Below are positions 1-64,000 of a stretch of DNA of 64,000 bases, piece after piece. Position 1 is the first letter of the stretch; the number at the start of each line of letters is the position of its first letter. Location: assembly GCA_028821605.1 (NCBI GenBank), contig JAPPFM010000016.1, positions 5,785 to 69,784 on the forward strand. The letters run 5' to 3'. This stretch comes from Candidatus Poribacteria bacterium. Its GTDB lineage: Bacteria; Poribacteria; WGA-4E; WGA-3G. Under the pieces are notes generated by a model. It worked only from the letters and a program-made list of their open reading frames with translations. It had not been told where the DNA came from and ran no database searches. The translations under genes and the position numbers were made by a program.

Positions 1-591
1 GTCAAGGTATTTCCACGCGACGCGCCCATCCTGATCAATAATATAGGTTGCGGGACGTGCTACCTCAATTTCACTTGGATCAACGACATTATAGTCAGCG
101 ATCGTCTTCGTGTCTTCATCTGCCAGCAAGAGATAGGTGATTTGAAGTTTCTCTTGTACTGAACTAACAATAGCCAGGGGATCGGCACTGATGGCAATCA
201 GTTCGGCACCTTCGGCTTGAATGTCTCCATAACCGTCTTGCAACTCACCGAGTTGCGTTTGACAGGTGCCTCACGTGCCAGTGCGATAGAAGACAATAAC
301 CAACTTCTGTCCTCGGTATTCCGACAGACTACGGGATTGCCCATCGCTATCTGGAAGCGTGAATTCAGGGGCGAGTGCCCCGATATCCAATCCCTCGCCT
401 GGAGGGAGTTGTTCAGCTGCGTCTTCCGGTGCTGTTATAATGTTTGTTGTTCGCTCTGCGTTGTCACAAGCGAGACATAAGAAAACGACAGCCGCCAATA
501 GAACTGAAAAGCATATTGAACTGGTACTACGTAAAAACGGTGCGTCCCGTCCTAAGTTTATGAGATAATTGTTTGTCAATTTGACTGGCAT
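1..591 (-). CDS. Peroxiredoxin-like (AhpC/TSA/BCP family) thiol peroxidase, truncated by the window start. Candidate selenoprotein: the in-frame UGA (complement of 271-273) gives an FYRTGT-U-GTCQTQL active site, a UxxC motif.
   Basis: The minus-strand translation continues in frame from 591 through the UGA down to position 1. It reads ..LAPEFTLPDSDGQSRSLSEYRGQKLVIVFYRTGT[UGA]GTCQTQLGELQDGYGDIQAEGAELIAISADPLAIVSS..TYIIDQDGRVAWKYLD. That matches the Prx/BCP pattern FYPxDFTxVCxTE..GiS.D, with Sec three residues before the conserved Cys. An N-terminal hydrophobic anchor is present. Confidence 0.65.
240..256 (-). promoter_or_regulatory. Candidate bacterial SECIS hairpin (mRNA GCAACUC-GGU-GAGUUGC), 14 nt 3' of the UGA
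   Basis: Perfect 7-bp inverted repeat with a GGU loop directly downstream of the in-frame UGA. It has the same architecture as the three hairpins at 30234, 31902 and 40458. Confidence 0.45.
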
Positions 592-736
592 GTTTCAGGG
601 CTCCCTTCATCGACTTGCGAGTGCATCCAGTGTCGGACATCGGCACGCATTTTTTCATGCCTTGGGCGCATCTCCGCACTGAAAGTCAAATTTCAGATAG
701 ATAGACAACGATATTCGGTTTCTTCAATGCCATTGG

Positions 737-1615
737 TTAATAATCCTTAGCAGATGGAAACTGCTTCGGTTTCTGAGGATTTTCGATTTTCATCTCGACG
801 GTTTCCGGTGGAAATTGTGTGCAGACCGAACCCTCCTTCATCACCCATCTGAAATTGTGCCAGAAGCGTTTGCTTGTCTTGACAATTTCTGGGTTTGTAT
901 AGACCCCTGCGACAGCAATACGGCTCTTCTCACTCTTGTTTGGTGGACTGTAGTGCCACATACTGCTGTGCCAGATGACGACATCTCCGGTATCCAATTC
1001 AATATGATGCACGCCGTGCTTTTCAATCATCTCCTGAACGGCTTCGCGTGGTAGTTCTCCGTGTATGCTATCGGGATACAAGACGTGTTCAACGATCTCT
1101 GTTTTGTGGCTACCGGGGATAAACTGCATGCATCCATTTTCTTGGGTTGCGGGTTCAAGCGGTATCCAGAAGTTGAAAGGCTCCGTTTCGCCATCGCGCC
1201 AAAGTCCATTGTCTTGGTGCCACGGGGTCGCGCTACCCGTAAGCGACGGTTTGAGGAAGCAACTATTGAACTTCATAATGATGTCGTTGCCGAGGAAATA
1301 GCGAGCAATGTTAAGCACTGCTGGTGCAGCATGCACGTTGTGCCATATCAGCGGCGATTGGACGCAGAAGTTACTGAGTTTACGATAGCGTGCGATACGT
1401 CCTTGTGGTGAGTCCTCCATCGGATCCATCGGATCGCTATCGACGAAATCCCCTGGATCGGGTAGCATGATGTGGTTGCGGATTACGCCGCGGAGTTGTG
1501 CTGCCACATCCTTTGAGATAAGATTCGGGAGGATAAAGTAGCCTTCGTTTTCGTATTGCGTTTTTTGGACAAGTGACGGTTGCCATCGCCTCATTGTAAT
1601 GTTACCTCTTTGCAA
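737..1615 (-). CDS. Phytanoyl-CoA dioxygenase (PhyH) family Fe(II)/2-oxoglutarate oxygenase
   Basis: PhyH-like sequence with HxD..H motifs (..WHQDNGLW.., ..IPGSHK.., WHSSMWHYSPPN). Confidence 0.6.
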   Translation of the reverse strand: MQRGNITMRRWQPSLVQKTQYENEGYFILPNLISKDVAAQLRGVIRNHIMLPDPGDFVDSDPMDPMEDSPQGRIARYRKLSNFCVQSPLIWHNVHAAPAVLNIARYFLGNDIIMKFNSCFLKPSLTGSATPWHQDNGLWRDGETEPFNFWIPLEPATQENGCMQFIPGSHKTEIVEHVLYPDSIHGELPREAVQEMIEKHGVHHIELDTGDVVIWHSSMWHYSPPNKSEKSRIAVAGVYTNPEIVKTSKRFWHNFRWVMKEGSVCTQFPPETVEMKIENPQKPKQFPSAKDY

Positions 1616-1702
1616 AGTGGAAGGAATATGTCGCGTAGGGTAGTGGGACAGAAACCTATAGAGAATGTGTCTTAAATTTTAGCACATTGCGTTAGTTGTA
1701 GA

Positions 1703-2347
1703 TTACACAAAGATGTCTTGAACCTGGCATTGGAAACCTTCAACAACATCAACGCCATCAAGTGTATCGGTCCCTCGTAAAATGGCGAAATCCACATTGG
1801 GCCGATAGATTTCTACCGTTTCCCTACGTGGATTAACAACCCATACCATTCTACAACCGGCGGTTAACCATTCTTCCACCTTTTCGGCAACCTCGGCATA
1901 AGTATCACCGGGGGAAATGACTTCAACAACCAAATCGGGAGCCCCCTCCCAATAGCCTCTGACAATACCTTGTCGTTCAACTGATGCTCGACAAACGAAG
2001 GCAGCATCTGGCACGCGTACGGTATCTGGGTTTTGGGCAATCCTAAAACCTGTTTCGGCACCACAAACATATCCTAATTTATGCGTTTTGACGTGGACGT
2101 TAAGTCTGCTTCCGATTTCAGCAGCGCAGATGCCGTGCTCAAATCCAGCAGGCGGCATTTTCTGGAGTACTCCTTTCACGAGTTCATAGCGCGTGCCATT
2201 CTCAGGCTGTTTAGCCAAATCGTCAGCCGTTAACAGGTTCTGCTGCGCAGCTGGCACTATAGGTCTTGGTTGATTCGTTTCGATGTCTGCCACGGTGTCC
2301 ACCTGAATAAAATGTTTAAGAATCTGCGACTTCTTATATGATAGCAC
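1703..2347 (-). CDS. Uma2 family (DUF820) putative endonuclease
   Basis: Typical Uma2 layout: ..RYELVKGVL..MPPAGFEHG.., ..PDAAFV.., PDLVVEVISPGDT.... Confidence 0.75.
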   Translation of the reverse strand: MLSYKKSQILKHFIQVDTVADIETNQPRPIVPAAQQNLLTADDLAKQPENGTRYELVKGVLQKMPPAGFEHGICAAEIGSRLNVHVKTHKLGYVCGAETGFRIAQNPDTVRVPDAAFVCRASVERQGIVRGYWEGAPDLVVEVISPGDTYAEVAEKVEEWLTAGCRMVWVVNPRRETVEIYRPNVDFAILRGTDTLDGVDVVEGFQCQVQDIFV

Positions 2348-2371
2348 CTGCGAGCGTATGTGTCAAGTTGC

Positions 2372-3115
2372 TCAGCGACTCTTGAGTTGGCTCCATGTCG
2401 TTGTGAGCAACTCGTTCGGGGAAACGGGCAAGACAGCCTCTACACCTTTCATCAACGCCGCGATCTCTGCCTCTGTGATGCCACGGTCAAAGAAGACAAT
2501 CTCGTCCAATCTACCGATGAACTTCTCACCGCCAAAGGTACCGAACAGTAGTTCGCCTGCCTGATCTACATCACCGCCCTGTTTAACGGCAGCCTCAAGT
2601 GTGCCGTCCACATAGAGTTTCATCTCACTGCCATCGTAGAGTCCAACGATGTGATACCACTTTTCAGGCTCAACGACGGTTTTTCCCCAGACACCGCCGG
2701 TAAACCCACCGCCTGACCAGATACCGAAGACATAACCCCCCGGCACCCTTTCAGTTGCGGATTGAACTTCCAATAGATAAGAACCGTTCCGTCGAATAGC
2801 GGTATCGGAAACGCCTTTATTCATGTAGACCCAAGTTGCGATGGTCATCTGGTCTTTGAAATTGAGACTATCAGAAGGTTCAACCCTCACAACATGGGGC
2901 GGTTCAAATTCCAACGCGCCGCCGAACTTACCCTCTGCCCATTTCGCGCCGCTAACCTCGCCATCGTTTCCGTTGCCCGACGTATCCACTGCGACACCAC
3001 CTTTACCCTCATCAAAAAGCCAGATACCCGCTGCGTCATCCAACAACTCCGCTGAAAGAGAGTTTATTACTACACACAATCCACCGATGATAACAAACCA
3101 AAATATCTGTTTCAT
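2372..3115 (-). CDS. Secreted LamG/concanavalin-like domain protein with C-terminal ..LLTTTWSQLKSR tail
   Basis: N-terminal signal peptide. LamG_3-like core (DTSGNGNDGEVSGAKWAEGKFGGALEF..LYVDG..). Shares the conserved C-terminal tail motif. Confidence 0.6.
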   Translation of the reverse strand: MKQIFWFVIIGGLCVVINSLSAELLDDAAGIWLFDEGKGGVAVDTSGNGNDGEVSGAKWAEGKFGGALEFEPPHVVRVEPSDSLNFKDQMTIATWVYMNKGVSDTAIRRNGSYLLEVQSATERVPGGYVFGIWSGGGFTGGVWGKTVVEPEKWYHIVGLYDGSEMKLYVDGTLEAAVKQGGDVDQAGELLFGTFGGEKFIGRLDEIVFFDRGITEAEIAALMKGVEAVLPVSPNELLTTTWSQLKSR

Positions 3116-3327
3116 GTTTTCTTCCCCCTTGATAAGATACGAGTTTAGCAGAAAGGGGAAAATGTGTCAAGGAACTGGATGGGCCTCATCTGCTCCATTT
3201 TTTGTAGAGGATTTGTGTTAGAAGGTTTGTGATAGGAAAGTTGTTGGAAAGTCAGGGGTGTTCTGATAAAATACCTCCTTACAATGTTTTGACTTACCGA
3301 GCAAGGTTTAGCGGATTTTTCCTTTAT

Positions 3328-3762
3328 CTATTTCGTGCGTATGAGAATTAATATCACAATAACAACGCAAAGGATCAGGACCCAGAACATAGGCACAGAG
3401 CCTTGGAAAAAGTCCATGATCGTGTTCTTTTTCGTCATCTTGAGCGGGACGTAGTGATCTCCGCCATTAACGATTGTAACAGGTTTGCCAAGCCGATCGC
3501 CGTATCCGTCTTTGTAAATACTGATGAGATAGCGACCTGCAGGGATACCTGATTTCTCGTAATCACCATTCGCATCTGTTTTTGTTGTAAATTCCGTACC
3601 GTCTTGGGCAACAATTACGACTTCAACGCCCTCAATCGGGTTCTGTCTTTCAGTTGTATCGACAATCTGTCCGCGGACGGTGCCTCCATCTTGTGCACAG
3701 GCAATCCCAACAGATATAATCGTATAGGCGACGACCATTAGTGCTAAACGTAGACGAGTCAT
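3328..3762 (-). CDS. Carboxypeptidase-regulatory-like (CarbopepD_reg) domain protein with C-terminal TM helix
   Basis: Signal peptide, the motif VRGQIVDTTERQNPIEGVEVV...DANGDYEKSGIPAGRY, and a hydrophobic C-terminus. Confidence 0.5.
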   Translation of the reverse strand: MTRLRLALMVVAYTIISVGIACAQDGGTVRGQIVDTTERQNPIEGVEVVIVAQDGTEFTTKTDANGDYEKSGIPAGRYLISIYKDGYGDRLGKPVTIVNGGDHYVPLKMTKKNTIMDFFQGSVPMFWVLILCVVIVILILIRTK

Positions 3763-3799
3763 TATTATATTTCTCCTTGGGTTGGAAAGTTAGGAGGTG

Positions 3800-4648
3800 C
3801 TATTTCCGAGCAGCCGCCAACAGACGCTGAAGTGTTCCTCCTAAAATCTCTGCCTTGTCTGTTTCTGGAATAAATGTACAGTGCGTTCGGAACGCTTCAA
3901 GTGCGTGTTGATATGTCATAAAGTTACGAACAACCGGATAGTCGGACCCCCAGCAGAGACGACCGGGACCGAAATGTTCGTAGAGAGCGCGTACAATCCA
4001 GTGTGTGTCCGATTGCGGATAATCCCACGAGACCTGTGACACATAAGCAAATCCCGACATCTTGATGTGAATATTCGGTAGATCTGCCGAGGCAAGCACC
4101 TGCTTTAGTTGCGGGTAGGGGTGTTCTTCACCGGCTCGCGCGCCACCCATGTGATGACACAGAAATGGTACCGAAGGGAACTGTGCGGCGAGTTTTCGGA
4201 GTGGCTCGTGCTGGTGACTTCCCATGGCAATGCTGGTGATGAGTCCCAATTCGGCGGTTGTTTGAAAGAAGCGTTGTCCGTCGTCCGAAAAGAACCAGCT
4301 GCCGTCGTCATCGCCTTTGAGATAGTGCGTGTAACCTTTGAGGTTGTATGTCTCTGCGGCCTCTTTTAGACGGTCGGCTGCGCCCGGTGTGTGATATGTT
4401 TCTGTCCATGAGCAATCTACATCGGCGAATTGAATCAGTCGTTCAGGGTAACGCTTTACACACGCTGCGACGTAATCGTTGTTTTCTGGATTTCTGTCAA
4501 TGCGTGCACAGATAAGTACTGCTTGGTCAACGTTGTGCAGATCCATTTCGTGGAGGAGTTGTTCGACTTTGCCACGACTCTCATCATCGGGGACAGGGGG
4601 TTGATAGGGCCACCGGGGCCAGGCGTGTGTGTGGGAATCAATTATCAT
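3800..4648 (-). CDS. Amidohydrolase-2 family metal-dependent hydrolase
   Basis: MIIDSHTHAWPRW.. at the N-terminus and HxH..D metal-ligand pattern of PF04909-like TIM-barrel hydrolases. Confidence 0.7.
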   Translation of the reverse strand: MIIDSHTHAWPRWPYQPPVPDDESRGKVEQLLHEMDLHNVDQAVLICARIDRNPENNDYVAACVKRYPERLIQFADVDCSWTETYHTPGAADRLKEAAETYNLKGYTHYLKGDDDGSWFFSDDGQRFFQTTAELGLITSIAMGSHQHEPLRKLAAQFPSVPFLCHHMGGARAGEEHPYPQLKQVLASADLPNIHIKMSGFAYVSQVSWDYPQSDTHWIVRALYEHFGPGRLCWGSDYPVVRNFMTYQHALEAFRTHCTFIPETDKAEILGGTLQRLLAAARK

Positions 4649-4698
4649 TTTTTTCTCCTGAGAGAGTTTCTTCTTTGCTGGTGAGGTTTCTAACCCGC

Positions 4699-6228
4699 TT
4701 AATTTAGTCCCAGCATCAAGGCACCTAATTCTTGTTTGTTCGTTTCTTCGGGTTTCACGATACCGACGATTTTTCCATTATACATCACTGCGATCCTGTC
4801 GCTGAGGTGGAGCAATTCGTCCAGTTCGGAAGAAACCAGTAAAACAGCTTTTGCGCGATTCCGTGCTTGAATAAGCTGTGTGTGGACGAACTCTGCTGCG
4901 TGAATGTCTAATCCTCGCGTCGGGTGTGCTGCGATAATCACTTCGGGGTTCGCCTCTAATTCACGAGCGACAACGACTTTCTGTTGATTTCCTCCGGAGA
5001 GTGTCCGTATCGGGTGTGTGATGTCTCCAACGTGGATCTGATATTTATCAAGTGCGTTTAGTGCAGAGCGCTGAATCGATTTGCGTTGAAGTATGCCGTG
5101 GCGACAGAAACGTCTGTTTTTATGATGTCCAATGATGAAATTGTCATCAATTCGGTCATTCAGGCTAATTCCGTGTCGGTGTCTATCGGCGGGGACATGC
5201 GCAATCCGTTCGCTGTTTGACGTAAGCGTTCCGCTGTCAATGTGTCGTAGACCTGTCAGAACTTGAATCAGTTCCGTTTGTCCGTTCCCTTCCACGCCTG
5301 CGATGCCGACAATTTCACCGGGGAAAATTTCAAGGTTAATTTCGTCAAGGTGCCGTTTGCTGGACGCTTTATTTGTTATTGCGTTTTTCCATTTATGCCG
5401 CTTTGTGGTATCTGAATTACCAGAGAGTGTGACGTTTTCTAAGCGGATAAGCGGCGTTGTATTCTCCGTCTGCTCCCGCGTCACGGAGGATGGAATGATA
5501 GGCTCGCCAAGAATCATTTCCGCCAACGTTGTAGGATCGGTGTCGGAAATAGGAGAGGAGGCGACGGTTTGTCCGCGTCGCATCACCGTGACAGTGTCGG
5601 CTATTGCCATGACTTCATCAAGTTTGTGCGTGATGATGATGAGACTCTTTCCTTCACTTCTGAGATTCTGCATACAGTTAAAAAGCCCTTCAACCTCTTG
5701 TGGTGCAAGAACTGCTGTCGGTTCATCCATAATGAGAATGTCCGCGCCGTGATAAAGAACCTTCAGGATTTCAGTGTGTTGCTGTGCCCCAATCGGCAGG
5801 GATTCAACAGGAACGTTCAGCCGGACATCGAAACCGAGCTGCGCCGCAAGTGCCGTAATCCTTTCTTCTGCCTGTTGGTAGTCAAGCAGTGCGCTGAATT
5901 TGCGGGGTTCTTTAGCAAGGATGATGTTTTGAAGAGCCGTGAAAACAGGGATAAGCGTGAAGTGTTGCTGCACCATTCCTAAACCAAGATGCATCGCACG
6001 CCGCGGAGAAGAAATATTCACTCGATTGTCATTGACGAAGATCTCGCCTGCATCGGGTTGATACAGCCCGTAGAGAATCTTCATCAATGTAGATTTACCG
6101 GCCCCATTTTCACCGACGATGGCGTGGATCTCACCGCGTTGAAGTGTGAAATCCACAGCATCGTTTGCTTGTACGTGTCCAAACCGCTTGCTGATACCGC
6201 GCATCTCAATAATTGATGCGTGTGTCAT
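4699..6228 (-). CDS. ABC transporter ATP-binding protein with duplicated NBDs (nucleoside/sugar type)
   Basis: Two Walker A motifs (GENGAGKST; GVEGNGQTEL), signature motifs (LSGGNQQKV) and Walker B. Adjacent to a BMP-family binding protein. Confidence 0.85.
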   Translation of the reverse strand: MTHASIIEMRGISKRFGHVQANDAVDFTLQRGEIHAIVGENGAGKSTLMKILYGLYQPDAGEIFVNDNRVNISSPRRAMHLGLGMVQQHFTLIPVFTALQNIILAKEPRKFSALLDYQQAEERITALAAQLGFDVRLNVPVESLPIGAQQHTEILKVLYHGADILIMDEPTAVLAPQEVEGLFNCMQNLRSEGKSLIIITHKLDEVMAIADTVTVMRRGQTVASSPISDTDPTTLAEMILGEPIIPSSVTREQTENTTPLIRLENVTLSGNSDTTKRHKWKNAITNKASSKRHLDEINLEIFPGEIVGIAGVEGNGQTELIQVLTGLRHIDSGTLTSNSERIAHVPADRHRHGISLNDRIDDNFIIGHHKNRRFCRHGILQRKSIQRSALNALDKYQIHVGDITHPIRTLSGGNQQKVVVARELEANPEVIIAAHPTRGLDIHAAEFVHTQLIQARNRAKAVLLVSSELDELLHLSDRIAVMYNGKIVGIVKPEETNKQELGALMLGLN

Positions 6229-6230
6229 TT

Positions 6231-7208
6231 CTACTGCCGTTCGTGCGGAACAACAATGTCGCCCGCGATAATTTTCGCTTTAAATACCTCGACCTGTTTC
6301 AAAATCCCGTCTGAGAGAAGCGCGCGGTTCACGTCATCAACGATGTACGTAACGCCCCCCTCTTTAAGCCCGTAATCTTTCAAGCCTCCGGAGAAATTCC
6401 CTTCTTGGACACTCTTTATTGTCTCATAGACAGATATCTCCACACCTTTGATGACACTCGTAAGCACTAAGCCCGGAGCGAGATGGTTACCGTTAGAATC
6501 AACCCAGATGATCGATTTTTTTCTAGTTTTTGCGGCTTCAAGTACGCCGAGTCCACTCGCGCCCGCGGCGGCAAGGATAATATCTATCCCGCGATTGTAT
6601 TGTGCAAGAGCGAGCTCCTTGGCTTTCGCTGGATCGTTGAAGGCTTGCGGTGTGACACCGACGTAATCCGCCACGAATTCAATCTCTGGATTCGTCGCTT
6701 TAATACCAGCACCGAAACCTATTTCAAACGCCTCAACCAGTGGTACCTTCATCCCTCCGATGAAACCGATCTGTTTTGTCTCTGTTTTCAACGCTGAGAT
6801 GACACCCGCAAGAAATGTCCCTTCATGCGCCCGGTAGGTGAGCGATGCCACATTGGGTTGTTCTATGATTGCATCGATAAGCGCGAACTTGACATCAGGA
6901 AAATCGCTTGCGACGCGCTTCATCGGCTCTTGGAAGAGAAAGCCGACACCGATAATAAGATCATATTTCAGTTTTGCCAGTCTACGAAGCGTCAGTTCGC
7001 TATCTGTACTGAGGCTTGGGGTAACCTCTGTGAGTTTAAATCCCCATTCATCCTTCGCTTTTTTCGCGCCCGCGTAGGCGGCATCACAAAATGAGAGATC
7101 GCCGCGCCCTGTTACATCATAGATAAGGCCAACTTTCAGTGCCGCAGAGGTTGGCTCTATCACAGCCAAACATGCGATGAAAAGTGTAATCAAAATTTTT
7201 ATACGCAA
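6231..7208 (-). CDS. BMP family (PnrA/Med-like) ABC transporter substrate-binding lipoprotein
   Basis: Signal peptide, and a BMP/basic membrane protein pattern: KVGLIYDVTGRGDLSFCDAAYAGAKKA.... Confidence 0.8.
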   Translation of the reverse strand: MRIKILITLFIACLAVIEPTSAALKVGLIYDVTGRGDLSFCDAAYAGAKKAKDEWGFKLTEVTPSLSTDSELTLRRLAKLKYDLIIGVGFLFQEPMKRVASDFPDVKFALIDAIIEQPNVASLTYRAHEGTFLAGVISALKTETKQIGFIGGMKVPLVEAFEIGFGAGIKATNPEIEFVADYVGVTPQAFNDPAKAKELALAQYNRGIDIILAAAGASGLGVLEAAKTRKKSIIWVDSNGNHLAPGLVLTSVIKGVEISVYETIKSVQEGNFSGGLKDYGLKEGGVTYIVDDVNRALLSDGILKQVEVFKAKIIAGDIVVPHERQ

Positions 7209-7557
7209 AATGTTTTCCTTTCAGTTCTGTTGTTTTTTGATAGATAGAGTGAAGTCTGTCTCAACACTCTTTAGGATACATCATAGTAGATTCAAATGCA
7301 AGATTTATTGTTGGAAAGTTGGAAGGTTGGAAGTGTTTTTGCTTGGGTGTTTTCCCTAAGAAAATGGCACACGCAGCGTTTCTATCAGTCTTCCTGTTTT
7401 ACAACCTTCCTGAAAACCTGAAATTTGTTTCTTAATATTGCCGTTGACTTTTTTGATTTTTAACGTTATTCTATTTACAGAATTCCCGCTGTTGTTGTAA
7501 TAGTGAGGAATGGCCTGGCGAATGTCTAAATTAGATTGACAAAAATGGAGGAGAACT

Positions 7558-8238
7558 ATGAGAGTAACTATCACAGTGCCGAAGTTAGCGGCGTTAAGTC
7601 TCGTTGTGCTTTTCGGTTTGGCACTTTCGCTACCGACGTATGCGGGTACCCAATTGTGGGACTTTGAAGAAAAGCACGATGACTGGAAAGTTGCCAACGG
7701 AAATTGGGAAATTGCAAAGGGAGTCTATCACGTTGACAAGGGTGGACAAGCGGAACACTCTCTCGTTGGTGAAGAGGACTGGGATGATTACACCATTGAG
7801 GCGAAGGTTCGATTGGATAATCACCATTGGGCGGGTATTGTTTTTCGCGCCGAAAGCGAGATGGAGTACTACGTCTACTATCTCAATGTCCCAAATAACA
7901 AAACGGAACTCTGGCGACACAAAGATGGTGCCTGGAATGCCCGCGACAATGTCGCGCAAATCCCAGCTGTTGAGAAGGTCCAAATAAAGAACGGCGAATG
8001 GATTGATATGAAGGTTGTCGTTGAGGGTAGTGAATTTCAGATTTATCTGAACGGTAAACTTCAGGGTGAACATAAAGATGATGTCTACAAAACCGGCCAA
8101 GTCGGTGTGTGGGCATGGGAAACCGAGGCGAGTTTTGATGATTTCACCGTTAGCGGTGATAATATTAAGGACACCCTTGCCGTTGACCCGAATCGCAAGT
8201 TAGCAACAACATGGGGTCGTCTCAAACGGGTTTACTAA
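7558..8238 (+). CDS. Secreted DUF1080 (3-keto-disaccharide hydrolase/LamG-like jelly roll) protein with C-terminal ..LATTWGRLKRVY tail
   Basis: Signal peptide. Motifs: WKVANGNWEI..G.Y..HSLVG..DWDDYTIEAKVRLD..WAGIVFRA. Paralogous to 8385..9053. Confidence 0.65.
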   Translation: MRVTITVPKLAALSLVVLFGLALSLPTYAGTQLWDFEEKHDDWKVANGNWEIAKGVYHVDKGGQAEHSLVGEEDWDDYTIEAKVRLDNHHWAGIVFRAESEMEYYVYYLNVPNNKTELWRHKDGAWNARDNVAQIPAVEKVQIKNGEWIDMKVVVEGSEFQIYLNGKLQGEHKDDVYKTGQVGVWAWETEASFDDFTVSGDNIKDTLAVDPNRKLATTWGRLKRVY

Positions 8239-8384
8239 TTTGGCATAAGGTTTAGCCTCAGAAGTTTTCTACGTGAAAACCACGTTGAAGACTTTTGAGG
8301 CAACTTTAATTTGCGTCTATAGTCACGCTTGAGTATTTTCAAAGCGTGACTCCAGACAAGATTAAATTAAAAAGGAGTGAAAAT

Positions 8385-9053
8385 GTGAAGTATTTGTTTT
8401 CAACTGTTGTGAGTTGTTGTTTTCTCGTACTTATGACCTCTTTCGCTTTCGCAGGCGAACAGACTTGGTCGTTTGAATCGGATGCAGACGATTGGAAAGT
8501 CGCTAACGGTGCTTGGAGTGTTGAGGACGGCATTTATAAACTCGCTAGGGGCGGTAGAGCCGAGCACTCTCTTGTTGGTGATGCTGAGTGGGACGATTAC
8601 ACCGTTGAGGCAAAGGTTCGACTTGATGAAGGGAACTGGGCAGGTGTTGTCTTTCGTGCTCAAAGCGAGATGGAATACTATGTCTACTATCTTAATGTTC
8701 CGAATAACAAAACGGAGCTTTGGCGACATAAAACGGGAGCGTGGGATGCGCGTGACAAGATTGGTGAACTCGCTGGAAAGAACATCACTGTTGCGAATGA
8801 CGAGTGGTTTGACATGCGAATCGTCGTGGAAGGCACTTCAATGAAACTCTGGATTAACGGTGAAGAACAGGGTGAACTTAAGGATGAAACGGGTGCTGGA
8901 TATCCTGCTGGGCAAGCCGGTGTCTGGGCATGGGAAACCGCCGCGAGTTTTGATGATGTCAAAGTCTCTGGAGATGCTATCATTAACCTTACCCCGGTGG
9001 AACCAATGGATAAATTGGCTACCACGTGGAGTCGCCTCAAACAGCACTTTTAA
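8385..9053 (+). CDS. Secreted DUF1080-like protein, paralog of 7558..8238, C-terminal ..LATTWSRLKQHF tail
   Basis: Likely GTG start at 8385 after AGGAG at 8373 (the ORF track starts at 8346). Signal peptide, same domain motifs as its neighbour. Confidence 0.6.
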   Translation: MKYLFSTVVSCCFLVLMTSFAFAGEQTWSFESDADDWKVANGAWSVEDGIYKLARGGRAEHSLVGDAEWDDYTVEAKVRLDEGNWAGVVFRAQSEMEYYVYYLNVPNNKTELWRHKTGAWDARDKIGELAGKNITVANDEWFDMRIVVEGTSMKLWINGEEQGELKDETGAGYPAGQAGVWAWETAASFDDVKVSGDAIINLTPVEPMDKLATTWSRLKQHF

Positions 9054-9097
9054 ATTGTTGGGGCGAGGTCACCACATCCCTACTCGGAGGGTAGCAA

Positions 9098-10933
9098 GTG
9101 ATACGGAAACTTTCCTATTACACAGTTGCATGGGTGGCACTCGTCGGGTGCTACCTTACCCTCTCGCTGGTCCCGAACGCGTTCTGTCAAGAAACAGGTG
9201 ATGCGGACCCCACAGCGCAGATTCGTGCTTACAAAGCGCAGTTGACTGCCGATGGTACTCAGACCGAAGTTCGCTTGAAACTTGCGAAGGTGTACCTTCA
9301 AATTGAGGCATACACTGAAGCAATTACTGAATATCAACAGATAATAGCGATTGTCGAAGCGAACGGAGTTCTGGGAACCACAACACCTCCACTCGATTCG
9401 GATATTCCGACAGTTTACTACGGTTTGGGATTGGCATATACAGGGCTTGAAAGGTTTGAGGATGCCATAACCGCTTATGAACGCTCGATTGCGTATCAAC
9501 CTGACTGGGCATATAGCCACGCGGCTTTGGCGAGTGCTTACGCGAACATGCACCGTTACGCTGAAGCACTTGATGCTTACAAAGTGGCGATTGGGTTGAA
9601 CCCGAACGATGAAATGATTCATCACCAACTCGGGAATGTCTATAGCAAGCGTGGTGAACATGCAGCAGCTATTCGACATCAACAGCAGGCAATTGCTATC
9701 GCACCAGAATTTGCAGAGGCACACTATCAGTTAGGACTTCTCTACACACAAAAAAAACAGTGGACTGACGCAATCGCATCGTATCAAACTGCGTATGCGC
9801 ACGATGACGCGTTGGTTGAAGTGCTCTATAATCTCGCACAAGCATATCTCCGGGTTGGAGATACATCTGCTGCACGCCAGCAGATGGCACTCTTTGAGAA
9901 ACGAAAAGCAGTAATTACGCCTCTTCACCAACTACGCGGCGCACTACAGCGAACACAAGACACAAACGAACGCGCACAAATTCTCGCCAACATTGGTAGA
10001 ATCTACCTCAAAGATGGACACTACGAGAAAGCAGTATGGGAGTATCAGAAAGCACTGGGAATTGATCCGCAACTGGCCTCTGCTTATAACGGGCTTGGTC
10101 TTGCCTATACGATGCTTGAGAGGTATTCGGAAGCCGTTATTGCGCAACGGAAAGCGTTAGAACTTCAACCAGATCTCGCGAAGGCATACGCAGGACTCGG
10201 TTTGACATATTTCAGGCAGAATCTGTTGGAATCCGCATTGGAACATTACCGACACGCTGTCGCTCTGGACCCTGAATTTCTGGAAGCGCGTCTGAAGATT
10301 GGGATAATTCTGTTGAATCAGAAGCACTATGCGGAAGCGATTGATACGTATCTGGCAATTCTTGACCTTAAACCGGACGATCCTGAGGTCTATTATAATT
10401 TGGGATTGTGTTACGCACATCAAGCGAAAGCCAGTGCTGATGAATCGTCTGTTGAAGGTTTGACTTTTTCAGCATTGACGACACTTGAAAAAGCGGTTGC
10501 ACTTTCGGTGTCTGATGCTGGTGATTTAAGTGAGACGGAACAGCCTCCGTTTTTAGCAGAGACCTATTATCTTATCGGTGAACTTCAGGCGAGTAAAGCG
10601 GATTTTAATGCAGCAGAGAAGGCTTACTTAGCATCCGGTTTACCAAAGGCATATCATGCGCTTGCCCAGTTAATCGCGAAGTTTGTGAGGAAAAATAGGG
10701 ACAACAGCAAACAAGGTGTGAATTTAGAAACCGCTCGGCGTTATGCACAAGAGGCTGTCCGATTGGATCCGAACGTGGCGAGTTATTATAATACACTCGC
10801 GCTTATTGATTTTCAGCGCGGTGATTATCCGCAAGCAGAGAAGGCGATCCGAAAAGCGTTGGAACTTGAACCCAAAAATCCGAACTACCAACAAGGGCTG
10901 AAACAGATTTCTGGTAAATTAGCTGCTGAGTAA
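9098..10933 (+). CDS. TPR repeat protein (secreted/periplasmic)
   Basis: Signal peptide followed by about 12 TPR-like 34-aa repeats (..AYxxLGxxY..A..). Confidence 0.8.
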   Translation: MIRKLSYYTVAWVALVGCYLTLSLVPNAFCQETGDADPTAQIRAYKAQLTADGTQTEVRLKLAKVYLQIEAYTEAITEYQQIIAIVEANGVLGTTTPPLDSDIPTVYYGLGLAYTGLERFEDAITAYERSIAYQPDWAYSHAALASAYANMHRYAEALDAYKVAIGLNPNDEMIHHQLGNVYSKRGEHAAAIRHQQQAIAIAPEFAEAHYQLGLLYTQKKQWTDAIASYQTAYAHDDALVEVLYNLAQAYLRVGDTSAARQQMALFEKRKAVITPLHQLRGALQRTQDTNERAQILANIGRIYLKDGHYEKAVWEYQKALGIDPQLASAYNGLGLAYTMLERYSEAVIAQRKALELQPDLAKAYAGLGLTYFRQNLLESALEHYRHAVALDPEFLEARLKIGIILLNQKHYAEAIDTYLAILDLKPDDPEVYYNLGLCYAHQAKASADESSVEGLTFSALTTLEKAVALSVSDAGDLSETEQPPFLAETYYLIGELQASKADFNAAEKAYLASGLPKAYHALAQLIAKFVRKNRDNSKQGVNLETARRYAQEAVRLDPNVASYYNTLALIDFQRGDYPQAEKAIRKALELEPKNPNYQQGLKQISGKLAAE

Positions 10934-10994
10934 GGGATATTGCGACCAGGAGGTCCCTCCTACAGCGAAGAGTTAAAAAATAGAGGGGATTGAT

Positions 10995-12440
10995 ATGGCA
11001 TATGATAGCCTTGCGGAGTTTGTGAAAGTCTTGGATCGGGCAGGCGAACTCAAACGCATTAAAACAACTGTCTCACCGGACTTAGAAATTGCCGAAATTA
11101 CCGATCGCGTGAGTAAGGCAGAGGGTCCCGCCCTCCTGTTTGAAAAGGTCGAAGGCAGTAAGATGCCGCTCCTCATCAATACTTACGGCTCTTATCAACG
11201 GATGGCGATGGCACTCGGTGTTGATGATCTCGGACAGGTTGCGTCCGAAATTGAGAGTATGATTAAATTGGACGCGCCTGATACCCTCCTTGATAAAATG
11301 AAAATCTTGCGGATGCTGTCCCAACTGACCAACTTTCCACCGAAAACAGTCAAAAAAGGCGCGTGCCAAGAGGTCGTCCTGACCGGTGAAAATGCATCTT
11401 TAGATGTCCTACCGCTTATCAAATGCTGGCCCCTTGATGCTGACCGATATATTACTTTACCTCAAGTTTTTACGCATAGTCTCAAAACCGGTCAACGAAA
11501 TGTCGGCACTTATCGTTTACAGAAGATAAACCCGCACGCTTTAGCGATGCATTGGCAGATTCACCATGATGGTGCTTCACATCATCGTGAATATCGACAA
11601 GCAGGGGAACAGATGCCTGTGGCGATAGCCCTTGGCGGCGATCCAGTGATGTCTTACATTGGTACGGCACCGCTGCCCTCTGGCATTGATGAACTCCTAT
11701 TTGCAGGATTTCTCCGCAAATCGAATGTGGAGATGGTCCCTGCCAAAACTATTGACATGCTTGTGCCTGCAGATGCGGATATCGTGATTGAAGGATATAT
11801 TGAACCGGATGAGACCTGCATTGAGGGACCCTTCGGCGATCATACAGGTTTTTATTCTTTGGCAGATGAGTATCCACTCCTTCGTATCACGGCGATTACG
11901 CACCGTAAGAACCCCATCTATCAGACGATCATCGTTGGCAAACCGCCGATGGAGGATTGCTACATGGGCAAGGCGACTGAGCGAATTTTTATGCCGCTGA
12001 TTAAGACGCAGCTACCGGAACTTGTGGATATGAACCTACCCTTGTTCGGCGTATTCCACAATTTCGCCTTGATTTCTATTGACAAACGCTATCCGTATCA
12101 TGCCAAAAAGATTATGCACAGTTTCTGGGGACTCGGGCAGCTGATGTTCAGCAAAATCATCATCGTTGTTGATAAAGACGTTGATGTTCAGAACGTCGAA
12201 GAGGTGCTTTTCTACGTTGGAAGCAATGTCGATCCGAAACGCGATGTAACAATTGTCGAAGGACCCGTTGATGTCTTGGATCATGCTTCTCCGCTTATGG
12301 GTGCCGGTTCTAAGATGGGGATCGATGCGACAACAAAGTGGGCAGAGGAAGGGTATCAACGCGAGTGGCCCGAGGAGATCCAGATGTCTGATGAGGTTGT
12401 TGCGTTAGTCGATGAAAAATGGAAAAAATATGGGTTTTGA
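10995..12440 (+). CDS. UbiD family decarboxylase (prenylated-FMN dependent; menaquinone/ubiquinone-type)
   Basis: Full-length UbiD-like protein: N-terminal ..EFVKVLDRAGELKRIKTTVSPDLEIAEI.., and the ..GFYSLADEYPLLRITAITHR.. region. Confidence 0.85.
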   Translation: MAYDSLAEFVKVLDRAGELKRIKTTVSPDLEIAEITDRVSKAEGPALLFEKVEGSKMPLLINTYGSYQRMAMALGVDDLGQVASEIESMIKLDAPDTLLDKMKILRMLSQLTNFPPKTVKKGACQEVVLTGENASLDVLPLIKCWPLDADRYITLPQVFTHSLKTGQRNVGTYRLQKINPHALAMHWQIHHDGASHHREYRQAGEQMPVAIALGGDPVMSYIGTAPLPSGIDELLFAGFLRKSNVEMVPAKTIDMLVPADADIVIEGYIEPDETCIEGPFGDHTGFYSLADEYPLLRITAITHRKNPIYQTIIVGKPPMEDCYMGKATERIFMPLIKTQLPELVDMNLPLFGVFHNFALISIDKRYPYHAKKIMHSFWGLGQLMFSKIIIVVDKDVDVQNVEEVLFYVGSNVDPKRDVTIVEGPVDVLDHASPLMGAGSKMGIDATTKWAEEGYQREWPEEIQMSDEVVALVDEKWKKYGF

Positions 12441-12507
12441 GAAATAGGACTTAGATGGGTATCGGGGTTATAAGCCCCTCCCACAATGAGAGGTTAGGAG
12501 AGAAACA

Positions 12508-13578
12508 ATGGCAGAAACGATTTACGATGTCGCAGTTATTGGTGCGGGACCTGCGGGGGCACAAGCCGCGGTTTCAGCGAGCCATCAAATGCGTCATGTG
12601 CTTGTGCTGCACTCAGGAAAAGTGAGTTTTAGTCGTGGACGCGCATATTGGTCGAAGTCGGTGGAAATTGAGGATGCTCCGGTCTTTCCGGGTATCATTG
12701 GACCCCATTTTGCAAAAGAACTCATGAAATGGATGGAGAGTCGTCCCGTTGTTGATTTCATGCTCGGATCGGAGAAACGGAAAACCGGAATTGACATACG
12801 CGATGGTTTGGTACAAAAACTCACGCGAAACGGTGAATACTTTGAACTCGAAGCATCTACAAAAACACTCAAACAAAATACACCCTTAGAGATAGTCCAT
12901 TTTAAATCACGTACCGTTGTGGTTGCTGCTGGGTTTGACGACAAGTGGCCCGATATTGAGTTTGATCCCGGTGAGGAACGGCTCTATAAGCAGTATGCTA
13001 CGGTCTTTCGCTATGCGGGTAACAAAAAAGGATGGCACGTCTGCATCCGTTGCGATGGGCATTTGCATGTGAATGAGCATCTCGCGCTTCTCGGTGTCGG
13101 CGACTATATCTATGAGGCGGCGATCGGTGCGCAAGACTTTACAGATAAAATTACAATTCTAACGAACGGTAGACCGCACGGTATGTCCGCACCTGTATTG
13201 GAACAGGTGAAAGCACGTAAAATTAATATCATTGAGACAAAAATTAAACGACACATTGGTGAAAAAACAGACCTTTTAGGATTTGAGATGGTTGATGGAA
13301 GCGAGTTGTTTTTCCACGGTTTCCTTGTTGATGAAGGGTTAATCCCCAATACGAAATTTCTTGACGGATGGGACTACCAAAAAGATGAGGAAGGCTTGAT
13401 TATCGCAAACGAGGATATGCAGATGCTGGACGGCAATGGGGATCCGATTCCTGGACTATTTGCTGCAGGAGACATTATATCTGGTGAGCGGAACCTAATT
13501 GCAACCGCGTTCGCACTTGGACAGGAAGCAGGTTTGTCGGCATCAGACTCCTTGCGTCGGTGGCACTTTCCGGATTAG
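12508..13578 (+). CDS. FAD-dependent pyridine nucleotide-disulfide-type oxidoreductase
   Basis: N-terminal Rossmann motif DVAVIGAGPAGAQAA. A second dinucleotide motif near the C-terminus (GLFAAGDI). Confidence 0.55.
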   Translation: MAETIYDVAVIGAGPAGAQAAVSASHQMRHVLVLHSGKVSFSRGRAYWSKSVEIEDAPVFPGIIGPHFAKELMKWMESRPVVDFMLGSEKRKTGIDIRDGLVQKLTRNGEYFELEASTKTLKQNTPLEIVHFKSRTVVVAAGFDDKWPDIEFDPGEERLYKQYATVFRYAGNKKGWHVCIRCDGHLHVNEHLALLGVGDYIYEAAIGAQDFTDKITILTNGRPHGMSAPVLEQVKARKINIIETKIKRHIGEKTDLLGFEMVDGSELFFHGFLVDEGLIPNTKFLDGWDYQKDEEGLIIANEDMQMLDGNGDPIPGLFAAGDIISGERNLIATAFALGQEAGLSASDSLRRWHFPD

Positions 13579-13595
13579 GGGGACACATAGAAATA

Positions 13596-16478
13596 ATGCA
13601 GAACGGACAAAAGGACACTGTCTACATTATTGATACGCACGCTGAAATATTTCGGGCGTATTACGCGATTCGTAGTGGTTTGACAAGCAGTATCACCGGC
13701 GAAGCGACACATGCTGTGTTTGGATTTGCCGGGACATTGATTAGAATTTTAACCGAACTTCAGGCAAAATATGTCGTCGCTGCGATTGATACGCCGGGCG
13801 ACACATTTCGCAATGAACTTTATTCGGAATACAAGGCGAATCGAGATCCAGCACCTGACGATTTGGTGACGCAGATTCACCGCATCCTGCAGTTGCTTGA
13901 GGCATTTGGCATCTTGACGCTCGGTAAACCTGAATTGGAAGCGGACGACATCATCGCCTCTGTTACACAGGCAATACTTGACAATCCAGATACACAAGAT
14001 GTCGATGTCACTATCATTTCCAGAGATAAAGATTTGGAACAGTTACTCGGTGATCGGGTAACAATGCTTGATCTCCATAACGATAAAATTATTGATGTTC
14101 GGTCCCTGAAGGAAACGAAAGGCATAGAACCCTCTCAGGTTGTTGATGTGCTTGCGTTGATGGGTGATACTTCAGACAATGTTCCGGGTGTTGAGAAAAT
14201 CGGCTTAAAAACGGCGGCGCAATTGATTCAGCAGTACGGTTCCATTGACGGTATTTTTGAGAATATTGATGAGATTAAAGGGAAGCGTCGCGAGAATCTC
14301 GAAAAGGCGCGCTCGCAACTGGCACTCGCACAGCAGCTTGTAACGTTAAAGCGGGATGCTGCTTCGGATTTCTCTATAGAGCAGGCACGGGTCAAACCGC
14401 TGGATCTCCAGAAAATCTTGCCGCTGTTTCGGGAATTAGAACTCAAGCGTTATGAACAGGTTGTAACGGAACTCGCGGATGGAGATTCTGCGTCCGTCGC
14501 ACCAGCACCGACGACACGCAAAGAGCGAGTTGCAGAATTAGCGCAGAAAACGGACTCAATTTTAAACAAGGGGGACTATGACACTGCTGAAACTGGCGAC
14601 TATTCAGCAGTTGTTACGACCTCCCAGTTGACGGAACTCATTGACACCCTTTCAGGACAGGAGATTATCAGCTTTGATACCGAGACGGATGGTTTGGAAC
14701 GTGAGTCCACACTTTGCGGATTAAGTTTTTCATGGAAACCGAACCATGGTGTTTATGTGCCAGTTCGTTCACCTCATCCTGAAAACCATCTGAATACGGA
14801 GACTGTGCTTGGAGCACTCAAACCGCTTTTGGAAGATCCTAATTTGCCCAAATGTGGACATAACCTGAAGTTTGATGCGGGCATTCTCATCCGGAATGGG
14901 GTTAAACTCCAAGGAGTCGTTTTTGATACACTGCTCGCAAGCCAGTTAGTTGACGCACGAACACCCTCCCACAATCTTGATACGCTTGCGCTGCTCCACT
15001 TGAACCACAAGATGATCTCTTTTGAGGAACTTACATCGCCCCCCGACAATGCAACCGATATCGATGACACCGATAAAGAAGCCGAAGATCTCGGTGGACT
15101 GTTTGATTCGGCAGGACAGAAAACAATTGATGAAGTTCCCTTGGAACAGGCGACAGTTTACGCTGCAGAAGATGCCGATGTCGCGCTACGCCTCTATCAT
15201 TTTCTTGTACCGAAACTGGATGAGATGGGCATTACGGCATTGGCGCGCGATATAGAGTCGCCGCTCGCACCTATTCTCGCTGAGATGGAGTATAACGGCA
15301 TTGTTTGCGATAAGGCGGAGCTCAAACGTCAAAGTGGTGTGATTAGCGAACTGGTTGAGGCACGGCAAGCGCAAATTCACGAAATCGTTGGTTATCCGTG
15401 TAACATTGATTCTCCAAGGCAACTGGCGCAGGTATTATTTGAAGATCTCGGTTTCAAACCAGTGAAACGGACGCGAGGTGGCAACGTTTCGACGGACGTG
15501 ACCGTGTTGGAGGCACTCTCTCTGAGGGAGGATATCAACGATCCGAAGACCAGTGTGCCGCGTTTGATAATTGAATACCGTCAGTTTCGTAAGTTGCAAA
15601 GTACTTATCTGGCACAACTCCAGAGTGCTATCGACCCAAAGACGGAGCGTATCCATACACATCTTTATCAATTAACAACAGCAACAGGTCGTTTGAAATC
15701 TGACGGTCCAAACTTGCAAAATATTCCTGTCCGGACCGAGATTGGCAGGCAATTGCGGTGTGCATTCAGAGCACCGGAGGGGTATAAGTTAATTTGTGCA
15801 GATTATTCACAGATTGAGCTGCGTATTCTTGCCCACTTTAGCGAAGATACGCAATTAATCGAGACCTTCGCTCAGGATTTGGATATCCACACGGCAGTCG
15901 CTTCGCAGGTGTTTGAGATGCCGGCAGCGTCGGTTACTCGTGAACTTCGGGATAAGGCAAAGACTATTAATTTTGGCATCATTTACGGGGTATCCCCGAC
16001 AGGGCTTTCACGTCGGATTAAAGGGATGAGTGTAAAGGAGGCGGCTGCTCTTATTGATGACTATAAAGTACGTTTTCCGGGGATAGACCGTTTTCTGCAG
16101 CAGTGTGTCCAACAAGCGTCGGATCACGGGTATGTAAGCACACTCACTGGTAGACAGCGTGCGATTCCTGAAATCTATGCCACCAACCGAAGTCGGCGCA
16201 GCCTTGGTGAACGGCTGGCGATCAATACTGTGGTGCAAGGTTCTGCTGCAGACCTGATGAAAGCGGCGATGGTACGTGTGCAACACCGAATTGATGCGGA
16301 CAGATTACCCTTAAAAATGCTGCTGCAGATCCATGACGAATTGGTACTTGAAACGCCAGAAGGACTTGCGGAGGTGCATGCCGCAATTGTCTGTGAAGAG
16401 ATGGAGAATGCAATGTCGCTTCGGGTACCGCTTCGGACAGAGGCGGGAATCGGTGATAATTGGATGGTCGCAAAGTGA
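13596..16478 (+). CDS. polA: DNA polymerase I
   Basis: 5'-3' exonuclease domain, 3'-5' exonuclease domain (..ISFDTETDGL..) and polymerase motifs A/B/C (..DYSQIELR.., ..RRxxKxxNFGxxYG.., ..QIHDELV..). ATG at 13596 after AGGGGG is preferred over the GTG at 13560. Confidence 0.9.
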   Translation: MQNGQKDTVYIIDTHAEIFRAYYAIRSGLTSSITGEATHAVFGFAGTLIRILTELQAKYVVAAIDTPGDTFRNELYSEYKANRDPAPDDLVTQIHRILQLLEAFGILTLGKPELEADDIIASVTQAILDNPDTQDVDVTIISRDKDLEQLLGDRVTMLDLHNDKIIDVRSLKETKGIEPSQVVDVLALMGDTSDNVPGVEKIGLKTAAQLIQQYGSIDGIFENIDEIKGKRRENLEKARSQLALAQQLVTLKRDAASDFSIEQARVKPLDLQKILPLFRELELKRYEQVVTELADGDSASVAPAPTTRKERVAELAQKTDSILNKGDYDTAETGDYSAVVTTSQLTELIDTLSGQEIISFDTETDGLERESTLCGLSFSWKPNHGVYVPVRSPHPENHLNTETVLGALKPLLEDPNLPKCGHNLKFDAGILIRNGVKLQGVVFDTLLASQLVDARTPSHNLDTLALLHLNHKMISFEELTSPPDNATDIDDTDKEAEDLGGLFDSAGQKTIDEVPLEQATVYAAEDADVALRLYHFLVPKLDEMGITALARDIESPLAPILAEMEYNGIVCDKAELKRQSGVISELVEARQAQIHEIVGYPCNIDSPRQLAQVLFEDLGFKPVKRTRGGNVSTDVTVLEALSLREDINDPKTSVPRLIIEYRQFRKLQSTYLAQLQSAIDPKTERIHTHLYQLTTATGRLKSDGPNLQNIPVRTEIGRQLRCAFRAPEGYKLICADYSQIELRILAHFSEDTQLIETFAQDLDIHTAVASQVFEMPAASVTRELRDKAKTINFGIIYGVSPTGLSRRIKGMSVKEAAALIDDYKVRFPGIDRFLQQCVQQASDHGYVSTLTGRQRAIPEIYATNRSRRSLGERLAINTVVQGSAADLMKAAMVRVQHRIDADRLPLKMLLQIHDELVLETPEGLAEVHAAIVCEEMENAMSLRVPLRTEAGIGDNWMVAK

Positions 16479-16505
16479 ATTTTTCTATACATAAAAAATT
16501 AAAAT

Positions 16506-16540
16506 TGACAAACAACAAAAGTTGTGATATAATTTATTGT
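16506..16540 (+). promoter_or_regulatory. Sigma70-like promoter (TTGACA-N17-TATAAT)
   Basis: Exact consensus hexamers at 16506-16511 and 16529-16534, 360 bp upstream of the RRM gene. Confidence 0.4.
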
Positions 16541-16896
16541 AAATTTTAAGGGAAATGTGGATAATGTCCGCTGGCAAAGTTACGAGTAGTGTTTTGACAG
16601 TTTTACGGTTTGGGACCAGAAACATACTCATTGTGAAGTGTGACAAGGCTTCCAACAAGAGATTGATGAGAGTTAATTTTTGCCAATCTTTGCAATTTGG
16701 GCATTGCGTGCAATGTCCTCCTACGCTTGCTGCCGAATTTCTGCCTTTGAAAATGCTGACAGTGCTCAGTTTTCTCATTTTCCCGTATTTCTATTCCCTA
16801 TACTGGTTTTTTGAGAGGCATCGGTTCGCGTGAATGTACCGGTTGTCTTCGTGATGCTCGGTTAGGGTACATATAATTTCTAAAAGGAGAAACGAG

Positions 16897-17184
16897 ATGA
16901 ATATCTACGTTGGCAACGTGCCTTATGCGGCCACGGAAACGGACCTTGAAGAACTGTTTGGTGAACATGGTCCGGTTGCTACCGCCACGATTATTCGTGA
17001 CCGGTATGATGGTCGTTCCAAAGGGTTTGGCTTCGTCGAGATGGAAAACCAAGAGGATGGCGAGCGAGCGATAGAAGCGTTGGATGGTCAAGAAATGATG
17101 GGACGTCCGCTGAAAGTCAATCCCGCGCGTCCTCGCACAGAACGTCGCGAGCCACGTCGCTATGATGACGACGCGGAACTGTAA
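16897..17184 (+). CDS. RRM-type RNA-binding protein
   Basis: RNP2 (NIYVGNV) and RNP1 (KGFGFVEM) motifs, with a Gly/Arg-rich tail. Confidence 0.85.
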   Translation: MNIYVGNVPYAATETDLEELFGEHGPVATATIIRDRYDGRSKGFGFVEMENQEDGERAIEALDGQEMMGRPLKVNPARPRTERREPRRYDDDAEL

Positions 17185-17443
17185 TATGTTTCTTACCCGC
17201 TTCGGCGTTATTCGACTTGTATGGATCGCTGGAGTTGGATAAAAAATGCTGCAACAGAAACGGCAATTGCTGCTTCGTGTTCTGCTGCGGCTGACAAGTT
17301 TTACCCCGGTTTTGGGATCTGTTTTGTCTAAACGGGTTTTGAACTGGGGTTTATCTATTTAAACTGACAGAAAACAGACTGGGGATACGGCAATCAGTGT
17401 TGTAGTCGTATCCCCAGAATTTTCGCTATGTGCTGGGATTTGC

Positions 17444-18223
17444 CTAATAGTCTTTCCGTTTGAGTGCTCCCCAAGTTACTGCGATTTTCCCTGCGGGTTC
17501 CACCGCAACGCCTAAGGCAGTCAAACCGTTATTCATAACGTCAGCAATATCGTTATCCGTCAAAGGTGCGTGGAAGAGAGCTACTTCGTCCATTGCCCCT
17601 GTGAACCAATTACCAGTGCCGTCCCAAACACCGCATCCACCGATATTCACGTTGAAATCAGATCTGCCATGGTTGGGCCAGTTGCCATTTACCGTTGTAG
17701 CATCTCCATCAATGTAAACCTTCGTGAATTGTCGGGTCGCAACAGCAGCGACGTGGTGCCACTCACCGGGTGGATGTTCGTATGCATTGTTATTACTACC
17801 AGCTGTGGGAGTCCATAGGGCAACGGTAGTGGGATTAATAAAACCGAATTCCGGTGAATCGTTCTGTCCTATCAACCCGATTCGGTTGGAGGTAATATTC
17901 CCTGGCTTTACCCAAGCGACGACTGTGAATTCACGTACACCGTTGAGAAGTTTTTGATTTGTATTCACACAGTTGCCTGTGCCATCAAATCCTAAGGCAC
18001 CGCCGAATCGTCCATCGACCCAAATAGGTGCGTTGACAATCGTCCCGTGGTTATTGTTTCCTGAAGAGTCCATCGCTGTGGTTCCTCCCCCATCATCAAA
18101 CAGCCAAATACCGACAACACTACTCTGGTCAATTGCGGCACTACTGGTGTTCACAGCAACGAGACTAATCGCCATCAGCCCTAAACTAAACAGGATAAAT
18201 GTTAAAGTGTTAAATTTCATCAA
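17444..18223 (-). CDS. Secreted LamG/concanavalin-like protein with C-terminal ..AVTWGALKRKDY tail
   Basis: Signal peptide, and a LamG_3-like core (DSSGNNNHGTIVNAPIWVDGRFGGALGF). Confidence 0.55.
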   Translation of the reverse strand: MMKFNTLTFILFSLGLMAISLVAVNTSSAAIDQSSVVGIWLFDDGGGTTAMDSSGNNNHGTIVNAPIWVDGRFGGALGFDGTGNCVNTNQKLLNGVREFTVVAWVKPGNITSNRIGLIGQNDSPEFGFINPTTVALWTPTAGSNNNAYEHPPGEWHHVAAVATRQFTKVYIDGDATTVNGNWPNHGRSDFNVNIGGCGVWDGTGNWFTGAMDEVALFHAPLTDNDIADVMNNGLTALGVAVEPAGKIAVTWGALKRKDY

Positions 18224-18668
18224 TATATTCAGGCCGGAAACCCATTCTTTAGATTGGGGATGAAGCCTGCTCCTTTTTGTAAAATAGCCTAAGCCTTTTT
18301 AGAGTTTTTCGTCTAAAAAACCGGTAATAGTTCGACCACACGGCAGTCGTGTGTGAGGTTGTCCGCAGTCTACTGATGAAGCACAAACTCCAACCTTTAG
18401 GTTGTGGGTGCCTTGACTTGAATCCTCTCACTCTCTTTACAGATTTGCCGCGCTGCAACGCGGACTGTTTCATGTGCCTACTCCGCTATCTGTAAAACTA
18501 TCAGCACGTGTTCATCGCGCGATGTTCCTCGCAACGTCCGAAATAGGAGATAAAAACATTATGACATATTTTGCATTAAAATGCAAATTTTTTTTCTGCC
18601 ACTGCTATTTTATTTTTATATTAATTCTGGAGTGTCAAACGCAATTATATCCATGCCTCGCCTTCCGT

Positions 18669-19664
18669 TCAGAGGTTTACACCAACGGCTTTACGGACCT
18701 TCGCCAAAATCGGTCTGGCGATGTCGCGTGCTTTTTCCGCACCTTTTTCGAGTATTTTATCCAATTCATCAAGATTGTCCATCAAAGCATTATATCTGTC
18801 TCGCTTGTCGGAAAAAGTTGCCTCCAGTAACTCAAACAGTTCCTCTTTCATTGCCCCGTAGGCGAGTCCACCCTCCAGATAAAGTTTCCGCTTCGCATCA
18901 ACGGCATCTGCATCCGCGAGATGACGGTAGATTGCGAAGATGTTGCACTCATCGGGGTCTTTCGGCTCTTCGGGTCGCTTGGAATCGGTTACAATACGCT
19001 TGACGGGTTTGAGGACTTGGTCCGGTGGTGCGAAGATTGGAATGACGTTGTTATAACTTTTGCTCATCTTTCTACCATCAATTCCGGGAATCGTCATCAC
19101 TTCTTTCCGAATTACGGCTTCTGGAATCGTCAAGACATCGCCATAATTTTTATTGAAGGTAAGCGCGACATCTCGTGTAATTTCAAGATGTTGTTGTTGG
19201 TCAAGCCCAACCGGCACAAAATGTGTTCCGAAGAGTAAAATATCTGCCGCCATCAAAACAGGATAGGTAAAGAGCCCTACGTTAATGTTCTTATCCTCTT
19301 CACGTCCGGCTGCAATGTTGTCGTCAACGATCGCTTTGTAGGCGTGCGAGCGGTTAAGTAAACCTTTTGTTGTGAAACAGGACAACGCCCACGCCAACTC
19401 GAATACCTCTGGAATATCGGATTGGCGATAGATAATCTCCTCATCTGGATTTAACCCAAGTGCCAACCACGTTGCTACTGCTTGGTAGGTGAGATCCGCC
19501 AATTGTTTTCGGTCTCTGACTGTTGTGAGGGCGTGATAATCCGGTATGAAATAAAGTGCTTGAAATTTTTCAGCGAGTTCCAACGAGGGCTTAAGCATGC
19601 CGAGATAGTTGCCGATATGCGGCGATCCTGACGGTTTAAGCCCAGTTAAAGCAATCTGTTTCAA
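18669..19664 (-). CDS. trpS: Tryptophan--tRNA ligase
   Basis: HIGN class-I motif (PSGSPHIGNYLG) and KMSKS motif (GRKMSKSYNN). Length is typical for TrpRS. Confidence 0.9.
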   Translation of the reverse strand: MKQIALTGLKPSGSPHIGNYLGMLKPSLELAEKFQALYFIPDYHALTTVRDRKQLADLTYQAVATWLALGLNPDEEIIYRQSDIPEVFELAWALSCFTTKGLLNRSHAYKAIVDDNIAAGREEDKNINVGLFTYPVLMAADILLFGTHFVPVGLDQQQHLEITRDVALTFNKNYGDVLTIPEAVIRKEVMTIPGIDGRKMSKSYNNVIPIFAPPDQVLKPVKRIVTDSKRPEEPKDPDECNIFAIYRHLADADAVDAKRKLYLEGGLAYGAMKEELFELLEATFSDKRDRYNALMDNLDELDKILEKGAEKARDIARPILAKVRKAVGVNL

Positions 19665-19700
19665 TTTGATCTGTGCTCCTTCTTGTGTTAAGGGCTCCTA

Positions 19701-20429
19701 CTACGATGAGTTTTCTTTTAAGCGAGCGAGTTCCTCGCGAAGGTGTGCGAGTTCAGTTTCAGCGCGTTCGGCGCGTTCTCTATCGCGTTCGGCGCGTTCT
19801 CTATCGCGTTTGGCGCGTGAGTTTGCTGCCTCCTCCGGTGTCTGTAACCACTTCCGTGTTACTGGATCATAAATCCCGAATCCATCCGCTAATAAGTGAA
19901 AATCTAAGCCCAGGGTCTCAGAAGAAATTCCACCATTAGCGTTAGGGGCAATCTCAATATACTCACCATCAACCAACCGAAAGCCCATCAACGGTGCAGG
20001 CAAATAGCGTCTATCAACATCACAGAGGAAGTATTCTGAAATTCCAAGCCTCGCGTAGAGTTCCATCTTATTGTTTAAGTCGTTTTGAACGGTACCTTTA
20101 CTTGAAAACTCAACGACAAAGTCAGGGGGTTTTCCTTCTTCCCATATCTTGTAGGTGCGGCGGGGTTTTTTACCCACTCCAAAAGAGATGAGTAGATCGG
20201 GAGAGACAGCTTTTGGGGGTCTGGTATCCTCGTAATACATCATGAGATTGCCGGAAACATAAGCATCGGGTGTGTCTGCGTAGTAGCTTCTGAAGATTAA
20301 CCGCATACGGAGTATTGCTTCTATGTGATGATCGGTTTCAGCCATAGGTTTCCCATCTGATTCAGGATAGAGGTCCGCTGTTTCGGTTGGGGCGTAAGAG
20401 GTTCGGAGCGCGTTTAGGGAAGTTTCCAT
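19701..20429 (-). CDS. Uma2 family (DUF820) putative endonuclease with C-terminal charged coiled-coil repeat
   Basis: Uma2 core (..PDFVVEFSS..), then an RDRERAERDRERAERAE tail encoded by a tandem 21-nt repeat at 19764-19820. Confidence 0.65.
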   Translation of the reverse strand: METSLNALRTSYAPTETADLYPESDGKPMAETDHHIEAILRMRLIFRSYYADTPDAYVSGNLMMYYEDTRPPKAVSPDLLISFGVGKKPRRTYKIWEEGKPPDFVVEFSSKGTVQNDLNNKMELYARLGISEYFLCDVDRRYLPAPLMGFRLVDGEYIEIAPNANGGISSETLGLDFHLLADGFGIYDPVTRKWLQTPEEAANSRAKRDRERAERDRERAERAETELAHLREELARLKENSS

Positions 20430-20501
20430 GAGAGCCTCTCCTTTTGTGTAGTGTGTCGCCAGATATGTGTTAGTTAAGTATACCTAAAAAAATTGAGAAT
20501 G

Positions 20502-21350
20502 TCAAATTTCTTGACAGGATTTATCAACTTTCCGTATGACGATGACATCCCCCCGTTTTAAGCCTAATTGCTTTTCGGCACTGCCACCGTTCACAGCGAT
20601 CTCTAATAACCCAGAACTTCCAATAATTGCCAGAGGCTTACCGACTCCAGATTCTGCGTAAGCACGGTTGAATCGGTTAAGTCTTACACTTCCAATTCTG
20701 ATTTCATAAGCGGAAATTCCTCCAGTAGACGCGCTTTCCAAACCGGCAATTGCGCTTTCTGAGATATTGGTTATCGCATTCCCAAATCTATCAATTTTGA
20801 CAATTTGTCCTGTCAGTGTATTACCGGATAGCTCCGGTGCTTGAATTGGTAGTTGAACAAGCGTTTGCACCGGTGGACCGATGTCCTCAAGTGGAACGCC
20901 AAGGGATAGGTGTGCGGCAACAGGTGCGAAAATATCCCTGCCGTGAAATGTGTTACTCACTTCTGGCAGATAGTACGCTTTGTTCTGAATCTCTACTGCA
21001 TTTATTGGTTGCTCCGCTTCGTCCTCAGTGCTTTGCAATAGGTAACTCAACACGCCATTGTCCGGACAGACGAAAAATGCGTTGTCTGTTTGGCAGACTA
21101 TCGCACGTCGATCACTCCCGACACCCGGATCAACTACGATAACATGAATCGTTCCTCTTGGGAAGTAACTGTGGGCAGCATTAATTGAGAAAGCGGCTTC
21201 GTAGATATCTTGTGGTGGGATGGCGTGCGTGAGATCAACCACTTGCACATTCAGATTGATGCCGAGGATGACTCCCTTCATGATCCCGACATAAGTATCG
21301 CGTATACCGAAATCCGTTGTTAGCGTGATGATACGGGATGATTCGCTCAT
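20502..21350 (-). CDS. SAM hydroxide adenosyltransferase family (DUF62) protein
   Basis: IITLTTDFGIRDTYVGIMKGVI...VVDPGVGSDRRAIV. The MSESSR start at 21350 is preferred over the ORF-track start at 21446 because it abuts the upstream gene's stop. Confidence 0.7.
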   Translation of the reverse strand: MSESSRIITLTTDFGIRDTYVGIMKGVILGINLNVQVVDLTHAIPPQDIYEAAFSINAAHSYFPRGTIHVIVVDPGVGSDRRAIVCQTDNAFFVCPDNGVLSYLLQSTEDEAEQPINAVEIQNKAYYLPEVSNTFHGRDIFAPVAAHLSLGVPLEDIGPPVQTLVQLPIQAPELSGNTLTGQIVKIDRFGNAITNISESAIAGLESASTGGISAYEIRIGSVRLNRFNRAYAESGVGKPLAIIGSSGLLEIAVNGGSAEKQLGLKRGDVIVIRKVDKSCQEI

Positions 21351-21354
21351 TTGA

Positions 21355-22155
21355 TTACAGGTTTGCCTGCATCCAAGCAAAACTTTTTCGTTGTCCTGTG
21401 CCGTCGTTTTCTCTACCCTCGTATTCACAGCACCAGACCCCATCATAGCCCGCGTCTCTCAGACATTGGATCGCCTTTGCGAGATCTATTTCACCTTCGC
21501 CAAGTGCTTCGCCTCGGTAATCCGCACGTGATCCTCTACCGTCTTTCAGATGTGTGTGCAATGTATAAGGCGCGACGATTTCATAGTATCTACCGACTGT
21601 TTCTAAGTCATGACCTGCCCATCGGTAGTTCATGGTGTCCATATTCGCTCCGACATACTTGGAACCGACCCGTTCAAAGAGTTCTACCTGCAAATCACCG
21701 TCGTTTGTAACGATGCCGTGGTTGTCCACTGCCAAGTAGACCTCGTCGCGTTCGGCAAATTCAAGGCATCGTTTTAGGCAGCCAGCCATCGCTTCCACCC
21801 ATCGGCTTTCTGGGACAGCGTCCTTTGCAGCACCACCCTCCGTGCGGAGAACCGAGGTGCCGAGCAATTTGGCAAGTCCTGCGATGCGCTCCATCCGTGC
21901 GACTTGGGATTGGATGGCTTCGTCTTCCAGCACGACGAAATCGTTCCCTGCAGCGAGTGCGGAGACGTGCAGCCCGTAACCTTCCACCTGTTTCCTCACG
22001 GCTTCCGCGTTTTGTTCGGGATCAGGGGTTTCCGAGTTCCATACATCGCCAATCTGGAGTTCGACATAGCCGAAACCTGTCTCACTTGTAAATTTCAGAA
22101 AATCGTCAAGCGATTTACTTGCGTAATTGTAATGAATCAATCCGAGTTTAGACAT
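21355..22155 (-). CDS. Sugar phosphate isomerase/epimerase (xylose isomerase-like TIM barrel)
   Basis: AP_endonuc_2-like pattern (..GYVELQ.., ..DNHG..). Operon with the DUF62 gene. Confidence 0.7.
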   Translation of the reverse strand: MSKLGLIHYNYASKSLDDFLKFTSETGFGYVELQIGDVWNSETPDPEQNAEAVRKQVEGYGLHVSALAAGNDFVVLEDEAIQSQVARMERIAGLAKLLGTSVLRTEGGAAKDAVPESRWVEAMAGCLKRCLEFAERDEVYLAVDNHGIVTNDGDLQVELFERVGSKYVGANMDTMNYRWAGHDLETVGRYYEIVAPYTLHTHLKDGRGSRADYRGEALGEGEIDLAKAIQCLRDAGYDGVWCCEYEGRENDGTGQRKSFAWMQANL

Positions 22156-22403
22156 AGGTTTTACCTTTCCTTTGGCAGTCGGCCATCAGCAGTGAGTAAG
22201 TCAGAAGTCAGAATTCGGGGATCCCTCCTACAGGAAAACCATACGCATCTGCTGATATTAAAAAGACTTGCATCTTTAAAAGTTGTTGTGCTATAATACC
22301 TTTGTTGTAAAACAAGTGTCAAGCAATTTTTCACTTTACTATAGCAAGTTCTTAACTTACAAACTTCGCAGAAAAATTAGAACCGAATCAGGATAAAGGG
22401 ATA

Positions 22404-23540
22404 ATGGAGAATTATAGTCGCTTTACGGATCCGAAATTGCCCGCCATTTATGAAAAAGTCAAAGCAGAACAACGGCTCTCCTTTGAAGAGGGCATCGCGC
22501 TTTACGAAAGCCCGGATATTACGGGAGTTGGTTTTATTGCCCATCATGCCCGTGAACGTCTAAATGGAAATCTCGCCTATTATAACATCAACCAACATAT
22601 TGATTACTCGAATGTCTGTATTCTGCACGCCCGGTGCCACTTTTGTGCGTTTGCCCGAAAAAACATGCAAACGGAAGGCGCGTGGGAGATGAGCGTTGAT
22701 GAATTTTTAGACAAGGCGATGTATTCTATAGAGAACGGATGTACTGAGATTCATAGTGTCGGTGGCTTACACCCTAAACTACCTTTCGATTATTACTTGG
22801 ACATCATTCGTGGACTCAAAGAACGGATGCCACAGGTACATCTCAAATTTTTCACTGCTGTTGAGATTCACCACTTCTCGCGTATCTTTAAAATGTCAAT
22901 GGAGGAAGTTCTAATAGCATTGCGGGAGGCGGGTTTGGATTCGTTGCCGGGCGGTGGTGCTGAAATATTTGCGGAGGAAACGCGTGAAAAAATTTGCCCG
23001 GGAAAATTGAGTGCAGAAGGTTGGTTAGAGGTTCACGATATTGCGCATCGCCTCGGTATTTCCACAAACGCAACAATGCTTTATGGACATCTTGAAACAA
23101 ACGAGGATAGGGTAGACCATCTGATTCGGTTGCGGGAACAACAGGATAAATCCGGTGGTTTCGTGACGTTCATTCCGCTTGCGTTTCATCCTGCGAACAC
23201 CCGCATGGCGTATCTGCCATCAACGACGGGCTTGACCGATCTTCGGAACATTGCCGTCGCACGCCTGATACTTGATAACCTGCCACATATTAAAGTTTAC
23301 TGGATTATGACGGGCTTGAAAACTGCACAGGTCGCACTTCGTTTCGGAGCCGATGATATTGATGGGACTGTAACCGAGGAAAAGATCACACACATGGCAG
23401 GCGCGGACACGCCAGAGGCTGTTTCTGTTTCATCGCTGACACACCTCATTGAGGAAGCTGGTTTCGTGCCTGTTGAGCGCGATACGCTTTACAATGAAAT
23501 TGTTCGAGAGGGGGATCGGTGGTACAGAAAAGCCGCTTAA
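22404..23540 (+). CDS. Radical SAM menaquinone biosynthesis protein, MqnC/MqnE (futalosine pathway) family
   Basis: ..NVCILHARCHFCAFA.. cluster motif of the CofH/MqnC/MqnE type. Adjacent to an MqnA-like gene. Confidence 0.7.
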   Translation: MENYSRFTDPKLPAIYEKVKAEQRLSFEEGIALYESPDITGVGFIAHHARERLNGNLAYYNINQHIDYSNVCILHARCHFCAFARKNMQTEGAWEMSVDEFLDKAMYSIENGCTEIHSVGGLHPKLPFDYYLDIIRGLKERMPQVHLKFFTAVEIHHFSRIFKMSMEEVLIALREAGLDSLPGGGAEIFAEETREKICPGKLSAEGWLEVHDIAHRLGISTNATMLYGHLETNEDRVDHLIRLREQQDKSGGFVTFIPLAFHPANTRMAYLPSTTGLTDLRNIAVARLILDNLPHIKVYWIMTGLKTAQVALRFGADDIDGTVTEEKITHMAGADTPEAVSVSSLTHLIEEAGFVPVERDTLYNEIVREGDRWYRKAA

Positions 23541-24358
23541 GGGTTGGTGCGGTCTCATTTTTGAATACCAAACCGCTTATTTATCCCCTTTTGAACGAAG
23601 AAATCCAGACGGATATTGCGCTCAGTGTTGATGTACCAAGCCGCGTCGCAACATGCTTCAGTGAAGGTAAACTTGATGTCGGGTTAATCCCGATTATCGA
23701 ATATTTTCGTGCGAAGCCTTCGGGTACGAATTTCTGCATTCTACCAAATATATCAATTGCATCGCACGGAAGTGTCAAAAGTATCCAACTGTTCAGTCGC
23801 GTACCGATTCGCGAAATTCGACGCATCGCACTTGATACGAGTTCCCGTACCTCCGTTGCCTTACTAAAAGTCTTACTCGCTGAAAAATATGGAATTTCGC
23901 CAGCGTTTACAACGTGCGCACCGACAGTAATTCCAAGCACAGCACTTCAAAACCGTCAGTATCCGCCTTTTGAGGCGGTCCTCTTGATTGGGGATCCAGC
24001 CCTCAGACACCTCGGTTCAACAGAATATAGTGTTGACCTCGGCGAGGCGTGGTATAAGTTAACAGGATTGCCGTTCGTCTATGCGTGTTGGGTAGCAAGA
24101 AAAGAAGCACATCTTGGCAACTTACCGCAAGTACTCCTTCAATCGAAAACGTGTGGGATCGCACAAATCCCAGAAATCGCGCAAATTGAGGCACAGAAAC
24201 TCGGCCTACCTGAAACGCTCTGCCTCGACTATTTGCAAAATCGGATCAAATATGATCTTGACGAATCTGCAATCGCTGGCATTGAACTCTTTTATAAGTA
24301 TGCTGTGAAGAATAACCTCGCGCCGACATGCCGTTCATTAACTTTTGCATCCAGTTGA
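23519..24358 (+). CDS. MqnA/MqnD family protein (chorismate dehydratase-like, futalosine pathway)
   Basis: N-terminal ..RVGAVSFLNTKPL.. signature of the MqnA/MqnD periplasmic-binding-like fold. Confidence 0.65.
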   Translation: MVQKSRLRVGAVSFLNTKPLIYPLLNEEIQTDIALSVDVPSRVATCFSEGKLDVGLIPIIEYFRAKPSGTNFCILPNISIASHGSVKSIQLFSRVPIREIRRIALDTSSRTSVALLKVLLAEKYGISPAFTTCAPTVIPSTALQNRQYPPFEAVLLIGDPALRHLGSTEYSVDLGEAWYKLTGLPFVYACWVARKEAHLGNLPQVLLQSKTCGIAQIPEIAQIEAQKLGLPETLCLDYLQNRIKYDLDESAIAGIELFYKYAVKNNLAPTCRSLTFASS

Positions 24359-24370
24359 AAGAGGCGGGAA

Positions 24371-24871
24371 ATGGAAACCGTTGAAAAATCCACTAACGGT
24401 ACTGAATTTGTAAAACAGTTTGAAGACTATCTCAAAAGTTGTGGACTCCGCTTGACCCAAAAACGATTAGATGTCCTAAACCAAGTCTTCGACTATCCGG
24501 GTCATTTTCAAACGGAAGACCTCTTGGTTCAGATGCGCCGCAACGGTTACCTTGTGTCGCGCCCGACGATCTATCGGACATTGCCGCTGCTGGTGAGAAG
24601 TGGGTTACTGACGGAATTTATTGATGCACAGAAGAACACCCGCTACGAGAGTATTCATTCGCTCCGAGAACATGCGCATCTCATCTGTCTACGGTGTAAT
24701 CAGATTGTTGAGTTTAAAGAGCCGGGGATTGATGCCTTACAAAAGGCGGTGTGTGAAGCACACGACTTTAAAGCCGTGCGCTTCCGTAATGAGATCATCG
24801 GTTACTGCGCCGAGTGCCAAGCAGAATTAGAACCAAAAACACCTGATGAAGCGGACGCAACTACTGCTTAA
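24371..24871 (+). CDS. Fur family transcriptional regulator
   Basis: ..LRLTQKRLDVLNQVF.., ..RPTIYRTL.., HxH..CxxC metal sites (HAHLICLRCNQ...CAEC). Confidence 0.8.
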   Translation: METVEKSTNGTEFVKQFEDYLKSCGLRLTQKRLDVLNQVFDYPGHFQTEDLLVQMRRNGYLVSRPTIYRTLPLLVRSGLLTEFIDAQKNTRYESIHSLREHAHLICLRCNQIVEFKEPGIDALQKAVCEAHDFKAVRFRNEIIGYCAECQAELEPKTPDEADATTA

Positions 24872-25553
24872 GCCGTGCCCATGTTGTGGTGAGCAGCCCT
24901 ACCGGATTAACGTCCGTAAGCCCACTGGAAGCATTTTCGTAGTCTTCGTTTGTAGGTTCATAATCTAAGTCGCTAGACCAGCAGATAACGTCTAACTGGA
25001 CCTGGTTCGAGCTCTGCCGTGTCCATATCATCATGACGTTTTCACCATCTTGTAATTTGTTGACCGTGCCACCGTCACTTCCGAAATCACCCGTCCGCAA
25101 CCATGTCCATTCAGGGGCGTTCTCTTCCATGATGATGTGATCAGGACGAACAAAAGCGGGTTTGTCCGTTGGAATTTCATCACCATCATCGCCCAAAACC
25201 CACAACCAATCCGAATGGTTGCTCGGATTAATGACGCGCACGATAAACCGCCAGTCCCCTGCTTTTCCATCAGCGGCACTGATGTCGAACCTGTAGAGTA
25301 TCCAACCTTGTCCACCGGCGTTGGTGATGATATCCCCAAACGCACCTTCCGTGGGATCAAGTGCCCCTTCACCCTTGCCTAATTTATAGACATCCGCGGA
25401 GTCCCTTTCATCAAAGGCTTCTGCCTCAAACCATATCTGTTCGCCACTCCCGTATTTAGAGACTCTAAATTCTTCTACGGCAAAGCCCGTAAACGGTTGT
25501 ATCAACAGGAAACAGAAAACGAAGCCGAAGGTTAACTGACATCTTTGAAGCAT
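24861..25553 (-). CDS. Secreted hypothetical protein with C-terminal ..LLTTTWARLKQ tail (paralog of 25596..26294)
   Basis: Signal peptide, no recognisable domain, shared tail motif. Confidence 0.5.
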   Translation of the reverse strand: MLQRCQLTFGFVFCFLLIQPFTGFAVEEFRVSKYGSGEQIWFEAEAFDERDSADVYKLGKGEGALDPTEGAFGDIITNAGGQGWILYRFDISAADGKAGDWRFIVRVINPSNHSDWLWVLGDDGDEIPTDKPAFVRPDHIIMEENAPEWTWLRTGDFGSDGGTVNKLQDGENVMMIWTRQSSNQVQLDVICWSSDLDYEPTNEDYENASSGLTDVNPVGLLTTTWARLKQ

Positions 25554-25595
25554 AATAATTCTCCTTCATCGTATTTTTGTGCTATTTTGAAGCAG

Positions 25596-26294
25596 TTACT
25601 GCTTAAGCCGACTCCATGTCGTGGTTAGCAACCCATCTGGATGCACCGGCAAAGTTTTTTCCTCCGCTTTTTCGTAGTCTTCATCCGTAGGTTGATACTC
25701 TAAGTCACTGGACCAGCAAAAAACGTCGTACTGGACCTGGAGCGAACTTTGTCGTGTCCATATCATCATGACGTTTTCACCGTCTTGTAATTCGTTAATC
25801 GTCCCAGCATCCTGTCCAAAATCTCCTGTCTTCTTCCATGTCCATACGGGGACATTTTCTTCAAAAATGATATGATTGGGGCGGACGAAGGCAGGTTCCG
25901 CATCTGGAATCTTATCGCCATCGTCGCCCAAAACCCATAGCCAATCCGAATGGTTGCTTGGATTAATAACACGCCCGATAAACCGCCATTCTCCGGCTTT
26001 CCCGCCAGCACGACTGATGTCGAACCTGTAAAGTATCCAACCCTTTTTCCCAGCACCGGCGTTGGTAATGATATCCCCAAACGCACCGTCGGCAGGGTCT
26101 ACAGCCTTTTCGCCTTTACCCAATTTATAAACATCCTCGGAATCCCTCTCATCAAAGGCTTCTGCCTCAAACCAAATTTGTTCACCTTTTCCGTTTTCCG
26201 AGACTTTGAATTCTTCCACGGCAAAGCCTGTAAACGGTTGGACCAGTAGAAGACCAAGGGCTAAACTGAGCGTTAATTGAACTCTCTGAAACAT
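25596..26294 (-). CDS. Secreted hypothetical protein with C-terminal ..LLTTTWSRLKQ tail
   Basis: ATG start at 26294 (GGAG RBS) is preferred over the ORF-track start at 26417. About 60% identical to its neighbour. Confidence 0.5.
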   Translation of the reverse strand: MFQRVQLTLSLALGLLLVQPFTGFAVEEFKVSENGKGEQIWFEAEAFDERDSEDVYKLGKGEKAVDPADGAFGDIITNAGAGKKGWILYRFDISRAGGKAGEWRFIGRVINPSNHSDWLWVLGDDGDKIPDAEPAFVRPNHIIFEENVPVWTWKKTGDFGQDAGTINELQDGENVMMIWTRQSSLQVQYDVFCWSSDLEYQPTDEDYEKAEEKTLPVHPDGLLTTTWSRLKQ

Positions 26295-26653
26295 TGTGCA
26301 TTCTCCTTCATCTGAGTTTGAACTATTGTAGATTTTGCAATTATAGGACTTACGCGAAGCGCAATAAATTGCGCGACTACGAACCATACGCCCTTTGAGA
26401 AACACCTGTATTTCCAAAGTATATCTGTTTGCTACTGGTAGACAAGGATGGACGGTGAACTGCCTTACGACAAACTCGGAAGTTTCATCTATCTTAAAGC
26501 AGTTCGTGATGCACCGAGATGTCTACATATTTCGATAATTCACCATAGTTTAAACGAATTCGGTTAAAATTGTAAACTTAAAATTTGACAATCGTTTGGA
26601 AATATCGTATAATTGCAAAAATAGGTTTTCCTCTGCAATGCAGGAAACGTCCG

Positions 26654-27034
26654 ATGTATACGCCACAAGTGACCGAACATTATGAAAACCCGCGCAATAT
26701 CGGGACGATCGCTGACGCAGATGGTTCAGCTACCGTTGGTTCTCCCGCTGACGGTGAGATGGTAAAGTTGACGCTCAAGATAACGGACGATGTAATTGTT
26801 GCAGCAAAATTTCGAGCGTTCGGATGTCCGACTGCTATCGCGAGTGCATCTGTCCTCACCGAATTAGTTACGGGAATATATATCCCGGAAGCGAAAGAAA
26901 TTACAGCGGTTCAACTCTCTGAAGCGTTAGGAGGGTTGCCGCAAGATAAACAGCGTTACGCCAACGCTGCTGAAAAAGTCCTAAAAACGGCAATTGCTGA
27001 TTTTCTGTCCAAAAAGGAGGGGCAAGCACCATGA
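26654..27034 (+). CDS. IscU/NifU-N-like protein with a degenerate cysteine set
   Basis: YTPQVTEHYENPRNIGTIADADG..FRAFGCPTAIASAS is clearly IscU-like. The first conserved Cys (GAPACGD) is replaced by SPADGE and the third Cys is absent. Confidence 0.6.
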   Translation: MYTPQVTEHYENPRNIGTIADADGSATVGSPADGEMVKLTLKITDDVIVAAKFRAFGCPTAIASASVLTELVTGIYIPEAKEITAVQLSEALGGLPQDKQRYANAAEKVLKTAIADFLSKKEGQAP

Positions 27035-27360
27035 TTACTGTCACAGAATCTGCCGCACAAAAAGCAATTACACTTATTAGTAATAGTGAAACCTCAGCTG
27101 AATCCGAACTCGGCTTGCGGATGCAGGTTGTCGGCGGTGGATGCTCCGGGTTCCAATATAACCTCGAATTTGGTGCCGCGAAGGATACCGACAAAGTGTT
27201 TGATTTTCACGGCTTAAAGGTTTTCATTGATCCGCGCAGTACGCTCTATCTTGCAGGTTCCGTACTCGACTATAACGACGGGTTGATGGATTCAGGTTTT
27301 AAAATAACAAACCCGAATGCTACAAACACGTGCGGTTGTGGTGAGTCGTTTAGCGTTTAA
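27031..27360 (+). CDS. A-type Fe-S cluster carrier (IscA/HesB/ErpA family)
   Basis: ..GGGCSGFQY.. and C-terminal ..CGCGESF.. motifs. Confidence 0.85.
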   Translation: MITVTESAAQKAITLISNSETSAESELGLRMQVVGGGCSGFQYNLEFGAAKDTDKVFDFHGLKVFIDPRSTLYLAGSVLDYNDGLMDSGFKITNPNATNTCGCGESFSV

Positions 27361-27496
27361 CAATTTCCGTCTGTTCGGTACGCTCACTTTGCAAGCACCT
27401 CTGGAAAAAAGATAACCGGTTTAAAATATAGAGCTTTATATAAGCGCGCCCAGTGAGGCGCGCTTTTTGGCGAATTGGGTTTCCCTTCCTTGGATA

Positions 27497-28876
27497 TTAC
27501 ACCCACGAAGATTTTAACTCGTTTACTTTCAGTGAGCCTAAAGTCGCTGCGCTTCCCTCCGCGTAGATTCCGATGTCCGCATTGTCCAAATCTGGGAGGA
27601 AATAAGAAGTCATAGAGAGTTCCCCGTCGTTACCGAATGCCTCAATAGAGATACGGTCAACCAGAATTTGCAAACGGATTTTCCCATCTTGTGGCGCGAG
27701 GGGTCCACTTCTTTCCAAGAATGTCAATTGTTGCGATGCGACATCGTAACGGATATCCTGCCCACGAATCTTGAAACCAACAGCGGCGGCATCGTTCAGG
27801 GCTATTTCAGCTCGGATATCAAACAGTTCACCTGTCAATCCTGCGAGCGGATCTTCATCTGGCTTAAGCGATAGATCGCTCCACGCATGCGTGTACGCAT
27901 GGATGTTTTCTATCTCTGCGACCGGTTCTCGATGTAGACGGATGCCCTCTGAAGTTGTCCGAAGGGTTAACTTGCACGGGAAACTCATCTGTTGGTTAAA
28001 GGGCATGTCCGGTGGATTACTGCCACTCATCCAAGCGATTTGAATACGTCTGCCATCGAATTCTGGTACATCGCTCCATGTTTGCGCTGCATAGAAGTTG
28101 GCACCATAGTCAGCCTGTTGTGCGTCACCTTCCGGTGTAAAGGTCGTTCCATCGAAGTTCCCGACGTAATATTTCCCCGCCGCGCCCCAGAAAACCCACT
28201 TGGTATTGTCGGGATCATCATCAACGGGAAGCTCAAAGATGTCAGGGCATTCCGTATCTGGAATTTGCAGGTCGGATAACCTTGTCCATTCCTTAAGGTT
28301 TGTCGAACCGAACAGCGCATAGTCATTTTGGTCGAGATAGAGAGCCATCACCCATTTCTGCGTAGGTTCATGCCAGATAACCTTGGGATCGCGGTTACTC
28401 CCGACAATATGCTCAATCACAGGATTCCCTTCATATTTTGTCCAACTCCGTCCGCGGTCGTTGCTGTAGGCGATACTTTGCGTAAACGGCACCTGCTCCG
28501 GTGCATGGCTGCCAGCAGATGTGTAGAAGTTGACGAGTACCGACTCGTCACTGGTCTGGAAACCACCGGTGTTTTTCCAGTCCACGACACCTGAACCGGA
28601 GAAGATTGTGCCGAGTTCATCTGGATGGATGGCGTGTGGAAGTTGCTTCCAGTGGACGAGGTCTGTGCTGACAGCGTGTCCCCAAGTCATGTTGCCCCAA
28701 TTGATGCCCGATGGGTTGTGTTGAAAGAAGAGATGAAACTCGCCTTTGTAATGGATTAAGCCGTTTGGGTCATTCGTCCAATTGGTTTTCGGTGTAAAGT
28801 GGAACTGTGGGCGGTATGATTCCTGATAAGCCGTTTGAATCATTAAACTGTTTCCTTTCGGTTTTAAGCGTTGCAA
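27497..28876 (-). CDS. Glycoside hydrolase family 32 (beta-fructofuranosidase/levanase-like)
   Basis: ..WTNDPNGLIHYKGEFHLFFQHNP.., RDPKV and EC(P) catalytic motifs of GH32. Confidence 0.85.
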   Translation of the reverse strand: MQRLKPKGNSLMIQTAYQESYRPQFHFTPKTNWTNDPNGLIHYKGEFHLFFQHNPSGINWGNMTWGHAVSTDLVHWKQLPHAIHPDELGTIFSGSGVVDWKNTGGFQTSDESVLVNFYTSAGSHAPEQVPFTQSIAYSNDRGRSWTKYEGNPVIEHIVGSNRDPKVIWHEPTQKWVMALYLDQNDYALFGSTNLKEWTRLSDLQIPDTECPDIFELPVDDDPDNTKWVFWGAAGKYYVGNFDGTTFTPEGDAQQADYGANFYAAQTWSDVPEFDGRRIQIAWMSGSNPPDMPFNQQMSFPCKLTLRTTSEGIRLHREPVAEIENIHAYTHAWSDLSLKPDEDPLAGLTGELFDIRAEIALNDAAAVGFKIRGQDIRYDVASQQLTFLERSGPLAPQDGKIRLQILVDRISIEAFGNDGELSMTSYFLPDLDNADIGIYAEGSAATLGSLKVNELKSSWV

Positions 28877-28990
28877 AGAGATACCGGTTATTGCTTCTAT
28901 TTTCCTGACTATTCTATGTAGATTTTTTATTTTGTCAAGAGTACTTGCTTATGGGTGCAGGGTCATTTAGTGAAAACGCATCATAGGATT

Positions 28991-29234
28991 GTAGGTTGGG
29001 TTGAGCGAAACCGAGAAAAATGATATGAACACTCCAAGCACATTTTATCACCCTACACCGCCCTATCAATCAAGGAAATAGCGAAACCCAACGGAAACTA
29101 TCTCCATGTTTGTAGTGTTTGACGCAAAGAGCGTTGGGTTTCACTCAATTTTTTTATGTCTATGTGGGTATATTAGGTTTGATGTATTTTGAAATACCTA
29201 CTTTTGATTTTGAACACCGTTCAACCCAACCTAC
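28991..29234. repeat. MITE-like nested palindromic repeat, copy 1 (TIR GTAGGTTGGGTTGAGCG ... CGTTCAACCCAACCTAC)
   Basis: Terminal inverted repeats plus an internal inverted pair GCGAAACCCAAC / GTTGGGTTTCAC. Paralogous copies at 52141, 56380 and 62968. Confidence 0.5.
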
Positions 29235-29354
29235 AGGACTTCATGTGGTCCATCAGCGAAGGTGCATCCGAAAGTGTGTATAAATGTTACAATTAGATGA
29301 TTCTACTTATCCAGCAATTTTCTGTAAATCCATGCTAAATCGAGCGTTTTAGGC

Positions 29355-29400
29355 AAAATTACGCAACCGTTTTGACCGAAATACGCGTCATTATATATTG
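29355..29400 (+). promoter_or_regulatory. ECF-type promoter, variant of the shared motif (ACGCAACCGTTTTG-N10-CGCGTCATTATATAT)
   Basis: Member of a 13-copy conserved promoter family. Sits 37 nt upstream of 29437. Confidence 0.5.
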
Positions 29401-29436
29401 AGGTAAGGACTCAAATTTTAGTGAGGGAATTGAAAA

Positions 29437-31059
29437 ATGGAAACTTTGAATACCTATAAAGAATCAACAACTAACAAAATCACGCTCAATCTTGATGGCA
29501 ACGCCGAAGTGTCTGTGAAAGGCTTCATCGCTCCAATTGAGAACACCCTGTCCAATTTTCATGTCGAGTGGGATGCATTGGCACATCTACGCGTCACTGA
29601 ACCAGAAAAACGCTATCCAGTATCTGTTTTTCGAGCATTTCTTCCGAACAAGCCTGTTTCGGTAGGCGACCTTTGGCAAATTGAAGAAGCCAGCGTCCTT
29701 GAATTGCTCCAGCAACTTCATCCCGATCCGACTTTGGATATGCACATTAATTCTGGCGATTCCCGTGGATTGTGGGCATGTCTGCGCGCTTACAACGATC
29801 AGTTTGCCGAGATCGTTTTTCGGATTCATGCGGAGTTCAAGTTAGAAGGAGGTTGGTTTACACCGTCGCAGTTTGCGGGCACTCTCGTTATTGATAGGAT
29901 TGAACAGCGTGTTGTATTTTTTGAGATGTACGTCCCAGAAAGTACTGTGAATTTTGATCTCAACTGGACGAGTGCTGATGCTGGCTTCTGCTCGCAGATG
30001 GAACTCCGTGCTGGGACACAGGATATTATTCGAGAGATTGAATTCACAGAAGCCATCACCTATGAGGCAGCGAAGCACTCCTTAATACTGTGTTTCTACG
30101 AATCGGCGCGGATTAACTGGGTGCCACCGAGTCAGGTGTTAGAGACAGCACAAGCACAACAGAAACCGATTCATGCTATATCCATAGATGGACCCTTAGC
30201 AGATGAGTCGTGCTGAGGGAGTGGAAAAGGTTTGAGAGCAGTTGCTCTCTCTGATGAACAGAATATAGCGTTCTTGAACGAAAATTTCATCAACACTTGG
30301 GTATCGAATGTTGAATTAAGAAGGACACCGAGGAAGCGTGCCTTCATGACACGGCGGTTTCAAGATGAATCCAAGACATTTGACAGAAGTTATCCTTTGG
30401 CACAGGCTATCATGAAGGGGTGGAGCGAGCATTCACCCGTGGATTGTTTGATTCTCTCGCCGGAACTTGAGTTGATGGGCAGTATGCCTGTTAACGATTT
30501 CTTTGATACCGAATTGGAAGGACTTGGGGATGAGGAGGCGTATCTTTTCTTTCTTGAAGCATCGTTAACCGGGAAAAAACCCGGATTGGATGGTAGCACT
30601 TTGAAACCTCAGCCAACAACTGATTGGAATGCTTTTTTCAATTCAGGGACTGTTGTGAACAGTTTGAAAGTTGCGCTCACCCATGAGTGTCCTGAACAAG
30701 AGGTATTGAACATTTTTCGGACACCAGAATCTGGCTATCAAGATTATACCGTCACTGAGGTTGATACAACGGCATTTGAAAATGGCGGCACGCTCATTGT
30801 TGATATATCAGTAGGAGGTGCTGAACCTGCAGGGTCATTTGATTTATACAGTGGGGATAGCGAATTACCCACTGAAGGTGTGCCTCAGGACGCACTCGGC
30901 TCGGCATGGGGTGTTCCGCCTTGTAAAACGGGAATTATTAGGTATCCGTTTGAGCGAGGTGGGTTTTTTAAGTTGGGTGCTACTGGTGATTGGTTCAGTG
31001 AGAAGGGGAGTATCAACGCTTTTCTCGCTAAAGTTTCCGTGAAATCTGAAACGGAATAG
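29437..31059 (+). CDS. Candidate Cys-Sec selenoprotein, paralog 1: ORFs 29437..30216 and 30232..31059 joined by an in-frame UGA at 30214 (..DGPLADESC-U-GSGKGLRAVALSDEQ..)
   Basis: Both ORFs are in the same frame and separated by 15 nt. The downstream ORF has no ATG (only a TTG). The Cys-UGA sits where the thioredoxin-fold CxxC would be (beta-strand PIHAISIDG before, helix ..NIAFLNENFINTWV.., cis-Pro-like SPVDCLILSP after). A conserved hairpin lies 17 nt 3' of the UGA. The C-terminal domain is shared with the sensor of the 41739 sigma fusion. Confidence 0.5.
30234..30249 (+). promoter_or_regulatory. Candidate bSECIS hairpin GAGAGC-AGUU-GCUCUC
   Basis: Perfect 6-bp stem 17 nt after the UGA, conserved in all three paralogs. 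Confidence 0.4.
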
Positions 31060-31080
31060 CTGTGGATATGGAGGTAAAGA

Positions 31081-32622
31081 GTGATAAACCTTTGTAATGT
31101 ACTAAATAGTTCGACACGTCTACAGGTGCATGCACATTGGGATCCTATTGCGGATTCTACGTTTAATATGCACAAAGACTCACCAGAACTCACTGAGTTA
31201 TTTGACCTGTCTCCAAATCAGCCTGTCAAGGAATACGGGATAGATGTTTTCAATGCGTTCCTTCCACCATCAACTGTAGCGGTAGGAGATGTTTGGGAAC
31301 TTGATCCGAACAGGCTTATTTCCTTCTTTCATCAGTTTCATCCCGGTGCGACCACAGCCGTCTATCACGGGGCGGAAGGTGCGTTCGCATGTTTGCGTGC
31401 GTTTTCATCGGATTACGCTGAGGTCGCTTTCCGAATTCATGCTGATTTCACACTGGAGAGCGCTGCCTATAAGGCGTGGCAAGACGAAAACTCGTCGGAG
31501 GACGATGATAATAAATCCCGTTTTGTCCCTTCTCATTTTGTTGGACGGTTGTTAATCAATCTGAAAGAAGGGACAGTTCGAGCGTTTTCATTTTATCTTC
31601 CTCCACGCAATAGTAACGTTATCATCAGTGCCTTTGGTGGTATTGACATGGTATTTGTGCCGCGCATGGAACTCCTCACTACAGATGAAACCGATCAGGA
31701 CGAAATCGCGTGGGACGCTGCTATCACAACGGAAGAGGCACACCGCACCTTGGAACTGAAGTTCTACAAATTCGCGGAGGTTGATTGGCTCCCGATGGAT
31801 AAGGCGGTCGCACAGGCGAAAGCAACCAATCGTCCGATCCATGCAATCTCGGTCTGGGGGTGCTTAGACAATGAATCGTGCTGAGCGAACGGCAAGTATT
31901 TGAGGGCGGGTCCGCTCTCCGATCCAGAGGTTATAAGAACGCTCAACGAAAAGTTTGTCAATACGTGGGTGCTCCTCCGAGAATTGCCGGAACTGATAAG
32001 TGGTGCAAAAGGGGAGGCAGTTAGTCTCGTTGCTAAAAAAATGAAACACCACTATACGGACTCTGTAGACATCCTTGCACTGACTCCCGATGCGGAAGTT
32101 ATCATGCATCAACCGGAGATGGCACTGCCTTACAAGAATCAGGCACAAGCGTACCTATCAGTGTTACAGCATACTGTGAGTACGTTTGAAGGGAGACGTA
32201 TTCGTGTTGGACAAGGGTCAAAATTAGATGGAAATCCAATCAGTTTGGGGACGGAGTTAATGGAGGTCTTGCAGGTTTTTCGCGCTTCTGATACCGATAT
32301 GCCGAATTACACGGTCGTTGAAATTGATACGACATCGTTTGAACGCGGCGGGATACTTCACATTGAGATACAAGTCGGAACAGGTGAGGCAGCAGGGACG
32401 TTTGAGTTGTTTGATGCCGATGCCGAAATTCCTACAGAAGGTGATACAGATGAAGCACTGGAAGGTGCATGGGACGTTCCGCCCGGTGGTATAGGGCATA
32501 TCTTCCACGATTTTAGACGGGGTCGGCGTTTTAAGTTGGTCGCTACGGGTTCGGAGAATCAGGCAAACTGCACCAATGCTTTTCTGGCGCGTGTTTCTGT
32601 CGTCCCACCGTTTGAAAAATAG
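31081..32622 (+). CDS. Candidate Cys-Sec selenoprotein, paralog 2: ORFs 31081..31884 and 31900..32622 joined by an in-frame UGA at 31882 (..VWGCLDNESC-U-ANGKYLRAGPLSDPE..)
   Basis: Same architecture as paralog 1: same frame, a 15-nt gap, TTG-only downstream start, a hairpin 17 nt after the UGA. Confidence 0.5.
31902..31919 (+). promoter_or_regulatory. Candidate bSECIS hairpin GAGGGCG-GGUC-CGCUCUC
   Basis: 7-bp stem with one G-U pair and a GGUC loop, 17 nt after the UGA. Confidence 0.4.
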
Positions 32623-32794
32623 AATATATTATCTTAGCCTATCTGTCAACGTCGGACTGCATGTCCACGTTTCTATTCAACAAGCATGCGTTCGACGTTG
32701 ATTTTCAACATTCACCTCCGTTTTTATTCTCAAACCCACCAAAGTACATACCAAATTGGTAATTTTGTGTCCGATTTCTCTAATTTTTTTGAAA

Positions 32795-32837
32795 AATTCG
32801 GCAACCGTTTTGTTTGTCACCCGCGTCACTATATATC
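32795..32837 (+). promoter_or_regulatory. Shared ECF-type promoter (TTCGGCAACCGTTTTG-N9-CGCGTCACTATATAT)
   Basis: Member of the conserved promoter family, preceded by a TTTTTTGAAAAATT element. Confidence 0.5.
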
Positions 32838-32900
32838 GACACGATATTTATGTGACAAATTTTGGAAGATTTAAATGACTCCATAGGGGGAAAAGAAAAC

Positions 32901-33716
32901 ATGTTACGGGCGTTTATTGCTGCTTTTTCGAGTGTCGTTATGTTATTGTTGGTGGCTTCTGCCAACGCCGGTTTGGATGAAGACCTTGTTTTTTATTTGA
33001 CGTTTGATAATGTTAAAAATCAGACGATTATTGATGAATCTGGGAACGGTCTTGATGCAGAAATACTTGAGCATGCCGAGATTGTCAAGGGTAAATATGG
33101 AGATGCAATCCGTCTTACAGATCAAGGGGGGAATTGTGTTAATATTCCTGCTCAGGAGAAATTGAAAGTTGTAGGTGAAATAACAATGACGCTATGGGTT
33201 TATTATCAAAAACCATGGGTAGGTAGTAGAACACATTGGTTTGATAAAGACTGTCATACGGTTGGTTGGGGTGCTTCTTATGGTATTATGAGTGCTGATA
33301 TTGGTAACGGACCGGAGATCTGGCTGTTTTTGGGATCCCTGGATGAACGAAGAAATACAAATCGACAGCAACTCGTAATTCCACACAAAATGGATGGAAA
33401 AAAATGGCATCACGTTGCTGGAAGCTACGATGGGAAAACCATGAAAATCTATGTAGATGGTGAAATCATAGGGGAAGAAGAGAAAAAATTCAACTTCGTT
33501 GGTGATAATGACTCAGATTTTCGGATCGGGTGCGCAAAAGAGAGAGCACATGTTACATTCGTCAACGGTTCTATTGACGAAGCTGCAGTATGGCAACGAG
33601 CATTGAGCGATAATGAAATCAAACAAGCCATGACAGGAAACTTTCTCGCTGTTTCACTGGGTGATAAGGTCGCCACGACTTGGGCGGATATGAAAAAGAG
33701 GGCAATAGCCCGTTAG
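32901..33716 (+). CDS. Secreted LamG/concanavalin-like protein with C-terminal ..VATTWADMKKRAIAR tail
   Basis: ATG at 32901 after GGGGGA. Signal peptide, LamG_3-like motifs (..DESGNGLDAEI.., ..KIYVDGE..). Confidence 0.6.
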   Translation: MLRAFIAAFSSVVMLLLVASANAGLDEDLVFYLTFDNVKNQTIIDESGNGLDAEILEHAEIVKGKYGDAIRLTDQGGNCVNIPAQEKLKVVGEITMTLWVYYQKPWVGSRTHWFDKDCHTVGWGASYGIMSADIGNGPEIWLFLGSLDERRNTNRQQLVIPHKMDGKKWHHVAGSYDGKTMKIYVDGEIIGEEEKKFNFVGDNDSDFRIGCAKERAHVTFVNGSIDEAAVWQRALSDNEIKQAMTGNFLAVSLGDKVATTWADMKKRAIAR

Positions 33717-33825
33717 CGAATTTCTGAAACGTGAGAATGCTATTACCTTATTAATGCTTCAGAATCCTTTAAGTGATAATGAAGGGGCATATTTAAGCAT
33801 ATTATTTTACGTATGTGCACCTATG

Positions 33826-33871
33826 CAGAATTAAGCAACCGTTTTGTCTGTCACCCGCGTCACTATATATT
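33826..33871 (+). promoter_or_regulatory. Shared ECF-type promoter plus start of the conserved leader
   Basis: TTAAGCAACCGTTTTGTCTGTCACCCGCGTCACTATATAT. Confidence 0.5.
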
Positions 33872-34135
33872 GAAGGTCAGAATCTACGCGAACAGAACTC
33901 TTTGTAGAGGGGTATTTATGTAGCGTATTTCCTATAATTTACTAAAGTTTGGACAATGTCGGTCAGGTTCATGCTCGGTTTTCAAGGGGCTCTGATTTTT
34001 CTGAAAGTTCCTGACACAAACGCAACTCACAAAAAATAAACTCGGATGCACCCAGTAGCAGCCCCAGCGGGGCGAAAGGTGTATAGAATTAAAAATTGTC
34101 CAAAGCTTAGTCCAGATAGATAAGGAGAATAAACC

Positions 34136-34642
34136 ATGAAATGCTTCGCAATAATAGTCCTAAGTATGGCAGTATTAATTATTGGAAATGCTCAGGATGC
34201 TCGATATGATGTTGGTATTAGTGTATTTAGCGATGAAAACGAGGTGGGTGAGAAGGTAAAGGCTCTCCTCACAGAGGAACTCCAGAAGATCGGAGACATT
34301 AATGTGGTGGATCCGACATGGAGCACCTACAAGTTGTCTGTGATTGCCATTGAGACTAAAACTAAAGACAGGCAGGAAAAAACTGGCGATATTGCAGTAG
34401 TGTGCAGTATTCTAATAGCATACGATAATAGTCGTGTTGTCAGTCTGATTCCAGAGGACATGCCAGAACTACGGAAAAAGGTCTACGAAGAAACGAAGCA
34501 TCTCTATCAAGAACCTGTAATGGGATTGTATAGTGATGATACGGCTAAAATAAGAACGATATGCAGAAACATCGTAGAACAATTCAATATGAATGTCCTT
34601 AACGAACAGCGGAGAGAAAAAGGAAATCTCTTCTTTCACTAG
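34136..34642 (+). CDS. Secreted hypothetical protein
   Basis: Signal peptide, no recognisable domain. Sits downstream of a shared promoter and the conserved leader. Confidence 0.45.
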   Translation: MKCFAIIVLSMAVLIIGNAQDARYDVGISVFSDENEVGEKVKALLTEELQKIGDINVVDPTWSTYKLSVIAIETKTKDRQEKTGDIAVVCSILIAYDNSRVVSLIPEDMPELRKKVYEETKHLYQEPVMGLYSDDTAKIRTICRNIVEQFNMNVLNEQRREKGNLFFH

Positions 34643-34720
34643 GAAAAGAGAGTTGTGAATCCTCGCGAGTTCAAAACTACAAATTTCAGTCCAAACCTGC
34701 TGATTGCATTTCTTTTTCCA

Positions 34721-34769
34721 GAATTAGGTAACTAACCGTTTTGTCCGTGTACCCGCGTCACTATATAAG
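34721..34769 (+). promoter_or_regulatory. Shared ECF-type promoter, variant with 4-nt insertion (GGTAACTAACCGTTTTG...CGCGTCACTATATAA)
   Basis: Directly precedes the RBS of 34779. Confidence 0.45.
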
Positions 34770-34778
34770 GAGAAAACT

Positions 34779-35588
34779 ATGCAGATAGTCCACACGCTTA
34801 TGTTGGGTATCATTGTCACCGGTTTATTGTCCATTGCCGATGCAGAGGCTGATAGTATAAAAACGCAACTTGAAGTATCCGCGCGACACAGCGAATCGGT
34901 GAAAGTTACGACCTCCGATGAGCGTATCGTCAATGCGTTTATCGTTTATCCAGCGGTGAAAGAACCCGCAACGGCTATCATCGTCATCCACCAGGGTCGC
35001 GGACTCACCAACTGGGTCCGGCTCGTCGCAGACACACTCGCTGCCGAAGGGTTTGTCGCAATTTGTCCAGATCTGCTTTCCGGCATGGGGCCCGACGGTG
35101 GCGGCACAGAAAGTTTCCACTCAAGGGACGACGTACCATGGGCTATCAGTGAACTCCCACCCTCCCAAGTCACATCCGACCTGGATGCCATCCAAAAATA
35201 TGTCCGTAATCTGCCTTCAACCAACGAAAAAGTAGCAGTTTCCGGATTCTGCTGGGGAGGCGGTCAAACGTTCAGGTACGCTGTCCATTCCGACACAATA
35301 GCGGCTAGCTTTGTGTTTTACGGTCCTGCCCCATCAACGGAAGATATCCCCAAAATATCAGCACCCGTGTATGGCTTCTACGCCGAGAACGACAATCGTA
35401 TCAATGCCACAATTGATGCCACTAAAGCCGCGGCGGATGCCGCAAACATCACCTACGAGCCCGTCATCTATGAAGGGGTCGGTCACGCCTTCCTGATGCG
35501 CGGTATGACAGAAGATGCCGACGAAGCACAGAAAACTGCCACCAAAGCCGTATGGGAACGGTGGGTATCCCTCCTAAGAGGGCTCTAA
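34779..35588 (+). CDS. Secreted dienelactone hydrolase family protein
   Basis: Signal peptide, ..AIIVIHQGRGL.., nucleophile elbow GFCWGG, C-terminal ..GVGHAF... Confidence 0.8.
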   Translation: MQIVHTLMLGIIVTGLLSIADAEADSIKTQLEVSARHSESVKVTTSDERIVNAFIVYPAVKEPATAIIVIHQGRGLTNWVRLVADTLAAEGFVAICPDLLSGMGPDGGGTESFHSRDDVPWAISELPPSQVTSDLDAIQKYVRNLPSTNEKVAVSGFCWGGGQTFRYAVHSDTIAASFVFYGPAPSTEDIPKISAPVYGFYAENDNRINATIDATKAAADAANITYEPVIYEGVGHAFLMRGMTEDADEAQKTATKAVWERWVSLLRGL

Positions 35589-35651
35589 AGGAATACGCGT
35601 GAATAATTTTGTGTATTTTCTCGGATTTGTGTCCGATTTCCTCGATTTTTT

Positions 35652-35698
35652 GAAAAATTAGGCAACCGTTTTGTCTGTTACCCGCGTCACTATATATT
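35652..35698 (+). promoter_or_regulatory. Shared ECF-type promoter
   Basis: TTAGGCAACCGTTTTGTCTGTTACCCGCGTCACTATATAT after a TTTTTTGAAAAATTAGG element. Confidence 0.5.
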
Positions 35699-35817
35699 AA
35701 GGTCAGAATCTACGCGAACAGAACTCTCTGTAGAGAGGATGTTTCTGTAGCGTATTTCCTATAATTCAGTATAGGGAAAATAAAAGATCAAAATTTATCC
35801 ATAGTTGGGAGCATCCT

Positions 35818-36843
35818 ATGACGCGCAAGTCTGTTTCTCTTTATTCAATGGATCGGGGTTATACCAAGTTTACGATATTATGTTATGCTGTCAGCGTGTT
35901 ATTTGTGTTCAGTAGCAGTGCTTCTGTGTGGGCAAAAATTCCGGAAACAGCAAAAATAGCGTTTACGTCAACCAGAGATGGAAGGACCGAAATCTATCTC
36001 ATGAACCCTGATGGCACCGTGCCGGTGAATGTAAGCCAGCATGCAGGAGCAGAGGATTACAATCCTGTCTGGTCGCCAGACGGAAAGCAAATTCTGTTCA
36101 TCTCAGATCGGGAAAAACTCTTTGATTTGTATCTTATGGATGCAGATGGCACAAATGTCCGGAAGGTATTTAAAACCGAGGCACTCAGAAGAGATCCGGC
36201 GTGGTCTCCTGATGGCAAACGAATTACCTACGCACAAGGAGAAGAACCCAACCAAGAAATCTATATTGCTGCAATAGATGGTACATTCGTTGAAAAACTG
36301 ACAGACGGGTTCATGCCAAATTGGTCGCCCGATGGGAACGAGATAGCCTTTGTGGTGGGAGGTATCAAACACACTCCACTGGGTATCTTCGACTTACAGA
36401 CAAGTACCCAAAGGATACTCCTCTCAAAGGAGGTACCGTGGATAGTTAATCCAAACTGGTCACCACGCGGAGACAAAATCGCCTTTTCAAAAATAGACGG
36501 ACGCTTCGATCCAAATGGTTTTCTTTGGTGGGAGAGGTCAAACATTTACGTTGCAAATCGTGATGGAACAGGACTTCATCAGATTACCAAGGATGAAGAA
36601 TCAATTTGTCAGAGTCCCACTTGGTCTCCACACGGCAGCGAACTCATTTACACGGATGTAGTCAGACAACCGGGGAAAAACATTTCTGTGCAATTGTTCA
36701 GAACAGATTTGAGTGGTGCTAACCCAACACAATTGACGCATAAAGGAAATAATTCTCGCGCGGATTGGTTTGACCCAACGTTAAGCGTTTCACCTTCGGT
36801 GCAATTGTTAAGGACGATATGGGGAAAAATCAAAGTGGATTAA
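35818..36843 (+). CDS. TolB-like PD40 beta-propeller protein, paralog 1, C-terminal ..VQLLRTIWGKIKVD tail
   Basis: Signal peptide, repeated ..SPDGKxIxF.SDR..DLYLMDADG.. PD40 units. Confidence 0.7.
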   Translation: MTRKSVSLYSMDRGYTKFTILCYAVSVLFVFSSSASVWAKIPETAKIAFTSTRDGRTEIYLMNPDGTVPVNVSQHAGAEDYNPVWSPDGKQILFISDREKLFDLYLMDADGTNVRKVFKTEALRRDPAWSPDGKRITYAQGEEPNQEIYIAAIDGTFVEKLTDGFMPNWSPDGNEIAFVVGGIKHTPLGIFDLQTSTQRILLSKEVPWIVNPNWSPRGDKIAFSKIDGRFDPNGFLWWERSNIYVANRDGTGLHQITKDEESICQSPTWSPHGSELIYTDVVRQPGKNISVQLFRTDLSGANPTQLTHKGNNSRADWFDPTLSVSPSVQLLRTIWGKIKVD

Positions 36844-36989
36844 GTTAACCGTGAACTGTAAGGAGCATTAAATAAACATGAAAAGGAAGGGTTGATTTTC
36901 TCAATGTTAACAATATGGGTCTTGGGGTTAAGCTTAACGCTTCAAAGCGCTGCTGATAAGATAAACATCGAAAACATATCTAATTTTTT

Positions 36990-37036
36990 GAAAAATTAGG
37001 CAACCGTTTTGTCTGTTACTCGCGTCACTATATATC
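36990..37036 (+). promoter_or_regulatory. Shared ECF-type promoter
   Basis: Identical core, part of a tandemly duplicated unit. Confidence 0.5.
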
Positions 37037-37155
37037 AAAATAGCATCTACACGAACAAACCTCTTTGTAGAGAGAATGTTTATGTGGCGTATTTCCTATA
37101 ATTCAGTATAAGATAAAATCGAAGATCAAAATCTATTCATAATGGAGAATGTCTT

Positions 37156-38202
37156 ATGCAGTGCAAAGCTGTTTTTCCTTGTTCAGGAGATCAAGGCTAT
37201 GTCAAGTTAGCAATGTTAAGTTATACGATTAGTGTTCTACTTGTGTTCAGTGGCAGTGCTATCGTATGGGCGGAAGGCCCAGCGACAGCGAAAATCGCGT
37301 TCATGTCAAAGCGGGACGGCAATCCTGAAATCTATATAATGAACTCTGACGGGAGTGACCAAGTCAATTTGACCCAGCATCCCGCAGCCGATTATCATCC
37401 AGCCTGGTCGCCAAACGGAAAACACATACTTTTCAGTTCTGATCGAGATGGAATCTTCGATTTGTATCTTATGGATGCCGATGGGACAAATGTGCGAAAG
37501 GTGTTTGCAAGCAGCAAATATAGATGGGAGCCTGCTTGGTCGCCCGACGGTAAACGGATTGCCTATGCACAGGGAGACCCAGGAAAAGCAAAACTACAAT
37601 TTGGGATGCGATTTGTTCCTTACGCTGACCTCACGCTCTGCGTCGCGACCCTAAATGGAGGCTCCGTTGAGAAATTGACAGATGGATTCATGCCAAGTTG
37701 GTCTCCTGATGGGCGCGAGATAGCTTTTGTGGTGGGTGGACGCGAAAGCACACCATTGGGTATTTTTGATCTACAGAGGCGCACCCGAAAGATACTCCTT
37801 TTAAAAGAGATGCCGTGGATATTTGATCCGAAGTGGTCTCCACAAGGTGACAAAATCACTTTTGCGAAACTCGAGGGAGCAGAGTTTGATGGACAGGGTT
37901 TTCTTGTGTCTAGGAAGGGGACGATCTATACTGTGGATAGCAATGGCAAAGGACTTCATCAGATTACCGATGAACATTCCTCCTATAACCCCACTTGGTC
38001 TCCAGATGGCAACGAACTCATTTACAACGCTCGGGCGGGCGTTTTTTCACAACTCTTCAAAATGGATCTGGACGGCGGTAATCCAACGCAACTGACACAC
38101 GACGGCAGTAATTCGAGTCCAGATTGGTTTGACCCAACATTAAGCGTTTCACCTTCGGTACAATTATCAACGACGATGTGGGGAGAAATCAAAGCGGATT
38201 AA
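37156..38202 (+). CDS. TolB-like PD40 beta-propeller protein, paralog 2, C-terminal ..VQLSTTMWGEIKAD tail
   Basis: Same architecture as 35818. Confidence 0.7.
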   Translation: MQCKAVFPCSGDQGYVKLAMLSYTISVLLVFSGSAIVWAEGPATAKIAFMSKRDGNPEIYIMNSDGSDQVNLTQHPAADYHPAWSPNGKHILFSSDRDGIFDLYLMDADGTNVRKVFASSKYRWEPAWSPDGKRIAYAQGDPGKAKLQFGMRFVPYADLTLCVATLNGGSVEKLTDGFMPSWSPDGREIAFVVGGRESTPLGIFDLQRRTRKILLLKEMPWIFDPKWSPQGDKITFAKLEGAEFDGQGFLVSRKGTIYTVDSNGKGLHQITDEHSSYNPTWSPDGNELIYNARAGVFSQLFKMDLDGGNPTQLTHDGSNSSPDWFDPTLSVSPSVQLSTTMWGEIKAD

Positions 38203-38349
38203 GTTAACCGTGAACTGTAAGGAGCATTAAATAAACATGAAAAGGAATTGGTTGATTTTCTCAATGTTAGCAATATGGGTCTTGGGGTTAAGCTTAACGC
38301 TTCAAAGTGCTGCTGATAAGATAAACATTGAAAACACATCTAATTTTTT

Positions 38350-38396
38350 GAAAAATTAGGCAACCGTTTTGTCAGTCACCCGCGTCACTATATATC
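38350..38396 (+). promoter_or_regulatory. Shared ECF-type promoter
   Basis: Identical core, tandemly duplicated unit. Confidence 0.5.
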
Positions 38397-38515
38397 AAAA
38401 TAGCATCTACACGAACAAACCCCTTTGTAGAGAGAATGTTTACGTAGTGCATTTCTTATAATTCAGTGTAAGATAAAATCGAAGATCAAAACCTATTCAT
38501 AATGGAGAATGTCTT

Positions 38516-39583
38516 ATGAAGCGCAAAGTTGTTTTTCCTTGTTCAAGAGATAAAGGTTATGTTAAGTTTGCAGTGTTAAGTTATATGATCAGTGCTCTAC
38601 TTGTGTTCAGTAGCAGTACTTCTGTGTGGGCAAAAGCCCCGGCGACAGCGAAAATTGTGTTTATGTCAAAGCGAGATGGCAACGCCGAAATCTATATCAT
38701 GAATCCTGATGGGAGTGAGCAGGTGAATTTGAGCCAGCACCCTGCAGCAGATTATGATCCGGCTTGGTCACCGAACGGAAAACATATCCTATTCAGTTCT
38801 GATCGAGACGGTGGCGTTTTCGATTTATACCTTATGGATGCAGACGGCAGAAATGTCCAGAAGGTGTTTGAAAACAGCGCATATAGAAGAAATCCAAATT
38901 GGTCGCCTGATGGTAAACAGATTGTCTATGCGCAGGGAGATCCACAAAAGGCAAAACTACACTTTGGATTACGACTCATCCCACTAGCCGATCTCACGCT
39001 TTATGTTGCAACACTAAAAGGGGACTCTGTTGAGAAATTAACGGATGGGTTTATGCCGAGTTGGGTGATTGATGGCAGCGAAATAGCCTTTGTGGTGGGT
39101 GGCATCGAACATACGCCGCTGGGTATTTTCGACTTGCAGACGCATATCCAAAAGATGCTTCTCTTGAAGGAGATGCCTTGGATAATTCATCCGAGCTGGT
39201 CCCCACAGGGGGACAAAATCGCCTTCACGGAAATCAATAGGGCAGGGTTTGATGGGCAAGAATTTCTTTCGTTTGAGGACTCAGCACTCTACATAACGAA
39301 TAACGATGGAATAGGACTTCATCAGATAACTAAAGATGAAGAAGACTTCCCTTCTGAGCCCACTTGGTCTCCACACGGCGATGAACTCATTTACACAGCT
39401 TTAGTCTTGGAACCGGGTAAAGGTGGGGCACAACTTTTCAAAACGGACCTGAACGGTGGTAATCCAACGCAACTGACACACGACGGTAGTAACTCGAGTC
39501 CGGATTGGTTTGACCCAACATTAAGCGTTTCACCTTCGGTACAATTATCAACGATGATGTGGGGAGAAATCAAAGCAGATTAA
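38516..39583 (+). CDS. TolB-like PD40 beta-propeller protein, paralog 3, C-terminal ..VQLSTMMWGEIKAD tail
   Basis: Same architecture. Immediately followed by selenoprotein paralog 3, probably in one operon. Confidence 0.7.
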   Translation: MKRKVVFPCSRDKGYVKFAVLSYMISALLVFSSSTSVWAKAPATAKIVFMSKRDGNAEIYIMNPDGSEQVNLSQHPAADYDPAWSPNGKHILFSSDRDGGVFDLYLMDADGRNVQKVFENSAYRRNPNWSPDGKQIVYAQGDPQKAKLHFGLRLIPLADLTLYVATLKGDSVEKLTDGFMPSWVIDGSEIAFVVGGIEHTPLGIFDLQTHIQKMLLLKEMPWIIHPSWSPQGDKIAFTEINRAGFDGQEFLSFEDSALYITNNDGIGLHQITKDEEDFPSEPTWSPHGDELIYTALVLEPGKGGAQLFKTDLNGGNPTQLTHDGSNSSPDWFDPTLSVSPSVQLSTMMWGEIKAD

Positions 39584-39606
39584 GATAACTATAAGGAGAT
39601 TTAAAA

Positions 39607-41610
39607 ATGAAAATCTTAACAATGGGACTGCTCATTCTGGTAGTGATGGGTGGACAACTGAGTGCTGATGACCACTCGGCAACTAACAACAAAATTACAC
39701 TGAGTCTTGATGGGGCATCAAAAGTGTTAGTAAAAGGCTTCATCGCCCCAATTGAATATACACAATACAACTTCCATGTGGATTGGGACGAATTGGCGAA
39801 CCTACGGGTTGCTGCGCCAGAGAAAAGGTATCCAACGTCGATTTTCCGTGCTTTTCTGCCCTCCGAAGCGGTTTCTGTCGGCGACCTCTGGCAGATTGAG
39901 GAAGAGGGCACGCTGGAATTACTGAGGCAACTGAACCCCAACCCGAGGCTGGACCTGGACATCAATGCGGGAGATTCCCGCGGACTATGGGCATGTCTGC
40001 GCGCCTACAATGATGAATTTGCTGAGATTGTATTCCGCATCCATGCAGAATTTGTCTTAAACGACGGGCGATTCACTCCCTCTCAGTTTACAGGATATCT
40101 TGTTATTGATCGAATTAGAGAGGAGATTGCCGCCTTCAAGATGTATGTTCCTGAAGGTATACTGAATTTTGATGTCGGACGAAACAGCACCCGAGCTATA
40201 GATGTCGGTTTTTGTCCGCAAATAGAACTCCGTACGGGGAAGCAAAATGTTGTGCGAGAGAGTAAGTTCACAGAAGCCATCACGCACCTGGAAGCGGAAC
40301 GCTCTCTAATACGACGTTTCTACAAATCGCAGCAGATCGAATGGGTATCTTTAGAGGAGGCATTGGAGATGGCACCAGCACAAGGGAAGCCGGTTCACGT
40401 TATCTCCATAGATGGACCTCTTGCGGATGAGTCGTGCTGAGGGAGCGGAAAGACTTTGAGGGCAGGTGTCCTCTCCGACGACCGAATTATAAAGTACTTG
40501 AACGAAAATTTTATCAACACTTGGGTCCCCAATTCTGAATTAGGTCGCGTCCCAAGTTTGCGGGAACCGATTACCAAGAGACGCGAACGCGAATCCAAGA
40601 CGTTTGACACAACGCATGCTTTGGCACAAGCTATTATGGAGAGTTGGAAGAAAGGTTCCCCTGTAGATTGTTTTGTTATATCACCAACATTTGAATTAAT
40701 GGGGAGGCAACCTGTCAATGAACTTCTTTTTGATGGTGGAAACACACCGCGACATTACTTGACGTTTCTCCAGGAGTCTTTGGCAGGAAAGCTCCCTGGG
40801 TTTGGTGAGGATACCTCGCAACCTCCACCAGTACCTGATTCGGAGGCTTTTTCTGAATTAGATGCTGCTATGTCAAAGGATTTGAAAGTTATACTCACGA
40901 GTGAAAGACCTAAGCGGGAAGTTCTCAACATTTTTCGGACACCAAAATCAGGATACCAAGATTATACTGTCATTGAAATTGACGCTACAGCGTTTAAGGG
41001 CGAGGGGTTACTTACTATTGACATCTTGGTAGGGAGTGCTGACCCCGAGGGGTCGTTCGACCTTTATGATGGTGACACTGAACTCCCTACACGGGGTACG
41101 CCTCATAGCGCGCTCGCCTCTGCATGGGGTGTTCTCCCCGGTAAAAAGGGAACAATCAAGTATCGTTTTGACCGGGGGAAAGTTTTTAAGTTGGGCGGTA
41201 CTGGCAGTTGGTTCAGTGAGGAAGGGAGTATCAACGCTTTTTTGGCGAAAATCTCTGTTGAATCGGATCAGGAACCGGAGCCAAGAAAAGAGGCATCGGC
41301 GCGCTCAGAGCAATCTGCGGAAGATGTAATGAACGCTTTCGTGGAAGCATTCAAGAATCTTGACGCAGAAGTAATACTTTCGATGCTTACAGAGGATGCC
41401 AAAGAAACATTTGGAGATAATTTTCAGGATGTGCCAGAGGATGTGCGTACGCAGATGCGTCAAATGTTGCGTCAGATGGAGGTTTTGAGCAGCGAATATG
41501 TGGGTAATGAATTCCATTTTCGATTAAGAGTGCCGATGGCACAGCCGCCCGAGAAATCTGTTAAAATGCGAAAAGTGGAAGGTATCTGGCGCATTTATGA
41601 TATTGAGTGA
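39607..41610 (+). CDS. Candidate Cys-Sec selenoprotein, paralog 3: ORFs 39607..40440 and 40456..41610 joined by an in-frame UGA at 40438 (..DGPLADESC-U-GSGKTLRAGVLSDDR..). Has N-terminal signal peptide and extra C-terminal extension.
   Basis: Same frame, 15-nt gap, TTG-only downstream start, a hairpin 17 nt after the UGA. N-terminal MKILTMGLLILVVMGGQLSA signal peptide. Confidence 0.5.
40458..40473 (+). promoter_or_regulatory. Candidate bSECIS hairpin GAGGGC-AGGU-GUCCUC
   Basis: 6-bp stem with one G-U pair and an AGGU loop, 17 nt after the UGA. Confidence 0.4.
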
Positions 41611-41738
41611 TTCAAAGTGCGGTGCGTGGAATGACATGTATAAGCAGGTTGGACGAAGGTCTATGGATTTTCGTCCAACCTAACGGATCCACTATCATTC
41701 TTAAGGATTCTCCAAGTTTAGTTCTTTGGAGGTAATGG

Positions 41739-43067
41739 ATGAAGAACGACGATGTTGAACTGATTCAAGACAGTCTCATAGGCGATGAAAACGCGTTTGC
41801 TACTTTGGTAAGAAAATACCAAAAGCATGTCCACGCGCTTGCGTGGCGGAAGATTGGCGATTTCCATGTTGCTGAAGAGGTCACACAGGATACCTTTTTG
41901 CAAGTCTATAAGAAACTGGCAACACTAAAGGATCCGCATCGTTTTGCTGGGTGGCTTTATAGAATTGCTGCGCGTCAATGCCACGCGTGGTTGAGAAAGA
42001 AGCGGATGCAGACGCAATCGCTGGAAGACACAGACCCCGAACTGATAGAAAGGATGACGTATTCTCAATATATCGCCGAGGAGCAGGAGAGAGCTGCGAC
42101 TGACGCGCAGCGCGACATCGTCCAAAGATTGCTTGCCCGGCTGCGGGAGAGTGAACGCACCGTCGTCACACTCCACTACTTCGGGGAAATGACGGTTGAA
42201 GAGATTAGTCGGTTTTTAGGTGTGTCGGCGAGTACCATTAAAAGTCGGCTCCGTCGCGCGCGACACCGCTTAAAGAAATCGGAACCCATGATCCGAGAGG
42301 CACTGGAAGGTTTCCAAATTAGGGCGAATCTCACCGAAAATATCATGCAAGAGATTTCCCGTATGAATCCTACACCGCCTTCCTTTAGCAAACCATTTAT
42401 ACCGTGGGCGATTGCGGCTTCAACGCTTGTCCTCGTTGTGATGGCATTTGGAGCCAGCAATCAGTACCTAACACGTTTCCAACAGCCTTACAATTTTGAT
42501 GCGCCATCGGAGATGACGATAGAACTCATTGACACACCTATTGTTTTGGATCTCGCGTCGAAACCGGATGTGCGGACACAACTCGGGAAGTCTACGGAAA
42601 CCCCCAGTAAAGGCAGTGAACTTGCCCCGAACACAGATCAACCGGAATATGTGCCGAGGTTTCTCTCAGCACAGGCAAAGAAGGTTGTCCTCAACGATCA
42701 AGAACCTTCGCAGCAGGTCTTGAGCATTTTGCGAACACCGGCGGCAGGTACGCAAGATTACACTGTCGTTGAAATCGATGCGACAGCGTTTAAAGATGGT
42801 GGTGTACTCACGATTGATCTCTGGATTGGGAGCGCAGAGGCTGCTGGTGCGTTTATTCTGTTCGCGAGCGACAGCGAATTTTCCACGGACGGTATGCCTG
42901 AAGTTGTACTCACCTCGGCATCAGGGATCATCCCCGGTAAAGCGGGGAGAATCACGCACCGTTTTGACGAAGGCGAGCACTTTAAATTAGGTGCTACCGG
43001 TAATTCGTTCAGTGGAGAAGAAAAGGTCAATTCTTTTCTCGCAAAAATCTCTGTAGACGCTGAATAA
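41739..43067 (+). CDS. ECF sigma factor fused via a single TM helix to an extracytoplasmic domain homologous to the C-terminus of the adjacent selenoprotein candidates
   Basis: Sigma70 region 2 (..HALAWRKIGDFHVAEEVTQDTFLQVY..) and region 4 (..ISRFLGVSASTIKSRLRRARHRL..). TM helix (WAIAASTLVLVVMAFG). Conserved juxtamembrane RFQQPYNFDAPSEMTIELIDTPIVLDL. C-terminal ..ILRTPAAGTQDYTVVEIDATAFKDGG..FKLGATG..FLAKISV domain. Confidence 0.75.
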   Translation: MKNDDVELIQDSLIGDENAFATLVRKYQKHVHALAWRKIGDFHVAEEVTQDTFLQVYKKLATLKDPHRFAGWLYRIAARQCHAWLRKKRMQTQSLEDTDPELIERMTYSQYIAEEQERAATDAQRDIVQRLLARLRESERTVVTLHYFGEMTVEEISRFLGVSASTIKSRLRRARHRLKKSEPMIREALEGFQIRANLTENIMQEISRMNPTPPSFSKPFIPWAIAASTLVLVVMAFGASNQYLTRFQQPYNFDAPSEMTIELIDTPIVLDLASKPDVRTQLGKSTETPSKGSELAPNTDQPEYVPRFLSAQAKKVVLNDQEPSQQVLSILRTPAAGTQDYTVVEIDATAFKDGGVLTIDLWIGSAEAAGAFILFASDSEFSTDGMPEVVLTSASGIIPGKAGRITHRFDEGEHFKLGATGNSFSGEEKVNSFLAKISVDAE

Positions 43068-43208
43068 AAAAGATAGAAAGATGACGAAAATTGTAAACGG
43101 TCTCTTACACCCGCTACCGAGCCTCCCATTAGATTTATCACCATATTCAGCGTCAAAACTCCATGCCTTTAGGAAACCGGAGATATAGACGCTGCCTAAG
43201 GTTTCTCT

Positions 43209-43247
43209 TGACAAAAATTGCCAAAGATGTTAAAATATCTATAGTGT
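43209..43247 (+). promoter_or_regulatory. Sigma70-like promoter (TTGACA-N17-TAAAAT) ahead of a roughly 750-bp ORF-free region
   Basis: Consensus -35, 17-nt spacer, near-consensus -10. No ORF of 60 aa or more on either strand from 43215 to 43974. Confidence 0.35.
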
Positions 43248-43853
43248 TCGGCATAGGTTGTGATTGATGTGTTGTCGGAACACTTGTCAATGAGACAATC
43301 ACGTAAAAGCCTCACACGACTCTATATTGACAAAACCCTTTCGGGCATCCGTTGCACGTTCAGGGAAAGACGCTTAAAGGTGCATCCCGCTAAAAATCAC
43401 GTGTCATATAATTTAGGCTGACTCTCTTAGAGTCACAAGGTTGGGACATCAACCTTTGGAGTAGAAGGTGTCAGACTTGCTATCACAAGCAACCTTTGTT
43501 GATACCACAATCTCACACAAAGTACAGAATTCTAAGAATCTCTGTGCTTTAGCACAGAGAGTATGTCAATGCAAATTAACCTACCCAATCATCAGTTTTT
43601 TGTCCCGCCATTTTCTCTCCGCTGATCTCACCAAAAGGTAAACTTTCCTGTACATCCTGCCTTATTTATGATAAACTATGAAAATATCGTAAAATCTACA
43701 ATTAATTAGACATTGTAGAAGGGCGAGGATACTACGAAGAAACACCGCAGCAAAAATACCCTCACGAGCGGCGGTGGGGTGTTTGTTCCCTGACGAATTG
43801 TAAACATATTTTTGGATTTTACTATAAAGGCGTTCCGTTTATCGATTTTTTTC

Positions 43854-43896
43854 GGAATTATGCACCCTTTTCATTCCTAAACATCGTCACTGTAGG
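43854..43896 (+). promoter_or_regulatory. ECF-fusion-type promoter, distal copy (GGAATTATGCACCC...ATCGTCACTGTAG)
   Basis: First of two tandem copies upstream of 44113. Confidence 0.4.
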
Positions 43897-43970
43897 GTAG
43901 TCGGGTCAGAATTCTGTTCCGATTTACTGGTTCAGGAATTCACATTCTGCCTGTGGTATAATATTTTTTC

Positions 43971-44014
43971 AGAATCATGCACCCTTTTCGTCTCTAAGTA
44001 GCGTCACTATAGGG
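43971..44014 (+). promoter_or_regulatory. ECF-fusion-type promoter, proximal copy (CAGAATCATGCACCC...AGCGTCACTATAG)
   Basis: Second tandem copy. A TGGTATAAT extended -10 also lies at 43955. Confidence 0.45.
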
Positions 44015-44112
44015 TGATTGAAGGTGATTCTTGGAATGAAGTGGTGGGTCTGTATATGGCGTGGAACAATTTCGTCATACCTGCCTGAACGAACCGCAAG
44101 GAAAATTAAAAA

Positions 44113-47100
44113 ATGAAAAACAGTGATGTTGAACTCATTCAGCAGATTCTTGATGGTGATGATAATGCTTTCAGTGAACTTGTGAAAAAATATGAAAAGC
44201 CGGTTCACGCACTTGTGTGGCGGAAACTTGGTGATTTCCATACCGCTGAGGAGATTACCCAAGATACGTTCCTGAAAGCGTACCAGAGACTTGCGACATT
44301 GAAGAAACCGCAGCGTTTTGCGGGCTGGCTTTATGTCATAGCCGCAAATAACTGTAGTACATGGCTGCGGAAAAAGCGTTTGCGGATGCAGTCATTAGAG
44401 GAAACAAGTGTCTCACAGTTAGAAAAAGCGACATATTCCGGATATGTTGTTGAGGAAAACGAGCGGACAGCGGCGGAAGTGCAGCGTGAAGTCGTGAAAA
44501 ACTTGCTTGCGAAACTCCAAGAGAGTGAACGCACGGTGATGACCCTGCATTATTTCAGCGAAATGTCGGCTGCAGAAATCGGTGAATTTTTAGGTGTATC
44601 CGTAAATACTATTAAGAGTCGTCTTCAGCGTGCCAGGCAGCGTTTAAGGAAAGAGGAACCACTCATAAGAGAGGCGTTAGAAAATTTCAAAATCACACCG
44701 CATCTAACGGAGAACATCATGCGAGAGGTTTCACGTATGAAGCCTACTGCACCGTCTGGTGGTAAGCCGTTAATGCCGTGGGCACTTTCTGCAGCAACAG
44801 CCATTGTTATTTTTCTCATAATGGGAGTAGGATCTCAATACCTTGCCCGCTTTCAAAGACCCTACAATGTGGATGCACAATCGGAAACCACCATTGAAAT
44901 TATTGACGCGCCCATCGTCCTTGACACACAGGCAAAACCTGATTTACGGAACCAAGCGGGGCGGTTCGATACCATTGGCAAGAATGTCGGTGCTGGTGCG
45001 CAACTTTCGGAACCTGTTGCACTTGGTGCAGCGCAGGTAGAAAAAGAAGTACGACCGTCAACGAAACAGCAGTGGATACAAGCAAGCGGACCGGAAGGCG
45101 GTGCGATATCGGGTTTGCTGGCAAGTTCCAGCGGAGATGTCTATGCTGCCTCCTCCATTGGTATCTATAGGTTGAGTCCAGATGCTCAGGCGTGGACGCT
45201 TGTCAACACTACCGTTCCGACGACCGATCCATCAAATTCTGAACCCTCTGGTCTGATACCGATGGCAGAGCGAGGTGATGTCCTCTATCTTGTTTCCACT
45301 GATAAGGTATTTGCCTCGACCGATAGAGGCGAAACATGGAAGTCATTTGGTGTGCGTCCAAAGGGATCTGCTGTCGGTTTAGTGGTAACGGATAAAGCAT
45401 TGTATCTTGGGCTTCGAGAGAAAGGGGTTTTCAGGTACACGGATACTGATAAGCAGTGGACTTCTCTAACTGATGGGGCATTGGATGGAAAAGTGTTCGC
45501 ACTGACTGCGCTTGGAGATACAGTATTTGTTGGCACGAACCGAGGTCTCTATCGCCTAAGCTCAGGCGTGTGGGAAAAGTTATCGGTAGAGACTACCAAA
45601 TCCGTTCAGTCCTTGGCGGTTTCTGGAAACAATCTCTATATAGGTACAGGGCTGGATTTTTATGAATTCAATGAAGAGATTGATCCCGTGGCAATAGGAC
45701 AGTTGATGGGACAAATGTTCATGAACAATAAAGGGGCATACGAGATTTTCCACTCAACTGATTTGGGAGATTCGTGGACTGAGATAACGCCCACAAACAG
45801 ATCTATTACCAGAATAATATCACTGGGTATCAGAGTCGTGGCTGTCGGTGATACTCTCTTGGCACTTGGGGTGGGTGGATTTCGTTCAACCGACCGTGGA
45901 CAAACGTGGACAGAATTTGCCCTCAATGAGAATTCACTGACTTTGAGTATATTTCCAGCTGTGAGCGTAAACGAAAATACTTTTTTCAAGGCGGGACCCC
46001 TCGGTGCTACACGTTCAATTGATGGTGGCGCGTCATGGCATCGCTTTATGGCAAATATGGTGGGGACCAGAATACTGGATTTAGTGGAATTTAAAAATGG
46101 TCTCTACGCCAATACCGGCAGAACTGTTGTCAAATCGGTTGACGGTGGGGAGTCTTGGAAACGTGTTTTTGTTGATTTTAGTGTCTCTGCACTTGAACCG
46201 ATAGAGAAGAAAAACCGCACAAGTCAAATCCATTTCCCAAAGTTAGCGGTTGCCGATGGTGTGTTTTACATTGTTACACCGGAAAAAAGCAAACTGCGCG
46301 TTTTTCATAAATCTGTTGACGGCAACACACTAACCTCAATTGCAGGCATGCCCGTTTTGGGAAAAGATGTTTCCAGAAATGTACAAGAGGCAGAGCAGGA
46401 CGAAGCGTATGAAAAAGTTATGGCAGATGACACCGCTAATACCATCGAAAAAGCAGGTAAGGTAACTGGTATTTTCAGTAATCTCCTTGAAGCACTACAA
46501 GAGGAACAGGAAGAACGGGAATTGGTCGAGGCTGGTGGATTTGCGGTCAGTGGAGATACATTTTACCTGGAATATAAACGAGGGCTTTTCAAATGGGAAC
46601 CGGGCGAACCAGAATGGGTGCATACGGGGTTAATAGATGCCAGTGAACAGAATGATGACGAACTTGACAGAGGATTCCAATTAGCGGTTTCCGGGGAGAC
46701 GATCTACGTAGGAAAACGCGACGGTCATCTTTTTCGATCACTCGATGGTGGTGACACATGGAGAGACTTAACTCCAAATTTACCGCTCCGTTTTACACGT
46801 TTCAACGAGATAGTCTTCACGAATTCAACGGTGTATGTCGCCACGGACGCAGGTGTTTTGGCATCGCAAACTGGAGAAGATTGGCGCGCGATAACCGATA
46901 AGGTGGGGACGCACATCGTCATAGATCGCTTGGCTATGGCAGACACGGAGGTTTATGGTGCTGGCGATCCTGGTGTTTACCGGTTGAACAGTCGAAACAG
47001 GTGGGAAAAAATCTCGCCGGAAGTTCCAGATGGTGTTGTTGCTCTTGTTATCAATGGTAAGAGACTTTATGTAGCTACCGAACAGCGCGGGATGTTTCAC

Positions 47101-47139
47101 GTCTTGCTCGAAACAGAAAATGATTCATTAACGCAATAG
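44113..47139 (+). CDS. ECF sigma factor fused via a TM helix to a BNR/sialidase-like repeat (beta-propeller) extracytoplasmic domain
   Basis: ECF sigma regions 2 and 4, TM helix, conserved juxtamembrane RFQRPYNVDAQSETTIEIIDAPIVLD. Multiple S-T-D-x-G-x-T/S-W BNR motifs (STDRGETW, STDLGDSW, STDRGQTW, SIDGGASW, SVDGGESW, SLDGGDTW). Confidence 0.8.
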   Translation: MKNSDVELIQQILDGDDNAFSELVKKYEKPVHALVWRKLGDFHTAEEITQDTFLKAYQRLATLKKPQRFAGWLYVIAANNCSTWLRKKRLRMQSLEETSVSQLEKATYSGYVVEENERTAAEVQREVVKNLLAKLQESERTVMTLHYFSEMSAAEIGEFLGVSVNTIKSRLQRARQRLRKEEPLIREALENFKITPHLTENIMREVSRMKPTAPSGGKPLMPWALSAATAIVIFLIMGVGSQYLARFQRPYNVDAQSETTIEIIDAPIVLDTQAKPDLRNQAGRFDTIGKNVGAGAQLSEPVALGAAQVEKEVRPSTKQQWIQASGPEGGAISGLLASSSGDVYAASSIGIYRLSPDAQAWTLVNTTVPTTDPSNSEPSGLIPMAERGDVLYLVSTDKVFASTDRGETWKSFGVRPKGSAVGLVVTDKALYLGLREKGVFRYTDTDKQWTSLTDGALDGKVFALTALGDTVFVGTNRGLYRLSSGVWEKLSVETTKSVQSLAVSGNNLYIGTGLDFYEFNEEIDPVAIGQLMGQMFMNNKGAYEIFHSTDLGDSWTEITPTNRSITRIISLGIRVVAVGDTLLALGVGGFRSTDRGQTWTEFALNENSLTLSIFPAVSVNENTFFKAGPLGATRSIDGGASWHRFMANMVGTRILDLVEFKNGLYANTGRTVVKSVDGGESWKRVFVDFSVSALEPIEKKNRTSQIHFPKLAVADGVFYIVTPEKSKLRVFHKSVDGNTLTSIAGMPVLGKDVSRNVQEAEQDEAYEKVMADDTANTIEKAGKVTGIFSNLLEALQEEQEERELVEAGGFAVSGDTFYLEYKRGLFKWEPGEPEWVHTGLIDASEQNDDELDRGFQLAVSGETIYVGKRDGHLFRSLDGGDTWRDLTPNLPLRFTRFNEIVFTNSTVYVATDAGVLASQTGEDWRAITDKVGTHIVIDRLAMADTEVYGAGDPGVYRLNSRNRWEKISPEVPDGVVALVINGKRLYVATEQRGMFHVLLETENDSLTQ

Positions 47140-47298
47140 GACTTACGCGAAATTGAGCCGGAACGCGTCTCTTGCTATGGGATAAAACAGTTACCATCAT
47201 GGAGTGCGTAAGTCCTACTGAAAAAATTAACATCCAAACTTAACATCCAAACATGGAGTGGTTACGTTTACAAACCTCACGCTCCTAAGGAGAAAACA

Positions 47299-49164
47299 AT
47301 GAAAAAGCAATGTTTACACGCATTCTTCACCGTATTGGTGCTTCTGACAACGCTTCTATTTGCCGGTTTTAATGTGGCAGAATCCGAACAGACACCCACA
47401 GATACGCCGCAAAAATTTGAAAACACACGAGTTGTCCCAGACAGCAGTATTCTGAATCTAATTCCGAAAGAGACTGTGGGTGTTGTCTACTGTCCCAACA
47501 TACTGGAAGCGGATAATAGGATTAACGCACTGATGACTGAGCTTGCCCCTGGATCCGAGGCACTCGAAATACCGGCGAAAGCCTTGGCGCATATCTTCCC
47601 TGCGGAACTTTTGACGGATATTTTCGTGGATAAATTTAAAGGTTTAACCGATTTTGAAAAAATCGGATTGGATCTGAATCAAGACTTCGCAATTTTTATT
47701 ACCAGTTTGCAGCCACTGCATCTCTCCGCACTCATGCGTCTGACAGATCCTGAGGTAATGAAACAGGTGCTTGAAGCGGAAGGAAGTACACCCACAGAAT
47801 ATAAAGGCGTAACCTATTGGAACACCACAAAAGGGAATCAGAGTTTTGCTATTTTAGGGGATACCCTCGTTTTTTCAATGCCTTCTGGGGCTTGTGAAAA
47901 CGTTATTGATACCTATAATGGGACGCGGCAGGCTATCGCACAGAACCCAAATTACAGCACTTTCCTTGCCGACATTTTGGCAGAGGACGATCAGGTGGGA
48001 GTCTGTTTTGATATTGCTAACCTTACTGCTACCCTTGATCTTCCGCTTGGAGAAGCATTGGAGTCCATCACGGATACCCTCAAGGAGGGAGACGAGGCAT
48101 CCAAGACAGTTGCATCTTTCCTCGATGATCTGCCCGTAGAGCAAGTAGAATTCATTGAGCAGTTGCTGTCTATGAACGCGAGAATTGAAATAGAGGGAAC
48201 CACTCTTCAAATCAAGCCGTTCCTAAAATTCGGAAACGATAGTGAATTTTTGGAAATCTTGGAAGAGAGGTCTAATGAATTAGCTTTCCTCAATGAGCTT
48301 CCAAATCGTGCAGCTACGAACGGTGCCGTTCAAGGTTGTCCACGATTGCTGAGTGAGCTGAGTAGGCTCTGGTTACCTATTTTACCAAACAAAACTCCAG
48401 AACAGCAGGCGCAACAAGAGTCACTCCTCGAACAGGTGAAAGATTTTCATGAATCTCTCGTGGATCAATGCAGTGTTTCTGCCGCCTTTGGGGATAACAT
48501 TTCAGGGGATAACATTTCACCGGATTATCTATTCATTTATGAACTGAAAGATGAACACGCTGCTAAAGTTTATATGGATGAGATATTTCTGGAACAACTC
48601 AATGACCAAGGCATTCGTATGGGTAAATCGATAATGCATAACCGCATTGAGATTAAAAGTTACGTCTTTCCCAGTCTCAAAGAGACACTTCCAGTGGAAT
48701 TGCCAGAGGAAATTTCTGGTTTGATCCCGACCGAATGGCACTGGTCTTATGCGTTCACTGAGGGGCAGCTGCTTTTCTCAGTGGGTACGGGTCCAGGATC
48801 AATTCAAATGGCACTTGATAGAAGATTAGGAAACGAGGAAAGGTTTTCTGACCATCCGAGTTATCAGAAACTCGTTGAAAACTTAGGGAGTGATAACAAC
48901 ATTTTCGTTGCGATCTCCCCGACTATTCTTGCTAAAAATTCTGCGTCGATATTAGGGGGAATGGACCCAGACAATGCAGGGATGCAACTTATTGCGGGAC
49001 TCTTCATGAGTCTGCCGGAGAACTACAGTATCGGTCTTTCTGCCAAAAAACGGGACAGTAGCAGCATTGGTGCGAAACTGTTCATTGATCTCGGTGATTT
49101 CAAACAGTTTATACAAATGATAACGATGATGGGTCAAATGGTCCAGATGCCAGAGATGCAATAA
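47299..49164 (+). CDS. Secreted hypothetical protein (partner gene of the 44113 sigma fusion)
   Basis: Signal peptide, no recognisable domain. The 160-nt gap after the sigma-fusion gene suggests co-transcription. Confidence 0.5.
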   Translation: MKKQCLHAFFTVLVLLTTLLFAGFNVAESEQTPTDTPQKFENTRVVPDSSILNLIPKETVGVVYCPNILEADNRINALMTELAPGSEALEIPAKALAHIFPAELLTDIFVDKFKGLTDFEKIGLDLNQDFAIFITSLQPLHLSALMRLTDPEVMKQVLEAEGSTPTEYKGVTYWNTTKGNQSFAILGDTLVFSMPSGACENVIDTYNGTRQAIAQNPNYSTFLADILAEDDQVGVCFDIANLTATLDLPLGEALESITDTLKEGDEASKTVASFLDDLPVEQVEFIEQLLSMNARIEIEGTTLQIKPFLKFGNDSEFLEILEERSNELAFLNELPNRAATNGAVQGCPRLLSELSRLWLPILPNKTPEQQAQQESLLEQVKDFHESLVDQCSVSAAFGDNISGDNISPDYLFIYELKDEHAAKVYMDEIFLEQLNDQGIRMGKSIMHNRIEIKSYVFPSLKETLPVELPEEISGLIPTEWHWSYAFTEGQLLFSVGTGPGSIQMALDRRLGNEERFSDHPSYQKLVENLGSDNNIFVAISPTILAKNSASILGGMDPDNAGMQLIAGLFMSLPENYSIGLSAKKRDSSSIGAKLFIDLGDFKQFIQMITMMGQMVQMPEMQ

Positions 49165-49267
49165 GTTGGGAAAAAATCGAGATTAGTTGTCGGTAGGCGA
49201 GGTTTCCTAACCTCGCCTCTTTAGTTTGTCCAATTAATTCCAAAATCCACTAATGTTTATATTTTTT

Positions 49268-49312
49268 GCAGAATTATGCACCAGCTTCACTTCTAAGTCG
49301 CGTCACTATAGG
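49268..49312 (+). promoter_or_regulatory. ECF-fusion-type promoter (GCAGAATTATGCACC...CGCGTCACTATAG)
   Basis: Conserved promoter family, 18 nt upstream of the 49330 start. Confidence 0.5.
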
Positions 49313-49329
49313 TGATCGGAGGATGATAC

Positions 49330-52113
49330 ATGAAAAATAGTGATGTTGAACTCATTCGCCGCACGCTTGATGGCGACGATACCGCTTTTACGCACCTTGT
49401 GAGGAAATACCAGAAGCCGGTTCACGCGCTTGCGTGGCGGAAGCTTGGTGATTTCCACACTGCTGAGGAGATTACGCAGGACACTTTCCTGAAGGCGTAC
49501 CAGAAACTGGCGACACTGAAGGAGCCGCAGCGTTTTTCGAGTTGGCTTTATGTGATAGCGGCACGCCTCTGCGTTGCGTGGCTTCGTAAAAAGCGTTTGT
49601 TGACGCAGTCGCTTGAAGAAACGAACCTCGTGCAATTAGAAAAAGCGACGTATTCAGGATATGTCGTTGAAGAGAACGAGCGAACATCTGGAGAGACCCA
49701 ACGCGAAGTCGTGAAAAAGTTGCTTGCGAAACTCCAAGAGAGTGAGCGCACGATTATAACGCTGCATTATTTCAGCGAAATGTCCAGTGCGGAGATCGGT
49801 GAGTTTTTAGGTGTATCGGCGAATACGATTCGGAGTCGTCTACGCCGCGCACAGCAACGTTTGAAGAAGGAGGAGGAGCCGATGATAAGAGAGGCTTTAG
49901 AGAATTTTCAAATCACACCGAATCTCACTGAGAATATCATGCGCGAGATTTCACATATCAAACCTGCTGCGCCATCTAATGGTAAACCGTTGATGCCGTG
50001 GGCAATTGCTGCATCTACGGTAGCAGTTGTGTTTGTGATGTTAGGTGTAGGTAACCGATACTTGTCGCGTTTCCAGAAACCTTATAATTTCGACGCGGCT
50101 TCAGAGATGACAGTGGAACTCATTGAAGCACCTGTTGTGTTGGACCTTGAATCCAAACCAGATATTCGGACGCAACTTGGGGTCTCCACCGCTTCCGGAA
50201 AAAATGACACCTCTGAACAGCAGCCTGATAATGATACAGCGTTTCAGAACAGTCAGACATGGAATTTGCCAGAAAACGCGATTGCACGTTTCGGCAGAGG
50301 TGTTATGGGTGGTTCTGACCGAGCGATTGCCTTTTCATCCGATGGAAAACGTCTCGCTGTTGCAACCGGTGCTGGCATCTGGATTTACGATGGACAGACA
50401 TATCATGAACTGGCACTGCTGACTGGACATACGGACGTTGTCCGGGCGGTTGCCTTTTCCCCAGATGGAGAGAAACTCGCGTCCGGCGGGGAAGATGGTA
50501 CACTCAAACTTTGGAATCTTGAGACTGGAGATTTTACTGCGCTTGCTGGACACATATATCATACTGACTCCATAGCATTTTCACCCGATGGGAAGATGTT
50601 CGCCTCCGGTTCGTGGGATGGTACTGTCAAATTGTGGGACACAGAAAATGGACAAAATCTTGCTACATTTGCAGAACACAAATTGTGGGACACAGAAAAT
50701 GGACGGAAAAAATTTGTAGGACACCGATCTCGGGTTTTCTCTGTAGCGTTTTCGCCTGACGGTAAAACGGTTGCCTCCGGCGCAGAAGACCATGCGATTA
50801 GGCTATGGGACGTTGAGACAGGACGAAATATCGAGACGCTCACGGGGCATAAGAATGGGGTTTTTTCAGTGGCCTTCTCACCTGATGGTGAAAAACTCGC
50901 GTCAGGGGCATTGGATGACACAGTTAAACTGTGGAATGTCTTAACAGGACGAAATCTCCAGACATTCAAGCATAGAGAGAGAGTTTTTTCGGTAGCGTTT
51001 TCGCCGGATGGCAAGCTCCTTGCTGGTGGCGCATGGCGCGGAATTAAACTCTGGAATGTTGAAACAGGCACAGAGGTCAATGGGCTTAAAGATGGTGCAA
51101 CGGTTAGATCTGGTTCTATAGCGTTTTCACCCGATGGTGCAACGCTTGCTTCGGCAGCAGTAGATCGCTTTGGTGGAACATCTGGAGAGGTTACCTTGTG
51201 GAATGTAGAAACTGGGAGAAACCGGACCACACTACATGGACATACGGAAAGGATTTCCAACATATCGTTTTCGCCTGATGGTACGACCCTCGCATCTGGA
51301 TTGTGGAGCGGAGCGGTCAAACTCTGGGACATCAAAACTGGGAAAATTATGCACACCTACAACAGAGCAGGTAATTTAGCGGTATTCTCGTCTGACGGTA
51401 AGACGCTTGCCTCAGCTGGGTGGCGTGGTATTGAACTCTGGGAAGTAGGCACGCATAAGAATATTTCCTCCCTTAAAATGCTTAGGGCGGATATTCGTTG
51501 TTTGGCGTTTTCACCTGACAGTCAGATACTTGCTTGGGGGAATGGGGATCAGGTCAAACTGTGGAAGCATGCGTCCGGATCACTGCTTGGTTTTATAGGG
51601 CTGGACATCACTACCCTGAAAGGGCATACAGATGAGGTCCGCACCGTGGCCTTTTCGCCAGATGGTAAAACCCTTGCTTCAGCAGGTAGAGATAAGACGG
51701 TAAAACTTTGGGATGTTTCCACTGGAAGAAATATCCGCACGCTTGAACATGCGTATCCGGTTGTGAATGTCGTATTTTCGCCCGATAGTGCGACCCTCGC
51801 CGCAGGAAGGGTCGGTGGAGAAATTGAGCTTTGGGATGTTTCCACTGGGCAAAATCTCGCGACATTTGGAGAGCATGGAGGTGCTGTTTTCTCAGTGGCA
51901 TTTTCACCCGACGGCACGACCCTCGCTTCGGGGGCTGGGTTCGGAGAGATCAAACTTTGGGATATAGAAACGGGACAAGAGATCGCTACATTGGAAGGGC
52001 ATACCGATATTGCCTTTTCTGTCGCCTTCTCGCCTGATGGAAAAACCCTCGCCTCTGGATCTCAAGATGGGACAGTGCTGGTATGGAACCCCGAACGAGC
52101 GATTGATCGCTAA
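49330..52113 (+). CDS. ECF sigma factor fused via a TM helix to a WD40-repeat beta-propeller domain
   Basis: ECF regions 2 and 4, TM helix, juxtamembrane RFQKPYNFDAASEMTVELIEAPVVLDL. At least 14 WD40 units (..VAFSPDGKTLASG..D.T.KLWDV.TG..). Confidence 0.8.
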   Translation: MKNSDVELIRRTLDGDDTAFTHLVRKYQKPVHALAWRKLGDFHTAEEITQDTFLKAYQKLATLKEPQRFSSWLYVIAARLCVAWLRKKRLLTQSLEETNLVQLEKATYSGYVVEENERTSGETQREVVKKLLAKLQESERTIITLHYFSEMSSAEIGEFLGVSANTIRSRLRRAQQRLKKEEEPMIREALENFQITPNLTENIMREISHIKPAAPSNGKPLMPWAIAASTVAVVFVMLGVGNRYLSRFQKPYNFDAASEMTVELIEAPVVLDLESKPDIRTQLGVSTASGKNDTSEQQPDNDTAFQNSQTWNLPENAIARFGRGVMGGSDRAIAFSSDGKRLAVATGAGIWIYDGQTYHELALLTGHTDVVRAVAFSPDGEKLASGGEDGTLKLWNLETGDFTALAGHIYHTDSIAFSPDGKMFASGSWDGTVKLWDTENGQNLATFAEHKLWDTENGRKKFVGHRSRVFSVAFSPDGKTVASGAEDHAIRLWDVETGRNIETLTGHKNGVFSVAFSPDGEKLASGALDDTVKLWNVLTGRNLQTFKHRERVFSVAFSPDGKLLAGGAWRGIKLWNVETGTEVNGLKDGATVRSGSIAFSPDGATLASAAVDRFGGTSGEVTLWNVETGRNRTTLHGHTERISNISFSPDGTTLASGLWSGAVKLWDIKTGKIMHTYNRAGNLAVFSSDGKTLASAGWRGIELWEVGTHKNISSLKMLRADIRCLAFSPDSQILAWGNGDQVKLWKHASGSLLGFIGLDITTLKGHTDEVRTVAFSPDGKTLASAGRDKTVKLWDVSTGRNIRTLEHAYPVVNVVFSPDSATLAAGRVGGEIELWDVSTGQNLATFGEHGGAVFSVAFSPDGTTLASGAGFGEIKLWDIETGQEIATLEGHTDIAFSVAFSPDGKTLASGSQDGTVLVWNPERAIDR

Positions 52114-52140
52114 ACTCCGAATTTCAGAAAAAATGCGTTG

Positions 52141-52395
52141 TAGGTTGGGTTGAACGGATTGCCGCCCAAGGCTTTCCAATCAAAGAAAACCGACCTTTAT
52201 TTCATATACCCTCCATTGTAAAGATACTAAGTGAAACCCAACATTTCCTGCATTGTAGGTTGGGTTGAACGGATTGCCACCGAAGGCTTTCCAATCAAAG
52301 AAAATCGACTTTTATTTCTTATACCCTCCATTGTAAAGATACCAAGTGAAACCCAACATTTTCGTCCGAAATTGGGTTTCACTACATTTTTTATT
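52141..52395. repeat. Two tandem copies of a roughly 112-bp MITE-like repeat (TAGGTTGGGTTGAACGG...GTGAAACCCAACAT) plus a partial third inverted arm
   Basis: Direct repeat 52141-52252 / 52253-52365, with inverted arms GTTGGGTTGAAC / GTGAAACCCAAC. Related to the copies at 28991, 56380 and 62968. Confidence 0.5.
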
Positions 52396-52427
52396 CTCCT
52401 CTTCTCCGCAAAAATTCTTTCTTTTTC

Positions 52428-52472
52428 GCGGAATTAAGCAACCGTTTTGCCCCTAAATTGCGTCACTATAGT
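52428..52472 (+). promoter_or_regulatory. ECF-fusion-type promoter (GCGGAATTAAGCAACCGTTTTG...TGCGTCACTATAG)
   Basis: Conserved promoter family upstream of 52516. Confidence 0.5.
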
Positions 52473-52515
52473 TTGATATGTTCTGAATCAAACTATCGCT
52501 TTCTGGAGGCAGCTG

Positions 52516-55500
52516 ATGAAAAACGACGATGTTGCACTTATTCGGCGAATTCTCGCTGGTGATGAAACCGCTTTTGCTGAACTTGTGAAAAGATACCAAA
52601 AGCCGGTTCACACATTGGCGTGGCGAAAAATTGGAGATTTCCACATCGCCGAGGACATTACCCAAGAGGTCTTCCTGAAAGTGTATCAAGGACTTCGGAC
52701 GCTGAAACATCCGAAACAGTTTTCTGGGTGGCTCTATGTGATTACGGCAAATTTATGTGCCACGTGGCTTCGCAAAAAACGGATACAAACACAACCTTTG
52801 GAGGACGCAGAGAGAACAATGCCACAAAGAGACGCTTATTCCCGACACGTCGTAGAAGAGCGGACAAACACCGCAGCTGAATCACAACGCGAAGTGGTCA
52901 AGAAGCTGCTCGCGAAATTGAAAGAGAGCGAACGCACAGTGATGGCACTACACTACCTTGGTGAGATGACGGTTGAAGAGATTAGCCAATTTTTAGGCGT
53001 GTCGGCAAGCACAATTAAAAGTCGTTTGAGGCGTGCCAGACAACGTTTACAAAAGGAGGAGACAATGATTAGAGAGGCACTCGATCATTTTCAGGTATCC
53101 CCGAACCTAACCGACAACATCATGCGAGAAGTCGCACATCTAAAACCTGCTGCCCCTTCTGGCAGTAAGCCGCTCGTGCCGTGGGCGATTGCTGTTTCCA
53201 CGTTAGCGGTGGTGTTGTTGATGTTGGGCGTAAGCAGCCGATATTTAGAGCGTTTCCAGAGGCCTTACAGTTTCAATGCTGCATCAGAGATGAAGGTTGA
53301 GTTGATTGATACCCCCGTTGTGCTAAACCTTGAATCCGAGCCAGATGACCGAACGCAACTTGGAAATGCCAACGCGCAGGGTAAAAACAATGGATCTGAC
53401 CAGCAAGTCAATAACGCCGCTCCGCTTGACATAGAGACAATTATCACGAAGATGAAGCACTACGATAATTCCGTCATCTCCGTAACCGGTGATTTCGTCA
53501 TGGAAAGACATAGAGGCGGTGAAATCGAGAAAGATGAGTATACATTGACGTTTGAAGGTGAGAAAGTCCGGGTCGAACGAGAAAAACAGCGTTTCGTGAA
53601 TTTACCGCTCGTTGAGTATTGGGATGGAAAACAACAATGGGGAGTGTACAGACCTGATAATCTCCTCTTCAAGGTTGAGATTGCACCTAACAAGGAAAGT
53701 CCTGTCCTCGAAAAGATTCAACAGGCGTTCAAGCAGGTAGGCATTGAAATTGCCGACGATGTCCGTATCGTCGCTGGCGATTTGTCCAATAGTTTCAAGG
53801 TCAGCGAAAAAGATAAAACCTACTTTGTCTTGTTCGTAGGACAGACAACGCTGGAGGTTTATGATGGTAATGTTGGATACAGTGTTCGACCTCAGTGGAC
53901 TATTATTCCTTCTGACCTTGATCCACGGTTTTGGCTCACCTTCCCAAAATTTGGTTCAGACAATTCCTATCTATCCGAACCGCTTTGGCAATTGCTTAAA
54001 AAACATGAGAGTGAGCTTATAGGAAGTGAGGTCCTGAACGGGGAAATGACATCCGTTATTCGCCTTAATTTACCCGCTGGGTCCTTTAAACTCTGGATTT
54101 CTCACAACATAGGTTTCCGTCCCGTTAAATTAGAAAGAACATATATTAGGGACGATGGAACTTATATTCACACTCGGGAAATTGATTATCACGAATACCT
54201 GCCGAATGTTTGGTTTCCTCAAAGAATTGAAACATCTACTGTTCCAGAGAAATTACCAGAACAACAGCAAGGAGCGAATTTCACTTTCAAAAACGTTCTT
54301 CTCACGAAGCAGTGTCAGGTAAACGCCGATGTTAGTCAATTGCTTAGCTTAGACCTATCTACAAATACATCCGTTTTTGATTACGGGGTCGGTCACCCGC
54401 GCACGGTAGGCGACCTTGAAGTCAAACCGAATTTCCAGACACAACTCGGTGGTTCCGATGTGCCAAGTCAGAACACTGGATCTGAACAGCAAGTCAATAA
54501 CGCCACAACGCCAGATTCGCTGCAATGGTCCCTGCCGGAAGGTGCTAAAGCCCGTCTCGGTAAAGGGTGGATAAATGACATCGCCTATTCGCCAGATAAC
54601 ACGCTTTTGGCGGTTGCCAGTTCTGTTGGTGTATGGCTCTATGATGTACAGACTGGACAGGAACTCGACCTACTCACAAGTCATACGAACTGGGTACGGA
54701 CAGTGACATTCAGCCCGGATGGAAAAACACTCGCAAGCGGGAACTCGGATAGCACCATCTGTCTGTGGCATGTGCAGACACGCATACTCCACAAAACACT
54801 CACAGGGTATACAGACACAGAATCGAACGTGGTGTTCAGTGCTGATGGAACCTTACTGGCAAGCGGGGGTAAGGATAACACCGTTCGTATATGGGATGCA
54901 CAGACTGGCGAACTCCAAAAAACGCTTAAAGGGCATACAAATGAGGTCTTTAGCGGGGTATTCAGTGCTGATGGCAAAACCCTCGCAAGTGGAAGTTCGG
55001 ATAACACCATCCGGCTATGGGATGTGGAAACAGGAACTCTCCATAAAACGCTCAATCTTACTGAGTTTACGGAGGAGGATACGGATATAGAAATGGGAAT
55101 GGAAATGGTGTTCAGTCCCGATGGGAATACACTCGCTACTTGGGCGTGGGGTTGGGATATTCCTATCCGTCTGTGGGACACACAGACGGGCGAACTCCAA
55201 AAAACGCTTAAAGGACAAGAAAGGGACTTTGTAAAGGACATGGCGTTCAGTCCCGATGGAAATACACTCGCAAGTGCGATGGATAACCGCACCGTCCGCC
55301 TATGGAATATACAAACAGGAGAACGCCACCGAATCCTCACCGGACATAAGCACTTTGTCTCCAGCGTAGCGTTCAGTCCCGATGGCAAAACACTCACAAG
55401 TGGGAGTTATGATACCACCCTCCGTGTGTGGGATGTACAGACCGGAGAGCTCCAAAAGACCCTGACAGGGTATATGAACGCGGTTCTAAGCGTGGCATTC

Positions 55501-56340
55501 AGTCCTGATGGAAATACCTTTGTTAATTCAATGGACGAGGACACTATCTATATATGGGATGCACAGACAGGCGCGCTCCAAAAAACGCTTATAGGGGAGC
55601 ACATGTATATGTCATCTATCACGTGTGTAGCGGTCAGTTCCGATGGCAAGACACTCGCAAGTGGTGATTATTCCCGTGCTGTCTGTCTGTGGGATGCACA
55701 AACAGGTAAACTCCGAAAGACCCCCAAAGGACATCAGGATACTGTCAAGAGCGTGGTATTCAGTCCTGATGGTAAAATGCTGGCAAGTGCGAGTTGGGAT
55801 AAAACCCTCCATCTGTATGATGCACAGACAGGCGAACTTCAAAAAACTTTCGCAGGACATACGAACTGGGTCCTGAGCGTGGTGTTCAGTCCTGATGGCA
55901 AAACACTCGCAAGTGGAAGTCAGGATCAGACTGTTCGTGTATGGGATGTGGAGACGGGTGAACTCCGTAATACTCTCAATGGGCATACGGATACTATCAA
56001 TAGTGTGGCATTCAGTCCCGATAGCAAAACACTCGCAAGTGGAAGTAAAGACAGCACCATCCATCTGTGGGACGTACAGACGGGCGAATCCCAAAAAATG
56101 CTTACAAGGCATACGGACGAGGTCACGAGTGTGGCGTTCAGTCCCGATGGAAATACACTCGCAAGTGCGAGTTGGGATAAGACTATCCATCTGTGGGATG
56201 TAGAGACAGGTGAACGCCGAAAAACTTTCACAGGGCATACAGATTGGGTCTGGAGTGTGGCGTTCAGCCCGGACGGCAAAACGCTGGTAAGTGGAAGTAG
56301 AGATGGCACGCTGCTATTGTGGGAAATCACACTCGACTGA
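52516..56340 (+). CDS. ECF sigma factor fused via a TM helix to a bipartite extracytoplasmic region (a beta-rich domain of unknown function, then WD40 repeats)
   Basis: ECF regions 2 and 4, TM helix, juxtamembrane motif RFQRPYSFNAASEMKVELIDTPVVLNL. A second linker-like motif (..LEVKPNFQTQLGG..SLQWSLPEGAKARLGKG) precedes about 16 WD40 units. Confidence 0.8.
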   Translation: MKNDDVALIRRILAGDETAFAELVKRYQKPVHTLAWRKIGDFHIAEDITQEVFLKVYQGLRTLKHPKQFSGWLYVITANLCATWLRKKRIQTQPLEDAERTMPQRDAYSRHVVEERTNTAAESQREVVKKLLAKLKESERTVMALHYLGEMTVEEISQFLGVSASTIKSRLRRARQRLQKEETMIREALDHFQVSPNLTDNIMREVAHLKPAAPSGSKPLVPWAIAVSTLAVVLLMLGVSSRYLERFQRPYSFNAASEMKVELIDTPVVLNLESEPDDRTQLGNANAQGKNNGSDQQVNNAAPLDIETIITKMKHYDNSVISVTGDFVMERHRGGEIEKDEYTLTFEGEKVRVEREKQRFVNLPLVEYWDGKQQWGVYRPDNLLFKVEIAPNKESPVLEKIQQAFKQVGIEIADDVRIVAGDLSNSFKVSEKDKTYFVLFVGQTTLEVYDGNVGYSVRPQWTIIPSDLDPRFWLTFPKFGSDNSYLSEPLWQLLKKHESELIGSEVLNGEMTSVIRLNLPAGSFKLWISHNIGFRPVKLERTYIRDDGTYIHTREIDYHEYLPNVWFPQRIETSTVPEKLPEQQQGANFTFKNVLLTKQCQVNADVSQLLSLDLSTNTSVFDYGVGHPRTVGDLEVKPNFQTQLGGSDVPSQNTGSEQQVNNATTPDSLQWSLPEGAKARLGKGWINDIAYSPDNTLLAVASSVGVWLYDVQTGQELDLLTSHTNWVRTVTFSPDGKTLASGNSDSTICLWHVQTRILHKTLTGYTDTESNVVFSADGTLLASGGKDNTVRIWDAQTGELQKTLKGHTNEVFSGVFSADGKTLASGSSDNTIRLWDVETGTLHKTLNLTEFTEEDTDIEMGMEMVFSPDGNTLATWAWGWDIPIRLWDTQTGELQKTLKGQERDFVKDMAFSPDGNTLASAMDNRTVRLWNIQTGERHRILTGHKHFVSSVAFSPDGKTLTSGSYDTTLRVWDVQTGELQKTLTGYMNAVLSVAFSPDGNTFVNSMDEDTIYIWDAQTGALQKTLIGEHMYMSSITCVAVSSDGKTLASGDYSRAVCLWDAQTGKLRKTPKGHQDTVKSVVFSPDGKMLASASWDKTLHLYDAQTGELQKTFAGHTNWVLSVVFSPDGKTLASGSQDQTVRVWDVETGELRNTLNGHTDTINSVAFSPDSKTLASGSKDSTIHLWDVQTGESQKMLTRHTDEVTSVAFSPDGNTLASASWDKTIHLWDVETGERRKTFTGHTDWVWSVAFSPDGKTLVSGSRDGTLLLWEITLD

Positions 56341-56379
56341 TTAAAATTAGACCCTATAGTAAAATAACGGGAACAGCGC

Positions 56380-56605
56380 GTAGGTTGGGTTGAACGGGGA
56401 TCCACCAAAAGCCGCATGGAAAAGATGACCTTCAAGTTCACCGAGAAACCCAAAATCACCAAGACACGAGTGAAACCCAACATATTTTCTACAACACCTG
56501 GATTGTTGGGTTTCGCTATGTCCACCTATATGAACGGTTCATTGAAAAGTGGAATTCTCCCTATAAATCGGATGGTTCTTGGTCATTACCGCTCAACCCA
56601 ACCTA
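56380..56605. repeat. MITE-like nested palindromic repeat, copy
   Basis: TIRs GTAGGTTGGGTTGAACGG / GCTCAACCCAACCTAC, with an internal GTGAAACCCAAC / GTTGGGTTTCGC pair. Confidence 0.5.
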
Positions 56606-56660
56606 CGTCTAAACTTGGATTACAATTATTCAACTCACGTTAACAGAATAGGAGAAAACG

Positions 56661-57989
56661 ATGCCGAAAGTTTTTGCCAAATCAACCTTTTCGTTTATGG
56701 CGGTGATGCTACTACTTCCCGTTATTCACATAGGGTGTAGTTCAAAGAGTCTTGATCAAAGTCAGCAAAACATTCTTGAGCAGCCTGAAAAAAACGCACC
56801 TGAACAGCATCAAAAGACGGTTCCCTCCATAAAACCGAAAGAGACAAGCATTTTCACCGTGATAGAGCTCGAAGATTTGGAATATCCAACACTCGCGGCT
56901 TCTATCCAATTACCCTTTAGCGTTCGTCCAAACAACACTATCATCCTCTCAGGAAAACACGCATACCTCACGACTGAACGCCACCTGCACGTCGTTGATG
57001 TTTCCATCCCGCAACGTCCTTCCTATCTAATATCTCTTGAGTTTCCTGATAAAATCGGCAAAGTCCTTGCTTCTGGAGACTATCTCGTTGTCGCAAGTCG
57101 AAAGAAATTTCATATTGTCGATGTCTCAGAGCCATCGCACCCTGTGCTGCAATCTACCACGCCTTTACCCCAACGAGACGCGATCAAGGACCTTGATGTT
57201 AGGGACGCTCACCTTTATGTTATCGGAGCGAATAGCACCCTATCCATTTTTTCCTTATATCGCGGACAGGCGCGACTCGTCAGGGCTGTTGAACTGGAGA
57301 AAAGATGGTGGTTGCTGAGTCTGAACGCCGTTCGCCCCGATGTGAAACAGGTTTCGCTATCAACCACAAACACTTTTCCGTCTGTTCTTTCGGAACCGCT
57401 CGCGTCTCGACGTGGGTTTTTACAACTTAGCAGCGGTAGACAAGAGAAAGTCCGCGCCTCTTCCGAGTTTATGGTTTTGGAGAGTTTGAGAGATCCGACC
57501 TGCGACCTGCTGACTTTTCATGTACACAGAGAGAATGATCCTCGGGCATTCCCAAGCGTGACATTACCAAGTGTAGACTACAACGTAGGTTTCTATAATG
57601 GCTACATGGGCTTCTATAATGTAGAACGGGAATATCGTGACCATCTCTCAGCAATAGGGGAAAAGACCCTCGTTCGCGGAAAACCGACAATTACATATAT
57701 CGTTGATGCCGGAAAGATGCAGCAAATTGCCCAAGATCCGTCGAGCGAGATGATAAATATTGAGGATAGGCGATTAACCGGACCTGTCACAGATTTTCAA
57801 ATGTCGGGGGATCTGCTTTATGTCGTCAACGCAAAAGGATTTTTTTCTGTAAAACGCCTTCATAAACCTGGACGAGATAACTATAGGTACGACCAATTTT
57901 TATCCGTCATACCGCTGCAGGCAAGTCGCCCGATAAGTCTGGCGGTTGTGGAAGGCTACGCCTTCGTATTAGCCACACCGAAAGATTGA
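56661..57989 (+). CDS. LVIVD-repeat-like lipoprotein (partner gene of the 52516 sigma fusion)
   Basis: Lipobox (VIHIGCSS). Repeated ..HLHVVDVS.., ..KFHIVDVS.., ..HLYVIG.. units resembling LVIVD beta-propeller repeats. Paralog of 61490. Confidence 0.55.
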   Translation: MPKVFAKSTFSFMAVMLLLPVIHIGCSSKSLDQSQQNILEQPEKNAPEQHQKTVPSIKPKETSIFTVIELEDLEYPTLAASIQLPFSVRPNNTIILSGKHAYLTTERHLHVVDVSIPQRPSYLISLEFPDKIGKVLASGDYLVVASRKKFHIVDVSEPSHPVLQSTTPLPQRDAIKDLDVRDAHLYVIGANSTLSIFSLYRGQARLVRAVELEKRWWLLSLNAVRPDVKQVSLSTTNTFPSVLSEPLASRRGFLQLSSGRQEKVRASSEFMVLESLRDPTCDLLTFHVHRENDPRAFPSVTLPSVDYNVGFYNGYMGFYNVEREYRDHLSAIGEKTLVRGKPTITYIVDAGKMQQIAQDPSSEMINIEDRRLTGPVTDFQMSGDLLYVVNAKGFFSVKRLHKPGRDNYRYDQFLSVIPLQASRPISLAVVEGYAFVLATPKD

Positions 57990-58290
57990 CAGTGATAAAT
58001 CTTTCTTCGTTGGTGAAATTTGTAATCTCGCCAGTTTTTGCATGGCGTGCGTGATTTTTCGTTTTTAACCCCCTAAATCCCCCTTATCAGGGGGACTTTT
58101 TCTCCTTTTTATCCGAAAACTAAATAGCCCTGAACCCGTAGTCGTATGCTTTACTATAGTCGAATCTGTGCTATAATTTTACCAATAGGAAAAGACAAGA
58201 CAGGCAGAATAATTACAATCACGCCTCACTACCCGTAATCAACAGAATAGCATCTCAAACCTCCTTTACATGAATCTGCTTTTTTCGTTT

Positions 58291-58333
58291 GCAGAATTGT
58301 GTGACTTTTTCATCGCAAATAGCGTCACTATGT
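58291..58333 (+). promoter_or_regulatory. ECF-fusion-type promoter (GCAGAATTGTGTGAC...AGCGTCACTATG)
   Basis: Conserved promoter family upstream of 58375. Confidence 0.45.
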
Positions 58334-58374
58334 GTTGAAATTAATACTGAACATTCCCTTTTTAGAGGTATCCG

Positions 58375-61300
58375 ATGAAAAACGATGATGCTCAACTTAT
58401 CCAACGCGTCCTTGATGGCGATGATACGGCATTCTCCATGCTTGTGAGAAAATATCAGAAATCCGTTCACGCGCTGGCATGGCGGAAGATTGGAGATTTC
58501 CATATCGCCGAGGATATTACACAAGAGACGTTCCTAAAAGCGTATCAGAAACTCTCTACGCTTAAGGAACCACAGTCCTTCGCGAGTTGGCTCTATGTGA
58601 TAGCGGCAAACCACTGCAGTACGTGGCACCGTAAGAAACGCTTATGGACACAGTCGTTGGAAAACACAAGCAGCGCGGCATTGGAAAGAGCAACGTATTC
58701 TGGATACCTCATTGCAGAAAACGAGCGAGTTGCGATGGAAACGAAGCGCGAGGTCGTCAAGAAACTACTTGCGAAATTACAAGAGAGTGAACGCACAGTT
58801 ATCACGCTCTACTACCTCGGGGAAATGAATTATGAGGAAATTAGCAGGTTTTTAGGCGTATCGGTAGGGACGGTTAAAACCCGTATTTATCGCGCTCGGC
58901 AACGTCTGAAAAAGGAGGAACCGATGATACGAGAGGCTTTAGAGAATTTCCAAATTACACCGAATCTCACTGAAAATATTATGCGCGAGATTTCGCGTCT
59001 GAAACCCGCTGCACCGTCAGGTAGCAAACCGTTAGTTCCATGGACAATAGGTGTTTCGGCGTTAGTCGTCGTGTTTTTGATGTTAGGTGTCGGGACGCAA
59101 TACTTATCGCGCTTCCAAAAACCTTACAGTTTCAATGCTGCGTCAGAGATGAAGGTTGAGCTGATTGATGCCCCCGTTGTACTGAATCTTGAATCCGAAC
59201 CAGATGATCGGACGCAACTTGGCAATGTCAATGCGCCGAATAGGAACAAAGGGTCCGTCCAGCAACCTGATGAGATTTTATTTGCTGGCGCGCAGACGGA
59301 AGGTGAAGATATTTCTCTCTCGAAACAACAGTGGATGCAGGCGGAGCCTGCCAGAGGCACCTGGTTGACTACGATATTTTCGACACCTAAAGACGAACTT
59401 TATGTGGTTGATGATGACCTGGATATGCACAAATTATCAGCCGATGGAAAGAAATGGCAGCATATCTCCGACATGGGGCCATTGGATACCAATTGGGCAG
59501 CAAGATCATTTGTCTCAAAGTGGAACGATACCTTCTATGTTGTTCCATCTGACCAACTTTTTGCTTCAACAGATAGTGGCGTGACATGGGATTTACGCTA
59601 CTCCTGGCAGGAAGAAAAGAAGTATTGGAATCCGGTTGAGTTGGTGCTAACGGATCAAGCGTTTTATCTCGCTTTTGAGAACGGTATTTTTCGTTCTGAA
59701 GATGGCGGTAAGACCTGGGAGGCGATGAACGATGGATTGGCGGCAGGCAAAATAGTATCCTTGGTGGTGATCCAGAATACAGTGCATTTGGGAACATTGC
59801 CAGTGTTTGCTGGAACGGAAGGTGGACTTTACCGGCTCGAGGGGGGAGGTTGGCAACACTTGGAACTTCCCGTGCCAGCCAAAGTCATTCGTTCAGTTGC
59901 TGTGGCTGAAAAACGACTCTATGTTTCGGTGGAGTTGGATTGGGATCAAATAGATCTTCAAAAAGCAGACCGCGAACAGCAGCGGACGTGGTGGATGTTC
60001 CGCTCGACTGACTTTGGGAATTCATGGGAAGATATAACGCCAACCAACGCTTGGCCCATAACAGGGAGGGCACCCTGGATCCAACTCGTTGCTGTCGGTG
60101 AAACGCTTTTGGCGAGCGAGATGTACGGAGGTATAGTGCGCTCTACTGATGGTGGAGAGACATGGCTGGCTCCGCAACCACCCGGGACTTCTTTTTCTTT
60201 TTCTCCTATATACGCCGCTGCCACAGTGGCTGAAAATACCATTTATGTTGCCGGAAATACTGGCCTCTATCGTACCACTAATGGCGGTGAATCGTGGGAC
60301 CTTGTCAATATCGGTCGTCATGGACGAATGTTTGACCTGGTCGCCTTTAAAGAAACCGGTAACGGACGGGATACGCCTGTGACTCTCTACGGAAGAGTCA
60401 AAGAAGAAATCATGAAAACCACCGACTCTGGGCACTCTTGGAAAGCCGTTCATGCGGAGATACCGATGAAAGTGCCTGTCAGAAATCCACATCCACCCGT
60501 AGTACACGTAACCAAATCTGGTGGCGTGCTTTATGCAAAAGGTAACTCACCTGATGATATACACCTGTATCGCGTGTCTATGGATGGTAATAGGCTTGTG
60601 CCGGTTCAAGAGATACCGCGCTTTGACTCGTCAATGTTGACGGGTGAGTTGTCTCTAAGAAGAATGGGCCGTTTTGATATACTAAAAGAAATGGGCCGTC
60701 TTGATTTACAAGGCAGGTCGTTAGCTGAACACTTACAAAAAAGTTTTCCGGGGGCAACCCAGTTCTTCAAACAACTGGCAGCGGATCCGAGACAAACTGA
60801 TCGACTTGTCCGTGGAGGTTTGCGTGGCGCGTTTGCTGTCAGCAACGACACATTTTACATGGAATACAACTTTAAACTCTTCCGATGGGAGCCAGGTGAT
60901 ACAGAATGGTACGACACCGAACTGGAGGAAACCGCTGAGCTTGACGTTGATGTATGGCATAAGATAATGGAAGGGTTCAAACTTACTGCTTCAGGGAACA
61001 CTGTCTACGTCGGAAAACGGGATGGGCACCTCGTTGTCTCATTTGATAGGGGAAACAATTGGATTGATGTCACTCCGATCTTGCCATTCCCTGTTAAAGT
61101 TTTCAAAGAGATCGTGTTTGCCGGTTCCACGGTGTGTGTGGCAACAGACGCAGGTGTTGCTACGTCCAGCGACGGAAAACATTGGCGTGCTATCACCGAT
61201 GCAGCGGGAACGCATCTTATCATGGAACGATTGGCTGTTGATGGCACAAATGTTTATGGTGCTTCAGAGAAGCGTGTCTATCGGTTGAAAAGTGATGGTA

Positions 61301-61425
61301 GTGTATGGAAACAGATTACACCAGAGGTCTCTGACAGCGTGACTTCTCTGGCTGTTGATGGTGATGTACTGTACGTCGGGACACAAAGCAGCGGTATGCT
61401 TCACTTCACCATCAATGAAGAGTGA
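58375..61425 (+). CDS. ECF sigma factor fused via a TM helix to a BNR/sialidase-like repeat domain (paralog of 44113)
   Basis: ECF regions 2 and 4, TM helix, juxtamembrane RFQKPYSFNAASEMKVELIDAPVVLNL. BNR motifs (STDSGVTW, SEDGGKTW, STDFGNSW, STDGGETW, TTNGGESW, TTDSGHSW, SFDRGNNW). Confidence 0.8.
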   Translation: MKNDDAQLIQRVLDGDDTAFSMLVRKYQKSVHALAWRKIGDFHIAEDITQETFLKAYQKLSTLKEPQSFASWLYVIAANHCSTWHRKKRLWTQSLENTSSAALERATYSGYLIAENERVAMETKREVVKKLLAKLQESERTVITLYYLGEMNYEEISRFLGVSVGTVKTRIYRARQRLKKEEPMIREALENFQITPNLTENIMREISRLKPAAPSGSKPLVPWTIGVSALVVVFLMLGVGTQYLSRFQKPYSFNAASEMKVELIDAPVVLNLESEPDDRTQLGNVNAPNRNKGSVQQPDEILFAGAQTEGEDISLSKQQWMQAEPARGTWLTTIFSTPKDELYVVDDDLDMHKLSADGKKWQHISDMGPLDTNWAARSFVSKWNDTFYVVPSDQLFASTDSGVTWDLRYSWQEEKKYWNPVELVLTDQAFYLAFENGIFRSEDGGKTWEAMNDGLAAGKIVSLVVIQNTVHLGTLPVFAGTEGGLYRLEGGGWQHLELPVPAKVIRSVAVAEKRLYVSVELDWDQIDLQKADREQQRTWWMFRSTDFGNSWEDITPTNAWPITGRAPWIQLVAVGETLLASEMYGGIVRSTDGGETWLAPQPPGTSFSFSPIYAAATVAENTIYVAGNTGLYRTTNGGESWDLVNIGRHGRMFDLVAFKETGNGRDTPVTLYGRVKEEIMKTTDSGHSWKAVHAEIPMKVPVRNPHPPVVHVTKSGGVLYAKGNSPDDIHLYRVSMDGNRLVPVQEIPRFDSSMLTGELSLRRMGRFDILKEMGRLDLQGRSLAEHLQKSFPGATQFFKQLAADPRQTDRLVRGGLRGAFAVSNDTFYMEYNFKLFRWEPGDTEWYDTELEETAELDVDVWHKIMEGFKLTASGNTVYVGKRDGHLVVSFDRGNNWIDVTPILPFPVKVFKEIVFAGSTVCVATDAGVATSSDGKHWRAITDAAGTHLIMERLAVDGTNVYGASEKRVYRLKSDGSVWKQITPEVSDSVTSLAVDGDVLYVGTQSSGMLHFTINEE

Positions 61426-61489
61426 GACAAATTTTAGGGCAGTAATCACCTTGTGTTGCGAATTCGATGCTTCCCTATAGGAGAAAACA

Positions 61490-62839
61490 ATGCCGAAAAT
61501 TTTTGCCAAATCAATCTTTTCGTTTCTGACAGTGATACTACTTTCTATTGTTAACATAGGGTGCAGTTCAAAGAACCTTGAGCAGCTTGAAAAAAACGCC
61601 ACAGAGCAGAATCAAAAGACTGACACCTCTGTAAAACCCAAAGAGACGAGCATTTTCAGCGTGATAGAAATCGAAGATGTCGAACACCCGACACTCCCGG
61701 TCTCTATTCACCTCCCCTATCGTGCCCGCCCAAACAACACGGTCTGCCTCGCAGAAAAACACGCATACCTGACGACCGAAAGGCACTTGCATGTTATTGA
61801 TGTTTCTATCCCGCAACGTCCGTCCTATCTGACATCCCTCCCGTTCGGCAATGTCATCGGTAAGGCACTGATCGCTGGACACTATGTGATTGTCTCAGGA
61901 AAAAAACAGTTGTATCTCGTTAATATAGAGCAACCCTTACACCCCGTGATTGAATCCACCTTGCATTTACCCGATCGGAACACCATCAAGGACTTTGATG
62001 TTAGGGACTCTCACCTCTATGTTCTGGGTGCGAATGACACCCTATATGTTTTTTCCATAGATCTCGAACAAGCGCGACTCATCAAAACTATTGAACTGGA
62101 GAAACGTTGGTGGTTGCTGAGCCTGAAACCCGGCAGTCGTGAAGTGGAACAGATCCCACTCCCGACTTCAAGCACTTTTCCCACAGAAATTGGGGATCCA
62201 CTCCCGTCTGAACGCCAGTTTTTACAACTCCTCAGTAGCAAACAGGAGAAAGTCCGCGCATCGTCTATTTTTCTCGTAGTGGAGTGGCTGAGAGACCCAA
62301 CTTATGATCTGTTCAGTTTTGATACACACCGCAGCGTTGATGATCCTCCCACGACAAGCGAAATTATAGGCTACTATAACCTGGCGTTGGATTTTCGCAT
62401 GTATCTCGCCGGGACTGGACAAAAGACCCTCACTCGCAGCATTCCTGCACGTGCGTATGCAGTCGCAAATGGAAAGACGCAGGAAATCCTCCCAGAGCCA
62501 TCGAACGAGACGATCGACGTTGAAGCCAAACGGTTAAAACAATTAATAGGACCTGTCACAGATTTTCAAGTTTCCGGGGATCGACTTTACATCGTCACCG
62601 CAAACGGGTTCTTTTCTATTATACCAATTATCGGCGATCATTATCAGGACTCACACTATAGATATCAGCAATTATACTATAATAGAGAAGAGAGCATGAA
62701 AGATAAATGGCGTAAATTGAGTAACGAAGAGATACGTCTATTTTTACCGTTTCTGGCGGGCAGCCCGATAAGTCTGGCGATCGGTGAAGGTGAACATCAT
62801 GCTTATGTGTTATCTCATCCGGAAGATTCACAAAGGTGA
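61490..62839 (+). CDS. LVIVD-repeat-like lipoprotein (partner gene of the 58375 sigma fusion; paralog of 56661)
   Basis: Lipobox (VNIGCSS). Same repeat pattern as 56661, roughly 50% identical to it. Confidence 0.55.
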   Translation: MPKIFAKSIFSFLTVILLSIVNIGCSSKNLEQLEKNATEQNQKTDTSVKPKETSIFSVIEIEDVEHPTLPVSIHLPYRARPNNTVCLAEKHAYLTTERHLHVIDVSIPQRPSYLTSLPFGNVIGKALIAGHYVIVSGKKQLYLVNIEQPLHPVIESTLHLPDRNTIKDFDVRDSHLYVLGANDTLYVFSIDLEQARLIKTIELEKRWWLLSLKPGSREVEQIPLPTSSTFPTEIGDPLPSERQFLQLLSSKQEKVRASSIFLVVEWLRDPTYDLFSFDTHRSVDDPPTTSEIIGYYNLALDFRMYLAGTGQKTLTRSIPARAYAVANGKTQEILPEPSNETIDVEAKRLKQLIGPVTDFQVSGDRLYIVTANGFFSIIPIIGDHYQDSHYRYQQLYYNREESMKDKWRKLSNEEIRLFLPFLAGSPISLAIGEGEHHAYVLSHPEDSQR

Positions 62840-62967
62840 ACCCCTCGCGCTGGTTAACACACCGTATTGCAAAGACCATTCCTATTGGTTTCCTGCTGCG
62901 TCCTCCAATTTTTTCATAGGTGTATAAAGTTTTGACACGCACCATAAGTGTCAATTTAGGATTTCCG

Positions 62968-63203
62968 TAGGTTGGGTTGAGCGGAACTCAGAAGACTGGT
63001 GTGTTCTCCGAATACCTCTCAAATACAGCCTCTCGCCGTATCTAATCAAGAACCCAGCGAAACCCAACTTCACACCGTCAGCGTTTTGGTAACCACAAAA
63101 ATGTTGGGTTTCACTCGGTTTTTGTTTGAGGTGACATCTATGAAGAAGGTTGATTTTTCTATTTTTTTTCAATGTTTTGGTGGCATCCGTTCAACCCAAC
63201 CTA
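62968..63203. repeat. MITE-like nested palindromic repeat, copy
   Basis: TIRs GTAGGTTGGGTTGAGCGG / CGTTCAACCCAACCTAC, with an internal GCGAAACCCAAC / GTTGGGTTTCAC pair. Confidence 0.5.
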
Positions 63204-63538
63204 CGATGTTATGAAACTGTTTTTTCTATAATTGACACCTATAGTGTGTAAAGTTTTTGACACGCACTTATGAGAAGTGCTCCTTTGTCGCATAAACTGT
63301 TAGTTTGTGCCTCGCATTTCATAATTCTAAAAGCCTATATCCTAAAAACCCCCTTTTTTGTCAGCCCGCCGCTAAAATATTTACACATCTATTTTTTTAT
63401 AGGGATGTATATTTTTAACTGGATCTGTGATATAATTCTACGGACAAAAAGAAACAGAAGCGAATCGGACAATTGTAAACCCTCCTTACCTTTCATTATC
63501 AGCAAAATGGAATCTTAACCTTCTTTCTCCTATTTTTT

Positions 63539-63581
63539 GCAGAATTCTGCAACCGTTTTCCCCCTAAGTCGCGTCACAAGG
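63539..63581 (+). promoter_or_regulatory. ECF-fusion-type promoter (GCAGAATTCTGCAACCGTTTTC...CGCGTCACAAG)
   Basis: Conserved promoter family upstream of 63626. Confidence 0.45.
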
Positions 63582-63625
63582 TGTTAATCAGAAATGCTGA
63601 AACACCCCTTTATCGGAGATGTCTG

Positions 63626-64000
63626 ATGAGAAATAACGATGCCAAGTTGATCCAACGCGTCCTCGCGGGTGATGATACTGCTTTCGCTGAGCTTGTGAAA
63701 AAGTACCAAAAACCGGTTCACGCGCTTGTGTGGCGGAAAGTTGGAGATTTTCACATCGCTGAGGAGATTACACAAGACACTTTCCTGAAAGCCTACCAGA
63801 AACTGGCGACGCTGAAAGAGCCACAAAGTTTTGTGAGTTGGCTCTATGTGATAGCGACACGACGTTGCATTGCGTGGCTCCGTAAGAAGCGTTTATGGAT
63901 GCAGTCGCTGGAGACAACGAGTAGTGTGCAATTTGAAAAAGCGACGTATTCTGGATACGTCGTTGCGGAAAACGAGCGGACAGCAATAGCAGCACAACGC
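63626..64000 (+). CDS. ECF sigma factor N-terminal region of a sixth sigma-fusion gene, cut by the window end
   Basis: MRNNDAKLIQRVLAGDDTAFAELVKKYQKPVHALVWRKVGDFHIAEEITQDTFLKAYQKL... is collinear with the other five sigma domains. No stop before position 64000. Confidence 0.7.
   Translation, partial: MRNNDAKLIQRVLAGDDTAFAELVKKYQKPVHALVWRKVGDFHIAEEITQDTFLKAYQKLATLKEPQSFVSWLYVIATRRCIAWLRKKRLWMQSLETTSSVQFEKATYSGYVVAENERTAIAAQR

Follow-up and report, generated by a model that had tools for sequence, protein, structure and literature searches.

A conserved C-terminal tail on secreted proteins of Candidatus Poribacteria, most likely an undescribed tag for docking or sorting at the cell envelope

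The stretch of DNA analysed here (64,000 nucleotides; hereafter, the window) derives from a metagenome-assembled genome (MAG) of Candidatus Poribacteria, an uncultured group, and all ten C-terminal tails announced by the original prediction were recovered in it where they had been placed. The proteins that carry them represent four domain families and six lineages. Three are LamG (Laminin_G_3) proteins, encoded at 2372..3115 (reverse strand, 247 aa; tail VSPNELLTTTWSQLKSR at 2372-2425, stop codon included here and below), 17444..18223 (reverse strand, 259 aa; VEPAGKIAVTWGALKRKDY at 17444-17503) and 32901..33716 (forward strand, 271 aa), the last with the most divergent tail of the ten (VSLGDKVATTWADMKKRAIAR at 33651-33716). 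Two paralogous DUF1080 proteins, annotated as 3-keto-disaccharide-hydrolase-like (CBM66-like), are encoded on the forward strand at 7558..8238 (226 aa; VDPNRKLATTWGRLKRVY at 8182-8238) and 8385..9053 (VEPMDKLATTWSRLKQHF at 8997-9053), the start of the second possibly being the GTG at 8346; the product of the first has an identical counterpart at NCBI, which bears no other name than 'DUF1080 domain-containing protein [Candidatus Poribacteria bacterium]'. A gene for a secreted TPR protein of 611 aa lies on the same strand at 9098..10933, 44 bp downstream of the second. Two further paralogues, without a Pfam domain, occupy the reverse strand (24861..25553, 230 aa, VNPVGLLTTTWARLKQ at 24861-24911; 25596..26294, 232 aa, VHPDGLLTTTWSRLKQ at 25596-25646), and three paralogous PD40, or TolB-like beta-propeller, proteins follow one another on the forward strand (35818..36843, 341 aa, VSPSVQLLRTIWGKIKVD at 36787-36843; 37156..38202, 348 aa, VSPSVQLSTTMWGEIKAD at 38146-38202; 38516..39583, 355 aa, VSPSVQLSTMMWGEIKAD at 39527-39583). 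In all ten carriers the N-terminus combines an n-region, a hydrophobic core and an AxA-like site typical of Sec-type signal peptides, which bears out the claim that every carrier possesses one.

When the window is translated in six frames, a regular expression for the 7-residue core of the tail ([TVIM][TIM]W[GSA].[LIMV]K) matches ten times. Every match belongs to an ORF of 222-355 aa and falls 1-6 residues before its stop, with no internal match, against a mean of 0.1 core matches (0.045 at C-termini) in 200 shuffled windows. The ten tails score 33-48 bits with a tail HMM, the next-best segment of the window reaching 4 bits, and the conserved tail first reported on these proteins is thus confirmed. 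In full, the motif reads [LTF]-[APS]-V-[ED]-P-x-[GD]-K-L-[TAS]-T-T-W-[GA]-x-[LI]-K-x(1-6)-stop, for a tail of 17-20 residues. Conservation extends further upstream than originally described, reaching a Val at -10 and a Pro at -8 from the Trp, so that the motif spans about 16 residues. The Trp is invariant, and between -5 and +4 almost all positions are fixed in residue identity (T-T-W-G; K at -5 in 90% of tails), while the V-[ED]-P block shows V at 96%, E at 43% or D at 25%, and P at 91%, with V and P imposed by the search pattern in most sequences. Hydrophobic residues at -4 and +3 give, with the Trp, an i, i+4, i+7 spacing flanked by lysines. The residues after the conserved Lys are mostly basic or polar, the mean net charge after the Trp is +1.7, and the distance from Lys to stop is 1-8 residues, with a mode of 3, across the tail loci (1-6 in the window). 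Cysteine is absent from the tail, as are LPXTG and GG motifs. There is no transmembrane segment: for the most hydrophobic 15-residue stretch within the last 30 aa, the mean Kyte-Doolittle hydropathy over 173 tails is 0.27 at the median and never exceeds 1.47.

The tail recurs well beyond the window. A DNA pattern for it, run without requiring a stop codon on 185,579 species genomes, returned at least 120 matches; among the 120 listed, 114 are labelled Poribacteria, five belong to unlabelled MAGs and one to another taxon, this last match not being C-terminal. In those 120 loci, 172 of 175 matches to a relaxed regular expression lie 1-8 residues from a stop, in agreement with the lack of internal occurrences in the window, and nearly all of the best 150 of 366 representative clusters matching the tail have it at the protein end. 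The tail is present in about 82 assemblies and at least 80 species-level genomes, with a single tail detected in 765 kb of mostly soil metagenome loci. It is hence specific to the phylum Poribacteria among the matches listed, although the pattern is Poribacteria-shaped and phylum spread rests on the at least 120 matches listed, so that divergent relatives in other phyla could be missed. The carriers form at least 28 BLAST-unlinked clusters across Poribacteria; the original description of them as unrelated therefore holds for the phylum but not for the window, with its four domain families and six lineages. The complete carriers have a median length of 260 aa, and 151 of 157 (96%) have an N-terminal hydrophobic leader. 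The Pfam domains assigned to carriers include Laminin_G_3, 3keto-disac_hyd, PD40, F5_F8_type_C (discoidin), CBM_4_9, CBM9_1, NPCBM, DUF3108_like, DUF3179 and SNase, and FGE-sulfatase is a further carrier family. The carriers are mostly stand-alone glycan-binding beta-sandwich modules, and their domains are soluble beta-sandwiches or propellers. The tail thus ends hundreds of otherwise unrelated secreted, mostly sugar-binding Poribacteria proteins, and is found almost nowhere else.

Within the carriers, the tail is predicted to be an unstructured extension outside the folded domain. In the window carriers, Pfam domains stop 20-30 residues short of the stop codon, and the PDB homologue of the 226-aa DUF1080 carrier, CBM66, covers only its residues 41-197. 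An AlphaFold model of this carrier (41 sequences) places the sandwich at pLDDT values above 90 and residues 207-226 at 26-34, even though these are among the most conserved columns, with a low-confidence helix over residues 211-218. Of two FGE-sulfatase paralogues, one bears the tail, and the tail-less one stops where the homology stops.

That the tail might be the end of a longer known C-terminal domain (a T9SS CTD, PEP-CTERM, PPC or the like) is suggested by TIGR04183 and FlgD_ig matches on some Poribacteria proteins (Kamke et al. 2014, PMC3909097) and by a 'V-E-P' faintly reminiscent of PEP. We reject this very improbable reading, since in none of the ten window proteins do the final 25-30 residues fall within a Pfam or NCBIfam family. 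No NCBIfam model, all -CTERM and T9SS models included, is matched by whole proteins at E <= 1 or by isolated tails at E <= 10, and the conserved block is short, has no transmembrane segment and is predicted to be unstructured, with the Pfam domains ending upstream. With no match found in Pfam, NCBIfam, the PDB or the searched literature, the original remark that the tag matches no familiar one stands for these sources. An artefactual origin, through chance, recent paralogy or gene conversion, or a DNA or RNA element at gene 3' ends, might be argued from the fact that seven of the ten window genes fall in three tandem paralogue groups. Yet the conserved positions use all synonymous codons and synonymous sites vary freely between tail copies, pointing to selection at the protein level, and beyond the stop codons only recent paralogues have related sequences. 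Together with the excess over shuffled windows and the spread across 28 unlinked families and about 82 assemblies, the codon analysis and cross-genome distribution refute such an origin, the probability of which we consider negligible.

The tail was originally held to bear the hallmark of a sorting signal, and it is indeed strictly C-terminal, attached to many folds and lineage-specific. Like LPXTG/sortase, GlyGly-CTERM/rhombosortase and MYXO-CTERM tags, it marks multiple unrelated exported proteins in a particular lineage, but each of those signals has three parts, a transmembrane helix and a basic tail among them, and the Poribacteria tail has neither their motif nor their helix. The combination of motif, transmembrane helix and basic cluster common to LPXTG, PEP-CTERM and GlyGly-CTERM is absent and, if the tail does sort proteins, its mechanism must differ from theirs. 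PEP-CTERM (TIGR02595 type), the substrate of exosortase, comes close in being a lineage-restricted C-terminal tag on many unrelated signal-peptide proteins. It ends in positive charges, as the tail does, and has a small acidic-Pro motif that the V-[ED]-P of the tail may parallel. The tail nonetheless lacks the first Pro of P-E-P, and in place of the transmembrane helix it has 13 mostly polar residues (K-L-T-T-T-W-G-x-L-K). Its invariant T-T-W-G-x-[LI]-K block is without a PEP-CTERM counterpart, and the model is unmatched. The T9SS CTD (TIGR04183 / TIGR04131) is likewise a C-terminal signal on Sec-exported, often glycan-binding or hydrolytic diderm proteins, and ends in a hydrophobic residue and Lys plus a few residues, but it is a folded beta-sandwich of 70-100 aa, and no T9SS model matches the short tail, which is predicted to be unstructured. 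The beta-signal of outer-membrane proteins differs in its terminal aromatic residue, which closes a barrel strand; just 26 of the 173 tails have F, Y or W as their last residue.

Other analogies can be found among peptides that are read by a protein partner. Encapsulin cargo-loading peptides are short, C-terminal and linear, sit behind a flexible linker on unrelated cargo and, in the form L-T-V-G-S-L-K, have a flavour similar to the L-T-T-T-W-G-x-L-K of the tail. Encapsulin cargo, however, is cytoplasmic and lacks the signal peptide seen on the tail carriers, and the shell gene adjoins that of the cargo, whereas no encapsulin-like gene was seen near tail genes and no encapsulin shell-like family occurs among the neighbour families scanned. 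If the TPR proteins encoded near the tail genes were the partner, PTS1/PEX5 and EEVD/Hop would provide the precedent of a single TPR receptor serving many clients through a C-terminal peptide address, but these systems are eukaryotic and cytosolic, and their 3-5-residue ligands are held by the free carboxylate. In the tail the conserved block is internal and followed by 1-6 variable residues after the Lys, so that the carboxylate would not stand in a fixed register. The dockerin-cohesin pairs of the cellulosome also share a common C-terminal element on diverse carbohydrate-active or carbohydrate-binding modules, which would allow assembly on a surface scaffold, but a dockerin consists of some 70 aa folded into a duplicated Ca-binding domain. 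The tail falls short of that length and has no Pfam dockerin match, and no cohesin-like repeat scaffold was identified.

Among the alternatives, a cleaved transpeptidation signal deserves consideration, albeit as an unlikely one. A periplasmic or outer-membrane sortase-like enzyme would recognise T-T-W-G-x-[LI]-K, cut near V-[ED]-P and, functionally like sortase, exosortase or T9SS PorU, form a covalent bond between the new C-terminus and an envelope component such as peptidoglycan, LPS or another glycan. The succession of V-[ED]-P, K-L-x-T-T-W-G-x-[LI]-K and a positive end recalls the 'cleavage site + recognition/retention' layout of PEP-CTERM, and an unknown envelope-attachment route is already suspected in Poribacteria because T9SS-type C-terminal domains have been reported, but structural T9SS (Por) genes not found, in their single-cell genomes (Kamke et al. 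2014, PMC3909097). Against this, the tail, with its low hydropathy, has no transmembrane helix that could keep the substrate close to a membrane enzyme, NCBIfam sorting-signal models are unmatched even at E = 10, and no peptidase or sortase-like gene recurs beside tail genes in 0.92 Mb of tail loci; no exosortase is seen there or in the window, and no sortase-like, exosortase-like or outer-membrane factor for the tail was identified. The invariant Trp, the flanking lysines, the hydrophobic residues at -4 and +3, the net positive end and the low-confidence AlphaFold helix would fit a receptor-independent anchor, in which the Trp and the Lys/Arg-rich end bind directly to LPS, polysaccharide or anionic lipid, in the manner of the C-terminal amphipathic anchors of PBP5/6 or MinD. 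This is improbable, as the tail has only three hydrophobic residues and low hydrophobic moments (0.8-1.1), and lipid-binding helices conserve just a physico-chemical pattern, not the residue identity fixed here from -5 to +4 and at V -10 and P -8. A role other than localisation appears quite improbable too. A flexible, conserved C-terminal peptide on many exported proteins could be a shared oligomerisation element, given that lectin-like proteins often gain avidity by multimerisation, or a degron or quality-control handle for a periplasmic tail-specific protease or PDZ protein. Yet PDZ and Tsp-type recognition involves the last 3-5 residues and the carboxylate, precisely where the tail is variable, and a degron would be hard to rationalise on hundreds of protein clusters in at least 80 species-level genomes.

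Most probably, the tail serves to dock or sort Poribacteria proteins at the cell envelope and represents a tag not described before. The families recurring beside tail genes in the 0.92 Mb of tail loci are FG-GAP/UnbV_ASPIC (CRTAC1-like), TPR, FGE-sulfatase, PhyH and DUF6785. Of 842 ORFs in these loci, 24 (2.9%) are CRTAC1-like, whereas in the larger single-cell genomes of Poribacteria the share of such genes is 0.12-0.27% (PMC3909097, Table S7). The secreted TPR / CRTAC1-like pair, the only lead to a partner, is roughly 10-fold enriched beside tail genes, in an estimate that counts orthologous loci in many species and takes its background from incomplete single-cell genomes. One or both genes are present in 35 of 119 tail loci; about 70% of the loci have neither inside the 8-kb block, and eight of the ten tail genes of the window have neither nearby. 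Furthermore, the pair is widespread in other, tail-less bacteria (39 of 80 metagenome loci), and a tail gene is lacking within 10 kb of one CRTAC1-like locus in Poribacteria, so that adjacency may only reflect a shared glycan-related regulon. Secreted TPR proteins are nevertheless encoded beside tail genes in 23 loci of 15 lineages, in addition to the window, and CRTAC1-like genes in 11 lineages, with at least 10 different carrier families adjoining. A tail gene is immediately adjacent to one or the other in 22 loci, 21 of 24 adjacent pairs being on the same strand with gaps of 3-232 bp, and both proteins have signal peptides.

For the more specific proposal of a Poribacteria-specific docking or sorting peptide, devoid of a transmembrane helix and read by a candidate envelope protein, we see about an even chance. 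In this scheme the tail follows the final structural element of small Sec-exported proteins. The N-terminal signal peptide would take the protein across the inner membrane, as read from the sequence, and the tail would stay flexible while the carrier domain folds, as the AlphaFold model supports. A dedicated envelope protein would then bind it as a peptide ligand, a step suggested by position-specific conservation across unrelated carriers, and the protein would be retained, assembled on a common scaffold or handed on at the cell surface. As partner, the best candidate would be the secreted TPR protein and, with it, the FG-GAP / UnbV_ASPIC propeller protein, likewise secreted; in many Poribacteria loci these are encoded beside tail genes and co-oriented with them. 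Interchangeable lectin-like modules, and a few enzymes, would in this way be displayed through one shared docking peptide. A full, undescribed diderm display system, with the tail on dozens of lectin-like modules per genome captured by TPR / CRTAC1-like receptor pairs of the same operon, is a possible but doubtful extension of this proposal. It would endow Poribacteria with a modular, exchangeable glycan-binding coat, reinvent 'cohesin-dockerin' or 'PTS1-PEX5' logic in a bacterial envelope and provide the first functional handle on the widespread bacterial CRTAC1-TPR gene pair. In the window, the candidate tail receptor would be the secreted TPR protein of 9098-10933. Its gene comes after two tail genes on the same strand, its 'c2' TPR family recurs beside tail genes in other Poribacteria, and the DUF1080-DUF1080-TPR order is conserved in a genome with a 55% identical orthologue.

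The ORFs named in the original prediction, which had proposed a new sorting or anchoring tag at the C-termini of at least ten unrelated secreted proteins (2372–39583), are all present in the window, and the N-termini of the ten proteins resemble Sec signal peptides throughout, as had been noted. In a six-frame translation of the 64-kb window, the core regex [TVIM][TIM]W[GSA]x[LIMV]K has ten matches, all of them in ORFs of 222–355 aa and with 1–6 residues left before the stop codon. Internal matches, suggested beforehand as a check of C-terminal restriction, number zero, and 200 shuffles of the window yield a mean of 0.1 core matches and 0.045 near a stop. A profile HMM scores the ten tails at 33–48 bits and the next best window segment at 4 bits, so the count of tails is exactly ten, without weaker copies. 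Conservation in the tail (e.g., AVEPNGKLTTTWGNLKSRR) runs further upstream than had been seen, to an invariant Val at 10 residues and a Pro at 8 residues before the Trp. The description of its carriers as ten unrelated proteins needs correcting for the window, where they amount to four domain families and six lineages: three Laminin_G_3 proteins, two paralogous 3keto-disac_hyd (DUF1080) proteins, two paralogues with no Pfam domain and three paralogous PD40 propellers. The DUF1080 protein at 7558–8238 is identical to an NCBI protein of a Candidatus Poribacteria MAG, and every organism name given among its best 120 homologues is Poribacteria. The 70 nt following two PD40 stop codons (36844–36913, after gene 35818–36843, and 38203–38272, after gene 37156–38202) are near-identical, and the PD40 triplet hence arose by tandem duplication of gene and spacer. 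The window also holds two genes for Uma2-family putative restriction endonucleases (1703–2347 and 19701–20429), one of which directly adjoins the tail gene at 2372–3115.

The tail is confined to the Poribacteria and a few unlabelled MAGs, as far as the scans reach. A degenerate DNA pattern encoding V-x-P-x3-L-x-T-T-W-[GA]-x-[LIMF]-K was found at no fewer than 120 loci in 185,579 bacterial and archaeal species (one genome each); among the 120 matches listed, which by a hand count of isolate names come from about 82 assemblies, 114 are labelled Poribacteria, five are unlabelled "uncultured bacterium" MAGs and one is an Oscillospiraceae MAG. A viral control of 2.9 million contigs returned two matches, and neither falls at the end of a real gene. 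As the pattern did not demand a stop codon, these loci test C-terminal restriction independently, and a relaxed regex matched 175 times in 0.92 Mb of them, at 1–8 residues from the stop in 172 cases and at 12 residues in one; the two remaining matches are a 55-aa segment of non-coding appearance and the Oscillospiraceae match. When 1.84 billion cluster representatives were searched with a profile, 366 clusters were retrieved at E ≤ 0.001, and among the 150 best of these the match nearly always runs to the end of the protein; the exceptions are a repeat protein that is only partly similar and gene calls continuing into the next gene. The tail is found on no fewer than 366 protein clusters (50% identity) and is among the most conserved peptide features of this whole uncultured phylum. 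It occurs in MAGs with isolate names that suggest a sponge origin, and a TARA Oceans contig from open-ocean data extends the tail beyond sponge samples. An unlabelled MAG (CAYYPK010000004.1, 176001–184000) carries at least five tail genes in 8 kb, with LamG-like and PD40 carriers, at 64% GC vs. about 48% in Poribacteria loci, and the tag may reach into a relative or sister lineage of high GC.

With the Trp as anchor, the consensus of the tail reads [LTF]-[APS]-V-[ED]-P-x-[GD]-K-L-[TAS]-T-T-W-[GA]-x-[LI]-K, and the Lys is followed by 1–6 residues (mode 3), rich in Arg, Lys and Ser, before the stop. Positions left free in the search pattern are conserved as well, namely Lys −5 (90%), Glu/Asp −9, Gly/Asp −6 and Leu/Thr/Phe −12; a search with the tail alignment returned only fragments shorter than 80 aa, informative on conservation but not on diversity. 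The conserved element is a feature of the protein rather than of the nucleic acid. Codons at conserved positions vary freely among non-paralogous window copies, all synonymous codons of Val, Pro, Lys, Leu, Thr and Gly are in use among 173 tails from other genomes, and the sequences 3′ of the tail-gene stops in the window are unrelated, save between recent tandem paralogues. A DNA-level element at gene ends is ruled out by the codon analysis.

The tail lies outside the folded domain. Pfam domains stop 20–30 residues short of the stop codon, and the closest solved structure, the CBM66 module of a levanase, aligns only to residues 41–197 of a 226-aa DUF1080 carrier. From its sequence alone, the 7558 protein gave an uninformative AlphaFold model (pLDDT 47). 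With an alignment of 41 sequences, the prediction yields a beta-sandwich at pLDDT >90 and assigns pLDDT 26–34 to residues 207–226, although these rank with the best-conserved alignment columns; the tail is probably unstructured. A natural control is provided by a tailed FGE-sulfatase-like protein and its tail-less paralogue, which are 46% identical up to the end of the latter, with the tail as an add-on beyond that point. An N-terminal hydrophobic leader was detected by a heuristic (not SignalP) in 151 of 157 complete carriers from the fetched loci, whose median length is 260 aa (10–90% range, 217–284 aa), and BLAST with leader and tail removed resolves 28 carrier clusters. LamG proteins make up about half of all carriers; the Pfam families found are Laminin_G_3, 3keto-disac_hyd, PD40, F5_F8_type_C, CBM_4_9, CBM9_1, NPCBM, DUF3108_like, DUF3179 and SNase, with a weak match to PA14 and several clusters without a Pfam family. 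On this make-up, the tag is therefore borne mainly by stand-alone glycan-binding modules, plus a few enzymes. The tail is a strongly selected motif of 17–20 residues, strictly C-terminal and shared by Sec-exported proteins with a wide range of folds.

The novelty claimed for the tail withstands comparison with known tags. Neither the ten proteins nor, even at E = 10, the isolated tails match any Pfam or NCBIfam model over the tail, the longer known C-terminal domain that might have contained it was not found in these libraries, and the tail is thus absent from curated libraries; a PDB profile search gave chance matches only, and no description of it was found in the literature searched on Poribacteria sorting signals, C-terminal motifs, exosortase, and CRTAC1 and TPR proteins. 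Each of the LPXTG, PEP-CTERM and GlyGly-CTERM signals and the T9SS C-terminal domain put researchers on the track of its own dedicated envelope machinery, which was then discovered. We give about even chances to a model in which the tail would, after export, be read by a dedicated protein partner, and this reading would serve docking or sorting at the envelope. The main rival, which we regard as unlikely, holds that the tail is a signal cleaved in transpeptidation. LPXTG, PEP-CTERM and GlyGly-CTERM need a transmembrane helix, unlike the tail, in which no hydrophobic stretch is seen by 15-residue hydropathy (best values in the last 30 aa of 173 tails: median 0.27, maximum 1.47). Only one of these tails contains Cys, and the residues past the Trp have a net charge of +1.7 on average. 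The T9SS domain is in turn a folded domain, which the tail is not, and the T9SS-type C-terminal domains reported on some Poribacteria proteins, in genomes lacking T9SS genes (Kamke et al., 2014; PMC3909097), are a distinct feature.

Clustering of all 842 ORFs of the tail loci brought out two prominent non-carrier families, a secreted TPR protein and a second secreted protein, which combines five FG-GAP_3 repeats with an UnbV_ASPIC domain (NCBI name "CRTAC1 family protein"). More speculatively, this pair could be the partner that reads the tail, an identification that we consider improbable. One or both genes occur in 35 of 119 tail loci, and in 22 a tail gene is the immediate neighbor; adjacent genes share a strand in 21 of 24 pairs, at gaps of 3–232 bp. 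At 60% identity there are 11 lineages of CRTAC1-like and 15 of TPR genes, adjoining at least ten carrier families in at least 15 gene contexts. CRTAC1-like genes are 2.9% of tail-locus ORFs; in the larger single-cell genomes of Poribacteria their share of all genes is 0.12–0.27% (PMC3909097, Table S7), which makes the enrichment roughly ten-fold. In the window, the TPR gene (9098–10933) begins 44 bp past the second DUF1080 tail gene, and the DUF1080-DUF1080-TPR order is retained in a genome with a 55%-identical DUF1080 orthologue. A protein combining TPR and Laminin_G_3 has been listed (Kamke et al., Table S8; PMC3909097), and no Rosetta-stone fusion of either family with carrier families was seen in the fetched loci.

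Such a neighbor is absent for the majority of tail genes, among them eight of the ten window copies. From the CRTAC1 side, two loci with orthologues of one lineage were compared: one has a tail gene two genes away, and the other, from Poribacteria, has none within 10 kb. The pair is also widespread in other bacteria, being adjacent in 39 of 80 metagenome loci (mostly soil, GC 56–63%), with a response-regulator-like gene beside it in one recurrent soil context. The same or an analogous shared C-terminal motif on neighboring genes was not seen in these 80 loci, with two exceptions, a PEP-CTERM protein and a Poribacteria-like contig, and their 765 kb contain a single tail, borne by a contig of 46% GC and directly beside such a pair; the tail is therefore no general companion of the pair. 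Since the pair is common without the tail and tail genes mostly lack the pair, adjacency could reflect a shared glycan-related regulon rather than interaction. No function for the pair was found in the literature searched. Genes for FGE-sulfatases and sulfatases recur in the same neighborhoods, as does, in some tail loci, a large polytopic membrane protein with DUF6785 and DUF6784 (about 636–729 aa) beside CRTAC1-like, TPR or FGE-sulfatase genes. It adjoins CRTAC1-like genes in three loci (L039, L084 and L103) and is a possible membrane component of this neighborhood.

Carbohydrate-binding modules that stand alone predominate overwhelmingly among the carriers, and the tag therefore probably determines the way in which glycan-binding proteins are presented by Poribacteria, with the sponge matrix or marine particles as probable targets. 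It offers a simple sequence handle for listing the exported "surface-ome" of the phylum, a peptide-receptor hypothesis testable with recombinant proteins and without cultivation, and a possible first clue to the role of bacterial CRTAC1-like/TPR gene pairs.

Other genes of the window merit mention. Three paralogous reading frames (29437–31059, 31081–32622 and 39607–41610) are broken by one in-frame TGA apiece (30214–30216, 31882–31884 and 40438–40440, respectively), with residues conserved on either side (...DESC*GSGK.LRA...). Their products are candidates for selenocysteine proteins bearing a Cys-Sec pair. No Pfam family was found for either half. A small hairpin lies about 19 nt past each TGA, with compensatory changes among copies and a folding energy no better than that of shuffles. 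The three proteins end in a module of about 130 aa (...VLNIFRTPxSGYQDYTVxEIDxTAF...FLAKxSV), without a Pfam family, which also ends an ECF-sigma/anti-sigma fusion protein (41739–43067); in the three, the module lies in the C-terminal parts of 30232–31059, 31900–32622 and 40456–41610. This fusion has four paralogues (44113–47139, 49330–52113, 52516–56340 and 58375–61425), and each of the five has an entire ECF sigma factor (with regions 2 and 4) at its N-terminus, then a transmembrane segment and, beyond it, large BNR/Sortilin-like or WD40 repeat domains outside the cytoplasm; sigma and anti-sigma-like parts are thus joined in one chain. Two of the fusion genes are followed by paralogous LVIVD-repeat lipoprotein-like genes (56661–57989 and 61490–62839).

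Follow-up and report, generated by a model that had tools for sequence, protein, structure and literature searches.

Results

Genes and motif copies of the locus

The window, the whole stretch of DNA analysed here, covers 64 kb of a sponge-symbiont Candidatus Poribacteria, and a 49-base signal precedes 12 neighbouring transcription units in it. Six members of a Poribacteria-specific family of ECF (group 4) sigma factors are encoded in the cluster, together with their putative targets and downstream partners:

29437–32622, plus strand: target unit of two tandem genes (29437–31059, 31081–32622) with one in-frame TGA each
32862–33716, plus strand: target, LamG-domain protein with signal peptide (Pfam Laminin_G_3)
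34136–34642, plus strand: target, small secreted protein of 168 aa without family match
34779–35588, plus strand: target, dienelactone hydrolase with signal peptide (Pfam DLH)
35818–39583, plus strand: targets, three tandem PD40/TolB-like propeller paralogues (35818–36843, 37156–38202, 38516–39583; Pfam PD40)
39607–41610, plus strand: third TGA-split protein, with signal peptide, probably co-transcribed with ECF 41739
41739–43067, plus strand: short ECF sigma, 442 aa, with sigma-2/sigma-4, one transmembrane helix (218–241) and an outside domain of ~190 aa
44113–47139, plus strand: ECF sigma + transmembrane helix + BNR/Sortilin-type propeller, 1008 aa
47299–49164, plus strand: DUF3352 protein, downstream partner of ECF 44113, followed by a terminator-like hairpin (49195–49218)
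49330–52113, plus strand: ECF sigma + transmembrane helix + WD40 repeats, 927 aa
52516–56340, plus strand: ECF sigma + transmembrane helix + unassigned domain + WD40 repeats, 1274 aa
56661–57989, plus strand: LVIVD-repeat lipoprotein, downstream partner of ECF 52516, followed by a hairpin (58078–58095)
58375–61425, plus strand: ECF sigma + transmembrane helix + BNR/Sortilin-type propeller, 1016 aa, with the sigma-4 helix TVKTRIYRA
61490–62839, plus strand: paralogue of the LVIVD lipoprotein, downstream partner of ECF 58375
63626–64000, plus strand: sixth ECF sigma-family gene, N-terminus only (cut by the window end)

The sigma factors were typed as ECF by Pfam Sigma70_r2 and r4_2 and by TIGR02937 (100 bits against a cut-off of 42.9), and among solved and named proteins the closest to the sigma domain is B. 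subtilis SigW. Each of them has a single, strongly hydrophobic helix at about residues 217–245. The 41739 and 52516 sigmas have the same DNA-reading helices, and the TGA-split proteins have a C-terminus homologous to the outside domain of the 41739 protein. No motif copy stands directly before the 41739 gene, which closes a putative operon starting at 38383. The gene identities given in the preliminary description agree with the Pfam matches (Sigma70_r2 and r4_2 fused to WD40 or BNR/Sortilin, Laminin_G_3, DLH and three PD40).

The consensus of the 13 motif copies is TTTTTT-gcAGAATTA-nGCA(A/C)CC(G)TTTT-N11/12-GCGTCACTATA. All 13 are intergenic, lie on the plus strand and stand 23–278 nt 5' of plus-strand gene starts. 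The seven non-sigma units all have one sub-class, GGCAACCGTTTTG...CGCGTCACTATATAT, termed here class A, whose −35 element is found elsewhere only at the 52516 and 63626 promoters. The copies are listed below with their anchors (C of CGTCAC):

29347–29395, plus strand, anchor 29386 (CGTCAT): class A-like, −10 CGTCAT; 51 nt upstream of ATG 29437
32785–32833, plus strand, anchor 32824: class A; precedes the LamG gene
33819–33867, plus strand, anchor 33858: class A; 278-nt leader before the small secreted protein gene 34136–34642
34717–34765, plus strand, anchor 34756: class A, TAACCG, spacer +1 nt; 23 nt upstream of the dienelactone hydrolase gene
35646–35694, plus strand, anchor 35685: class A; precedes the PD40/TolB-like gene 35818–36843
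36984–37032, plus strand, anchor 37023: class A; precedes the PD40 gene 37156–38202
38344–38392, plus strand, anchor 38383: class A; start of the putative operon 38516–39583, 39607–41610, 41739–43067
43846–43894, plus strand, anchor 43885: GCACCC variant; distal member of a tandem pair
43963–44011, plus strand, anchor 44002: GCACCC variant; proximal member, 111 nt upstream of ATG 44113
49262–49310, plus strand, anchor 49301: GCACCAG variant; 29 nt upstream of ATG 49330
52422–52470, plus strand, anchor 52461: GCAACCGTTTTG −35, like class A; 55 nt upstream of ATG 52516
58284–58332, plus strand, anchor 58323: GTGTGAC −35 variant; 52 nt upstream of ATG 58375
63533–63581, plus strand, anchor 63572: GCAACCGTTTT, −10 CGTCACAAGG; 54 nt upstream of ATG 63626

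All 13 sites named in the preliminary description were thus found, its coordinates falling inside each motif in varying register. Its count of at least 13 transcription units has to be lowered to 12, since the copies at 43885 and 44002 stand in tandem, 117 nt apart, before the same gene. The sequence common to this pair is limited to the 52-nt duplicated motif and the flanks differ; a tandem arrangement is also present in a relative locus (L006). The proposed AAC ... CGTC architecture holds for 9 of the 13 sites, the other four having GCACCC, GCACCC, GCACCA and GTGACT instead of an AAC-containing element. As to the spacer, previously given as about 17–18 nt, the AAC-to-CGTC distance is 18 nt in eight sites and 19 nt at 34756. 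The information content forms two blocks, and the spacer between them is variable in sequence but fixed in length.

In the 64-kb window, CAACCGTTTTG with at most one mismatch gave 11 matches against 2.1 expected, nine of them at the claimed sites and the other two on the minus strand inside ORFs; CGCGTCACTATATAT with at most three mismatches gave 10 matches against 0.8 expected, all at the claimed sites. A 62-nt matrix built from the 13 sites scored these at 25–79 bits and the rest of the 64 kb at 10 bits or less on both strands, a self-trained result which speaks solely to the absence of further copies in the window. A 37-nt core matrix found the 13 sites and one weak minus-strand match at 29426 (12.4 bits). 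No further motif copies occur in the 64-kb window, including its 29-kb housekeeping half.

The motif in other Poribacteria

With the window-trained core matrix, 56 of 82 loci taken from other Poribacteria genomes proved to have the motif at most 250 nt before the homologous sigma gene, and 1.94 Mb of shuffled sequence used as a control yielded four matches. The 127 matches in Poribacteria loci lie outside long ORFs in 91% of cases (19% for random positions), and for 80% a co-oriented ORF begins no more than 300 nt away (9% for random positions). Among the 86 strong matches that have a downstream ORF, this ORF belongs to the sigma family in 68; the remaining strong matches include those before target orthologues, namely four TGA-split genes, one DUF3352 and one PD40 gene. 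When metagenomes were scanned for the motif first, six matches were obtained, five of which precede a TGA-split gene (1), PD40 genes (3) and an ECF-BNR fusion (1). Four loci, L001, L020, L021 and L028, keep a class A promoter followed by the TGA-split gene and the short ECF; in L032 the gene order is kept and the class A promoter was not detected. Across Poribacteria promoters, the conserved bases are GCA.CC, TTT and GCGTCA.

Putative promoter variants and sigma factor clades

The promoter variants follow the sigma clades. An Arg in the last helix of sigma-2 (W-x-R-K-K-R; R86 of the 49330 protein) is paired with a CGTC −10 element in 64 of 67 cases, whereas all nine sigmas without this Arg go with TGTC, TATC or AGTC. 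The covariation is significant by Fisher's test (p = 1.5e-9, not corrected for phylogeny) and, by reading of the tree, involves at least four independent lineages. On the −35 side, the sigma-4 helix K-N/T-R-L/I/V-Y-R-A is associated with GAGAC, GTGAC or GAGAT (nine promoters, seven loci, a single clade) and the helix T-I/V-R-S-R-L with GCACCA. This covariation supports the reading of the motif copies before sigma genes as autoregulated ECF promoters.

It also bears on the possibility that any of the paralogous sigmas, or one master sigma, reads all copies interchangeably with no private specificity. Such overlap would fit the high conservation of the DNA-reading sigma-2/sigma-4 regions across the six window paralogues, the presence of GCGTCA in every window copy and the reading of B. 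subtilis T-tract CGTC promoters by several ECF sigmas (PMC5758882). We nevertheless regard it as unlikely: the sigma promoters of the window have different −35 elements (GCACCC, GCACCAG, GCAACCG and GTGTGAC), other genomes show the same differences together with the same sigma-4 helix variants, and a single variant serves all seven non-sigma units. The single promoter class common to the paralogous sigmas, as proposed in the preliminary description, is thus too simple, since the −35 and −10 elements change together with the downstream sigma; judged from these sequence patterns, the promoters are a family of sub-classes.

The short ECF 41739–43067 is most likely the sigma factor of the class A promoters. 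The sole basis of this assignment is conserved synteny, 41739 being the last gene of a putative class A operon. Sigmas of the 52516 and 63626 types may cross-activate class A because their own promoters have the class A −35.

Discussion

We consider it probable (about 0.8) that the 13 copies are promoters read by RNA polymerase with ECF sigmas of the Poribacteria-specific family. The −35 element would be TGCA(A/C)CC followed by a T-tract, and the −10 element (G)CGTC 18 nt downstream; the A/T-rich upstream part (T6, then AATTA), also conserved, would belong to the promoter. Transcription is predicted to start ~6–9 nt past CGTC and would give short leaders with a GGAG-type ribosome site. The sigmas are predicted to begin with a cytoplasmic sigma-2/sigma-4 part, which a conserved linker joins to a single transmembrane helix. 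After the helix come a juxtamembrane segment, also conserved, and an outside domain that differs between members (WD40, BNR/Sortilin propeller or a small domain). At the membrane the sigmas are probably inactive, and they may be freed by proteolysis after sensing by the outside domain. Each large fusion gene has its own promoter variant, which would result in positive autoregulation, as is usual among ECFs (PMC7826278). The class A units, encoding the three PD40 propellers, the LamG protein, the dienelactone hydrolase, the small secreted protein and the TGA-split proteins, would most likely be served by the 41739 factor, possibly with a contribution from the 52516-type and 63626-type sigmas. 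The N18 spacer (in the TGAAAC-N16-CGTA convention) exceeds the 14–17 bp quoted for ECF promoters (PMC5758882) and counts against the ECF reading, as do the four copies that lack AAC and the resemblance of class A copies to sigma-70-type hexamers.

A sigma-70-type promoter (TTGTCT-N16-TATATT) combined with a dimeric-regulator operator at the AATT-centred near-palindrome GCAGAATT(A/C)TGC, the ECF sigmas having no direct part, seems highly improbable to us. The class A copies do fit the sigma-70 hexamers at 9–10 of 12 positions (TTGTCT/TTGACC-16-TATATT), and GCAGAATTCTGC at 63572 is a perfect palindrome, the other copies being near-palindromic. However, the bases conserved across Poribacteria are not the hexamer positions, many orthologous promoters have AAGG, TGGT or TTAA in place of TATA after CGTCAC, and the palindrome shows little conservation in its left half (0.4–0.5 bit). 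An unrelated regulator would not explain the covariation of the −10 and −35 elements with residues of the sigma encoded downstream.

That the motif is a functionless relic of recent tandem duplication, copied along with upstream regions, is barely plausible. The sigma-fusion genes are paralogues, and the three PD40 genes, with a class A promoter and a conserved leader before each, are obvious tandem duplicates alignable over ~200 nt upstream; yet the motif also precedes unrelated genes (LamG, DLH, small secreted, TGA-split, sigma fusions) with unalignable flanks, its position is kept upstream of homologues whose sigma domains are only 51–65% identical, and the spacer differs in sequence from copy to copy, unlike the two blocks. 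A generic REP- or MITE-like dispersed repeat, suggested by the many copies within a small region and by other short repeats in Poribacteria (e.g. inverted pairs of GCGTAAGTCCTA), can practically be dismissed, since the motif has neither terminal inverted repeats nor hairpin potential, the 88 strong copies from other genomes are without exception oriented toward a gene, the matches are mostly intergenic and close to co-oriented starts as given above, and strict copies number only three in ~980 kb of one metagenome assembly and zero in the 29 kb of housekeeping genes.

As ECF promoters, the copies have the same layout as the B. subtilis sigmaW/M/X/V promoters (tGAAACnTTTt - spacer - CGTA/CGTC; PMC5758882): in both, an xGxAAC −35 is followed after one base by a −35-proximal T-tract, and the −10 is CGTC. 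The Arg of SigW (DRIRKKK) aligns with the Poribacteria Arg that co-varies with CG. In B. subtilis ECF promoters the spacer is N16-17 (cf. PMC5758882). By direct count in the window it is N18, ~2 nt longer. The B. subtilis promoters are likewise autoregulatory, the paralogous sigmas overlap on CGTC, and the −10 bases and the T-tract tune specificity (PMC5758882). Unlike in B. subtilis, the Poribacteria −35 is TGCA(A/C)C with the first A of AAC often replaced by C, an extra AATTA + T6 block is conserved upstream of it, and the sigmas are membrane-anchored fusions instead of free sigmas with separate anti-sigmas; their scores against the SigW equivalog model are far below the cut-off (111 vs 209 bits).

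The E. coli sigmaE (RpoE) promoter consensus is GGAACTT-N16-TGTCAAA. It resembles the Poribacteria promoters in the −35 AAC followed by T's, the −10 core GTC and an AAC-to-GTC distance of ~19 nt, whereas CG before TC is conserved in Poribacteria, and RpoE and AlgU have Val in place of the Arg which, by covariation, would read it. Unlike the membrane-anchored fusions, RpoE is a free sigma bound by RseA.

IutY (ECF243) and ECF48/52/53 (e.g. SCO4117) also have sigma-2/sigma-4 joined via transmembrane helices to an outside sensing part; regulated proteolysis (Prc, RseP) was shown to activate IutY and was proposed for ECF48/52/53 (reviewed in PMC8999054). The Poribacteria sigmas differ from them in having no FecR-type or zinc-finger anti-sigma domain detected by Pfam, a cytoplasmic linker of only ~35 residues between sigma-4 and the helix, and beta-propellers as outside domains; they come from another phylum, and their proteolytic release is presumed. 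In the Planctomycetes, some members of ECF57 and ECF01-Gob have WD40-type repeats after the sigma domain and, as in Poribacteria, several paralogues occur per genome (5.3 ECF57 per planctomycetal genome; PMC7826278; PMC8999054). The two conserved Cys of ECF57, proposed to link sigma-2 and sigma-4, are absent from the Poribacteria sigmas, in which only C81 is conserved, and many of the latter have BNR/Sortilin or other domains, not WD40.

The comparative evidence supports well the earlier proposals of ECF-dependent promoters, of autoregulation of the sigma-fusion genes and of a regulon of mostly exported proteins, with promoter function and regulon deduced from sequence. That this regulon is self-contained is unlikely because the sigma family and the motif are phylum-wide, with many loci per genome. 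The putative promoter system thereby adds a clear case, found throughout the phylum, to a kind of regulation that is already well known; it is not a new kind.

The predicted promoter motif in the window

We read the motif set described here as predicted ECF-type promoters that form a local regulon, in which membrane-anchored sigma-sensor fusions would regulate their own expression; this reading is well supported. The preliminary description had placed one motif at 13 positions, and these proved to be real and non-random: with up to one mismatch, CAACCGTTTTG gave 11 matches in the window against 2.1 expected from shuffles, and CGCGTCACTATATAT, with up to three mismatches, gave 10 against 0.8. 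When aligned on CGTCAC, all 13 sites match without gaps, except for one additional spacer base at 34756, and yield the consensus TTTTTTgcaaAATTAnGCAaCCgTTTtg-N10-cGCGTCACTATAtaT. All are intergenic and on the + strand (copies are named by the C of CGTC, sigma genes by their start):

29386, 32824, 33858, 34756, 35685, 37023 and 38383, +, class A copies, in front of the seven non-sigma units
43885 and 44002, +, copies upstream of sigma gene 44113
49301, +, copy upstream of sigma gene 49330
52461, +, copy upstream of sigma gene 52516
58323, +, copy upstream of sigma gene 58375
63572, +, copy upstream of sigma gene 63626

The motif is bipartite, with two information-rich blocks. The CGTC part of the AAC...CGTC architecture proposed earlier holds, GCGTCA being present in all 13 copies, but the AAC part occurs in only nine of them and is A/C-variable at the phylum level. 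The spacer between the two, previously put at about 17-18 nt, was counted as 18 nt in eight copies and 19 nt at 34756. The matrix built from the 13 sites gave no further match above 10 bits anywhere in the 64 kb, these being the sites on which it was trained. The first 29 kb, which carry housekeeping genes (DNA polymerase I, a class I aminoacyl-tRNA synthetase, UbiD, an ABC ATPase and a GH32 enzyme), contain no copy. The sole minus-strand match to the core matrix, at 29426, is weak (12.4 bits) and probably due to chance; it lies between the first promoter copy and the ATG at 29437, with the divergent GH32 gene about 550 nt away.

Copies 43885 and 44002 form a 52-nt tandem duplicate, 117 nt apart, and both precede one gene; the number of transcription units is therefore 12, not at least 13. 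These units were delimited by gene spacing, by terminator-like hairpins (49195-49218 and 58078-58095) and by motif-free internal gaps. The genes 41739, 47299, 56661 and 61490 were taken as co-transcribed because the matrix found no motif in the gaps upstream of them (best below -6 bits).

The non-sigma products comprise, according to Pfam, a LamG protein, a dienelactone hydrolase, three PD40/TolB-like propellers, a small protein, a DUF3352 protein and two LVIVD-type lipoproteins. A signal-peptide-like hydrophobic stretch begins 10 of the 12 non-sigma products, which makes the label "envelope-directed" a fair one. Three further genes consist of ORF pairs in frame across a single TGA:

29437-30216/30232-31059, TGA at 30214-30216
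31081-31884/31900-32622, TGA at 31882-31884
39607-40440/40456-41610, TGA at 40438-40440

The context of the codon is ...DESC-TGA-GSGK.LRA..., and these genes probably encode selenocysteine proteins of about 540-670 aa with a C-U motif, as judged from sequence. The same split is found in orthologues at six homologous loci of other genomes (L001, L020, L021, L028, L032 and L083), and the proteins had no match in Pfam or NCBIfam.

Conservation of the motif in other genomes

For the comparative test, the core matrix was trained on the window sites alone. It found a match within 250 nt upstream of the sigma gene in 56 of 82 loci of other genomes, compared with four matches in 1.94 Mb of shuffled sequence, and all 88 strong matches were oriented as the gene. 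Among 127 matches, 91% lay outside long ORFs (19% of random positions) and 80% had a co-oriented start within 300 nt (9% of random positions). The distance from CGTC to the start codon clusters at 29-31 nt and 50-56 nt, and the leader after CGTC is short, with a GGAG-type site. A sigma-family ORF was next downstream for 68 of the 86 strong matches in other loci that had a downstream ORF, and the matches ahead of non-sigma genes included orthologues of window targets (four TGA-split genes, one DUF3352 and one PD40 gene).

A motif-first scan of JGI metagenomes with the pattern GCAACCGTTTTN{11,12}GCGTCACTA, i.e. with a gap of N{11,12}, returned six matches. In five of them the gene downstream is a TGA-split gene (one), a PD40 gene (three) or an ECF-BNR fusion (one), and the remaining match appears to be due to chance. 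Three contigs of one metagenome assembly, about 980 kb together, carry one motif copy each.

Three other explanations were considered. A sigma-70 promoter reading of the class A sites was rejected. A dispersed REP- or MITE-like repeat would be recognized by inverted-repeat structure, high copy number and placement independent of genes, and the motif does not fit this description. That the copies are relics of duplication was rejected on their placement and orientation in other genomes and on the metagenome scan; the comparative and metagenome results taken together rule out both the generic repeat and the duplication relic.

Sigma-fusion proteins

The window contains six sigma-family genes, with the following domain order (Pfam for the first five):

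41739, short ECF gene: N-terminal sigma, then a short domain
44113: N-terminal sigma, then a BNR/Sortilin-type propeller
49330: N-terminal sigma, then WD40 repeats
52516: N-terminal sigma, then WD40 repeats
58375: N-terminal sigma, then a BNR/Sortilin-type propeller
63626: sixth sigma-family gene, interrupted by the window end

In the five full-length proteins, Pfam places Sigma70_r2 (residues 23-89) and Sigma70_r4_2 (126-178) at the N-terminus, and no Sigma70 r1 or r3 match was found in any fusion protein, i.e. only sigma-2 and sigma-4 are present, as in ECF group 4. The ECF superfamily model TIGR02937 was passed (99.7-100.8 bits, cut-off 42.9); the SigW equivalog models were not (NF007223, 107-116 bits, cut-off 209; TIGR02948, 100-108 bits, cut-off 243).

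About 35 residues separate sigma-4 from one strong hydrophobic helix, found at about 217-245 in all five. Since the sigma module is necessarily cytoplasmic, the C-terminal part would lie outside the membrane. The approximately 40 residues just outside the helix (YL.RFQ.PY.F.A.SEM.VELI.APVVL.LESKPD.RTQLG; window 50080-50180 and equivalents in the other fusion genes) are conserved to the same degree as the sigma domain, across paralogues and the phylum, and may be where proteolysis begins or where a partner binds. The family is defined by this segment together with the linker and the helix.

This 100-residue module is specific to the family: among 1.84 billion representatives it matched 255 clusters (50% identity), and it is almost always located at residues 184-283 of proteins of up to about 1,380 aa. 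The sigma-plus-helix N-terminus had 1176 relatives in the protein collection, every named one from Candidatus Poribacteria, and at least 554 relatives were confirmed in species-representative genomes. Among the best 80 of these at least 554 loci, 79 are labelled Poribacteria and one (L071) "uncultured bacterium". Two or more family members lie within about 13 kb in 41 of 84 sources of the retrieved loci, with a median ORF length of 979 aa. A search of the literature on Poribacteria with ECF, sigma or WD40 found no description of this family.

The closest loci, L006 (OX638352.1) and L013 (OZ220722.1), share 87-90% DNA identity with the window, whose own source genome is outside the species-representative set. 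At 5792-6100 of L013, the closest relative, the 63572-type promoter is preserved, its 62-nt site being identical, and about 150 nt downstream stand a second promoter of GAGAC type and a different sigma gene. Compared with the window, this suggests that genes were rearranged locally or lost.

Covariation of sigma factors and promoters

Five sigma genes in the window have the motif upstream of themselves, and when the loci were sorted by sigma similarity the promoter variants were clade-specific. One link concerns the position that follows W-x in the final helix of sigma-2 (W-L-R-K-K-R; R86 of the 49330 protein). Arginine occupies it in 67 distinct sigma/promoter pairs, 64 of which have a CGTC -10, and all nine sigmas with Q, H, D or K there are paired with TGTC, TATC or AGTC (Fisher p = 1.5e-9, from counts uncorrected for phylogeny). 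By our own reading of the tree, this covariation comprises at least four independent lineages. The arginine aligns with an arginine of B. subtilis SigW and with a valine in E. coli RpoE and P. aeruginosa AlgU. Similarly, the sigma-4 helix K-N/T-R-L/I/V-Y-R-A, which includes that of 58375, is paired with a TGAGAC/TGTGAC -35 in nine promoters, and the helix T-I/V-R-S-R-L-R-R-A with a GCACCA -35. Because the promoter changes with the sigma encoded directly downstream, self-recognition is the simplest reading.

The proposal of a single promoter class thus stands as regards a common ECF-type motif, but not as one class, since the variants track the sigmas and all seven non-sigma units carry class A (GGCAACCGTTTTG-N10-CGCGTCACTATATAT), without the TAA present in the spacer of the sigma-gene promoters. 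The short ECF gene 41739 has no motif of its own and ends the unit begun by class A copy 38383. In L001, L020, L021 and L028, too, a class A promoter is followed by a TGA-split gene and then by a short ECF, and in L032 the gene order is retained with no class A promoter detected; the short-ECF sigmas of these syntenic loci cluster with 41739. The sigma-4 helix region GVSASTIKSRLRRAR is identical in the 41739 and 52516 sigmas, and the -35 GCAACCGTTTT is common to the 52516 promoter, the 63626 promoter and class A. On the grounds of this synteny, shared helix region and shared -35, we give even odds to class A being the regulon of the 41739-type sigma, possibly with 52516/63626-type input, the promoters of 44113, 49330 and 58375 being more private.

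The predicted outside C-terminal domain of the 41739 protein (...YTVVEIDATAFKDGGVLTIDL...FLAKISV; about 42700-43067) shares homology with a domain that the co-transcribed TGA-split proteins carry at, or close to, their C-terminus (about 30700-31059, 32270-32622 and 40950-41300), and the putative sensor of this sigma thus resembles part of its own regulon product.

In at least three genomes, class A units encoding different proteins share a leader box, CTACGCGAACAG, whose distance from the C of CGTC is constant at +24 to +26:

33884-33895, 35710-35721, 37047-37058 and 38407-38418, window
848-859, L001
3882-3893, L021

The box may function as an operator or as a 5'-UTR element. The conserved leader of four class A units could form the hairpin TCTAC-N16-GTAGA; as covariation is almost nil, we claim no RNA element there. 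Rfam had no match anywhere in the window.

Unassigned elements in the window

An inverted repeat, TAGGACTTACGC-N57-GCGTAAGTCCTA, at 47137-47217 directly follows the stop of the 44113-47139 gene. Its 12-mer is also found at 26344-26355 (minus strand). Exact copies of it number 23 across 16 of 88 Poribacteria loci, frequently in inverted pairs with 70-110 nt between them; this resembles a dispersed element of REP or terminator type. The 780-nt region 43068-43850 lacks any + strand ORF of 60 aa or more. A sigma-70-type promoter close to consensus (TTGACA-17-TAAAAT with TG) lies within it, at 43208-43236; the region had no weaker motif copy (best below -6 bits) and no Rfam match, and could encode a non-coding RNA or be what is left of a decayed gene. 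Within the operon, the 128 nt that separate 40456-41610 from the short ECF gene contain a perfect hairpin of 11 bp, GGTTGGACGAA-N12-TTCGTCCAACC (41647-41680), which may serve for attenuation or for processing.

Comparison with known systems

The principle is not new: autoregulated ECF promoters, recognition overlap among paralogues and membrane-spanning ECF fusions are established. B. subtilis ECF promoters (tGAAACnTTTt ... CGTA/CGTC; PMC5758882) have the same layout as the window motif, in which, however, the spacer is about 2 nt longer, the first A of AAC is often C, and AATTA and T6 are additionally conserved upstream. That this upstream part is a UP-like element is speculation. In B. subtilis, the -10 bases and the -35-proximal T-tract set the overlap among paralogous sigmas (PMC5758882).

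Known membrane-spanning fusions include IutY/ECF243, for which proteolytic activation was shown, ECF48/52/53, and ECF57 with WD40-like repeats (PMC8999054; PMC7826278); C-terminal extensions are also found in another group, ECF01-Gob (PMC4937300). In ECF57, a pair of conserved cysteines is proposed to connect sigma-2 with sigma-4 (PMC8999054); the present family lacks this pair, C81 alone being conserved (alignments of 15 and 6 sigma domains). Like the IutY type, the fusions would have a single membrane span after the sigma domain and a sensing part outside; unlike IutY, they do not join a FecI-like sigma to a FecR-like anti-sigma domain, and no FecR or other anti-sigma Pfam match was found.

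Implications

Tentatively, and at somewhat less than an even chance, we propose a Poribacteria-specific, strongly expanded family of membrane-tethered "one-component" sigmas, in which a propeller or other outside domain would be swappable and private promoters would co-evolve with the sigmas, together with a hub class driving exported proteins, including probable selenoproteins. The promoter model can be used to scan Poribacteria genomes and define regulons, and gives a testable regulatory map for an uncultured sponge-symbiont phylum. Two residue/base links, between R86 and CG and between the ...YRA helix and GAGAC, are open to swap tests in a heterologous host. Part of the symbionts' WD40/BNR "eukaryote-like" proteins is re-labelled as the probable sensing ends of sigma factors. 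If the proposal is true, the family would offer a naturally occurring collection of partly orthogonal sigma/promoter pairs, and many of the WD40 "eukaryote-like repeat proteins" reported from sponge symbionts would be sensor domains, outside the cytoplasm, of transcription factors that read host or matrix cues.

Follow-up and report, generated by a model that had tools for sequence, protein, structure and literature searches.

By sequence comparison, three paralogous genes in a 64,000-nt stretch of Candidatus Poribacteria DNA (the window), each interrupted by an in-frame UGA after a cysteine codon, are bacterial homologs of animal selenoprotein N (SelN; human muscle-disease gene SELENON). The best explanation as a whole, and one we consider highly probable, is that they are three single genes, bacterial SELENON homologs, in which the UGA would encode selenocysteine (Sec), with a redox role for the products and a coupling to an ECF sigma factor. 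In sponge-associated Poribacteria, SelN homologs have multiplied greatly and are linked to a stress sigma factor. The apparent novelty lies in this bacterial branch of the SelN family, its domain architecture and its gene context.

The features are listed in Table 1. As an earlier note on this DNA had described, the ORF pairs of all three genes lie in one frame with one TGA each after ..ESC, and the next TTG follows 15 nt past the TGA, with the codons between conserved (GSGKGL / ANGKYL / GSGKTL, then RAxxLSD). Paralog 1 has a Shine-Dalgarno sequence, an ATG start and a TAG stop, and is 53% identical to a natural unsplit homolog (P0001) over 97% of its own length; paralog 2 has GGAGG and a GTG start. 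The only in-frame-TGA gene candidates in the window are the three paralogs and a Prx-like gene.

Table 1. Positions of the candidate selenoprotein genes and associated features, numbered along the window
Feature	Position	Strand	Remarks
Paralog 1, SelenoN-like putative selenoprotein gene	29437..31059	+	540 codons including one UGA
Paralog 1 ORF pair	29437..30216 / 30232..31059	+	single frame
Paralog 1 domains (approximate)	29437-30080; 30081-30640; 30650-31056		SelN-type N-domain; thioredoxin-like CU domain; C-terminal beta-sandwich
Paralog 1 putative Sec codon UGA	30214..30216	+	motif D-E-S-C-U-G-S-G-K
Paralog 1 SECIS-like hairpin	30234..30249	+	GAGAGC-AGUU-GCUCUC; -9.5 kcal/mol
Paralog 2, SelenoN-like putative selenoprotein gene	31081..32622	+	divergent subtype, WGCLDNESC-U-ANGK
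Paralog 2 ORF pair	31081..31884 / 31900..32622	+	single frame
Paralog 2 putative Sec codon UGA	31882..31884	+	
Paralog 2 SECIS-like hairpin	31902..31919	+	GAGGGCG-GGUC-CGCUCUC; 7 bp, 3' arm offset 2 nt; -10.7 kcal/mol
Paralog 3, SelenoN-like putative selenoprotein gene	39607..41610	+	N-terminal signal peptide, extra C-terminal tail
Paralog 3 ORF pair	39607..40440 / 40456..41610	+	single frame
Paralog 3 putative Sec codon UGA	40438..40440	+	
Paralog 3 SECIS-like hairpin	40458..40473	+	GAGGGC-AGGU-GUCCUC, the family consensus; -8.9 kcal/mol
ECF sigma factor, transmembrane segment, then same C-terminal beta-sandwich	41739..43067	+	directly downstream of paralog 3
Prx-like thiol:disulfide oxidoreductase, putative selenoprotein gene	1..591	-	T-U-G-T-C; UGA 273-271; hairpin 255-241

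BLASTP aligned paralog 2 with Pan paniscus selenoprotein N (8e-43) and paralog 3 with sea-urchin SelN (1e-31), over about 350 residues and with the motif included. The family profile matched Nematostella EDO40205.1 (E 3e-41), whose homologs carry the name selenoprotein N. The hallmark of eukaryotic SelN is an S-C-U-G motif (PMC8584023, PMC12839072), which the bacterial proteins have in common with it. The earlier note knew of no family with this architecture and proposed a new selenoprotein family; given these matches and the common motif, we reject that proposal, as both the N-domain and the CU domain are homologous to eukaryotic SelN. We found no bacterial form among the 119 families of prokaryotic selenoproteins catalogued in 2026, in Pfam or NCBIfam, or in the searchable literature.

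The homology to eukaryotic SelN (SELENON / SEPN1) spans the N-domain and the thioredoxin/UAS-like domain. Both groups share the motif D-[DE]-[QS]-S-C-U-G-S-G-[RK]-x-L-R....L-N-E-x-F-[IV]-x-T-W, the Cys codon context UGC UGA GG, and a coding-region hairpin centred ~28 nt past the UGA (loop at +24 to +34 in the eukaryotic SRE and at +27 to +30 in bacteria). They differ in stem length, which is 6-7 bp in bacteria and 14 bp in the SRE. The bacterial proteins have neither the EF-hand nor the type II membrane anchor; a signal peptide is present in some and missing in others, and one to three additional beta-sandwich domains follow at the C-terminus. For Sec insertion, the bacterial genes would have to use the coding-region hairpin as a bacterial SECIS, whereas eukaryotic SelN uses a 3'UTR SECIS; the bacterial genes are also set apart by their tandem arrays and the ECF sigma factor to which these are linked. 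A crude NJ tree puts eukaryotic SelN proteins in a separate clade that falls outside those of Poribacteria.

Sequence comparison and an AlphaFold model (pLDDT 76.5) give a predicted protein composed of a SelN-type beta-rich N-domain, a thioredoxin-fold Cys-Sec domain and a C-terminal beta-sandwich. In the model, C307-G308 lies between beta1 (294-299) and alpha1 (310-317), which agrees with the earlier suggestion that the UGA break falls inside one thioredoxin fold. Homology and the model put the Cys-Sec dipeptide where CxxC canonically lies; whether C or U aligns with the first Cys is ambiguous by one residue, and hhalign was not significant. The C-terminal tail of paralog 3 gave a weak, sub-threshold match to SnoaL_2.

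Other systems resemble this arrangement in part. Thioredoxin reductase (G-C-U-G) has the same adjacent Cys-Sec in x-C-U-G and presumably a selenenylsulfide between neighbours, an analogy that the earlier note drew and that the literature also draws for the SelN motif (PMC8584023, PMC12839072); the two are not homologous, and the motif sits in a flexible C-terminal tail of the flavoenzyme but internally, at the thioredoxin-fold CxxC position, in SelN-like proteins. The periplasmic DsbD-gamma / DsbH / Thioredoxin_7 / DUF255 group has C-x-x-C, whereas SelN-like proteins have C-U-G-S-G, with Gly at the second Cys position, and added N- and C-terminal domains; sequence similarity between them is not significant. 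A Cys-Sec dipeptide and bacterial SECIS decoding are also found in SaoL, SaoB, SaoC, HgcA, MbdU, KCU-star and CopZ-like form 2, which differ in fold and context. These known CU-motif families gave no NCBIfam match to the SelN-like genes, and Table 1 of PMC13188914, which lists such families, has no SelN-like entry.

We suggest that the adjacent Cys and Sec would make a reversible selenenylsulfide, as has been proposed for TrxR GCUG and animal SelN SCUG, and that the protein may reduce oxidised cysteines on client proteins. Those copies that have a signal peptide would work in the cell envelope; paralogs 1 and 2 have none, which is at odds with a purely periplasmic role. Alternatively, the proteins could bind metals or metalloids instead of acting as oxidoreductases, with Cys-Sec chelating a soft metal (Hg, Cu, As) and a metal-responsive ECF sigma factor, and heavy-metal binding has indeed been argued for the CU dipeptides of several bacterial selenoprotein families (Haft and Gwadz, bioRxiv 10.1101/2022.07.06.499078). 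We regard this as unlikely: the CU pair has the catalytic position of a DsbD-gamma/DsbH-type thioredoxin fold, animal SelN is described as a redox enzyme whose targets are cysteines of SERCA2 (PMC8584023, PMC12839072), a CorA match reflects generic beta-sandwich similarity, and metal-resistance genes were not found nearby.

Under the redox-selenoprotein reading, SelB with Sec-tRNA(Sec) would read the UGA after Cys as Sec, recruited by a short SECIS hairpin within the coding sequence (codons L-R-A-G/V-V-L-S) whose G[G/U]-containing tetraloop would sit 23 nt past the UGA. The onset 17 nt past the TGA and the short stem were confirmed for all three paralogs. Taken alone, none of the hairpins was more stable than its dinucleotide shuffles (z -0.2 to +0.2), so it is conservation rather than thermodynamics that supports the hairpin. 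Synonymous sites at the hairpin and next to it are frozen: the Cys codon before the UGA is TGC in 181/181 (background 49%), Ser +2 is AGY in 160/160, Arg +7 is AGR in 181/181 (background 25%), Val +10 is GTC in 135/144, and Leu +11 is CTC in 176/181 (background 22%), whereas flanking codons are unconstrained (Glu, GAG 108 and GAA 73; Asp, GAC 57 and GAT 57). Stem positions are paired in 91-100%, with compensatory change at two pairs (GC 123, AU 14, GU 11; GU 115, GC 29, AU 15), and the loops are AGGU (104), AGUU (48) or GGGU (8). Real sequences fold at -13.4 kcal/mol, compared with -9.4 after synonymous recoding, and the four constraints that make up the published bSECIS model (PMC13188914) are all satisfied by 143 of 160 sequences. 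In Cys-Cys homologs the Arg codon is CGT and the hairpin codon signature is missing. At least one Gly variant retains a perfect hairpin, so protein constraints could hold part of the stem. These patterns support a hairpin that probably acts like a bacterial SECIS.

The Prx-like gene, which extends past the window end, was confirmed as carrying a UxxC motif and a hairpin (CAACUC-GGU-GAGUUG) 15 nt past its UGA, and would be an independent sign of Sec decoding in the source genome. No tRNA-Sec or sel genes were seen in the window or the fetched loci. Genome-wide, SelA (2), SelB (1) and SelD (1) are reported for Ca. Poribacteria WGA-3G (PMC5649159, Table S4), and a locus from that genome (L059) has two SelN-like genes with TGA. 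Sec-type hydrogenases have also been reported in Poribacteria.

Could the UGA be recoded to something other than Sec? PMC13582414 cites a tRNA(ReC) that, together with a SECIS, lets some bacteria read UGA as Cys, the eukaryotic SRE hairpin stimulates read-through from the same position (PMC3541580), and the site is occupied by Cys, Gly or Trp in natural variants. Either SECIS/SelB-dependent Cys insertion by such a tRNA or hairpin-stimulated near-cognate read-through with Trp, Cys or Gly nevertheless seems very unlikely to us. The hairpin matches the SelB-type model down to its G[G/U] loop, the eukaryotic homologs are selenoproteins at exactly the same residue (PMC8584023), a Poribacteria genome that bears the family has SelA, SelB and SelD, and UGC would give Cys without costly machinery, an option that the Cys-Cys forms prove to exist. 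Some natural orthologs have Gly, Thr or Trp in place of Sec, hence the selenol is dispensable for whatever role those copies have. Judging from these comparisons, the UGA in SelN-like genes is almost certainly decoded as Sec.

The window together with 79 fetched loci yielded 192 family junctions, covering about 60 Candidatus Poribacteria genomes. The junction codon is TGA in 189, GGC in 2 and TGG in 1, never TAA or TAG, and this in-frame TGA pattern far exceeds chance: among window ORFs 200 aa or longer, 16 stop with TAA, 15 with TGA and 9 with TAG, which makes TGA an otherwise ordinary stop. The putative second start is TTG in 94 of 181 genes, CTG in 80, ATG in 6 and CTA in 1, and the CTG starts speak against two separate genes. 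Of the 148 top database representatives, 77 terminate exactly at ..[DE][SA]C, which also favours recoding. The continuous ORFs with Cys in place of U that the earlier note had asked for exist as unsplit homologs reading DESC-C-GSGK from genuine TGC TGT or TGC TGC codons. Gene fission, with the UGA a true stop and the C-half translated from TTG by coupling, is how gene callers and public databases treat these genes (hundreds of N-halves ending ..ESC and C-halves from MRA..) and accords with TGA as a normal stop, but we consider it extremely improbable, because the stop is invariant, the CTG 'starts' have no Shine-Dalgarno sequence, the five codons before them are conserved as protein, the break lies within a single fold, and the unsplit homologs with Cys, Gly or Trp run continuously across the site, as does eukaryotic SelN.

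The C-terminal domain was borne out as common to the SelN-like proteins and the neighbouring sigma/anti-sigma-like protein. SelN-like genes are arranged as tandem arrays, and a sigma-beta-sandwich fusion lies immediately 3' of them in 37/80 sources; meanwhile, a sigma gene precedes P0130, and P0134 is itself a sigma-TM-SelN-like fusion. Based on this synteny and these fusions, we speculate that ECF-sigma signalling might be coupled to the redox state of SelN-like proteins, or to their client load, through a sigma factor whose extracytoplasmic domain would be the same beta-sandwich. The coupling is proposed from the tandem arrays 5' of the sigma gene, the shared domain, and the Cys-Cys form of other bacteria, which is fused or adjacent to an ECF sigma factor.

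We conclude that the three paralogs in the window are very probably single genes in which an in-frame UGA is read through as selenocysteine (Sec), and that they belong to the selenoprotein N (SelN or SELENON) family. On translation, each forms one continuous frame with a single TGA after the residues ..ESC, as the earlier note had seen, and conserved residues resume past each TGA (GSGKGLRAVALSD, ANGKYLRAGPLSD, and GSGKTLRAGVLSD; window translation). The motifs across the junctions are ESC-U-G, ESC-U-A, and ESC-U-G, and the hairpins of the earlier note are present, 17 nt past every TGA. When the window was scanned for TGA codons lying in frame between long open stretches, only four plausible cases emerged, i.e., the three paralogs and a peroxiredoxin (Prx)-like gene. 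Paralogs 1 and 2, with good Shine-Dalgarno sequences and starts, lack a signal peptide, so two of the three window copies do without it. Most orthologs have one, and so does paralog 3, where it is of the cleavable type.

A protein search returned 295 relatives, nearly all of them database "halves": the N-halves end ..DE[SA]C, and the C-halves begin MRA..LSD. Scanning one genome per species found 368 relatives, of which the best 76 loci were all from Candidatus Poribacteria. Across these 76 loci and the window, the junction codon was TGA at 189 of 192 junctions, GGC at two, and TGG at one, and never TAA or TAG. The family motif [SA]-C-U-[GA] is found in 189 genes, and the in-frame UGA is conserved together with sequence on both sides of it, as is generally expected of a bacterial selenoprotein. 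The presumed start of the second ORF was TTG (94 cases), CTG (80), ATG (6), or CTA (1), and is therefore a Leu/Met codon within the gene rather than a start. Genome-wide reassignment of UGA was rejected because TGA terminates many ordinary ORFs; the window ORFs of at least 200 aa end in TAA (16), TGA (15), or TAG (9), so that TGA is an ordinary stop there. In another genome, both tandem modules are fused in one ORF with two UGAs (P0016). Complete Poribacteria chromosomes with family genes include OZ242029.1, OY282374.1, and OX639992.1.

Coordinates of the genes, junctions, and hairpins discussed in the text
Feature	DNA	Position	Strand	Remarks
Paralog 1	window	29437-31059		TGC before UGA, 30211-30222; double UGAGGG, 30214-30252
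Paralog 2	window	31081-32622		TGC before UGA, 31879-31890
Paralog 3	window	39607-41610		TGC before UGA, 40435-40446
Prx-like thiol:disulfide oxidoreductase selenoprotein gene	window	1-591	-	UGA 273-271; hairpin 255-241; cut by window end
ECF sigma factor	window	41739-43067	+	immediately downstream of paralog 3
ECF sigma factor	window	44113-47139	+	
ECF sigma factor	window	49330-52113	+	
ECF sigma factor	window	52516-56340	+	
ECF sigma factor	window	58375-61425	+	
ECF sigma factor	window	about 63479 onward	+	
Tagged, predicted secreted protein	window	2372-3115	-	C-terminal tag
Tagged, predicted secreted protein	window	7558-8238	+	C-terminal tag
Tagged, predicted secreted protein	window	8346-9053	+	C-terminal tag
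Tagged, predicted secreted protein	window	17444-18223	-	C-terminal tag
Tagged, predicted secreted protein	window	24861-25553	-	C-terminal tag
Tagged, predicted secreted protein	window	25596-26417	-	C-terminal tag
Tagged, predicted secreted protein	window	32862-33716	+	C-terminal tag
Tagged, predicted secreted protein	window	35818-39583	+	C-terminal tag
Sec-loss locus, Gly (GGC)	L001	6001-7674		
Sec-loss locus, Trp (TGG)	L003	97-1677		
Eukaryotic SelN transcript	L081	1434-1500		SRE hairpin
Eukaryotic SelN transcript	L083	1517-1585		SRE hairpin

The second part of the argument concerns the RNA. Taken singly, the hairpins showed no stability gain over dinucleotide shuffles; the comparative signal for an RNA element, unlike single-hairpin thermodynamics, is strong. 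Among unique bacterial genes of the family, the Cys codon 5' of the UGA is TGC in 181/181. AGY is the only codon type used for Ser at +2, and AGR the only one for Arg at +7; GTC encodes Val at +10 in 135/144, and CTC encodes Leu at +11 in 176/181, where the background frequencies of these codon choices are 22-49%. Codons just beyond the element are free (108 GAG and 73 GAA for Glu; 57 GAC and 57 GAT for Asp). The six stem pairs are paired in 91-100% of cases, with compensatory changes at two of them, and the loops read AGGU, AGUU, or GGGU(C). Real sequences fold at -13.4 kcal/mol versus -9.4 kcal/mol for synonymous recodings of the same peptides, and fold better in 91% of cases. Of 160 unique junctions, 143 conform to the published model of a bacterial SECIS in each of its four constraints (criteria of PMC13188914); the window hairpins have energies of -9.5, -10.7, and -8.9 kcal/mol. 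No Rfam family reached its gathering threshold in the window. Where homologs have Cys at the site, the L-R-A-G-P-L-S peptide is unchanged, but Arg is encoded by CGT and Leu by other codons, and the signature is missing. At the paralog 1 junction and its equivalents, UGAGGG occurs twice: one copy is in frame at the Sec codon, and the other, out of frame, forms the hairpin's 5' arm (cUGAGGGc). The 3' arm GUCCUCUC can pair with either copy, and RNAfold often favors a long-range pairing that sequesters the UGA. This double occurrence permits alternative long-range pairing, which may constitute a structural switch.

Natural replacements of the Sec residue were also found. An exhaustive profile search gave 869 hits at E <= 1e-3, and unsplit DESC-C-G[ST]GK proteins were among the profile matches (P0130, P0134, P0147, P0148, and P0178); a follow-up search added another clade of 13 DESC-C-G[ST]GK clusters. 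The motif is also present in P0388-P0399. Their DNA has genuine TGC TGT or TGC TGC codons. Hence, continuous homologs with Cys in place of U, which the earlier note had suggested looking for, do exist. Within one Poribacteria orthologous group, TGA forms stand alongside Gly (GGC), Thr, and Trp (TGG) forms. We rejected the suspicion that Gly and Trp at this site are TGA translated under genetic code 25 or 4, because the DNA carries genuine GGC and TGG. The neighboring Cys codon is TGT in both Sec-loss variants with DNA read (P0001, Gly; P0014, Trp), and the Cys itself is gone in two protein variants (P0012 and P0015), a pattern that fits Cys and Sec acting as a pair. TGC precedes the UGA not only in all the unique bacterial genes (from the window and loci L004-L079) but also in both eukaryotic SelN transcripts, L081 and L083 (UGC UGA GG). 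This rule, with TGT in the Sec-loss variants, suggests a context requirement for recoding. The hairpin stem of the Gly variant is still perfect, with the loop altered to AACU, and the Trp variant has no hairpin.

The earlier note had taken the paralogs for a new selenoprotein family, with no known family of this architecture. That claim does not hold, given the homology to SelN. The family profile matched a Nematostella vectensis "EF-hand domain-containing protein" (EDO40205.1) at E 3e-41 over profile positions 55-407, and homologs of this protein are annotated as selenoprotein N across vertebrates. In BLASTP, paralog 2 matched Pan paniscus SelN (8e-43, 29% identity over 345 residues), and paralog 3 matched sea-urchin SelN (1e-31). 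The motif regions of SelN transcript L083 and paralog 2 (WGCLDNESC-U-ANGKYLRAGPLSDPEVIRTLNEKFVNTW) are nearly superimposable. What defines SelN in the literature is the combination of an EF-hand with an S-C-U-G motif called "reminiscent of thioredoxin reductases" (PMC8584023, PMC12839072); the bacterial proteins share with it the homologous core and an S-C-U-G motif with UGA-encoded Sec. The earlier note had therefore rediscovered the SelN motif, and the family is not new. No EF-hand was found in Pfam scans of the bacterial proteins and an N-terminal ER membrane anchor is absent, the N-terminus being a signal peptide (paralog 3) or neither (paralogs 1 and 2); both are features of animal SelN that lie outside the common core. 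The bacterial form is distinguished in turn by one to three copies of a C-terminal beta-sandwich, and its genes occur in tandem arrays of up to seven in 13 kb. Recent host-to-symbiont transfer of an animal SelN into Poribacteria looks unlikely, because a crude NJ tree places the eukaryotic proteins in a single clade that lies outside those of Poribacteria and shows deep diversity among the bacteria, and bacterial subtypes differ from one another (36% identity) as much as they do from eukaryotes (29-30%).

To view the fold around the UGA, we modeled P0001, a natural unsplit homolog that has Gly at the site and shares 53% identity with paralog 1 across 97% of the latter. In the predicted structure (pLDDT 76.5), a beta-rich N-domain is followed by a thioredoxin-like domain (beta1 294-299, C307-G308, alpha1 310-317) and a C-terminal beta-sandwich. 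The Sec position thus sits in a thioredoxin-like (UAS-type) fold, as in SELENON. In this model, the fold is predicted to run continuously across the UGA with the CU pair at the usual place of CxxC, in line with the earlier note. Alignment of this domain with E. coli DsbD-gamma by hhalign was not significant, so the register of C versus U relative to CxxC is ambiguous by one residue. Membership in Thioredox_DsbH/DUF255 (PF03190) was rejected: the scores, 15.7 and 11.8 bits, fall short of the Pfam gathering threshold (27), and the motif is C-U-G-S-G, not CxxC; the resemblance is structural only. Neither the joined proteins nor the family profile matched anything above threshold in Pfam, NCBIfam, or PDB sequences.

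Support for Sec machinery is indirect but good. The Prx-like gene is a selenoprotein gene of a known family: it reads ..FYRTGT-U-GTCQTQ.. (motif T-U-G-T-C), matches peroxiredoxin/ResA-type models, and has a hairpin 15 nt past the UGA (CAACUC-GGU-GAGUUG; 7 bp, -9.2 kcal/mol), which confirms the GGU-loop hairpin described earlier. Table S4 of Slaby et al. 2017 lists two SelA, one SelB, and one SelD for Ca. Poribacteria WGA-3G (PMC5649159), and a locus from that genome (L059) holds two family genes with TGA. Poribacteria are also reported with Sec-type hydrogenases (PMC13582414). No tRNA-Sec was found in the window or 60 loci, and neither sel genes nor tRNA-Sec in the 64 kb window and about 1 Mb of fetched loci, a negative that applies to the DNA covered.

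Animal SELENON mRNA carries a selenocysteine redefinition element (SRE), a hairpin adjoining the UGA that aids Sec insertion and to which disease mutations map (PMC8584023, PMC3541580, PMC12839072). In both eukaryotic SelN transcripts, UGC UGA GGU UCx leads into a stem of 14 bp that begins 6 nt after the UGA. The bacterial genes likewise have a hairpin directly downstream of the UGA in coding sequence, and the UGC UGA GG context is common to both. Because the loops lie at +27 to +30 in bacteria and +24 to +34 in eukaryotes, the SECIS-like hairpin and the SRE have their centers at the same codons of the homologous genes. The two might share an origin. A larger scenario, which we regard as rather unlikely, is that SelN was an old bacterial envelope redox family coupled to ECF sigma factors that eukaryotes inherited or acquired, the SRE being a remnant of the bacterial SECIS kept as a recoding enhancer once a 3'UTR SECIS took over. 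If so, biochemical work on a human myopathy gene whose substrates are still poorly defined would gain its first prokaryotic model in the Poribacteria proteins.

Neither the 2026 catalogue (PMC13188914), which covers 119 families of prokaryotic selenoproteins, nor BSepDB (PMC13326102) lists a SelN-like family, and no model for one exists in NCBIfam (June 2026) or Pfam. At NCBI, the halves go under the name "hypothetical protein"; the Poribacteria genes are systematically mis-annotated as pairs of hypothetical proteins, and the present genes add a family missing from current prokaryotic catalogues. Full-text searches for selenoprotein N with bacteria, Poribacteria, horizontal transfer, or ortholog returned nothing relevant, though an earlier report elsewhere is possible. 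Mutations of SELENON cause a human disease (SELENON-related myopathy); the literature searched regards it as a eukaryotic selenoprotein, and no solved structure of it was found. A Poribacteria SelN homolog may have been used in structural work. The bacterial branch supplies structural studies and enzymology with soluble and diverse homologs, natural variants with Cys-Cys, Gly, or Trp among them, and it allows a concrete test of whether the SRE of animal SELENON descended from a bacterial SECIS.

Genomic context suggests the kind of process that the fold serves. In 37/80 sources, as after paralog 3 in the window, the selenoprotein genes are directly followed by an ECF sigma factor that carries the same beta-sandwich as a fusion. 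The link also holds outside Poribacteria: P0134 has the fused order sigma-TM-SelN-like, and a sigma gene precedes P0130. From the fold position and the animal SelN literature, we propose that the CU pair would cycle via a selenenylsulfide, reducing client cysteines. Synteny and fusions raise the hypothesis that this activity might be coupled to the neighboring ECF sigma factor, to which we give somewhat less than even chances. In each of the six paralogous ECF sigma factors encoded in the window, a transmembrane segment connects the sigma part with a large, fused extracytoplasmic domain (a SelN-type beta-sandwich, WD40 repeats, or a BNR/propeller-like domain); only the one next to paralog 3 has its outer domain in common with the selenoproteins. 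Many predicted secreted proteins (LamG-like, DUF-like, and TolB-like propellers) share a C-terminal tag, ..[TV]TW[GAS]x[LM]K.. or ..WG[KE]IK[AV]D, which looks like a lineage-specific sorting or anchoring signal.
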